Positions 1 to 35,899 are shown, counted from the first letter of the stretch. The stretch: 35,899 nt of DNA from a virus (IMGVR_UViG_3300046832_000788:1-35899), one strand, 5' to 3'. Made by a program: numbers and translations. Notes: a model not told the origin generated them from the sequence alone.

Positions 1-1414
1 CTCCCTCCGCGGGAGGGTTTGGATAGTCAATAGGTAATAAAACAAAGGTACGTGTAAACGTAGGTATGTCTCCGACGTACACGAGCTCACAGTCAATGCG
101 GTACTCAAAACCGTCTACCGTGTCAGAATACTCGTCAAGCTCTTCGCCTACGGAGCGTAGCTCAAAACCACGGTAAGAGTTGTTAGGCACGTTCTTGCCA
201 CTATACGCTTCTGTAGAATACTCGATGTCAATGTCAGAGTTTCCAGGAAACGGTCCGTATGTTCCAACGTTTGCAGTTGATTGAACGACTGCCGTTCCGC
301 CGGTTACCGCCGTCGCAACCATGTCGCTATCTGCAACATAGACTCTAAATGTAGTAGCGCTTGGCACATCAACTATTTGGTACTCGCCGTCAAACACGAT
401 AACAAGAGAGGCAGGGTCATCTACACCAGAAAGAACAACCGTGTCATATTGCGCGAAACCGTGAGCGCTGCTAGTAGTAATCGTTGCGGTAAAGTCGGCA
501 ATAGACTTAGACGTTACTGTTTTAGTTATATTCTTTACCGAGGACGTTAAGGCAGAGGCAATAGTAAACGTAGTACTGCTAGGCACCGACGTTACATCCC
601 ACAGACCATCTAGTTCAGCGGACACGTTGTAGATCTCTACCGTCTGTGTAGGAATTAAGTTATGTGCAGACGCGGTAGTTACTCTGGTGATGCTTGACGG
701 CGCAGTAATAGAGGTAATTCGTAGACTATTAGTAAGCGCAGGCTCGATATCCGTGTTAGGAAATGTTATGCCACTAAAGTCAACAAGAATCTCATCAAGT
801 AGCTGGCGTACGTAGTCGTACGTATCTACGCGCGCGTAGACTGTTACACCGACATAGGTGCCGTTAGGGACGGATGTTCCAGTAATAGTAAATGTCGTAT
901 TCGTAGGAGATGATGCTATCGTGTAGTACGCGTTGTATTGAAAGTCGGAAACCTCTGGGAAAATAAGGCGCACTGATGAGCCGACAGGGAAGTCGTACTC
1001 TAAGGCTTCTAAGGTCCCAGTTAGTGTCCCACCGGAGGCAACGATAGTCGCGCCAAAATCATGTGTCCATGTCTTCCAGATGTTGCGGTGGTAGAAGTAG
1101 CTAGTAAACTCTGACGCGCTAACACTTAGTTCGCGATCTACAACGTTATAGTTACGGTTCCAGATAATTCCGCCCCATACGCACTCGCTATCGCGCACAA
1201 CGTATAGTCCTGTTTTTCCTGGCATTGTACTGTCATAAAGATCCATAGACGCTGTCTCGGGGATAACCGGTATGTTTCCGCTGAAGCTCCCTGCGGCCTT
1301 GATAGATCTTTCAAAAGAAACACCTTTGAAAGGAATTTCTGCAAGTACCTGGTTAGTTAAAAGATCTGTAGTAAAGTACCTATACACGGCTGCGTCTGAT
1401 TGATACAGTGCCAT
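1..1414 (-). CDS. Minor tail protein / baseplate hub (Tal-like) with three inserted beta-rich repeat domains; 3' end runs off the window
   Basis: Absent from the ORF track because it has no stop in the window. My translation from ATG at 1414 (RBS-like GAGG upstream) stays open to the window edge: MALYQSDAAVYRYFTTDLLTNQVLAEIPF...GLYVVRDSECVWGGIIWNR...SEFTSYFYHR. This pattern resembles actinophage hub proteins, and the gene lies directly after Dit. Confidence 0.8.
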   Translation of the reverse strand, partial: MALYQSDAAVYRYFTTDLLTNQVLAEIPFKGVSFERSIKAAGSFSGNIPVIPETASMDLYDSTMPGKTGLYVVRDSECVWGGIIWNRNYNVVDRELSVSASEFTSYFYHRNIWKTWTHDFGATIVASGGTLTGTLEALEYDFPVGSSVRLIFPEVSDFQYNAYYTIASSPTNTTFTITGTSVPNGTYVGVTVYARVDTYDYVRQLLDEILVDFSGITFPNTDIEPALTNSLRITSITAPSSITRVTTASAHNLIPTQTVEIYNVSAELDGLWDVTSVPSSTTFTIASALTSSVKNITKTVTSKSIADFTATITTSSAHGFAQYDTVVLSGVDDPASLVIVFDGEYQIVDVPSATTFRVYVADSDMVATAVTGGTAVVQSTANVGTYGPFPGNSDIDIEYSTEAYSGKNVPNNSYRGFELRSVGEELDEYSDTVDGFEYRIDCELVYVGDIPTFTRTFVLLPIDYPNPPAEG

Positions 1415-1459
1415 GGGTTATACCTCGCTAAGTAGATTCGTCGTTGAATACATTGTATA

Positions 1460-2866
1460 CTATCCAAGCCATGCAGAGCGGTAATATACAGTCAAAGACG
1501 CAGAGCTTGTCGCATCTCCGTCGTCGTAGAAGCTAAATACGTTTGCGCCGGGAGCTAGAAGTGTCCACTCTGCGAGAACGTCAATAAGACTACGCTTTCC
1601 AACTACATCACCATTAAGTGCAACCTCGTGATCACGTGTATCGACCTCAAGAATATCGTTAGCGCCAAGAGCTCCGATGATGGTAATAGCCTCGTTGGTT
1701 GTTTCGTTAAGTATAGTTGCTGGGCCAACTATAGGACCTGTAACCTCAAACACGACGGGAGAGTACGCGTTGCCCGTGTTTACAACTGTTCCTGTGCCAG
1801 AGCCCGCGGTTCCTGAATTCTCTCCTGCAATCGTCACCGCGCGATAGCCTAGTTCATTCCCTTCGTACCATTCGTACTTAAGAGGATCAGGTGCACGAAG
1901 GCCGATAGAAAACTCTGTGCGTCCACGCGCGTTTACCGTTTGAATATCTGGTCGTCCAGACAGGCGAACAAACGAAGCCTTGGTAGGATTTTCATTTGTC
2001 TTTAGCCAAGCTCCTACGTACACAAGATCAGTTTCTTGAATAAGTTTATCTCTTGATACGGGAACTAACGACGGGTCAGGAGTAAGAAAGACTCCGTTAA
2101 GTGTAATTTGACGAGCTTGGTAGCGTCCGCGCACATCGTAGGATCCATCTCCCCAACCACGAGGAATATCATTTACCTCCGGCTCGGGATGAACCCACCA
2201 ACCTTCAATGTCAGTGCATACCCAAACAACGCCGTTTTCATCTACAGTGTTAAGAATAAGGCTTCCGATAGAAACGTCAGCGTTGAGCTGCATTCCTGTG
2301 ATTTTAGGGAAAGGTAGAGGAGTAAGCCCTAGGTTAACGTACTTGTTTTCAGTTGCCTGTGTCACGTCGTCAAAATACTCGCCTACGTACGTTGCAGCCT
2401 CAAACATGGTCGCGTCAACGTAGAATTTTTTACTTACCGTTCCAGCCACTGGCTGAACAATTGAAATTAACGCTCCAAGGGCTAAAGAAGGGGCTGTCAT
2501 TACGCCCATTAGTCTTATCCAGTCGTCACCTGGAGTAGTCTCTAAACCGATTGTGGACGTTGTGGAGATAAGGCTACCACCAGTCAACGCGGTGTACCAA
2601 CTAACGTTAATTTGGAAGGTGCCAGTCTCTTCTCCCGCGGGTACCTTTACGTATGCGGCAACCGCATACGAGGTTGCGGCCGTTACAGAAATACGAGACG
2701 CAATGGAAACACCTGAGTTTGCCCCTGCGGCCTTCGTAACCTCAAGGCAGGAAGAACCAAAGAACGCGTCGGTGGTGATACGCGCAATAGTGGAAGATCC
2801 TGCTGCAGACCAGCCTGTCGTATTAGTCTTAAACGAAGGGTTGACGATTAGATTATTTCTCGCCAT
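1460..2866 (-). CDS. Distal tail protein (Dit) with N-terminal carbohydrate-binding-like domain
   Basis: Directly follows the tape measure gene. Likely start is ATG 2866 (MARNNLIVNPSF..TGW, a CBM-like opening) rather than 2923. The C-terminal half has Dit-like motifs (GLRAPDPLKY, VVNTGNAYSPVVFEVTGP, LLAPGAN, YRSAWL). Confidence 0.8.
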   Translation of the reverse strand: MARNNLIVNPSFKTNTTGWSAAGSSTIARITTDAFFGSSCLEVTKAAGANSGVSIASRISVTAATSYAVAAYVKVPAGEETGTFQINVSWYTALTGGSLISTTSTIGLETTPGDDWIRLMGVMTAPSLALGALISIVQPVAGTVSKKFYVDATMFEAATYVGEYFDDVTQATENKYVNLGLTPLPFPKITGMQLNADVSIGSLILNTVDENGVVWVCTDIEGWWVHPEPEVNDIPRGWGDGSYDVRGRYQARQITLNGVFLTPDPSLVPVSRDKLIQETDLVYVGAWLKTNENPTKASFVRLSGRPDIQTVNARGRTEFSIGLRAPDPLKYEWYEGNELGYRAVTIAGENSGTAGSGTGTVVNTGNAYSPVVFEVTGPIVGPATILNETTNEAITIIGALGANDILEVDTRDHEVALNGDVVGKRSLIDVLAEWTLLAPGANVFSFYDDGDATSSASLTVYYRSAWLG

Positions 2867-2867
2867 G

Positions 2868-5800
2868 TTATGCTCCTCCGCGACGTAGTTGGAATGCAAT
2901 CTGGCGTGAAACCATAGACGCAAGCTCCGATTCGTTCATTCCCGGTGAAGGATAGACGTTAATTGTCATTCCGCCGCCACCGCCACCGGCCAGCATCTGA
3001 ATCATAGCACGGTCTCGCTTAGATAAACCTTGAGGATCAAGAGGCTCAACGCGCTCTGAACGACCAGCTTCTCCAATCACTGCAAGTGTTCCTCCGCGCG
3101 AAGGCGAAATAACTCCACCTTCTGCCAGCTGAGGGAATCCTAGTGTAAAACTTGGGAGAGTTACACCAGCGACTTTTGCCCCACCAATTTTTAATTGCCT
3201 ACTTGCTACGTTTGCGTTCCACCATGCTCTTGCGTTTTTCCACGCTGTCTGTAAACCGTCTGTTAACCCACTCCATATGTTGCTAAGACCATTTCCAATT
3301 CTCCCAGGTAGAGCTCTAACACCTGTAACAATTTCAGTAAGTCTAGTCTGTACAGCAGTCCATGCAGTAGCAAGACTACTAGTTAGCCAAGTCCACGCAG
3401 CAGAGCCAGCTTCTCCAAGTCTTTGTGGTATACTTCTTACAGTTGCTACTATAGTATCCCAGTTTCTAGCTATAGCAAGAACCATTAGGCCAAATGGACC
3501 TGTAAGAACCGCAAGAACAACTGGCCAATTCTGTCTTAACCATTCCAGCGCCATAGTAGCGCCTTCTTTTATCCTTTCAAAAGCTTTTTGAACAGCTTCT
3601 CTAAATGTTTCACTGTTCCTATATAGAAGAACAAATAGTCCTGCTAGTACTGTAATAGCAGTAATTGTAAGTCCTAAAGGAGTTGTTAGAAGAAAGACAC
3701 TAAGTAATTTTAGTTTACCAAGAAGAAAAGTTAGCCCTTCCTTTGCAGCAAGACCGGCTGCTTTGCCAAACTCAGCAAGTTTTGCGCCACCTTGTTTAAG
3801 TGCGCTGCCCATTTCTGTTGCTATTGCCTTTGCAGTGTCCTTAGCGCCTTTCTTTACTGCATCAAAGGCGTACATTCCTTTAAGTGCGATTGTATCAAAG
3901 CCGGATTTAATACTTGTAACAACCGGGCCTGGAAGAACTGCAGATATTATCTTACCAAGCTGCTGGAAATTACCCGAAAGAACTTTTGCACCAAACCCAC
4001 CAATTTTGCCGATGGTGCCTAGTGCTAACGCAAAAGCTAGTACTCTGCCTATTACGTTAAGTATATTCTTAACAAGCTCATTTTCTAGTAATGTGTTTAT
4101 TGCAGTTAGAACTGTGTTAAGAGTGTCAAAGAATATCTTTATGGCTCCTGCGTCAGTTGTCACCTTAACAAATTTAAGAATGCTTACTACTAGTCTAGCA
4201 AGGGATGGTCCTGCTTCATTTGCAGATTTAAGAATGTCTCCAAAGATGGGAGCGCCTTCTTTTAAAGTATCAAAGAATACCTTAATATTTGGATCTGCAC
4301 CGACCTTAAGTATTTCCTTAACAAAAGCGCCAACAGATCCAAGTATTGCCTTAGAGTTTTCAGCTGCGCCCTTAAAGTAGTCTGACAAAGTCTTCTGGCC
4401 AGCAACACTACCAGAGAACTTTTCAAACTCTTCTGTTACATCCTTGAAATACTCAAGAAGGATATACCCTCCTCCACCAGGGGTGAAGTTTGCCTTGACA
4501 ATATTTACAATCCCGCTAAAGGCGTTTCCAAGAACTGTACCAATCTTAGCTGCAATATCTCCAGCCTTGTTGAACATCTTCTCAAGCTCACCCGTGGCTT
4601 GCTTGGTGTCAAGGTATGTTGCCCAACCGGCGGTCTTTTTCTCTAAGAACTTGTTGAACTTATCTGCTAGCGGCTGAGCTGAAACAAGAATTGACAAGAA
4701 TCCATCGTAAAGGTTAGCTGCACTTCTAGAGTAGCTTTCAATGTTAATGCCAGCATTTTTAATAACTTGCTCTAGATCTCCCATATTTTCGATGTCAGTG
4801 ATAGCATCAATAATAGTTCCAAAGGACTTTCCAATACTGTCGCCAAGTTCTACAAGAACTGGCTTAAGACCTGGGAAAAGTTTTGTACGAAGTTTTTCAA
4901 GGCCAGACTCGAGTTGGCTAAATAGGTTAGTCCCTAATGCGTCACGCAGTTCCTTGAGTGCAGGATTAAAGGTGTTAATGATATAGTTAACAAAACCTTG
5001 AGCTTCCTTAGAAAGACCAGCCATTGCGTCCGCGAATGCCGTGTCGCCTGCACCATCTGCTGTTGCTGCTTTTCGAGCTTTTTCTGCGTCGGCTAGCTCT
5101 GCTACTGCATCTATTTCATTCTGCTTGGCATTGAGATAGGTGTCAGTCTGTTGAAATACTTCTGTTCCAGCTTTTTTGGCAGCCTCACCTAGACGCTCTT
5201 GTTCCTTACGGAGATCTGAGTTACGATCTTTTGACTTACGAAGGTTTAGTTCAGCCTCGGCAAATGCCAGCTGAGCTTCGCGTCTTGCACGCGAGTTAGG
5301 CGGAAGATCTTGAACGCGTTGAAGTGTTTCACGAGCTTTCTCAAGCTCGATTGCAGCTTTCTTTTCGGCAATCGCTGCGTCTTCTGCATCAAAGCCAAGC
5401 TGTTGAATTTCTTCGTTAGCAGCTGCTGTTGCCTTTGCAAATTCATATTGTGCTTCAGTAAGTCGCCTTGTCGCACTAAGAACTCTTTTTATCGCTGCTT
5501 CTTCAGCTACAGTATCTTTTACTGATCCTTTTCTTGCCTTACTTCCTGCAGAAATTGCTGCGCCTACACCCTTAAGAGCACCTAACAGGCCAACTGCAGC
5601 AATTCCAATAGAGGTTAGCGCAGTAGCAAACACGACGCTGGCAGGCGCTGCGGCAAGAAGAGAAGACGCGAGAGAGACAAGCCCACCGCCGAGAGCACCA
5701 AGACCAGAAATAAGTGGACCGATGGAGGCGGTGAGCGCAAAGTTTGTTCTAATAAGCGTTTGAAAAGCTCTGCGTGCAGCGTCTGCTTCTCCAGCAGAGA

Positions 5801-5978
5801 AATTAAACTTCTTACCTAGTCCTTTAGATATGCCATTGTTAAATCCTTTTGTAAAAGACTCACCTACAGCTCTTCCATCAGACCCGAGATTGATCCCGCT
5901 TGCTGCACGACGAACATCGTTTTCAAAGCCAGTAGTTATAGCCTTGACAACTATATACGCATCGCCTACGACTGCCAT
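2868..5978 (-). CDS. Tape measure protein
   Basis: 1036 aa, Ala/Gly-rich and helical with hydrophobic segments. MAVVGDAYIVV start, periodic Trp near the C-terminus, and a C-terminal LAEGG...GEAGR..E motif. Lies after the tail assembly chaperones. Confidence 0.92.
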   Translation of the reverse strand: MAVVGDAYIVVKAITTGFENDVRRAASGINLGSDGRAVGESFTKGFNNGISKGLGKKFNFSAGEADAARRAFQTLIRTNFALTASIGPLISGLGALGGGLVSLASSLLAAAPASVVFATALTSIGIAAVGLLGALKGVGAAISAGSKARKGSVKDTVAEEAAIKRVLSATRRLTEAQYEFAKATAAANEEIQQLGFDAEDAAIAEKKAAIELEKARETLQRVQDLPPNSRARREAQLAFAEAELNLRKSKDRNSDLRKEQERLGEAAKKAGTEVFQQTDTYLNAKQNEIDAVAELADAEKARKAATADGAGDTAFADAMAGLSKEAQGFVNYIINTFNPALKELRDALGTNLFSQLESGLEKLRTKLFPGLKPVLVELGDSIGKSFGTIIDAITDIENMGDLEQVIKNAGINIESYSRSAANLYDGFLSILVSAQPLADKFNKFLEKKTAGWATYLDTKQATGELEKMFNKAGDIAAKIGTVLGNAFSGIVNIVKANFTPGGGGYILLEYFKDVTEEFEKFSGSVAGQKTLSDYFKGAAENSKAILGSVGAFVKEILKVGADPNIKVFFDTLKEGAPIFGDILKSANEAGPSLARLVVSILKFVKVTTDAGAIKIFFDTLNTVLTAINTLLENELVKNILNVIGRVLAFALALGTIGKIGGFGAKVLSGNFQQLGKIISAVLPGPVVTSIKSGFDTIALKGMYAFDAVKKGAKDTAKAIATEMGSALKQGGAKLAEFGKAAGLAAKEGLTFLLGKLKLLSVFLLTTPLGLTITAITVLAGLFVLLYRNSETFREAVQKAFERIKEGATMALEWLRQNWPVVLAVLTGPFGLMVLAIARNWDTIVATVRSIPQRLGEAGSAAWTWLTSSLATAWTAVQTRLTEIVTGVRALPGRIGNGLSNIWSGLTDGLQTAWKNARAWWNANVASRQLKIGGAKVAGVTLPSFTLGFPQLAEGGVISPSRGGTLAVIGEAGRSERVEPLDPQGLSKRDRAMIQMLAGGGGGGMTINVYPSPGMNESELASMVSRQIAFQLRRGGA

Positions 5979-6008
5979 TTGCTCACCTCCTTCCTTCTAC
6001 TTAAGTCT

Positions 6009-6368
6009 TTACTTTGATAATGGTTCGTCTAGAGCTTCGCCAAATGGTTTTGACATTGAAGCGTTTACCGGTGTTGGCGGAACAAATGACTTTGTCGGCG
6101 CCTTCAAAGGATCAAATGGAACTACGGCATCGTCATCTTCGTATTCGTCAAAGTTTTTGACGTTTCCATCTGCATAGACAGAGCTTCCTGTTTTTGCACT
6201 AGCATATGGATACTTGTATCCGTAGAAATCTGGATAAAGAATCTCGCGACTGCGACTACGCCCTTCGGCCTGTTCACCCGAGGCATAGTTCATGTCTTCC
6301 TCAAAAAAGAAGTGGAGAACGTCTAACATGTCAGATGCCTCCATTTCTTTCAGATTAAGGTTATTCAC
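6009..6368 (-). CDS. Tail assembly chaperone, downstream part (probable -1 frameshift extension)
   Basis: Sits between the chaperone and the tape measure gene. The frame stays open upstream to ~6454 and overlaps the chaperone 3' end in the -1 frame (LLTWGIDLWPYINGKALVNNL...). Confidence 0.65.
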   Translation of the reverse strand: MNNLNLKEMEASDMLDVLHFFFEEDMNYASGEQAEGRSRSREILYPDFYGYKYPYASAKTGSSVYADGNVKNFDEYEDDDAVVPFDPLKAPTKSFVPPTPVNASMSKPFGEALDEPLSK

Positions 6369-6412
6369 GAGTGCTTTTCCATTTATGTATGGCCAGAGGT
6401 CAATTCCCCAAG

Positions 6413-6751
6413 TTAGGAGACTTCTGGCTCCCCTTCCGGGCGACCTGCATACACCTCAACTAACCAACCAGAAATTTCAGCAAGTGTTTCTACAGTTACA
6501 ATCTTGTCCGCGCTTTCAATAAGAGTCGAGAAGCGTGTATAGCTTTCTGGCAGAAGAACGTGCTCGAAAAACATGTTGATTGTTTTTGCAGATTCAACAG
6601 CGTCATCTCCACTTGAGCGAGCGACTAGGTCAAGAAGAGTCTTTCCCTGGAGTTGTTCGCGACAGGAAAATTCTTCTTCGTGTAGCTTAAATGTTACTGG
6701 CTCTTTTTCTCCGGCGCTTTTGCCAGAACCAAAGTCTTTGTACTTAGTCAT
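6413..6751 (-). CDS. Tail assembly chaperone
   Basis: 112-aa ORF with GGAGG RBS, ending WLVEVYAGRP, similar to actinophage chaperone C-termini. Positioned upstream of the tape measure gene. Confidence 0.75.
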   Translation of the reverse strand: MTKYKDFGSGKSAGEKEPVTFKLHEEEFSCREQLQGKTLLDLVARSSGDDAVESAKTINMFFEHVLLPESYTRFSTLIESADKIVTVETLAEISGWLVEVYAGRPEGEPEVS

Positions 6752-6811
6752 CTTTCTTTCCTCCGTTTTATGTTTGTGTCTTTATCAAGGCTTGTGTGCC
6801 TTAATTCTAGG

Positions 6812-7330
6812 TTATCTTATCAAATAAAGGTTATTGGCGAGGAACTTATTAGGCTTAGTTCCAGGGTGTCGCACAGAGCGTGCATACACTACGCGACCTC
6901 TAGAACTAAACCGAAGAACCTCTGCCCTGTTAGGAGTAATTATATGTGGACGTGTACCTTCGTGATGGGCGAGAGCATATCTAAGCGGAGACCCAATAGT
7001 CATACTCTGCCCGTACACTGCTCGTGACTGCGTCATACTTATAGAATTCTTTAATCTACCGGTGTCAACTCCTACTTGAGCTTTTGCAGCGCTAACGATA
7101 GCACGACCTCGAACATACATATGACGTCCTACAGGCCCAAAGGGACTGTTAAGAGTAAAGTCCAGTGTAGTCTTACGAAATACTACTTGTGTGTTGCCAA
7201 AGCTAATACCTAAACCTCTGCTTGAAGACAAAAGAGGCGCGCTCGCTCTTCCAGCTCGTCTAACACGATTTCTTGCCTGTTGGGCTACAGTGATTATTGG
7301 ACTGTCGCGTACGATTCCAAAAAGTGGCAT
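6812..7330 (-). CDS. HK97 gp10-like tail completion/neck protein with N-terminal extension
   Basis: Very basic protein with VDTGRLKNSI, YALAHHEGTRPH and VRHPGTKPNKFL motifs typical of this family. Confidence 0.8.
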   Translation of the reverse strand: MPLFGIVRDSPIITVAQQARNRVRRAGRASAPLLSSSRGLGISFGNTQVVFRKTTLDFTLNSPFGPVGRHMYVRGRAIVSAAKAQVGVDTGRLKNSISMTQSRAVYGQSMTIGSPLRYALAHHEGTRPHIITPNRAEVLRFSSRGRVVYARSVRHPGTKPNKFLANNLYLIR

Positions 7331-7833
7331 TATGGAACGACCATAGTCAATTGCATAGCCGTTGTTTGAAAACCACCGTCAAAACCAGAGCTATCAGCCG
7401 TAGCAATGACACCCATACCAAACTCGTCTGGCTCCCATTGGTCAAGTCTATTAAGCAAACGCATAAACATCCATGCGTCTACGACGGCTGCCTCAGAACC
7501 TTCTTGAATCTTTTCACCAGTAGGAGCCTTGCCGTTCTGGCCAACTACAGGAATTTCACGCGATATAGAAATAGTAAGAACAGCGCTTCTTGGCATCGTG
7601 CAGCGTTGAGGAGTACCCGCCTGGTCTCCAGGTGTTCCTAAGTACATTTGCATGAAAGAAACAACCAGTTGCTCACAATCAATGGCAGGCTCGCCTACAG
7701 TCCAAAATCTACGTGAAGGCAGCGGGACGTTGTTTTCTTCAAATACTTTAATAGTCTTCTCAAGTACTTTATCAAGAAAAACCTTAAGACTTAGTGCGTC
7801 TTCTGATACTGTAGAGACATCTGTTATTGGCAT
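7330..7833 (-). CDS. Putative tail terminator / head-tail joining protein
   Basis: 167 aa, located between the adaptor and the gp10-like gene, with a TAATG stop-start overlap at 7330. The call rests on synteny. Confidence 0.55.
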   Translation of the reverse strand: MPITDVSTVSEDALSLKVFLDKVLEKTIKVFEENNVPLPSRRFWTVGEPAIDCEQLVVSFMQMYLGTPGDQAGTPQRCTMPRSAVLTISISREIPVVGQNGKAPTGEKIQEGSEAAVVDAWMFMRLLNRLDQWEPDEFGMGVIATADSSGFDGGFQTTAMQLTMVVP

Positions 7834-7843
7834 ACTGCGTCTC

Positions 7844-9211
7844 CTAGTTGTCTAGTGTATACGTAGGTGTAGTAGTCTTACCTAATTGAAGAATCAGGTT
7901 ACCGGACGCAATATACACAGTTTCGTCGCCTTTTGTCGCGTAAAGATCCCACGTGCCAGGGTCTAAGAATCCAGCGTAACCGTAGGCGTCCTCGTACGTA
8001 ACAGAAAGTGTAAGTGTATCACGTGACTCGTTAGTTACAAGAGCCGTTCCGGTGTCTGCGCCATACGCGACATCAGCAGCAACCTTTGCATACATAAACG
8101 TCGTAGTCGTAGGTACCTCGCTGATGTAGTACGAGCCGTTAAAGGTCGCATTGATGCCTGAGATTGTCACGTAGTCGCCTACTGAGAACCCGTGGGCAGT
8201 AGACGTGGTAATAATTGCCATGTTATCTGCAAGTTGCTTGTGCGAAACAGACTTAGAGATGTCCGTAGTGATCGAGTTAATAGATACAGCGCCTGAGCCA
8301 AGATCTTTTGTCTTAGTTCCGCTGTAGTTTCCGATCTTAATTGTCGGAATCCAGTCATCGTTTGTCACGAGAAACGCTGCATTGATGTAGTCAATGTTTA
8401 CGTCGAGCAATGCGCCTTCTGAACCTGTAATAAACATATCTAGTGAAGTTCTAGGCAAGATTGGAGGCTTAGCAACGTGACGACGAGCACGTGGAACGTC
8501 TGGGCTAAATACCTTAGCCTTTGCGCGAGCCTTGTCTGGGTTTGAAGACTTGAGGAAAAGGTCTACTATATATAAACCTGTGCGTAGCTCATCAATAAAG
8601 TCCTGGTTATCAAGAACTGTGTATGAAACACCTTGACGAGAAATAGAAGTAACACGCTGAGGTAGTGCGCAATCATCATCACCTGACCAAAGCTTAATAA
8701 ATTCTGTAGCAAGAACACGAGCAGCTGCTTTTCCGGCCGCAGTAGGAGGAGCTCCGTAGGTGTACGTTACCTCGATGTTGCAAGGAGCCCAAGATGTGCC
8801 CTGGCGCGCTTGAAGTGTTGAATGATCTACTAAATAATAATTTGAAGGGTCTACTATAGATCCTGCACGGTTACGAACCGAATGAATCGCTACTACTGGC
8901 CTTCCACGAAGGCGCAGACGCGTTGAAGGTGACATACCGTCTGTTGTAAGCTCGGCGTAGTCATCAAATTCGTCAAAAGGAATGTTATATAGCTCTCCGC
9001 CAACTAGCTCAGGAGTGTAGTTGCTAGAAGAAGCGCCTAAACGATACGCACGAGAAGAGCAAACATACTTTTCTGTTACAGTAGTTACGCCGTTAAACTT
9101 TCGGCCAGACATAGACCATAGAAGCTGCGATGCAGTTTTAACAGCTTCGTACGCGTACTCGCTATTAGCGTATGAGTCAAGCTCATCTACTGAAACCCAA
9201 AGGTTTGACAC
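7844..9211 (-). CDS. Head-to-tail adaptor with C-terminal beta-repeat extension
   Basis: ASQLLWSMSGRKF, EVTYTYG..PP, CALPQRVTSISRQGVSY and TGLYIVDLFL are actinophage adaptor-like motifs. An extra TTSTAHGFSVGDYVTISG domain is appended. Confidence 0.8.
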   Translation of the reverse strand: MSNLWVSVDELDSYANSEYAYEAVKTASQLLWSMSGRKFNGVTTVTEKYVCSSRAYRLGASSSNYTPELVGGELYNIPFDEFDDYAELTTDGMSPSTRLRLRGRPVVAIHSVRNRAGSIVDPSNYYLVDHSTLQARQGTSWAPCNIEVTYTYGAPPTAAGKAAARVLATEFIKLWSGDDDCALPQRVTSISRQGVSYTVLDNQDFIDELRTGLYIVDLFLKSSNPDKARAKAKVFSPDVPRARRHVAKPPILPRTSLDMFITGSEGALLDVNIDYINAAFLVTNDDWIPTIKIGNYSGTKTKDLGSGAVSINSITTDISKSVSHKQLADNMAIITTSTAHGFSVGDYVTISGINATFNGSYYISEVPTTTTFMYAKVAADVAYGADTGTALVTNESRDTLTLSVTYEDAYGYAGFLDPGTWDLYATKGDETVYIASGNLILQLGKTTTPTYTLDN

Positions 9212-9248
9212 TTATTTGTCCTGTCTAATCGTCGTTAGTTCATATCTT

Positions 9249-9309
9249 AATAGAGGAGCGGCATGCCTGTGTTGGTGGTAACACATTGGCATGCCGCTCA
9301 CATTCTATT
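9249..9309. terminator. Long imperfect hairpin after the major tail gene (terminator or RNA processing/stability element)
   Basis: GAGCGGCATGCC...GGCATGCCGCTC arms (12 bp), an inner TGTGTT/AACACA stem and outer AATAG/CTATT pairing. No U-tract. Confidence 0.6.
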
Positions 9310-9310
9310 A

Positions 9311-10357
9311 TTAAGAGGTTGGATCCTCTGTTGAAGCAATGATGAAGTCTACATCGTTATCAGCGTTGTAGTTTTCATTTCCTGGAACGTTGTATGAAGA
9401 TGTTGAACCCTGTGAAGTGAAGTCTGTCACTGCACGTGAGTTAGCGGCTACTAAAGCTGTACCAGCGTCTGATGCAGATGCAATAGTGCCTGATGTTGTT
9501 GTAGTGTATGTAAATGTTGTAGTTGTTGGTACAGCAGTAATCGTGTATGTACCGTTCAACGCTGTGTTAGTTAGACCAGAAACAACTACTGAATCGCCAG
9601 CTTCAAATGTATGAGCTGCAGAAGTAGTAACAGTCGCAGTAGCGCTTGTACGAGCAACGTTAGAGATTGTCTTTGAGATATCTCCGTGCCAGCGGTAGAA
9701 GCCCTTGCGGCCTGTTGGAGCCCAGTATGAACGAGCGTATGAGTATGGACGCTCTGTAGCTGTTGGGAACTCCCAGCGCTCGTCAAGACCCATTGAGAAT
9801 GCTGTGTTTCCAAGGCCGTAACCTTCGAATGTGTTTGCAAGCAAACCATTCTCAATTACGCGGTCGCCTGAAAGGCGAAGCTTTGCGTATGGGAATACCC
9901 AGTGGAAGTAAGGAAGTGTTGAAGCCTTCTTACCGTCGATGATTGCGTGTGACCATGTCTCGATAGCAACACCGTTACCTGCAGGATCATCACCTGTTGC
10001 AGGAGAAGACCAACCAACAGATTTACGATCTGGTGAAGCGTATGTGCCAAGGTTCTTACGAAGCAGTAAACCGCCTGAAAGAAGTTGTGTTAATTCTGGG
10101 TCTGGCTCACAGATAGCAAGTTCCATCGTGATACGCTTTAGTGTATCTGGAGACTTGTATGTTACGCAGACAGCGCCGTTAGCGCCCTTTTCTGTAATTT
10201 CATCGCCTTCTTCGTATTCAGGTGTGAATGAAAGACGCATGAACGCAGATGTTGTGTAGCTGTCGCCAGGCTCATTCAGGAGGTTGCCAGACGCGTCAAG
10301 TCGAGTTACTCGAATTGAGACGCCCTGAATACTGGCGGCGTATTCTTGAGTTGCCAT
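9311..10357 (-). CDS. Major tail (tube) protein with inserted beta-repeat domain
   Basis: IRVTRLDASG, PEYEEGDEITEK.ANG.VCV and YFHWVFP motifs resemble actinophage tail tube proteins. GGAGA RBS upstream. Confidence 0.85.
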   Translation of the reverse strand: MATQEYAASIQGVSIRVTRLDASGNLLNEPGDSYTTSAFMRLSFTPEYEEGDEITEKGANGAVCVTYKSPDTLKRITMELAICEPDPELTQLLSGGLLLRKNLGTYASPDRKSVGWSSPATGDDPAGNGVAIETWSHAIIDGKKASTLPYFHWVFPYAKLRLSGDRVIENGLLANTFEGYGLGNTAFSMGLDERWEFPTATERPYSYARSYWAPTGRKGFYRWHGDISKTISNVARTSATATVTTSAAHTFEAGDSVVVSGLTNTALNGTYTITAVPTTTTFTYTTTTSGTIASASDAGTALVAANSRAVTDFTSQGSTSSYNVPGNENYNADNDVDFIIASTEDPTS

Positions 10358-10414
10358 TGTTTTTTGTTTCTCCTTATTTAGAGGCGGTATTTAGAAGTTG
10401 TTATAGAGCTTATT

Positions 10415-11278
10415 CTATGCCGTCAGATCAACTCTGACTGCGAGATGGATAGACGGGTCAAAGTAAACCGCCGCTGGGCGAATTGCCTTAATACGCATAT
10501 CGTTCTGATTTCCTGCTACATCATAGCTCTGGGCTAGAGTGTCAGCTACGACATCGATGTCGCCAAGAAATGTCCTGACTGAACCGGTGCCGTACATCCA
10601 TTTGTTTGTTGCTGACGCTGTTGCGCCTGTCACGTCAGTTGGGCCTGCTCCAGAATAACCTGAACCAATGATAATCTTGGTCCCGCTAATTGTCTGAAGA
10701 TGGCCTGCTTCGTTGTGAAAAATCATGTAGTTAGATGATAGAAGACCAGCTACGTCCTTTGTCATGTGAATGACGCCATTTTCTCCAGCTGGAGAAGTGT
10801 CTCCTAGCTCAAAGTCTAGAAGGGCAAGCGCGCGTTGAACAGACAGCGCAGTAGTGCTATTGACAAGAGTCGCGGTTGAAGCGCTAAGTGCTTTGTTCGC
10901 GTGGGATTCGCCTTTTCTAATCGCGCCGTCCCATAGCTCGCGCTCCATTGCCTTTTGAGTTCCACCCTCAAGTTGGCGCTTAACTCTTGCAACATAGTCA
11001 AGACCAGGGAACCCTAATGCCGAGCGATAGTCTTCAGCTTCAATAAAAAATGGTTTAATTTCTGTATAGCGCTCAGGGGTAGTGTTAGATACCAACGTAC
11101 TTGACGTTGTGTCAGTGTCATCATAGTTGACAAGACCACGGATAGTTGTGTCCCACTCGTGTGAGAATCCGCGAATCCATTGATCTTCTTCAAATTGAGT
11201 CTCAGGCTTAGCTACGGTGAATAGACCGAACTCCGAAGGAGTAATCTTCGGGGCTTCAAAAATTCCTGTAAAAGCCAT
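10415..11278 (-). CDS. Putative minor capsid / capsid decoration protein
   Basis: 287 aa immediately after the major capsid gene, with FGLF, ERELWDG, GVIH and GSGY motifs seen in post-capsid genes of this phage type. Confidence 0.55.
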   Translation of the reverse strand: MAFTGIFEAPKITPSEFGLFTVAKPETQFEEDQWIRGFSHEWDTTIRGLVNYDDTDTTSSTLVSNTTPERYTEIKPFFIEAEDYRSALGFPGLDYVARVKRQLEGGTQKAMERELWDGAIRKGESHANKALSASTATLVNSTTALSVQRALALLDFELGDTSPAGENGVIHMTKDVAGLLSSNYMIFHNEAGHLQTISGTKIIIGSGYSGAGPTDVTGATASATNKWMYGTGSVRTFLGDIDVVADTLAQSYDVAGNQNDMRIKAIRPAAVYFDPSIHLAVRVDLTA

Positions 11279-11320
11279 CTTTAATTCCTAATCTAAAAGT
11301 TTAGTTTTTTGTTTCGTATC

Positions 11321-11346
11321 GGGGGAGCTCGTTTCCAAGCTCCCCC
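11321..11346. terminator. GC-rich hairpin downstream of the major capsid gene
   Basis: GGGGGAGCT-N8-AGCTCCCCC, a perfect 9-bp stem without a U-tract on the minus strand. May be a partial terminator or 3' stabiliser. Confidence 0.6.
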
Positions 11347-11367
11347 TCAACGACTACCGAATAACTA

Positions 11368-13377
11368 TTAGTATTCGATTACTGCTGCTGTAACGCCACC
11401 TAGTGTGTCGCGGAGAGCTGCTGCTGCACCGTTTACAGAGATGGTTGATGTTACCTTAATTGATTCAACGCCTACCTTAGCAACGCCTTCAAATGTTTCT
11501 ACGAACATCTTGTAGTCGTTTGTGCCAACGAGGGTGGAGTCACGGATGATACCTAGATCCAGTGTGCCGCCGTCTAGGAACAAGAATGTTCCTTCAGCGA
11601 ACAAGTACCAGACGAATGTGTCTGTGAACTCGTTCATTGCGTTTGCACCCTGTGCGGTTGTAAGAGCTGAACCATCAAGTGTGTAGCACACGTTGATGTT
11701 ACGTGATGCAAATAGACCGTCGATCTCACCATATGCATTGAGAGTTGAGTCTCCAGGCATTGATAGAGTTAGGTCAGCTACCATTGCGTCCTTGATCCAT
11801 GCTGGCATGATTGCACGAAGTGGCGCATCAGCCTCTAGACGGTGACGTGAACGGTACGCTGCTGCAGCGCGGCCAATCTGTACTAGGAAGTCACGAGCAA
11901 CACCGATGATTGATGTTGAAGTAACTGCTGTTGAAAGCGCATCTAGACGAGTCAAGATTTGGCCTTCAGCCTCACGTGCGTGCTGGATTAGACCAAGCTC
12001 GTTGTGACGAGCGATCAATTCAGGATACGCGCGAGTAAGAAGGTTACCGAACTGTAGCTGTAGTGTTACAGCGTCAGTTGCGACTGTTGTCTCAGATGCT
12101 GCTGTTACAGTCAAGCTTAGCTTAGCTGATGGTGATGGTGTTTCTGCTGAATCGTTTGCAGCAGTCCAGATGCCTACAGCGTTAGCGTAGTCAGATAGAA
12201 CTGGTGGAACGATGTAGCGGATACCGCCACGGTCTGCTTGGAAGCGAGGTAGGCAATCGCGAACTGGGCGCACTGCTGAGCCAAGTCCGAAGATGTCATA
12301 CTTAACTTCGAATGGAGCCTGATGGCCACCAGAAGCAACAAGTGCCTCAGGACCGACTACATTCTGGATCTTGTTCCAGTTAGATTCTGCATCTGTTGAA
12401 AGAGTGCGCTCTTCTGGGTATTGTGTGGTGATAGAAGCAACAATGTGCTGCTCTCCATCTCCACCGTTTACACGACGAAGTGTGTGCAAGCGCTTTGACA
12501 TTGCTTGTGCAACTTCTGACATGTCTGTAATTGCAGATCCGGCTGTGTAACCAGGGATATCAGCGCCTGCAGTGATTGCCACTGGAGCTACTGAAGCCTG
12601 TGCTACTGGGCGGCGATCTGCTGGAGCTTCAATTAAAGCGTCCGGCTCGTTTGCGGCGGCGGTCACTGGTGCCTCCTGATCTTCCTGCGCTGTAGGCGCT
12701 TCGGTTGTTTCGATTGTTTCTGTTGATTCCTCAACTTCAGCTGATGCAACAACTGCTTCTTCAGCAGGTGTTTCTGCAACAACTTCAGCCTCGGCTGGTT
12801 CTGTTGAAAGCTCGGCTTGTGGAGTTGCCTCTACCGCAGCTTCAGTTGAAACTTCTTCTACAGCAGCTTCAGCTACTGTCTCAGTCTCAGTTGCAGCAAC
12901 TTCTTCTGGAGCTGAAAGTTCAGCTGCAGGCTCTGTTGCCTCTGTTGTGGTTGTTTCGGTTGGTTCTACTGAGGTTGATAGTTCAGATGCTTCTTCCACA
13001 GATGTTGACGCTGCCATTGGCATTTCCTTCTTCTCTTCTTCAGGAGCCTCTTCAGGCTTCTCTTCAGTTTCGGCAGGAGCTTCTTTAGGCATATCGCCTT
13101 CTGGAGCTTCTGCAGGTGCATCTTCTTCGCCTTTAACGCGCATTGCTGCTTCCGCAGCACGTGCTGCAAGCTCTTCAGCTGCAGCTGCACGACCCTTGAT
13201 TTCACCGCGAACGGTGTCAAGCATATCGGCTAGAGATGTCATGGCGTCTACTGTCTGGGGAGTTGGATCTTCCTTCTCAACCGTTTCAAACTCATTGACG
13301 ATAGATGTCTGTAACTCGGCGAGTTGTTCCTCGCTAAGCTCAGAGAGCTGGTCAATCATTAGTTTAATTTGGTCCAC
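11368..13377 (-). CDS. Major capsid protein with fused N-terminal scaffold region
   Basis: 669 aa. N-terminal helical segment plus a long acidic E/A/T/P tract, then ALVASGG and a capsid-like body (RPVRDCLPRFQADRGG, FLFLDGGTLDLGIIRDSTLVGTNDY). GGAGGAGG RBS before a GTG start. Confidence 0.9.
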   Translation of the reverse strand: MDQIKLMIDQLSELSEEQLAELQTSIVNEFETVEKEDPTPQTVDAMTSLADMLDTVRGEIKGRAAAAEELAARAAEAAMRVKGEEDAPAEAPEGDMPKEAPAETEEKPEEAPEEEKKEMPMAASTSVEEASELSTSVEPTETTTTEATEPAAELSAPEEVAATETETVAEAAVEEVSTEAAVEATPQAELSTEPAEAEVVAETPAEEAVVASAEVEESTETIETTEAPTAQEDQEAPVTAAANEPDALIEAPADRRPVAQASVAPVAITAGADIPGYTAGSAITDMSEVAQAMSKRLHTLRRVNGGDGEQHIVASITTQYPEERTLSTDAESNWNKIQNVVGPEALVASGGHQAPFEVKYDIFGLGSAVRPVRDCLPRFQADRGGIRYIVPPVLSDYANAVGIWTAANDSAETPSPSAKLSLTVTAASETTVATDAVTLQLQFGNLLTRAYPELIARHNELGLIQHAREAEGQILTRLDALSTAVTSTSIIGVARDFLVQIGRAAAAYRSRHRLEADAPLRAIMPAWIKDAMVADLTLSMPGDSTLNAYGEIDGLFASRNINVCYTLDGSALTTAQGANAMNEFTDTFVWYLFAEGTFLFLDGGTLDLGIIRDSTLVGTNDYKMFVETFEGVAKVGVESIKVTSTISVNGAAAALRDTLGGVTAAVIEY

Positions 13378-13378
13378 T

Positions 13379-13462
13379 GTCCCTCCTCCGGGCCAGTCAT
13401 GATGAACGAGTTGTTCATTCGCTAATCAGTCAAGGCCGAGGGACTTAATGCGGCGCATTAAG
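13379..13462 (-). promoter_or_regulatory. Structured 5' leader of the major capsid gene
   Basis: On the minus strand GTCCCTC-GGCC can pair with GGCC..GAGGGAC, which covers the SD. There is an inner ATGAAC/GTTCAT hairpin and an adjacent palindrome CTTAATGCG-G-CGCATTAAG (13444-13462). Confidence 0.55.
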
Positions 13463-13497
13463 GCACTCCACCTAAATTGAATAATACATTATATTTC

Positions 13498-16400
13498 TTA
13501 GGTTAATAGTCTGAGAAGCTTGCTTAACTCAGAGGAAATTTCCTGCTGAGTAAAGTAATCTCCGCCAGACATAAACGACCTAAGTCCCGTGGTCGCCTCT
13601 TCGGTGTCATCAGCACCGATCTTTTCTTCTACCCTTGACATCATCTCTTTAATAAGATTTTGAAGGGCTGGAGGAAGATCGCTATAGCGTACCTTCTCCG
13701 TATCGCTCCCGAAAGGCAAAGGAAGGTTAGCAATAACCTCACCTAGGGCTTTTGCCGAGGAACGAATATTCTCTAGTGCGTCTGGGTTAAGTGCGCCTTC
13801 GTCAATACGGTCAACTATAGAGATAACATCTCCAGCCGACTTAGTAGCTTGTGCGTAGTCGCCAGCGTCGTCAAGGTTCTCTGCTTCTTCAATCTTCTCG
13901 ATGACGTTTTGAAGACCAGAAACGCCTGCGTCCTGCTTAATGCGGGCTAAAACTTGACGAAACTTACCTTTTGCATCGCGCGGTTGAGTGTCAGGGTTAT
14001 ATTTACCCTGCTCTTCAGCCTCAACCGCTAATGTTTTTCCCATATCATCGCCTAGCTTAGCAGAAAACTCTGCGAGACGAGCGCGTAGATCGTCTACGTC
14101 CTCGTCTACGGTAGATAGTGATTTCCAGTTTTCTGGGATGAGATCTGGGCGATCAAACTTACGTGCCATCTTTGAGATGTGGCGGCGAACAGCTGCTCGC
14201 TTACCTGGCTTAGAGCGACCGTACGCTTGGATAGAATCCTTTAGAGAATCAAGGTTTGTAATTGGGTAAGAACCATCTGGAAGAGCCTTACCTTCCTTGG
14301 CTAGCTTCTGGCGCTTCTCGCGGGAGATGTAACCAAAGTTGTCGTCATAGCGAGGCTCGCCGTGGATACGCTCGTAGGCTGCATCGGCAACAGCTGAAAG
14401 CTGAGCTAGACGCTCCTCGCGAACAAGATCAAACTTTGCCTTAGCGACATCCGCTTTTACAGAAAGCTGTGCATTTTCTAACTGCTCCAGTTTTTCAATT
14501 CTAGAGCTTAATTCTGCGACAGGATCTGACTTCATGCGTGCAAGTACCTGGGCACCTGCGGCAACCAATGCCATAACCGCGCCTGAGGCTACACGAGCGC
14601 GTGCGATAGGGAAGCCTGGTACGTTTACCTGGCAAACTGCAACGAGCTCAAGTTGACCCTTGATTGGACGCCAGTCACCAGAAGGTGCAGACGCGCGAAG
14701 GGCACGAACCTGCTCCGGTGTAACGCCTGGGCGAAGTGAACCAGCAACCCAGATACCGAAGGCGTCCTCGCCTGCGTGAACATCCGCGATTGCAGAAGCT
14801 GTGTCGTCGTAGTGACGAGAAGCTTCAGCCGCAGATGCCTCTAGTGAAGCGTGGCCACCAGCTAATGTTAATTGACCTACTGGCATGTCCTTACCATCAT
14901 CGGTACGGATAACTCCTGTGTGGAAGTAGGCGTACTTGCTCTTTGAGCGAGGTGGGCGGGTGCCAAATGACATTCCAATGTGATCTACATGCCATGCAGC
15001 AATGTGACCAAATACTCGGCCATCGTCGTCAACTGTCAACGGTGTTGCCTGAGATAGCTTTGGATTGTCGAACCACGAGCGTGGCGGAACGACAGGAACA
15101 GAGCCAGCAACGAGACCGCAAGCTACTAAAGCTGATGCCTCGATTGGATCCATTTCGTCGACGTATATTCCGTCGGGAACCACTATGTCCTCCTGTTTCT
15201 TGTCATTATTGACAAGGTAGATTTGGCACTCTTGAAATGCCGGTTTAGGCACTAGAGTTACCGCCATGACACGCGCATGAGTAATCATGAGCTTGTCTGT
15301 TCCAATTTTACCAGCATCTTCATCTTCAGATAATTCAACTGTGTGCTGGCTTGCCTCAAATTGATCCAAGTCAGCGGAAACGCCACGGATAAAGCCTTCG
15401 CGCACTAGACGCTCTGCCTCTTGCCCGTACGCACCTGAGTCAAAGACTCCGGTTGCATTTCCAATACCATTTTCAACGCGCTCCATGGTGTCGATGCGAC
15501 CTACCACTACTGAGCCATTGTGCCCTTCAGCAGATTTGATCTGCCACATTAGAGGAAGAGGAAGCTCACGAATTTCAATCGCGCCCTTCTTAAACTTACG
15601 TCCGTCACCAGACTCAAGATCCTCAGGAATTACAAGAGGAATTCTAAAGGCAGCGCCTTCAGTAATCTCAATATGCCCGTCGGCTAAAAGAACTCTTTCT
15701 CGAGCATCTGCTGCACGAGCGGAAAGAACTGAAGCCTCTAAAACTTCATCGTATGAGCGAATATCGTCCAATGCAAACGCACCCTTCTTCTTTCCAGGAT
15801 TGCGCTTGTCTCCAGGCCACATCCCGGTCATTTCATGATGACGCAAAGAGCAGTAGCCCTTAGCGCGTGGACCCATGTACTTCTTTAGTTGTCGATAGCA
15901 ACGTGTCCAATCGCCAGGTGTGTTCCAGCGAATCTTTAGTCCACCCTTACCAACAGTCCAGTAGCGACGTAGGTTTTCAGCGTTTCCACGATTACGGTCT
16001 GCACCACCTGCAGCGGTCATAACCATAACGTTTCCGCCTGCGCCCCAAAGAAGAGTAAAGAACTCTGCGTCAGCGCCAGCTGTAAGAACTGGCTTGATTC
16101 CATCTACCTGCTCGATAACACTCTTAAGTGATTCTCCGTCTAGAGGAATAACTGGAGGAGGCGTTGGAGAGTTTAGGTCTGCAAGAACTTCCTCTTCGCG
16201 CATCCACTTATTATCGCGACGGATGTATGTCATAGGGTCAGTAGATGTAGAGCTTGCAGGCACTAACGAGACAAGCTCAAGTACTGCACTAGGATCGTCT
16301 TGAGAGACGATTGCAAAGAACATAGGCTGAACATCAGAAGTTTCTGGAGATGTCTCTGAAGACTTACCAGCTTTTTCCGCGCTACCACGAATAATTGGTT

Positions 16401-18078
16401 GGTAGTACATCTTGTTTGGGTAGTAATACTTACCGTCAGACCCTTTAACCTTCTTATTTAAGAAGGACCGTAGTAGCGGGTGCTCGTAAGGATCTGTAAT
16501 TATCTTTACACCAGTTAATTTTTCAAGAGCCTTAATAGTCTCTGATTTTTCAATCTGCGGCGCTTGCCCTGGTCCTGTAACAAGTTTTTCTGTCTTTGAC
16601 GCACCTGAGCTAGGGTTTGCCTTAAACGCATCGCGTTGAGACTTAACCCATGCTGGCCAGTCGCCCATAATCTTTCCAAGGTCCTCAGGTGATAGCGCTG
16701 GAAGAGTTCCAGGAATTTTTGCGTCAGGACGATCAATTGGAACACGTGGCTCACCAAGAATACCTGATGTGTCTAGTCCTTCAAATTCAATAGGTGCTCG
16801 TGTAGAAGAGGTAGGTGTCGCAGTAGCTTCTGGCTCTGTAGCTACAGCTGGAACATCAACGATGCTGCCAGAATCAAGCTGAACACGCACGCTCTGCTTT
16901 GCAGGGTCAAGTGCGATGATGTTTCCTGCACCCTTTTGAGTATCTCCGCCAATAACTACGCGTGAACCCATCTTTGAAAACTTACCTGTCTTATCGCGTA
17001 CTTGCTTTTGAACGTTTTCAGAGCGCTCTTCGGGAGAGTAGACTCCGTCTTCCGGATTTACGGCTGCAATCATTGCTCTGTCAATCATCTCGTAATCAAG
17101 TTCAGACGCGGCCGCAAGAATCATCTCTGCTTCGTCATAGTTTACATCAAATAAAGAGACAAAATGATCTGGGTTTTCCTGGAAGCAAGCGCTAAGGAAC
17201 ATAGCAGTCTCAGCGTCAATTTCAACGTGGGTCTTTTCGACTCCGTCTGCATCTCCGTCAAGTGCTAGGTCATAGCTTACGAGATCCGCGTCAACTCCTG
17301 GAAGCGCATGCCAGAAGCCTGCGTCCCACACCGCAACGTTATACGCCTCATCAATTTTGTATAGGCGGTCGATACCTGAGCCGTCCATTAGCATACGGGC
17401 AATAAACTCAACTGCTCCGATTTCTGTCGCAGAAGCCTCCCTAAACGCATCGACCTCGGCGCTGTAGGTAGTATCGGTTGCGTAGTCGTAAAGGTCATCT
17501 TCGTAGCCTTGGTCTGTATATCCGTCAGCTCTTAAAGCTTTTTTGTTTTCGCGCTCGACGATTGCTCGCGCCCAACGCCACGCGGTGTCCCCGCCCCAGA
17601 GAGCCCACGCAATACGCCCACGAGAAGGAAAGCCCTTCTCACCTGGCTGATAGCCTTCCGCCTTCTTATCAATCTCATGGCGAGGAAAATACTTAGCAAT
17701 ATGGCGAACTTTTTCAATTCCAATTTGGCCACCCTTCGCAAGTGTACGTGCGGAGTTTACTCCTACAGATGTTCCACCACGGTTATATTCCTTACGCCAC
17801 TCTAGACCGCGCTTAGCTTCCTCTTGAGCGCCCTTAGGGATAGTGTACATGCGACCAGCCGCGGCAACAACCGCAACGTCAAGTGTAGTCAATGCAGCCT
17901 GAGCAAGATCAGCGATAGTCTCGTCGATCTCTACGCTAGAAGCATCCCATAAAGCTGACGCGACAAGAGCTGTTAACGGACCAGAGTCTACTACGACGTT
18001 TTCTTCGATGTCAATAATGACGCCGGAGTTCTCGTTAGAGAAAAGAACCTGTGAGCCATTCTTTCCTACGATATCCAT
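13498..18078 (-). CDS. Multi-domain capsid maturation (prohead) protease polyprotein
   Basis: Directly upstream of the major capsid gene. Protease-like core at ~15210-15650 (SGDGRKF, LPLPLMWQ, GH.GSVVVGRID, GVSADLD) flanked by several other domains. Likely start is ATG 18078 (AGGA RBS). Confidence 0.78.
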   Translation of the reverse strand: MDIVGKNGSQVLFSNENSGVIIDIEENVVVDSGPLTALVASALWDASSVEIDETIADLAQAALTTLDVAVVAAAGRMYTIPKGAQEEAKRGLEWRKEYNRGGTSVGVNSARTLAKGGQIGIEKVRHIAKYFPRHEIDKKAEGYQPGEKGFPSRGRIAWALWGGDTAWRWARAIVERENKKALRADGYTDQGYEDDLYDYATDTTYSAEVDAFREASATEIGAVEFIARMLMDGSGIDRLYKIDEAYNVAVWDAGFWHALPGVDADLVSYDLALDGDADGVEKTHVEIDAETAMFLSACFQENPDHFVSLFDVNYDEAEMILAAASELDYEMIDRAMIAAVNPEDGVYSPEERSENVQKQVRDKTGKFSKMGSRVVIGGDTQKGAGNIIALDPAKQSVRVQLDSGSIVDVPAVATEPEATATPTSSTRAPIEFEGLDTSGILGEPRVPIDRPDAKIPGTLPALSPEDLGKIMGDWPAWVKSQRDAFKANPSSGASKTEKLVTGPGQAPQIEKSETIKALEKLTGVKIITDPYEHPLLRSFLNKKVKGSDGKYYYPNKMYYQPIIRGSAEKAGKSSETSPETSDVQPMFFAIVSQDDPSAVLELVSLVPASSTSTDPMTYIRRDNKWMREEEVLADLNSPTPPPVIPLDGESLKSVIEQVDGIKPVLTAGADAEFFTLLWGAGGNVMVMTAAGGADRNRGNAENLRRYWTVGKGGLKIRWNTPGDWTRCYRQLKKYMGPRAKGYCSLRHHEMTGMWPGDKRNPGKKKGAFALDDIRSYDEVLEASVLSARAADARERVLLADGHIEITEGAAFRIPLVIPEDLESGDGRKFKKGAIEIRELPLPLMWQIKSAEGHNGSVVVGRIDTMERVENGIGNATGVFDSGAYGQEAERLVREGFIRGVSADLDQFEASQHTVELSEDEDAGKIGTDKLMITHARVMAVTLVPKPAFQECQIYLVNNDKKQEDIVVPDGIYVDEMDPIEASALVACGLVAGSVPVVPPRSWFDNPKLSQATPLTVDDDGRVFGHIAAWHVDHIGMSFGTRPPRSKSKYAYFHTGVIRTDDGKDMPVGQLTLAGGHASLEASAAEASRHYDDTASAIADVHAGEDAFGIWVAGSLRPGVTPEQVRALRASAPSGDWRPIKGQLELVAVCQVNVPGFPIARARVASGAVMALVAAGAQVLARMKSDPVAELSSRIEKLEQLENAQLSVKADVAKAKFDLVREERLAQLSAVADAAYERIHGEPRYDDNFGYISREKRQKLAKEGKALPDGSYPITNLDSLKDSIQAYGRSKPGKRAAVRRHISKMARKFDRPDLIPENWKSLSTVDEDVDDLRARLAEFSAKLGDDMGKTLAVEAEEQGKYNPDTQPRDAKGKFRQVLARIKQDAGVSGLQNVIEKIEEAENLDDAGDYAQATKSAGDVISIVDRIDEGALNPDALENIRSSAKALGEVIANLPLPFGSDTEKVRYSDLPPALQNLIKEMMSRVEEKIGADDTEEATTGLRSFMSGGDYFTQQEISSELSKLLRLLT

Positions 18079-18079
18079 A

Positions 18080-18676
18080 TTACTTGTTTCCTGTCTCGTC
18101 GGTAGGCTGAGGGTCAAATACTAAATCGCCAACTACGCCATCGGCGGTCTGGCCATCCATATAATCTAACAGCCATGCATTAGGTCCATTAGGATCAACT
18201 GAGCCTAAAGCTGCGAATACTAGCTCTAGCATTCCAGGCGCAGTAATATCAATTTCTTCATCCTCAGATGAAAGTTGATCAAGAAGCTCAGGAAAATCTA
18301 GTAGCACCTGCTCGATGTCGACAGATCTAAGCGCAACGCCAACGGACTTCTTTGATTCTTCTAGCGCATTGCTAATTTCCTGATCTTTTTCCATCTTAAG
18401 CTTTTCGCTCTTGATAGCAATCTTCTCGCTAGGCTCTTCAAATGGAGCAGAGAAATAGTAGTTACTAAGATTAAAGCGTGAAAGATCAAGATAGTCGTCT
18501 ACAGTATATGACTTACGATCCTTCTTAACAGTGTCCAGTAAAAGCTGAACTCTCTTGCCTGGATCAAATAGCTCATTACTGCTAGAGAAAATATACTTAA
18601 AGCCTTTATCAGTTGCTACTATTGAAAACGCATGAGTGTTGTCAGTCATGTCAAACGCGCGGATTACCTTTATCAT
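18080..18676 (-). CDS. Hypothetical protein
   Basis: Likely start ATG 18676 with TAAGGAG RBS. Tightly packed between the two giant genes. No recognisable motif. Confidence 0.7.
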   Translation of the reverse strand: MIKVIRAFDMTDNTHAFSIVATDKGFKYIFSSSNELFDPGKRVQLLLDTVKKDRKSYTVDDYLDLSRFNLSNYYFSAPFEEPSEKIAIKSEKLKMEKDQEISNALEESKKSVGVALRSVDIEQVLLDFPELLDQLSSEDEEIDITAPGMLELVFAALGSVDPNGPNAWLLDYMDGQTADGVVGDLVFDPQPTDETGNK

Positions 18677-18690
18677 TTCGTATTTTCTCC

Positions 18691-21600
18691 TTATCGGTTT
18701 CTTGACCAATATCTAGGGTTAAGAACTCTTAAGAACATGTCGTATCCTTCGCCACCTGGCTTTAGAAGAGAGTCGATGCGTTCTTGAACTTTAGCGCGGT
18801 ACGCGTCGAGGCTTCCGAAGTTCTTGACGATGAGATCAAGTTCTTTTCCCGTAGGAAGATTAGCAGGATTGTCTAGCTGCATCATCATTACGCGAGCTTC
18901 GTTTCTAAAGATATCAAGAATTTCTTCTTGCTTTAGACGCTTAGTCAAAACAGGCATTGCCATTCCATAGATCTTATTGCTGTCACCGTCAAACAGCTCT
19001 TGTACGGTAAACTGCATTCCTTCAATGTCAGGACTAAACGTTGACAGCGCATGGTCAATGGGCAATGCGCGAATACGTGTCTTGTCGGTGCCATCGACCG
19101 CCAGTAAAAGATTATTGTTGTGACGGTCCATGTTGCTAATAATAAGATCTACTAACATAATGCGCACGGCATCTTCAGGGGTATGAAGAAGGTCCATAAA
19201 GTTTTCTGGAGTAATCTTGATTGTAGTCCCGTCAGGCATGTTGATTGCCATACGATTTCCAAGCGCATTCTGCGCGGTCATTGGCTCACTCAGCAGAGGA
19301 ATGCCAGCTCCTGCGCGCTGCATAACAAGAATCTCTGGGTCGACGTTACTGACGCGTGTTTCATACCCGGCACTTACACCAGCAGCGCGTAGCATTGTGT
19401 CTGCTTGTACCTCTGCGCCAGGACCGCTAATTTCAAACTGAGTAGCGTACGAGTCCTTCTTCACAAAAAACACTTGACCTGAATCATTGTGTGTCACCAT
19501 ATAGGTGTCATTGACTCCAGATTCAAAGACGCCAAGTTCTTTTACAGTAAAACCTGGTACATTATTTCTGCGAACGTCTTCAATTGACACATCTAGAAGC
19601 TGCGATCCAACTCCAAAGTCCTTTGAAGAAGCTAGTGGATTATCAGCCTTAAACTCTGCATCAAGCGCGATACGTAACTTGAAGATATCCTGCAGTGTAG
19701 CATCTCGTCCTTCGCCCTTAAGGAGCTGACCTGCAGTGTAGCGGTTAAGCGCTGTCTTAGCTGCTGGAGAAAGAACTGCCAATGAGCGGTTACTTCTTAG
19801 TACATCGCGAATCTGATCGATGTAAGGAGCTAGCTCTGGATTTGTATCTGCAAACTCGTTGCTGTTGACCTTTAGAACAAGTTCGCGGCTAACGCCAGGC
19901 CGATTTAGCTTGTCCTCTATGCGCTTACGTGCATTACGGGACTGGTCATAGTTAATAGCTTGACGCTGCTCGATAGCTTCTGGGCTGAGACGTTTTTGCC
20001 CATACCAGCTCATACTAATCATTTGCTTCTTGCCTACCCAGTTAGTCGCACCAGGGTACCAACCAATAAGCGCGAGCTCTAAAGGAGTAGGAACTGTGTC
20101 TACTTTATATTCTCCAGTTGGATTATCTTTTGCGACACGATCCTGCATTCTTTTAATGATCTGCTTTTCTTCATCTGTAGCATCTCTTCTATTTGACATG
20201 CTACGAAGAATACGTGGAACATCGCTTGCCTGTGAGGCTTGCCAGTTAAATCCGTTAAGCGCCCAGACAAAACCACCTTGCCATCCGCCTCCACCAGCCG
20301 CATAGACCTTTACACTGTCAAAGCCATTTGCGATATACCAATCTTCCATATATCTGTTATAGGCTGTAACAAAACCAGACTTCTTGTCTCTTGTGTTTGG
20401 AATTTTAAGAATATTGTTTGACACTGTCCATGACGCAGATTTAGTTCCGTCTGGATTTTCCTTGTTCGTGCTTCTAAGAGTACGGCTGCCTTCTCCGATT
20501 TGAACTCCTTGATCATTTAGAATTCTAAATGCTACTGAGATTTCAGCCTCGCCTGAAGGATAGATAGTGTATCCGACTCGAGCACTCTTATCAAGAGTGT
20601 AGTTATTTTTTCCAAACTGCACGCCTTCACGAATTCCAAAAATGTCTTTGATAAGGTTGTCAGTCTGAGCTCGAAACGCGGCTTGGTCACTAGAAGCTTG
20701 GTCACGCTCGTCAGGAGAGGATGATGAAGACTCTGCTATAGCTTTAGCTTCTTTTTCTTTTGCTATAAGATCTGTGATGTTGCCGATAGTAGCTCTGTCA
20801 CGGCCAGCTCTTGCGATTTCAGGAGCGCGTAGACCCCAGGCAGAGTAGTCAGATTGCTTTGCATCAGGGTTAGCAAACTCCGCAATCTCGGCTGGAGTGT
20901 CTACTAACTTAACTCCAGAAATGCTTCCGTCTCCTGCTATAACTGGAGTGCCTGAAGCGGCTGGCTCGTTAAATCGAGCTGAAGGATCTTGTGGAACTGG
21001 GTTACGACGAGCTGGAGGTAACTGTCCTGGGCCTTGTGCTTGTTCTACTGGAGCGCCAGCATCAATTCCAAAGACTTGACGTGCAGAGCGAACAGCCGTG
21101 CTTCCATCATCAAAACGAACGCGAACATAGTCTGCATCACGGCCAGATTTTGTATCAATGTTTTGCACTGCTAAGATAGTTCCTGCACGTCCATCAGATA
21201 GTGCCTGCACGCGAGCGCCAGCACCAACAGCTACTCCGTTAGAGTCGAGAACAGTGTTATTTGCAGTATATCCAGCTTCACGAGGACCTGGATAGACAAA
21301 CTGTGGAGTTTCAGCTGCTGGGGAGTCAATAGGAGCGTCAACTAGAGGCTCTTCAACAGTAGGTGAAGCATCTGCAGGCTCTTCTTGAGCTACTCGACCA
21401 AGTATGGCAGGACCTGCGACTTCAGCGATTGCTTCAATAATCTCTTCATCGCTAGCCTCGGACCAATCAAGCAATCCTTTTTCATCTATAACATCACGAA
21501 TCTTGTCAACCGTGTCATCGTCAACCGTGTTTCCAGTTTGCTCGATGAGATCCTTAATCATCTGCGAGTGAGCTTGCAAAGTCGGTGTCTCTGGCTTTGG

Positions 21601-24201
21601 CTCGCTCATATCGTTTGACTCACGCTTTAGATCTACAAGAATGTCGTTTGTGTTAACACCTTGTAGTTGAAGTGCGTCACGGATTGCCTCTACTGGAACC
21701 TCGGTTGTAATATCACCAAAGTTTAGAAGCGCAGCGCCAGAGCCGTCTGTAATTCCTTCAAGCATCTGCATGATGAGATCTGATGTCTCGTAGTCAGCAG
21801 CTATGTCAGGCGCGTTGTCAGTGTAGCCATTTTCGTCAGGCGTTGGCTGAGACGGAATGTACACGCTTGGGTCTGGGATGTAATAGTCAGGGTTTTCAAA
21901 GTCAATAGGAAGATTTTCTATAAGAGATCCTGGAAGCTTTACAACAGACGTTGTCTTTTGGTTTGCAATTGAAGGCTCATCGTCTGGAGTTGCATCTTTG
22001 ATCTGACGAATCTCAGCAGTAATGTCATCTACAAGCTTTGCTTCCTCAGGAGAAGGTGTTCCGCCTTGCGCGTCAATAAGCTTTGCTAGGTTCTTGTTGT
22101 CTCCAGTTACAGAGTCGTATACGTTCGCAAGAACACGGTTAGGGTCGACTCCTGCATGCCATAGAGCATTGAACAATGACTCTGCAGGTACGAACTCTGC
22201 GCCTGCATTAAACTCTAATTGACCAGCACCAGACGGACGACCGAGGTTGACCTGTGCAATCTCTGTGTCAACGTCAACCTCTGATGGAGCGTCTAGCTCG
22301 TCGTCATCACCAACGTTTGCATTAAGAATATCGGCAACAGCCGCGTCAGAAGAGTTTCCAATAACTGCCTCAGAGAACGCAGAGATAAGATCTTGAACTG
22401 CGAACTTAGTTGCAAGACGCTCTGGGTCGTCTGTAAAGTCTGTGCTTCGCTCGTCTACACGACCTTGAACGTCGTAGTCTGCCGTATTGAACTTAAAAGC
22501 TCCATTTGGAACTTCAAAATCAGAAAATAGTCCAGGAGCAGAAGGATCAGAAGGAGACACTGGCTTTATAGGTGTTCCACCTGAGGGAGGAGCTGGAGGC
22601 TCTTCATTTGGTGTATTATCAACAGACGCGATTGGCTCTAACGAGCGACCACGGTTTTCTTCTTCTGCCTTAATCCAACGCGGGATATCTGCATCAGCTT
22701 CAGCCCAGGAGTCATACTTCTTGTCATAGGCTGCAAATGTTCCGTCACGGTAGAACTCTGCTTCAGCAAAGACAGGGTTTCCATTGTCATCTGCAATTAT
22801 TTTCCTATACTGAATAGAAGGAAGTCCTTCTTCAGCATATACGATGTCTGCGCCGATAGCTCTGCGCTGGATATCAGCTGCCCTACCTGGCTTAACAACG
22901 CCTTCCCAGCCGTCAGGAACTGTATTTCCATTTTGATCAACGCCACTCTTAACAAGCTCTTCAAGCTTGTCAAACTCTGCGTTGTGCACTGTTCTAGCAT
23001 CTAGGCGAGCTTTAACTTGTTCTTGTTGCGCAGAAGAGTCTTGGCCCTTAACTGCATCGTACGCTGCCTGATCTCCATTAGCAAGATCGTTTATATCAGC
23101 CCAGCTTGCAGCTTCTCCAACCTTGTCGCCAAGTGAACCGTCTTCTTTTTGACGGAAGAGAGTATACTCGCCGTCCGTTACCTTTGCAGTGTAGTTATCA
23201 TCAGATGTAAATGTGTTCTCGTCTTGCTTTGTCCAACCTGTTGGCGCATCGCGACGAGTAGACATAAGATCAACCTGTGAAGGAATTCCTACCATTGATT
23301 GATCTGGTGCAGCGCCTGGAGTTACTCCAGCCTTTTCTAAAGCTTCAGTTGGAATACGTGCAGAGTATGTCTCTACGTTTTGAGGTTGAACTGCATAGAT
23401 ACCATCTGGGAGATTTGCATCTCCTGAAACTTGGATAAGACCTGCAGGGCGTGGATTTTCTCCTGCCCTAGGTACACTTACACCTACATAAACACCAGAC
23501 GCAGAGCCTACTCCGCCTCCTGCCATACGGTAGCGGAAGTTTGCACCGCGTCCCATTTCAACCCAGCGGCCTTTCTTGTCGCGCCACTGTAAAGCTACAC
23601 GAGCTCTACGAGCAGCAGAAGAGTTACCCTGTGAGAAAGCTGCAATGATTGGAGCTGGGTCAAGCTTAAAGTATCCAGGGACGTTTTCCTTAGTAACACT
23701 TAAACGCATGAATGCATGCTCGCGCTCTAGTGAACCTGGCTCTGCAGAGAACGCAGCTGCAACTAGCGGGCGCGCGTTATGCGAAACGTCTGGGTCAGAC
23801 GCGAGCCATTGTGAATACTTGAAGCGGTATTCTTCAGGTGTGAGCGACGCATTGAGCGCCGACAAAGGATTCCCCTGAGGCAATAGGTCTGTATGATTAG
23901 TCGTATTTGCACTAAACGTTTTTTGTGCGCTGGAGATAAATACCGATACCTCACGGAGAACACCAAAGTCACGAGACTCGTCTGACAGAGTAGATAGATC
24001 TGCAAGCGCGCGTTCCATAACGATAAGCGCAGAGCGTGGAGTGATCTGGCGCTCTTGTAGCGCATTAGCGTTTGCCTCATTAACAAGAGATAGAACACGC
24101 TGGCGAAGTGTAAGAACAGGGATGTAGTTACTGTCCTTTTTCTTCTTAGCTGCACTGCGCTCTAATGAACGCTGGATCTTCTTGTTGATTGGCGATTCCA
24201 T
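18691..24201 (-). CDS. 1836-aa polyvalent protein with SH3/KOW-like, GNAT-like and C-terminal HipA/PI3-PI4-kinase-like domains
   Basis: Kinase motifs: GVNDTY..FFVKK..E, DLIISNMDRHNNNLLL, PIDHALS. GNAT-like segment: KKSGFVTAYNRYMEDWY..NGFDSVKVYA..GGFVWALNGFNW. SH3-like segment: GARVQ..GTILAV..YVRVRFDDG. Confidence 0.72.
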   Translation of the reverse strand: MESPINKKIQRSLERSAAKKKKDSNYIPVLTLRQRVLSLVNEANANALQERQITPRSALIVMERALADLSTLSDESRDFGVLREVSVFISSAQKTFSANTTNHTDLLPQGNPLSALNASLTPEEYRFKYSQWLASDPDVSHNARPLVAAAFSAEPGSLEREHAFMRLSVTKENVPGYFKLDPAPIIAAFSQGNSSAARRARVALQWRDKKGRWVEMGRGANFRYRMAGGGVGSASGVYVGVSVPRAGENPRPAGLIQVSGDANLPDGIYAVQPQNVETYSARIPTEALEKAGVTPGAAPDQSMVGIPSQVDLMSTRRDAPTGWTKQDENTFTSDDNYTAKVTDGEYTLFRQKEDGSLGDKVGEAASWADINDLANGDQAAYDAVKGQDSSAQQEQVKARLDARTVHNAEFDKLEELVKSGVDQNGNTVPDGWEGVVKPGRAADIQRRAIGADIVYAEEGLPSIQYRKIIADDNGNPVFAEAEFYRDGTFAAYDKKYDSWAEADADIPRWIKAEEENRGRSLEPIASVDNTPNEEPPAPPSGGTPIKPVSPSDPSAPGLFSDFEVPNGAFKFNTADYDVQGRVDERSTDFTDDPERLATKFAVQDLISAFSEAVIGNSSDAAVADILNANVGDDDELDAPSEVDVDTEIAQVNLGRPSGAGQLEFNAGAEFVPAESLFNALWHAGVDPNRVLANVYDSVTGDNKNLAKLIDAQGGTPSPEEAKLVDDITAEIRQIKDATPDDEPSIANQKTTSVVKLPGSLIENLPIDFENPDYYIPDPSVYIPSQPTPDENGYTDNAPDIAADYETSDLIMQMLEGITDGSGAALLNFGDITTEVPVEAIRDALQLQGVNTNDILVDLKRESNDMSEPKPETPTLQAHSQMIKDLIEQTGNTVDDDTVDKIRDVIDEKGLLDWSEASDEEIIEAIAEVAGPAILGRVAQEEPADASPTVEEPLVDAPIDSPAAETPQFVYPGPREAGYTANNTVLDSNGVAVGAGARVQALSDGRAGTILAVQNIDTKSGRDADYVRVRFDDGSTAVRSARQVFGIDAGAPVEQAQGPGQLPPARRNPVPQDPSARFNEPAASGTPVIAGDGSISGVKLVDTPAEIAEFANPDAKQSDYSAWGLRAPEIARAGRDRATIGNITDLIAKEKEAKAIAESSSSSPDERDQASSDQAAFRAQTDNLIKDIFGIREGVQFGKNNYTLDKSARVGYTIYPSGEAEISVAFRILNDQGVQIGEGSRTLRSTNKENPDGTKSASWTVSNNILKIPNTRDKKSGFVTAYNRYMEDWYIANGFDSVKVYAAGGGGWQGGFVWALNGFNWQASQASDVPRILRSMSNRRDATDEEKQIIKRMQDRVAKDNPTGEYKVDTVPTPLELALIGWYPGATNWVGKKQMISMSWYGQKRLSPEAIEQRQAINYDQSRNARKRIEDKLNRPGVSRELVLKVNSNEFADTNPELAPYIDQIRDVLRSNRSLAVLSPAAKTALNRYTAGQLLKGEGRDATLQDIFKLRIALDAEFKADNPLASSKDFGVGSQLLDVSIEDVRRNNVPGFTVKELGVFESGVNDTYMVTHNDSGQVFFVKKDSYATQFEISGPGAEVQADTMLRAAGVSAGYETRVSNVDPEILVMQRAGAGIPLLSEPMTAQNALGNRMAINMPDGTTIKITPENFMDLLHTPEDAVRIMLVDLIISNMDRHNNNLLLAVDGTDKTRIRALPIDHALSTFSPDIEGMQFTVQELFDGDSNKIYGMAMPVLTKRLKQEEILDIFRNEARVMMMQLDNPANLPTGKELDLIVKNFGSLDAYRAKVQERIDSLLKPGGEGYDMFLRVLNPRYWSRNR

Positions 24202-24206
24202 TAGGC

Positions 24207-26387
24207 TTATCCCTTACGCTTTTTTGGAAGTAAGTCTGCGTCCTTTGATTCATATAGCTTTGTCGCAAGTGTATATGCTCGCTCGAAAGGAACGTCTCCG
24301 TCGCGAACACCGCGTAGCCATGCACCGCGAAGAGCTGGGATTGCCTCGTAGCCAAGACCTGTGTACTCGGCCATAGAGTAAATAGCATGCTCTGGTGAGC
24401 CGTATTCATCTGCGGACTTAAGTGCGATCTGTAAAAGCTCGTGCTGTAGAACAGATGCCTCACCGCGACTTGACTTTGGATGCGCCTTAGGCAAAAGATC
24501 GTTGTCCTGCTTGTAATTTGGATTTGCAGGAGAGCCTGAGCGCAAAAGCTTTAGGAACGCGTTAACGCGAGCCATTGCCCACTGATCACGAGTCTTACCT
24601 GGTCTGTGTGAGCTTGAGAACGCGCCTGAGCCTCTACGGTAGACAGCCTTTAACATTGGAAGTGTCGCCTTACGCCCAGGCTTTGCATCCTTGTTGTGCT
24701 CTGCTACTTTATTGCGAAGAGCTGTTTCTGTCTTTGCAGAGAAAACAATTTTCTTAGATCCAGCTGCAGACCCTGGCTTATTTTTCTTTGAGCCGTAGAT
24801 GCGGTCCTTCTTTGGAGCCTTACGTGAGCTTGCTGCAGTAATAGGTCCACCGACTGCCCACGCGTTACATGTACGAGATGCGGCGCACTTAAAGTCTAAT
24901 GCTTCGCAGTACCCAAGCTCTGCCTGGTCGATTGCTGAGTCAGCGTCTGTAGAGCTAGAGTCGCCTTGCTCTAGTCCAGAGGAAATGCAATCAAGCATCT
25001 TTGGAGTGCGAACAAAGAATACGCAGTTCCCGCAGACGCTTGTCTTTGCTTCTTCAGGAGTTGTATCCCACTTGTCAGCTTTCTCTTGCCAAAATTCTTC
25101 GTTAGGCTCTTTAGGATTCAACGGGCCGTAGCCAACGTTGTCAATAGCGTTTTGACGATTCTTTAGATTTAATTGAATGTCCTGTGTTGCAGGTGGGCAC
25201 TCGTCTGCATCATCTGCTGCAAACTCCGAGTCATCGGATGCATCTACAGGAACACAGTTAGGAACCATATCTCCGTTCTTGCCCTTCTTCATTCCTACTT
25301 GCTTGTATCCGTCCCAGCACGGACTCTTTCCTGCAAACTCAGAAGAGTCGTAAGAATCTAAAAGATCAACTGAAGCTGTGATCTGGTCGTCTTCAACCTT
25401 AACTACGCCGTCAGGGATAACCGCAAAGCGGCACTTGCCGTCGTCTTCAATTGGCTGTGCGATAATCTTGCAAACGCCAGGACCTTCGTACAAGACACAG
25501 TTGATGCACTTAACACCGATGTCCTTGACATCGTTCTCTTCTGGAGGAGTATATCCTGCCCAGATACCTGTACGGTCTTCGTTAAACTTTCCGTACTTCT
25601 CTGCGATCTCTAAAAGCGCCTTAGCAAGATCCTGCTCCTCGGCAACGATAATGCCAGCGGCTGCCATTGCCTCGTCACGCTCTTCTTGGTACGAGAACAT
25701 CGGGTCATACTCTTCATCTGCGATGTCCATGGAGATGTGGCACTGCGGACATGGGCAATCTTCACCGCATAGGCAATAGCCGTTATCGCATCCCGGGCAT
25801 ACGCATCCGACAGGCCCGCATAGAGGGCAACCGTCGTTATCATTCATAAGCTGCTCAACAACAGGAGTGTCTCCTGCGTCTAAGAGTTCAACAGCTTCAG
25901 ATTTTCCCAGCATATCTGCTTCAGTTGGTGATAGGAACGCGGCTAGCTGCCAACGCCACTTCTTTTGCATATCAATTCGTCCACCGATGAAGTCTGCGAC
26001 ACCTTGCTCATTTGCCGCTGTTGCAAGCTGGAAGCAATTGTCAAGAGACATGATCATAATGTTGTTTGCTGCATATAAATCTTGAACCATCATCATTGCG
26101 TCTGTGCCGCAGTCCATGTCGTCCATCTGGCTGAGGTTCATAAGATCCTCAAGACGATAAGGAGCCATCGCTCCAAGCTTACGCATGTTCTCCGCTAGAG
26201 GATCAAACATAGAGTAAACGTCCTCGTAGATTTCCTGGAAGAACTCGTGGAACTGGCTGAAGTCACGTCCCATAACGTTCCAGTGATGTCCCTGAGCCTT
26301 AAAGTACAAGTGGACTGCGTTGCCTAATGTATCGGCAAGACACTCTACAACCTCAGGCTTTTCTACGCGCATGTTGGCGTGGTTCAT
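24207..26387 (-). CDS. Dps/ferritin-like domain fused to several Cys-rich modules and a basic C-terminal domain
   Basis: N-terminal HHWNVMGRDFSQFHEFFQEIYE...DPLAE.MRKLG...KWRWQL is a Dps signature. It is followed by a Cys cluster, CxxC modules and a VYRRG.GAF..SHRPG...QWAMARVNAF domain. Confidence 0.8.
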   Translation of the reverse strand: MNHANMRVEKPEVVECLADTLGNAVHLYFKAQGHHWNVMGRDFSQFHEFFQEIYEDVYSMFDPLAENMRKLGAMAPYRLEDLMNLSQMDDMDCGTDAMMMVQDLYAANNIMIMSLDNCFQLATAANEQGVADFIGGRIDMQKKWRWQLAAFLSPTEADMLGKSEAVELLDAGDTPVVEQLMNDNDGCPLCGPVGCVCPGCDNGYCLCGEDCPCPQCHISMDIADEEYDPMFSYQEERDEAMAAAGIIVAEEQDLAKALLEIAEKYGKFNEDRTGIWAGYTPPEENDVKDIGVKCINCVLYEGPGVCKIIAQPIEDDGKCRFAVIPDGVVKVEDDQITASVDLLDSYDSSEFAGKSPCWDGYKQVGMKKGKNGDMVPNCVPVDASDDSEFAADDADECPPATQDIQLNLKNRQNAIDNVGYGPLNPKEPNEEFWQEKADKWDTTPEEAKTSVCGNCVFFVRTPKMLDCISSGLEQGDSSSTDADSAIDQAELGYCEALDFKCAASRTCNAWAVGGPITAASSRKAPKKDRIYGSKKNKPGSAAGSKKIVFSAKTETALRNKVAEHNKDAKPGRKATLPMLKAVYRRGSGAFSSSHRPGKTRDQWAMARVNAFLKLLRSGSPANPNYKQDNDLLPKAHPKSSRGEASVLQHELLQIALKSADEYGSPEHAIYSMAEYTGLGYEAIPALRGAWLRGVRDGDVPFERAYTLATKLYESKDADLLPKKRKG

Positions 26388-28112
26388 TTACTGTGCTCCT
26401 TCTTGTGGCTCTTGTAAAGCTGGTGGCAATTCTTCTTCTGCAGGTGTTGCTTCTGGAGATGCTGCCTGCTCTAAGATCTGTTGAATCTCAGGAGGTACAG
26501 GCGCTACGGAGCTTGCCTGCTGTGCGTCGCGGACCGCGTTCATAACCTCAGGCGCGATTGCGTCAAGCATTGCCTGGGTGAACTCCGGAGAGATCGTTCC
26601 CTTATCAGCAAGAAGACGAATTGCGATTTCCTTTGCGTCCGGTGCGTCTGCAGCGGAGAAGCCGTGAGCGCGTCGCCATGTCTCGTAGGAAACTGCCATA
26701 CGGTCAAATCCTGAATCAGCATCTGCTGCACGGTCATTACGTGTAGCAACCTGTGATGGGTCATACCAAACAACGATGCGCTTAACCTCGGCCTCGTCAA
26801 AGCCTGCAGCGATAAGCGCTGGTCGTAGGTAGACGACAGTTAATGCATCTGCGATGAGAAGCATCAACGGCTCGATGTGTGCCTTGTACAACGCTTCGTC
26901 AATTTGTAGCGCGTTGGAGTACTTAACGTTTGCTAGACCAGTTACGACATCCTTAGGAACGTCAAGTCCCTGGAGGATACGCTCAAGCACGCGATCTGCA
27001 CGTTGTGCAAGTGCAGGGTCAAACGAGCGCTCAAACTTAAACTGCTTAATTTTGTCGCCAAGCTCTGCAGGTCCACGAATAATCAACGGCACAACCGCGG
27101 ATGCTGAATCCTCGTCACGAATAGGAGTCGTCATCGCGTCCATGAGCTGATCCTCAAACTCGTCCGCAGCTTCCTCGGCTGTAATGCCAGGGTTTAACTC
27201 GTTCTCGTCGTCATATGGATAGTCTGGGTCTGCGCTAGCGGCAACAGAAAGTCCGTCTGGCAAGTAAAGGGCACCAGCGTTTAGACGTGAGCGCGCGGTT
27301 GCGCGAAACGTTCTGTTGAGGAGAAGAAGTTCAGAGCAAAGATCAAGGATACCCTTAATTGAAGAGTCAGCCTCTTCGGAGTAGCGTGGGTGAGCTCTCC
27401 AGATGCGTCCAACGAAAGCCGTGTTAGGAAGTCTGTATCCCTGTGTAGGACCAGATGAGCCAGACGATAGAACGTCACGACGTGGAACAATTGTGTATTG
27501 GTTCTTTGCGTCAAGTTGTAACTCGTCTGTTGAGCGAATGTCCCATGACTCTTTAACGCCTGAGCCTTTACGCTCTGGGAACTGGACGAGGTAGCATTCA
27601 CCTGTAACGGATAAGTTCAATGCCGCGTCCCGCAAAAGCCCAGCTTGTCCGCCGTACGCGGAGTCTAAGCGTGCTAATGCGCGTTCTGCGGCGGCCGCAA
27701 GATTTGGGTCAATGACATCACTGTCCCGAGCAGATACTGGATTCTCCGCAGGATTGTCAACAGCCGCAGCGTATAAACGAATACGCGATACGACGGACGC
27801 GACAAGATTAAACGCGTACTTAACTTCGCCGATGGCGTCGTAGTACTCCCAGGCTTCATGTTGCCAGTCGGTAGATCCGCCTTTGCGACGTTGCTTAAAC
27901 TTTTCAACTTCACCCTTATCGTCCAACTTCATTTGAACAGCCGCGGCAGTAATAGGACGAGGTGCAGAGTACGGCGCTGCTTGATAAGCGCCAGGAATAG
28001 GAGCAGGAGTTATAGCTGCTCTCTTTGGGTTACGAGGAGCGCTCGCGGTGATACGACGAGATCTAGAGGTAGGACGGTTGTTAGTGTTGTCGTCCTTAGA
28101 GAAAAGTGCCAC
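26388..28112 (-). CDS. Portal protein
   Basis: 574 aa with WQHEAWEYYDAIGE, LSVTGECYL, RIWRAHP, RSRLNAG.L..P and SAVVPLII motifs typical of actinophage portals. First gene of the head operon. Confidence 0.85.
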   Translation of the reverse strand: MALFSKDDNTNNRPTSRSRRITASAPRNPKRAAITPAPIPGAYQAAPYSAPRPITAAAVQMKLDDKGEVEKFKQRRKGGSTDWQHEAWEYYDAIGEVKYAFNLVASVVSRIRLYAAAVDNPAENPVSARDSDVIDPNLAAAAERALARLDSAYGGQAGLLRDAALNLSVTGECYLVQFPERKGSGVKESWDIRSTDELQLDAKNQYTIVPRRDVLSSGSSGPTQGYRLPNTAFVGRIWRAHPRYSEEADSSIKGILDLCSELLLLNRTFRATARSRLNAGALYLPDGLSVAASADPDYPYDDENELNPGITAEEAADEFEDQLMDAMTTPIRDEDSASAVVPLIIRGPAELGDKIKQFKFERSFDPALAQRADRVLERILQGLDVPKDVVTGLANVKYSNALQIDEALYKAHIEPLMLLIADALTVVYLRPALIAAGFDEAEVKRIVVWYDPSQVATRNDRAADADSGFDRMAVSYETWRRAHGFSAADAPDAKEIAIRLLADKGTISPEFTQAMLDAIAPEVMNAVRDAQQASSVAPVPPEIQQILEQAASPEATPAEEELPPALQEPQEGAQ

Positions 28113-28152
28113 TCTAAATTACTCCTCGTCGTTGATTAACGGAGTGCATGAA

Positions 28153-28467
28153 CTAATCGTCCAGGCGCGCAGTTATGAGTCCAGCTATAGCGGACAGGGC
28201 AAATATACACCCGATTAGGATAGTCATACTTGGAAAAAACGCATACGAGAACACTACTGGGAGCGCGACCCATAGCGAGACGCACCAGGAGCAGGTGAAG
28301 AAATACGCGATCTGGGAGTTAGCCGTAGTCTTCATCCAAACCCAGTCACGGACAGGAGTAAAAATTTCATCTATAACGATGAGCCGTGTTAGGCGGTAAA
28401 CAAATAGCGAGAGGATAATCACGTGCGCGACGGGCATGCGTTCAATCATGTATGTGTCTAGGTTCAT
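28153..28467 (-). CDS. DUF1360-like membrane protein
   Basis: YRLTRLIVIDEIF.P.R and CSWCVSLW motifs with hydrophobic helices. Confidence 0.72.
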   Translation of the reverse strand: MNLDTYMIERMPVAHVIILSLFVYRLTRLIVIDEIFTPVRDWVWMKTTANSQIAYFFTCSWCVSLWVALPVVFSYAFFPSMTILIGCIFALSAIAGLITARLDD

Positions 28468-28856
28468 TCGGTTGGGTCCTTTACTGAGTCCATGGTTTTA
28501 TAAGGGCTCCAAGATCTCAATCTGCTGCCGCAAGTTGAGCAACCTTGGGTCTTACGAAACGCTATGATTTTCCCTGACTCTGTTAGTGCCTGGGAATCCT
28601 GTGTTTTGTCGCCAGACCAGTTTAGGCTGGTTAAGCGCTCGGAGAAGATAAGTCGTGGTCCAGAGTGATGATCACCTGCGACCATAAGAATGTCCGTGCC
28701 GTCGTCCTTAGTCATAATCACGACGCGAACGCGCTCGAGGAACTTGTTGCCGCTAGGCACATCCGCGAGGTTAGTCGTCACCGTGGTGAAATCCTCAACA
28801 ACGCCGGGAGCGATGGCAACTATAGTTGCGGGGAACAGGTCGTGTTTTACCTTCAT
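28464..28856 (-). CDS. Hypothetical protein with C-terminal CxxC
   Basis: ATGA overlaps with both neighbours. Contains GCSTCGSRLRSW. Confidence 0.7.
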   Translation of the reverse strand: MKVKHDLFPATIVAIAPGVVEDFTTVTTNLADVPSGNKFLERVRVVIMTKDDGTDILMVAGDHHSGPRLIFSERLTSLNWSGDKTQDSQALTESGKIIAFRKTQGCSTCGSRLRSWSPYKTMDSVKDPTE

Positions 28857-29344
28857 TGTGAGTTGGCCCTGTCTACTCTACGTTTCATCGCGCGATAGGT
28901 AACTCCTGAAGCACGGGCTAGCTCAGATACGGTAACACCTTTTAGATAAAGTTCTCCTGCGATGACAGTTAGCTGGGTATTCGCGGTGAAAGAAGCAGAC
29001 CCTGGATTTGTGCGGGCGCGATAGCGTCGTGCCAGCGGTGATAAGCGGGCGATTTGAAGTTGCTGATCTACAGGAATCCCAGGTGACGGTGGACGTTTAC
29101 GTCTCAACTTTTGCTTAGGCTTTGGAGGCGTAGGGGTCGCGGTGACGAAAACGCACTCGGGCGTATCCTTGATAACCCAGGAGCGTACGGTTGAGCGACG
29201 CCGTGGAGGGTCAAACGCGTCGGCAATAGACTGAAGGGTCCAGCCTGCATCATTGAGGTCTTTTACCCGACGCCATAGTTGCTCCTTGGAGAGGGAGGCT
29301 AGAAGTTCGGCCTCGCTCTTTGGGAGTTCGGGTGTATGCGCCAT
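28853..29344 (-). CDS. Tandem helix-turn-helix DNA-binding protein
   Basis: Two HTH-like segments (GWTLQSIADAF..RRSTVRSWV; GVTVSELARASGVTYRAMKRR) joined by a Pro/Lys/Arg linker. Apparently leaderless (TGaTACAGT-6 nt-ATG). Confidence 0.75.
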   Translation of the reverse strand: MAHTPELPKSEAELLASLSKEQLWRRVKDLNDAGWTLQSIADAFDPPRRRSTVRSWVIKDTPECVFVTATPTPPKPKQKLRRKRPPSPGIPVDQQLQIARLSPLARRYRARTNPGSASFTANTQLTVIAGELYLKGVTVSELARASGVTYRAMKRRVDRANSQ

Positions 29345-29535
29345 GAGAATACTGTATCACCTTCGAGGACGAATGTGTACAAAAAGCGCTTATAGTATTG
29401 TGTACAAACGGAGCAGAAACAGTGCCTTTTGGTTAAAATGGCTTTGGCGTGAGAAAGGGTTATGTATAGTTTGAGACACTTTCAAAAACGTCTCCAACTA
29501 TTTTTTCATCTTCTGTGCGAGATTTATAAAATGAT

Positions 29536-29574
29536 AAAAAAAGACTGGCCAATGCCTAAGCACTGACCAGCCTT
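29536..29574 (-). terminator. Intrinsic terminator
   Basis: Minus strand GGCTGGTCAGTGC-TTAG-GCATTGGCCAGTC followed by TTTTTTT, just after the PG-binding gene. Confidence 0.88.
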
Positions 29575-29589
29575 CCTTTGTTTAAGAGT

Positions 29590-30069
29590 TTATAGTACTA
29601 CTTGTACGTTGTGATCTCCTTCAAAGATCTTAGTCAACGTTGTAGCATCAACAGATCCAGTTACATCCAAGCCTTTGCTTGCTTGGAAGTTCTTGATAGC
29701 AGCTACAGTCTCATCACCTAGCCAACCATCCTTGTCAGCGTCAGCGTCCTTGAAACCAAGTTCAATGAGGCGACGTTGTAGATGATGGACAGATAGAGAT
29801 TTGCGAGCATATACATTTTTGTAAATGCAATTTGCTAGGAGGACCTCGTCGACGCCATTGCCACTGACAGACTGGTTAGCCTTAGGCGTGTGTGCCTTAG
29901 GCTCCTCGACATGTACAGGTTCAGGCACAACCTCAGGGATTACCTCAGGCTCAGGTGCAGGTGTAGGTTCAACGATAACCTCAGGCTCAACGATTGGAGC
30001 AGGTGCCTTAACGACAGGTGCCTCATCGATGACCGCAGGTTCGATGTGTTCAGTATTTAATTCGTCCAT
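29590..30069 (-). CDS. Peptidoglycan-binding domain protein with Pro/Glu-rich N-terminus
   Basis: VHHLQRRLIELGF...DGWLGDETVAAIKNFQ..KGL.VTGSVD..T matches PG_binding_1. No catalytic domain is evident. Confidence 0.85.
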   Translation of the reverse strand: MDELNTEHIEPAVIDEAPVVKAPAPIVEPEVIVEPTPAPEPEVIPEVVPEPVHVEEPKAHTPKANQSVSGNGVDEVLLANCIYKNVYARKSLSVHHLQRRLIELGFKDADADKDGWLGDETVAAIKNFQASKGLDVTGSVDATTLTKIFEGDHNVQVVL

Positions 30070-30089
30070 GGTGTAATAGTATCCGTATC

Positions 30090-30671
30090 CTAGGACTTTG
30101 ACTTTGTTGGGAATTCAGTGTACCACTTGGTCACCGCAGGCTCGATCGAATCGCCGTCGTATGCATTAGGACCTAGACCCCATGAGCCCCAGTCCTTACC
30201 ACCCGCTGTCATGTAGTAGGCAGCCTTAGCATTTGCTACAGGGTCAAATAAATCGGTAACCTTTACGATACCAATCTTGTCCTGGAACTTAGCTAATCTG
30301 TCAACACCTAGTCCGCCGATCATGTTGATTTGGAATAGGCCGTATGAGTTATCGCCGGTGTTGGCGTTCTTGTTGTGAGCAACAGGGCGCCCACGAGACT
30401 CACGCATGACAACTGCCCATGCTGTTTTAAGAGCCTTGCCTTCAAACCCTGCCGCAGTTAATACTTCTATTAACTCGTAAGGGTCCAGTTGTTTTGCATT
30501 CTCTAGGATTGCAAGCTTGATAACTTGCTCAACCTCTGCTAAATGCAATGGTGCTGCTTGCGTTACAGGCTCAACCGCGTTGCTCGAAAGAGCTGTGATT
30601 GAAGCTATACCGATTGTGATTGCCGTAATATAGGCTACGGTCGACATTGCAATTCCACGTAGTGTAAGCAA
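30090..30671 (-). CDS. Secreted lytic transglycosylase / lysozyme-like protein
   Basis: Hydrophobic N-terminal signal or anchor. Catalytic motif MRESRG, then GDNSYGLFQIN, LFDPVANAKAA and DWGSW. TAAGGAGG RBS before a TTG start. Confidence 0.85.
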   Translation of the reverse strand: MLTLRGIAMSTVAYITAITIGIASITALSSNAVEPVTQAAPLHLAEVEQVIKLAILENAKQLDPYELIEVLTAAGFEGKALKTAWAVVMRESRGRPVAHNKNANTGDNSYGLFQINMIGGLGVDRLAKFQDKIGIVKVTDLFDPVANAKAAYYMTAGGKDWGSWGLGPNAYDGDSIEPAVTKWYTEFPTKSKS

Positions 30672-30857
30672 CGCTAGTTCGCCTCCTTAGGTCGGGGATG
30701 GGACAACCCAGTGATAACTGCTCACTGAGCTTCTTGCTACCGATACGCTCCTCAAGCTTTCGCTTGTCCTCTACCGCTTGCGTATGGCCGGAGATAAGAA
30801 GGGATGACATAGTCGTATCCTTTCGTCTCTCCGTAATTGGCTTTATTGCTAGGCGTA
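30672..30857 (-). ncRNA. Candidate structured cis-regulatory leader RNA upstream of the transglycosylase
   Basis: About 185 nt between an extended -10 (TGGTATAGT, ~30858-30866) and the start codon, containing three to four stems including CAAGC-GAAA-GCTTG. I do not recognise the family. Confidence 0.45.
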
Positions 30858-30901
30858 ACTATACCACGCCGAAAAGCAAAACAGGCACTATTAGGCGCCC
30901 G

Positions 30902-31081
30902 TTAGCTATTTTTTATCTTCTTGATTAAATTGATGGTTGCGTAGATCAGCTTGACAATCAGGCGACCGAAGATGATAGTGAACGTAAAGTCATCTGACTT
31001 CTCTAATCTCCTTGAACGTCGAGTACTCTTTTGCACCGCGTAAATAATCGGGCTGTCGTGTACTAGTCCGCGTAGTGGCAT
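30902..31081 (-). CDS. Small basic protein (59 aa) sharing its N-terminus with the gp10-like tail protein
   Basis: Start reassigned to ATG 31081: GGAGGTGG RBS and TATAAT at 31113-31118. The longer ORF-track version would cross a terminator. Confidence 0.65.
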   Translation of the reverse strand: MPLRGLVHDSPIIYAVQKSTRRSRRLEKSDDFTFTIIFGRLIVKLIYATINLIKKIKNS

Positions 31082-31132
31082 TATCACCACCTCCTCTCCT
31101 GTTGATGGCTTAATTATATCGCCATTTTCAGG

Positions 31133-31170
31133 AAAAGTAAACCCCTCCCCAGGGCGAACCCAGGGAGGGA
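31133..31170 (-). terminator. Intrinsic terminator
   Basis: Minus strand CCCTCCCTGGG-TTCG-CCCTGGGGAGGG followed by GTTTACTTTT. Confidence 0.75.
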
Positions 31171-31176
31171 CTACGT

Positions 31177-31350
31177 TTATACCGTTTGAGCTAGGCACGC
31201 CCATGCCACCGCGGATAACCCTAGGGCTAGGACCAAAGTGCCTCTATCCGGGGATAGAAGGCTCACGAGTACGGCAATGAAGGATAGGACCGCAGCGATT
31301 ACCGCAGGCCAAATGAGGCTTTGCAGCCTCAGCATAAGTCTGTCCAGCAT
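31177..31350 (-). CDS. Small two-helix membrane protein (57 aa)
   Basis: Below the ORF-track cutoff. TAATG-coupled to the HTH gene. Translation: MLDRLMLRLQSLIWPAVIAAVLSFIAVLVSLLSPDRGTLVLALGLSAVAWACLAQTV. Ends just before a terminator. Confidence 0.7.
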   Translation of the reverse strand: MLDRLMLRLQSLIWPAVIAAVLSFIAVLVSLLSPDRGTLVLALGLSAVAWACLAQTV

Positions 31351-31535
31351 TACTTAGTCTTTCGGGTCTTGCCCTTGAGTCGATCTGACGTGTTGCGGAT
31401 GTCTGTACCAGACTCGGCGATAAGCTTGCGAGCCTTGCCGTAGGTAATACCTAGTGCCTGAGCTACCTCATCTACAGACTTCCCGTCTGAGTAAAGCTGA
31501 GCTGCCTGGTTTGGAGTTACTGTTGATGTTGTCAT
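31350..31535 (-). CDS. Small helix-turn-helix protein
   Basis: LYSDGKSVDEVAQALGITYGKARKLIAESG. GAAAGGA RBS. Confidence 0.8.
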   Translation of the reverse strand: MTTSTVTPNQAAQLYSDGKSVDEVAQALGITYGKARKLIAESGTDIRNTSDRLKGKTRKTK

Positions 31536-31579
31536 TGCTTTCCTTTCGTAGGTTTACTTTTGAGCAAAAACGTGACTGC

Positions 31580-32032
31580 TCAAGATTTTGTGCCCTTTTG
31601 AGGCTTTGGTGGAGTTTTTCCATGTTTGTCGCAGAGGGCTCTCCCACCCCACGGGCCACGAGGTTTTATGTTGTTGTCGCAGTCACTACCGTAGCCAGCC
31701 GCATCACACTTGATCTTTGTACCTCGAGTGAAGTTGTTGACGAGCGAGACGATTGCCCGCTTGATTACAGAGTCATTAACTACGAATCCATTTTCTTGAT
31801 GACAGGACCAGCAGAGATACTCGTTCCTGCGATGTGATGGATCTCTGACAGCGTTGTCAGCTCCACACTTGTCGCAAGGCGTAGCTCTCTTTATTAGTCT
31901 TGTTTTATCTCTGTAATGTTCAGCACAGAGAAGGCTGTCGTTTAGCTCATACACAAGTACGTTGGATTCCTGACATACGGAACACGTGTCATAGACATAG
32001 ATGTGTTCTCGTTGGCTTGTACCTTGTGTCAT
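31580..32032 (-). CDS. Multi-zinc-finger protein
   Basis: CSVC..LCAEH, CDKC..CWSC and C..C..LCDKH clusters. GGAGG RBS and its own -10 (TATAGT). Confidence 0.72.
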   Translation of the reverse strand: MTQGTSQREHIYVYDTCSVCQESNVLVYELNDSLLCAEHYRDKTRLIKRATPCDKCGADNAVRDPSHRRNEYLCWSCHQENGFVVNDSVIKRAIVSLVNNFTRGTKIKCDAAGYGSDCDNNIKPRGPWGGRALCDKHGKTPPKPQKGTKS

Positions 32033-32089
32033 TATTCCTCCGTATTTGTCGTTGGTAGAACTATAATCCTTTTTCCTTTACTTGTACAC

Positions 32090-32371
32090 TTACTTTCTAG
32101 GCTGAACTACTCCTAGAAGAGCTACCTGCTTGTGGGCAGCCGCAAGGTTGAAGAAGCGCTCTGCACGGTCATCGTAGACCGAGGCGATAAGTATTGAAGG
32201 AGTGACGAAGGCAACTACACCTGTGACCATCGCTAGAAATCCGATAAGTGTAGGTGAGGTTGCGAAGATACCAATCATGGCGATTGACCATAGACCAGCG
32301 ATTACCTTAAGCGCGAATGAGACTCGGCGAGCTTGGAATCCCTTACGGCGATACTCTTTTACTGTTGACAT
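32090..32371 (-). CDS. Small membrane protein
   Basis: Two hydrophobic helices. GAAAGGA RBS and its own promoter. Confidence 0.72.
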   Translation of the reverse strand: MSTVKEYRRKGFQARRVSFALKVIAGLWSIAMIGIFATSPTLIGFLAMVTGVVAFVTPSILIASVYDDRAERFFNLAAAHKQVALLGVVQPRK

Positions 32372-32399
32372 GTTCTTGTCCTTTCGTCATTGGGTTGTA

Positions 32400-32436
32400 C
32401 AAGATAATTATAACAGGTAAATCAGGAAGATGTAGG
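32400..32436 (-). promoter_or_regulatory. SigA/sigma70-like extended -10 promoter
   Basis: Minus strand TACATCTTCC...CCTGTTATAATTATC, a near copy of the promoter at 32579-32612. Confidence 0.7.
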
Positions 32437-32437
32437 T

Positions 32438-32554
32438 TTATCCTAAGATAAAAGCAATTGCCACTGCGATTGCCACTCCTACGAAGGCACCAACAGGTCC
32501 CGCAACGTCTGCGTACTCGTCTAGCCAATCGATTACCGCTGTGAATGGGTTCAT
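32438..32554 (-). CDS. 38-aa single-pass membrane peptide
   Basis: Below the ORF-track cutoff. Translation: MNPFTAVIDWLDEYADVAGPVGAFVGVAIAVAIAFILG. GGAAGGA RBS and its own promoter. Confidence 0.68.
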   Translation of the reverse strand: MNPFTAVIDWLDEYADVAGPVGAFVGVAIAVAIAFILG

Positions 32555-32578
32555 TTTCTTTCCTTCCGTCGTTGTTAG

Positions 32579-32612
32579 GATAATTATATCAGGAAGGTTG
32601 GGAAAATGTAAC
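32579..32612 (-). promoter_or_regulatory. SigA/sigma70-like extended -10 promoter
   Basis: Minus strand TTACATTTTCC...CCTGATATAATTATC, immediately after the terminase stop codon. Confidence 0.7.
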
Positions 32613-34003
32613 TATCTAACCTTAAAGGTGTTTCTAATATTTGGGATCTTTCGGCCCGCAGGTGACTTGGCGGTAATCCGCCCTCCCACGAATCCCGCAG
32701 GCGGCTTAATGAGTAACGCAGTAAGGGCGTGGACCAACGCGTCAACGCGGTCAGGGGATTTGCCTTCGCCTGGAATCCACGAAGTCATCTGGGACTCTAG
32801 GTCCGCTAGGTAGCCAACGTGGTGGACGCGGTCCTGTTCGTAAGCCAAGGTAATAGGCTCAGCGCGAAGTGCCTTGCCGTGCTTGGAGTGGACCTCAAGA
32901 ACCTTTACAGATGGGTCAATTGTGTTAATGGCGTTTCTTACCAAGGCACCACCTTGGTTTACTTCGGCTACGACAGGGCAACCCCATTTACGAGCCATGG
33001 CAACTACACGGTTAGCCCACACATCCGGTGAGCCTAAGATTGAAGCATCCTCAAGCACCCAGCTCTGACGCTTGTAAAGATCTCTGTCGGCTGTTGATGA
33101 AACAACAACGATTCCGCATTCATCTCGAGGATTCTCGGCAACCGATGGGTCGACGCCGATTACACGCAACGGTGCGTTCATCGCTGTCATTTGGCGAGTC
33201 CTGTCAATAAGCTCTACAGTCCAGAGAGCTCCTTCAACGTCTGAAAGCATCTCACCGTAAAGCTCTTGTGCAGCTAGACGAGTTCCTTCGTACACTCCGA
33301 GGATTCCGTCCATGTAAGCTTGTGAAAGGTTTCCTGTGTTGTCCATGGTTGAACCTTTTGTAATGATTACCTTGCCAGGATTCGCATCAGCCTCACGAAG
33401 TAGCTCATAAAGAAGCGGTACACGTTTTGGAGTAGTGGTAACCATAATTTTTGGATTCTTACCAAGACGAGTGCCAATACGCAAGTTCTCAAACGCCGTA
33501 AGCCCAGCTCCATCTGGAGTCTGACGCCAAGCGGCAACCTCATCTCCCCAAGCGTGTGTGAACTGAGGACCACGAAGAGAATCTGGTTCATCAGCTGTGA
33601 AGCATGTTGCCGTATTTCCATTAGGCCAAGTTAGTCTTCGCTTTGACGGCTCGTACAACGGACGCTCACTTGGAGGTGTAACGTTAATGATTCCTGATTC
33701 ACCTTCAACGATAACGTCACGTACGTCAGCAGCTGTACGAGCTACCAACGCGAAACGGCGTTGACCGGTATTTGTATGTTTAGCTTCTTCACGCACCCAC
33801 TCGGCTGCCGTACGAGTTTTACCAGCACCGCGACCTGCAAGGTACATCCAGATATTCCACTCATCGCCTTCAGGACGTTGCTGTTCGGGACGTCCCCAAA
33901 ACGACCAGTCCCATTGAAGAGCCTCAGGGTCTAGACCTGCTAGAACCTGAGCCTTCTCTTCGTCGGACATGGCCGCAATGAGCTGTGCTAGACTTTTTCC
34001 CAT
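32612..34003 (-). CDS. terL: Terminase large subunit
   Basis: Walker A LAGRGAGKT, LRGPQF..AWGDE (Walker B), VTTTP coupling motif, and nuclease motifs IGVDPS and SPDRVDA. Confidence 0.95.
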   Translation of the reverse strand: MGKSLAQLIAAMSDEEKAQVLAGLDPEALQWDWSFWGRPEQQRPEGDEWNIWMYLAGRGAGKTRTAAEWVREEAKHTNTGQRRFALVARTAADVRDVIVEGESGIINVTPPSERPLYEPSKRRLTWPNGNTATCFTADEPDSLRGPQFTHAWGDEVAAWRQTPDGAGLTAFENLRIGTRLGKNPKIMVTTTPKRVPLLYELLREADANPGKVIITKGSTMDNTGNLSQAYMDGILGVYEGTRLAAQELYGEMLSDVEGALWTVELIDRTRQMTAMNAPLRVIGVDPSVAENPRDECGIVVVSSTADRDLYKRQSWVLEDASILGSPDVWANRVVAMARKWGCPVVAEVNQGGALVRNAINTIDPSVKVLEVHSKHGKALRAEPITLAYEQDRVHHVGYLADLESQMTSWIPGEGKSPDRVDALVHALTALLIKPPAGFVGGRITAKSPAGRKIPNIRNTFKVR

Positions 34004-34033
34004 GTGTACTATAGTACCTTATAAAAGGAAATG

Positions 34034-34948
34034 TTATACGGTGATGTGGTTGTAAATCTCAGATACAACAGTTGCCCAGACTTTAGGAGTATGGGTAAGA
34101 GGTTGATAGCCTCCGGCTCCTCCAATAAGTACTCGCCCCTTTGCATGCTTGTTAGCGATGTCCGCAACGATACGAGCTGCTGCTCTGTATCCAGGATAAT
34201 CAAACGTTAACGAAGATAAAGGATCTGAATGATGTGCATCAGCTCCGGTAGCCAGAAGGACTACATCTGGCTGAAACTCATCAGCTAGGATTTCTATCTC
34301 CTTCATAGCATCTAAGAAGTCTACGTCTCCAGCTTCGCTACTCAACGGCCAATTGTAAGCTCCATTTTCTGGCTCGCTTGCAAGACCAGTGCCTGGGAAG
34401 ATTCCATCCTCGTGAATACTTGCCGTAACTATATTTGGGTATGCCCGCAGGATGTTTTCTACGCCATCGCCATGATGCGCATCCCAGTCGATGTACATAG
34501 GCTTAAGCCCAGCAGCCGAAAATAGCTTAGCGACTAACGCCATGTCATTGAATACACAAAAACCAGACGAGTGGTCGTACTGCGCGTGGTGCTTAGCTCC
34601 CTGCGGATTAAACGCAACCTTTGCTTCGCCGCTAAGAATCTTTTCGTATAGACGAATAGTCCCTGCAGCCATTTCGAGAGCTACGTCACCTAAATGCTGC
34701 TGGTCTGGGTACCATTCACCGCAATGACCTTGGTCAAGAACCTTAGAAATGTACTCATCGCTGTGAACATGATTTAGCAGATCTCTATCAGATTCAGATG
34801 CAGCTGGATCTACCATTACTGGATCTAGTTTTTCAAGAAGCTCTACCGCAAGCTTAGCTCGCATTGGATTTGTCGGATGGCTACCATCGCCAGCTCCTAG
34901 CTGCCAATCTAGGTAGATGTCATCGTAAGCAATATGAAGTTTACTCAT
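34034..34948 (-). CDS. Zn-dependent histone deacetylase family (HDAC/AcuC-like) amidohydrolase
   Basis: HPTNP.R, GAKHHA...SGFCVFND, YIDWDAHHGDG, SIH..GIFPGTG, GADAH.SDPL and GAGGY: the full catalytic motif set. Start at 34948 or 34957. Confidence 0.92.
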   Translation of the reverse strand: MSKLHIAYDDIYLDWQLGAGDGSHPTNPMRAKLAVELLEKLDPVMVDPAASESDRDLLNHVHSDEYISKVLDQGHCGEWYPDQQHLGDVALEMAAGTIRLYEKILSGEAKVAFNPQGAKHHAQYDHSSGFCVFNDMALVAKLFSAAGLKPMYIDWDAHHGDGVENILRAYPNIVTASIHEDGIFPGTGLASEPENGAYNWPLSSEAGDVDFLDAMKEIEILADEFQPDVVLLATGADAHHSDPLSSLTFDYPGYRAAARIVADIANKHAKGRVLIGGAGGYQPLTHTPKVWATVVSEIYNHITV

Positions 34949-35465
34949 CGTTATCATCTACTAGCGCAAGTAGAAATTCTTCGAACTCTTTGTTAATCAA
35001 AACGTAGCGACTACGCTTTTGACGTAGAAGGTTAATTGCATCTTCTGGCTTGTATCCCATTTTGATTAGAGCCAAGGCAGCAGTCAGACCAGAACGATTT
35101 AACCCGGCCTGGCAACGAATTAAAACCTTATTGCCGTTTTGAACTTGGTCAACCGCGTATGAAGCAGCGCGATGCAAAGCTTTCATATCAATGTGAGAGA
35201 TATCAGAATCGTAGAATCCGAAACGTAGTTCCTCAACCATCCAGTCAACTGGATTCGCCCATGCGTAAAGCGTGACAACCGCATCGAACTCATCCTTGGT
35301 GATGTTACGGCTTGTGTGAATGTTTGCAGAGTCTTCGATTGTGTCATCGTCATCTGTACCACCAACCCATAGGTTAGGCAAGATCTCACTCCACAGTGGG
35401 AAGTCCCAGTCAGCGATTTCATGAGCTGGTGCGTAGCCTGTTTCGATGTTAACTATCTTTGCCAT
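34941..35465 (-). CDS. Dual-specificity / tyrosine protein phosphatase
   Basis: CX5R loop VLIRCQAGLNRSG, plus EILPNLWVG and AINLLRQKR. Likely start ATG 35465. Confidence 0.9.
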   Translation of the reverse strand: MAKIVNIETGYAPAHEIADWDFPLWSEILPNLWVGGTDDDDTIEDSANIHTSRNITKDEFDAVVTLYAWANPVDWMVEELRFGFYDSDISHIDMKALHRAASYAVDQVQNGNKVLIRCQAGLNRSGLTAALALIKMGYKPEDAINLLRQKRSRYVLINKEFEEFLLALVDDNDE

Positions 35466-35537
35466 GTTGTTTCTCGTCTCTTTGTCATTTGTCATTTAAT
35501 AATACTATTATAACAGGATAAGTTACCTGTCAGTAAC

Positions 35538-35899
35538 TTACTCTTCTTGTATAAACGTGTGAATGTTACCGCCAGAGTAGATGTCATGCTTGATAGCAAT
35601 TTCTACTGCACGATAAACAATCTTCTCAGCTTCCTTTGCGCTCTTACACTTTTGATAGTTAAGAGCTTCAAGAACGCCGAGAGCTAGATCCGAACCGCTA
35701 CCTGAATGATAAACGTTTCGTTCTTCTCTGTCCCAGGAGTAATCTTCGTAAATTGGGTAAAGAACTCCGTGTATTGAAACAATGAACTCTGAATCGTGAG
35801 CCGCAGCTTCACCATCAGCCTTCATGTCGTATCCGGACTCGATAAAAACCTTACGCATAGACGGAATAAATGTTTTCGTCATGAATACGTCAAGGTCTT
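35538..35899 (-). CDS. Ntn-hydrolase, proteasome beta/HslV-like peptidase (5' truncated)
   Basis: SGSGSDLALGVL...AVEIAIKHDIYSGG matches the C-terminal motifs of this fold. The frame stays open to the window edge (..DLDVFMTKTF), so the catalytic N-terminal Thr is not visible. Confidence 0.72.
   Translation of the reverse strand, partial: DLDVFMTKTFIPSMRKVFIESGYDMKADGEAAAHDSEFIVSIHGVLYPIYEDYSWDREERNVYHSGSGSDLALGVLEALNYQKCKSAKEAEKIVYRAVEIAIKHDIYSGGNIHTFIQEE

Follow-up and report, generated by a model that had tools for sequence, protein, structure and literature searches.

A phage genome fragment was found to encode, in a single giant head-operon protein, two potential writers of protein marks, a GNAT-fold acetyltransferase domain and an atypical kinase domain, and to carry beside its terminase gene the two potential erasers, a Zn-dependent HDAC-family deacetylase and a CX5R phosphatase. 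Throughout a panel of portal-family relatives the head-gene GNAT and the HDAC were present or absent together, and one subfamily of the kinase largely tracked the phosphatase. Because the HDAC occurred among these relatives only alongside a head-gene acetyltransferase, the phage is likely to have its own means of undoing the marks that it would put on host proteins. We hold with about as much belief as doubt that the giant protein is delivered with the DNA and acetylates and phosphorylates host proteins, and that these marks are removed by the phosphatase and the HDAC, most credibly by the HDAC.

Two enzymatic domains in a giant head-operon protein

The window, meaning the whole 35.9-kb virus record analysed (IMGVR_UViG_3300046832_000788; 35,899 nucleotides), has all of its genes on the - strand. 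They are arranged in the order tail, major capsid, a 1539-aa protease fusion, a 198-209-aa ORF, the 1836-aa giant protein, a Dps fusion, portal, small genes, terminase, HDAC, phosphatase and an HslV-like gene. For context, the terminase large subunit lies at 32612..34003 (PF03237 and PF17289) and the portal protein, which was used as the phylogenetic marker, at 26388..28112 (phrog_776, E 3e-108). The closest portals in GenBank were those of Actinomycetia phage DSL-LC01 (78%) and of large Microbacterium phages (58-65%), from which we infer an actinobacterial host for this lake phage; complete relatives are about 130 kb in size.

The giant protein (18691..24201) is encoded between the portal and head-protease genes and consists of conserved N-terminal modules, a variable middle and the C-terminal GNAT and kinase domains. 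When a query holding both of the latter segments was used, both were matched in 99 of 103 homologues, which ranged from 1021 to 3191 aa and varied in the inserts of the middle part. In relatives the same slot is occupied by ART, UvrD, primase, exonuclease, NUDIX or ArdC-N/MPTase domains, with the N-terminal modules kept. The polyvalent proteins described by Iyer et al. (2017; PMC5512222), in which GNAT, kinase, ART, helicase, primase and ArdC-N/MPTase are listed as domains, are likewise giant multi-domain products of head genes with unrelated enzymatic domains. With at least two unrelated effector domains in one chain of 1836 aa, a head/packaging location and a cargo that varies between relatives, the protein fits this known class. 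None of the marker domains ArdC-N, MPTase, LPD or MuF was detected in the window's protein; ArdC-N/MPTase was present in the proteins of two relatives (G014/G015) that have the same N-terminal modules. As described in PMC5512222, polyvalent kinases lack the C-terminal lobe, whereas the kinase of the window has a full HipA/CtkA-like fold. A candidate hydrophobic-x-Ala-Ala/Ser motif is shared by all five head proteins (in the giant protein as IIAAF at residue 185) and is compatible with packaging and cleavage, in which the protein would be built into the prohead and trimmed at the hydrophobic-x-Ala-Ala sites.

The kinase domain, termed KIN1, spans about residues 1526-1836 (18691..19626) and is an atypical kinase of the HipA/CtkA/CotH/PI4K-like type. 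Pfam gave PI3_PI4_kinase at E 6.8e-4, under the curated cut-off, and a PDB sequence search returned nothing. An AF2 model of residues 1420-1836 (pLDDT 92.8) matched the folds of CotH (Z 12.7, rmsd 4.5, 252 aligned), PI4KII (Z 12.1), CtkA (11.0) and HipA (10.9), the top matches being a mixture of protein kinases (CotH, CtkA, HipA, Fam20C) and lipid kinases (PI4KII, Vps34). A Foldseek search at E<=1e-3 produced 72 matches, and those among the matches listed were all kinases. The residues K1581, E1597, D1692-R-H-x-x-N1697 and D1716 were invariant across 69 aligned sequences, so that the catalytic Lys and Glu, the D-x-H-x-x-N loop and the Mg-binding Asp expected of an atypical kinase are all found on the appropriate fold. 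An earlier sequence-only reading, which had proposed a HipA/PI3K-like kinase at about 18700-19550 in the same head-region protein as a GNAT-like domain, was correct on both folds.

For the GNAT domain the extent given by that reading, about 20240-20450, was too narrow; the fold is there, and it covers about residues 1199-1406 (19984..20607). An AF2 model of residues 1100-1425 (pLDDT 95.4) was compared with known structures by VIA, and the top 50 rows were all GNAT/HAT-fold acetyltransferases or GNAT-like domains, at middling Z of 5.5-6.9. The best match was 4u9w (Z 6.9, rmsd 3.9, 143 aligned), and protein N-acetyltransferases and tRNA-acetylating toxins were among the best folds. Foldseek returned no match for this model at E<=1e-3, and a Pfam search of the window protein did not hit GNAT; a Pfam GNAT hit in protein P0055 was ruled out as this domain, being a second, inserted GNAT. 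The broad family has a consensus with canonical QGxGFA and GGYxWAxxGF motifs, which in the window read KKSGFV (at 1273) and GGFVWALNGF (at 1309). Relative to motif A (Q/R-x-x-G-x-G/A), the clade consensus is KKSGFA and the window sequence ends in Val; the Gly is invariant. In a profile search the family amounted to 1047 cluster representatives at E<=1e-3, and some giant proteins contain up to 10 divergent GNAT copies. Among the best 150 matches were 135 new proteins, and the kinase was also found in 40 of these and absent in 95. Taken with the locus described below, these analyses bore out all five of the domains that the sequence-only reading had named.

The phosphatase-deacetylase locus

The overlapping gene pair that had been read as a CX5R phosphatase and an HDAC-family deacetylase at 34034-35465 proved to be just that, with the catalytic residues kept in both. 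The deacetylase (34034..34957; PF00850, E 3.6e-58) has the His-His dyad (H123/H124), the Asp/His/Asp Zn ligands (D159, H161, D240) and the catalytic Tyr (Y284) of a Zn-dependent HDAC, and its GAKHHA signature was invariant in 12/12 aligned phage HDACs. Its top PDB matches include HDAH-type enzymes. Such genes are rare in phages, being found in 10 of 50,697 GenBank records and in 288 stretches in IMG/VR. The phosphatase (34941..35495, likely start 35465; PF00782, E 1e-8; phrog_10650, E 6.9e-20) is of the dual-specificity type, overlaps the HDAC gene by 17 nt and matches PRL/PTP proteins. It contains the C-X5-R loop (C128-QAGLN-R134), and D96 is by position the candidate general acid.

Upstream of the pair, on the same strand, lie an extended -10 element, TGnTATAAT (35507-35515), and a palindrome, GTTAC-N6-GTAAC (35522-35537). 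The -10 element was kept in 6/6 loci compared and the palindrome was perfect in 5/6, and this conservation suggests that the phosphatase and HDAC genes form a two-gene unit read by the host polymerase. A consensus promoter scan, which found 5 sites against 3.2 expected, did not list the site at 35507-35515. The proposal that the erasers are expressed later was not supported, in that a conserved host-type extended -10 element would also allow early expression.

The next gene (35538..35899), whose 5' end is cut by the window end, encodes an HslV/proteasome-beta-like peptidase (PF00227, E 1.3e-5) with an N-terminus, MTTLVAIQG, that was read from an identical locus. The sequence-only reading had placed such a peptidase beside the pair and counted it into the system. 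The gene is indeed present; however, HslV was found in 16 of 45 records, six of them without either eraser, and was absent from several with HDAC. As it is distributed independently of HDAC and phosphatase, it was rejected as a component of the writer/eraser system and dropped from the pairing.

Co-occurrence of writers and erasers among relatives

In a first pass, 54 and then 67 whole records were searched with GNAT and kinase alignments and with the HDAC and phosphatase families. The final panel comprised 47 portal-family records spanning both the head and the eraser regions, of which 38 were from IMG/VR or GenBank (including the window) and nine were metagenome loci picked by portal alone and judged on a 10 kb flank. 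Records in which one or other region was missing, several near-duplicates and phage Magritte, which falls outside the family, were left out. Many of the positive records had been found through the GNAT, kinase, HDAC or phosphatase domains themselves, and of the 18 IMG/VR or GenBank records scored as negative, 8 were <90% complete; the HDAC can lie up to about 30 kb from the portal. All records of the window's own clade that span both regions carry GNAT, kinase, HDAC and phosphatase.

GNAT and HDAC were both present in 20 of the 47 records and both absent from 27, with 0 discordant, many of these records being partial. Phylogenetically independent pairs agreed in 4/4 cases (p=0.125), a number of pairs that cannot reach significance. 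In the test of GNAT with HDAC that the sequence-only reading had suggested, every record thus agreed and the two were not distributed independently, within the limits set by four independent pairs, partial records and the divergent GNAT described next. Four records (G001, G004, G057 and G035, the last with an HDAC that is a fragment at a contig edge) at first seemed HDAC-positive and GNAT-negative. A window-by-window profile comparison with hhalign showed that their cargo does contain a GNAT, though a divergent one (P 90.8, E 1.2e-6); the match was to a second GNAT family seeded from G054, and was made after the exceptions had been seen. When 17 cargo proteins from HDAC-negative records were scanned in the same way, P never exceeded 18 except in one spurious hit of 17 columns, and the remaining HDAC-negative cargo was tested for GNAT by HMM only. 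The hits rejected in this work were that in G014 (P 69.8), which comprised 17 columns of non-GNAT sequence, one in L683 (P 18) and a single-sequence hit in G001 (P 64). A stand-alone GNAT in G001/G011, an ATPase-GNAT fusion of a kind linked to DNA modification (PMC7824862), was excluded from the cargo counts. Cargo GNAT and HDAC occurred without kinase or phosphatase in G025/G026, in G060 and in Magritte, whose GNAT protein has 2002 aa and whose HDAC is gp204. In G060 the HDAC groups with that of a lineage with genomes of about 60 kb, and both HDAC and GNAT fall outside those of its portal clade; this is consistent with joint acquisition of the two genes, the GNAT tree being poorly resolved. 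On these genomic grounds the GNAT-HDAC pair appears well supported.

Outside the portal family, 8 of 23 long contigs picked by GNAT had an HDAC; of the seven that were >=90% complete, 3 had one and 4 did not. The GNATs without HDAC mostly form one branch (support 85), and a search for sirtuins in five HDAC-less GNAT phages found none. Conversely, 11 of 21 long contigs picked by HDAC alone were read, and 8 had this GNAT in the head region, the 8 being close kin from the ~60-kb lineage. In the other three the contig was cut at the head region (G091), the hit was weak (G092) or no GNAT was found (G088, 67% complete). For the ~60-kb lineage, a scan by portal that was intended as a blind control was uninformative, since it yielded a single tight clade.

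The kinase-phosphatase counts were made over 46 records, G054 being omitted since its cargo is cut. KIN1 and phosphatase agreed in 40/46 (20 with both, 20 with neither, 5 with phosphatase only and 1 with kinase only), and independent pairs gave 2.3 in the same direction, 0 opposite and 1.7 tied. A second kinase subfamily, KIN2, had been missed by the first kinase profile and was exposed by a motif scan. KIN2 occurred without phosphatase in ten records (G003, G012, G013, G017, G019, G022, G024, G027, DSL-LC01 and Forza), and a divergent KIN2 branch was present in G001/G004/G057, which carry phosphatase. With any kinase counted, 23 records had both, 8 neither, 13 kinase only and 2 phosphatase only, and the independent pairs were without trend. 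The finding of KIN2 therefore removed the simple result that a kinase implies a phosphatase, a rule that was rejected as KIN2 records mostly lack phosphatase; the expected co-occurrence largely holds for KIN1 but does not extend to kinases in general. KIN1 was found without phosphatase in Pumpernickel and G061, and phosphatase without detected kinase in G014/G015. A search for PF00069 kinases in five records found none, and a search of five records for metallophosphoesterases found one in only 2/5. Cargo with KIN1 only was accompanied by phosphatase and not by HDAC in G047, L683, L687, L694, L704, L706 and L707; in the six of these that are metagenome loci there was no ORF >240 aa besides the portal in the 10 kb upstream. 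The KIN1-phosphatase pair is thus partly supported by the genomic evidence, and the acetyl and phospho arms give the impression of distinct modules, each acquired or lost as a pair.

Possible functions and alternative explanations

After entry, both domains of the giant protein would modify host transcription, translation or defence proteins. Transcription of the phosphatase and HDAC genes by host RNA polymerase, starting at the extended -10 element, would let the erasers curb the injected burst of activity, and they would also shield the cell and phage proteins during the late mass production of the writers; perhaps they also blunt superinfecting kin. A more specific form of this scheme, which we put forward tentatively and believe rather less than the general one, is that actinobacterial phages have evolved enzymes as antidotes to the effectors delivered by their own virions. 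The phage-specific HDAC would erase the marks of head-packaged GNATs and the CX5R phosphatase those of head-packaged KIN1, in modules gained and lost independently, giving this clade reversible two-mark control of host proteins that may also confer immunity against competing phages.

It is also conceivable, at a clearly lower level of probability, that the genes are co-inherited without being directly coupled. The writers would then be ordinary polyvalent effectors, and the HDAC and phosphatase would be accessory genes whose products remove marks of host origin, whether from acetyltransferases, from Ser/Thr kinases or from enzymes of defence or toxin systems; together with HslV and Dps they would make up a block that serves to maintain the host. 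The adjacency of HDAC and HslV in both lineages fits such a block, as do the kinase-less phosphatases of G014/G015, the presence of the phosphatase in 40 GenBank actinophage records (a count that took no account of kinase) and the small number of independent contrasts. However, HslV is kept where HDAC is absent and vice versa, and the loss of each eraser follows that of its cognate writer despite the 15-30 kb between the genes. Crossed pairings, moreover, agreed less well, in 34/46 and 32/46 records compared with 47/47 and 40/46 for the cognate ones.

Of the same standing, and overlapping with our preferred account, is the idea that the writer/eraser relationship is confined to the acetyl arm. 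CX5R enzymes that act on RNA or lipids exist, and the one encoded here could act on RNA ends, lipids or host phosphoproteins, the kinase being held in check by autophosphorylation or by a 198-aa protein. The latter (18080..18676), a candidate kinase inhibitor or head module, begins 14 nt past the kinase stop codon, and gave no Pfam, PHROG or NCBIfam hit and no usable Atlas hit. Every homologue found lay immediately after a terminal kinase of the KIN1 type, and none followed KIN2 or GNAT-only cargo. The protein may act as an additional brake on the kinase. Self-shutoff by autophosphorylation is known for the T7 kinase (PMC13645617), and kinases without phosphatase are common once KIN2 is counted. 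Against this, KIN1 and phosphatase agree in 40/46 records with no opposite independent pair. In addition, the 198-aa protein went undetected in Pumpernickel and behind the KIN1 cargos of L691, L694 and L746, and a VVAAA linker often joins it to a further head module.

Less probable still is that GNAT and HDAC cycle a small molecule rather than proteins, for example polyamines for DNA packaging or infection. Phage spermidine N-acetyltransferases and giant-virus acetylpolyamine amidohydrolases of the HDAC family are known (PMC9992855), HDAH-type enzymes are among the top structural matches and the HDAC gene adjoins terminase; but in PMC9992855 homologues of the amidohydrolase were found only in Imitervirales, the multiple divergent GNAT copies of some giant proteins resemble those of effector domains, and the best GNAT folds include enzymes acting on proteins and tRNA. 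That the writers are not injected, modifying phage head proteins in assembly with the erasers reversing this for packaging, would suit genes in the head operon and beside terminase, but is very improbable, since among close relatives there are phages that assemble although both domains are missing or are replaced by ART, helicase or primase cargo, and this speaks against the domains being structurally required.

The scheme that we favour, of injected writers with matching erasers, has partial counterparts in known systems. The phage phiKMV protein Rac is expressed after entry as a stand-alone protein. It is a GNAT that acetylates host RNA polymerase (PMC7824862), and the T7 protein kinase disarms host defences and is turned off by autophosphorylation (PMC13645617); the domains described here would similarly be a phage acetyltransferase and kinase aimed at the host. 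The T7 enzyme is likewise made after entry as a protein of its own, and its shut-off does not depend on a phage phosphatase, whereas here the writers are domains of a head protein. Viral acetylpolyamine amidohydrolases are, like the HDAC, virus-encoded members of that family, but they come from giant eukaryotic viruses and are not linked to a head-gene GNAT (PMC9992855). As the words 'phosphatase' and 'deacetylase' have 0 occurrences in the main text of PMC5512222, no matched erasers are described there.

Among cellular systems, the adjacent genes of Bacillus subtilis AcuA and AcuC encode a GNAT and a Zn-dependent HDAC-family enzyme that write and erase lysine acetylation and regulate acetyl-CoA synthetase. 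The phage pairs the same two kinds of enzyme, but here 14 kb separate the two genes and the writing enzyme forms part of a head protein. HipA/HipT kinases and GNAT toxins (TacT/AtaT) poison translation, and their antitoxins bind the toxin. The phage writers share these folds, as judged by the fold matches, and have proposed cognate neutralisers, but these would be enzymes whose genes lie at another place; a neutraliser of the binding type might be supplied by the 198-aa gene.

The giant protein class is itself known; what appears to be new here is the co-occurrence of head-gene writers with erasers, and searches of the literature, mostly of open papers, turned up nothing relevant on head-cargo writers paired with matching erasers. 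Polyvalent head proteins are predicted to inject protein-modifying enzymes, and we found no worked-out account of how the phage itself withstands their production and delivery. A deacetylase that tracks head-gene acetyltransferases would offer one, and would explain why an HDAC is present in a few phages. The erasers could be used as substrate traps for finding the targets of the writers. Among cultured Microbacterium phages the two arms are split, Magritte having GNAT cargo with HDAC and Pumpernickel the kinase without phosphatase.

Kinase, acetyltransferase and ADP-ribosyltransferase domains in the cargo

A second kinase-like subfamily, KIN2, was found widely in the post-portal cargo of the relatives; gp78 of Gordonia phage Forza is one example and DSL-LC01 another. 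It was recognised from a series of motifs, GSNxGG...YYVK...NE...NWD...DN...DPGG, which is present at residues 1581-1800 of the cargo protein of the related locus L345 (8622-17285, minus strand) and in many relatives; Pfam gave no recognition of this subfamily. GNAT domains also occurred as arrays, with five in tandem, all of the second GNAT family, in one cargo protein of phage G054 (L437:3-10103, minus strand) and 10 copies of the first family in protein P0111. The cargo of the G001 clade holds DRAT-like ADP-ribosyltransferase domains, detected by Pfam at L328:2301-10772 (E 6e-4) and L330:8005-17724 (E 5e-12).

Phosphatase genes and a candidate operator

Phage G035, which has two kinase domains in its cargo, carries a tandem pair of CX5R phosphatase genes (L439:2942-4086). 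In the window, a conserved palindrome, GTTAC-N6-GTAAC, adjoins an extended -10 element (35507-35537, minus strand) and is a possible operator of the phosphatase-HDAC unit.

Neighbouring genes and recurring motifs

The product of window 24207-26387 (minus strand) joins a Dps/ferritin domain to a Cys-rich stretch, together with further Cys-rich modules and DUF5824; its tail resembles the N-terminal helical module of the giant protein, and its module make-up differs among relatives. Hydrophobic-x-Ala-Ala/Ser motifs occur, as raw occurrences, in the portal, Dps fusion, giant protein, protease fusion and capsid (13498-28112, minus strand), and RDxxG(R/K)(W/F), likewise counted raw, was noted in the giant protein, with two further copies in the protease fusion. 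In head-region proteins of the ~60-kb lineage (L568:12040-17739, G087) the motif KHxxHDQxxHGNWA is repeated between modules, a pattern that may represent a packaging or cleavage tag.

Upstream of the window head operon lie genes for peptidoglycan-binding and SLT-type lysozyme proteins (29590-30671, minus strand). The terminase-portal interval of Microbacterium phages Cece, A3Wally, Zooman and Pumpernickel (L322-L324, L082) holds additional terminase-like genes or fragments.
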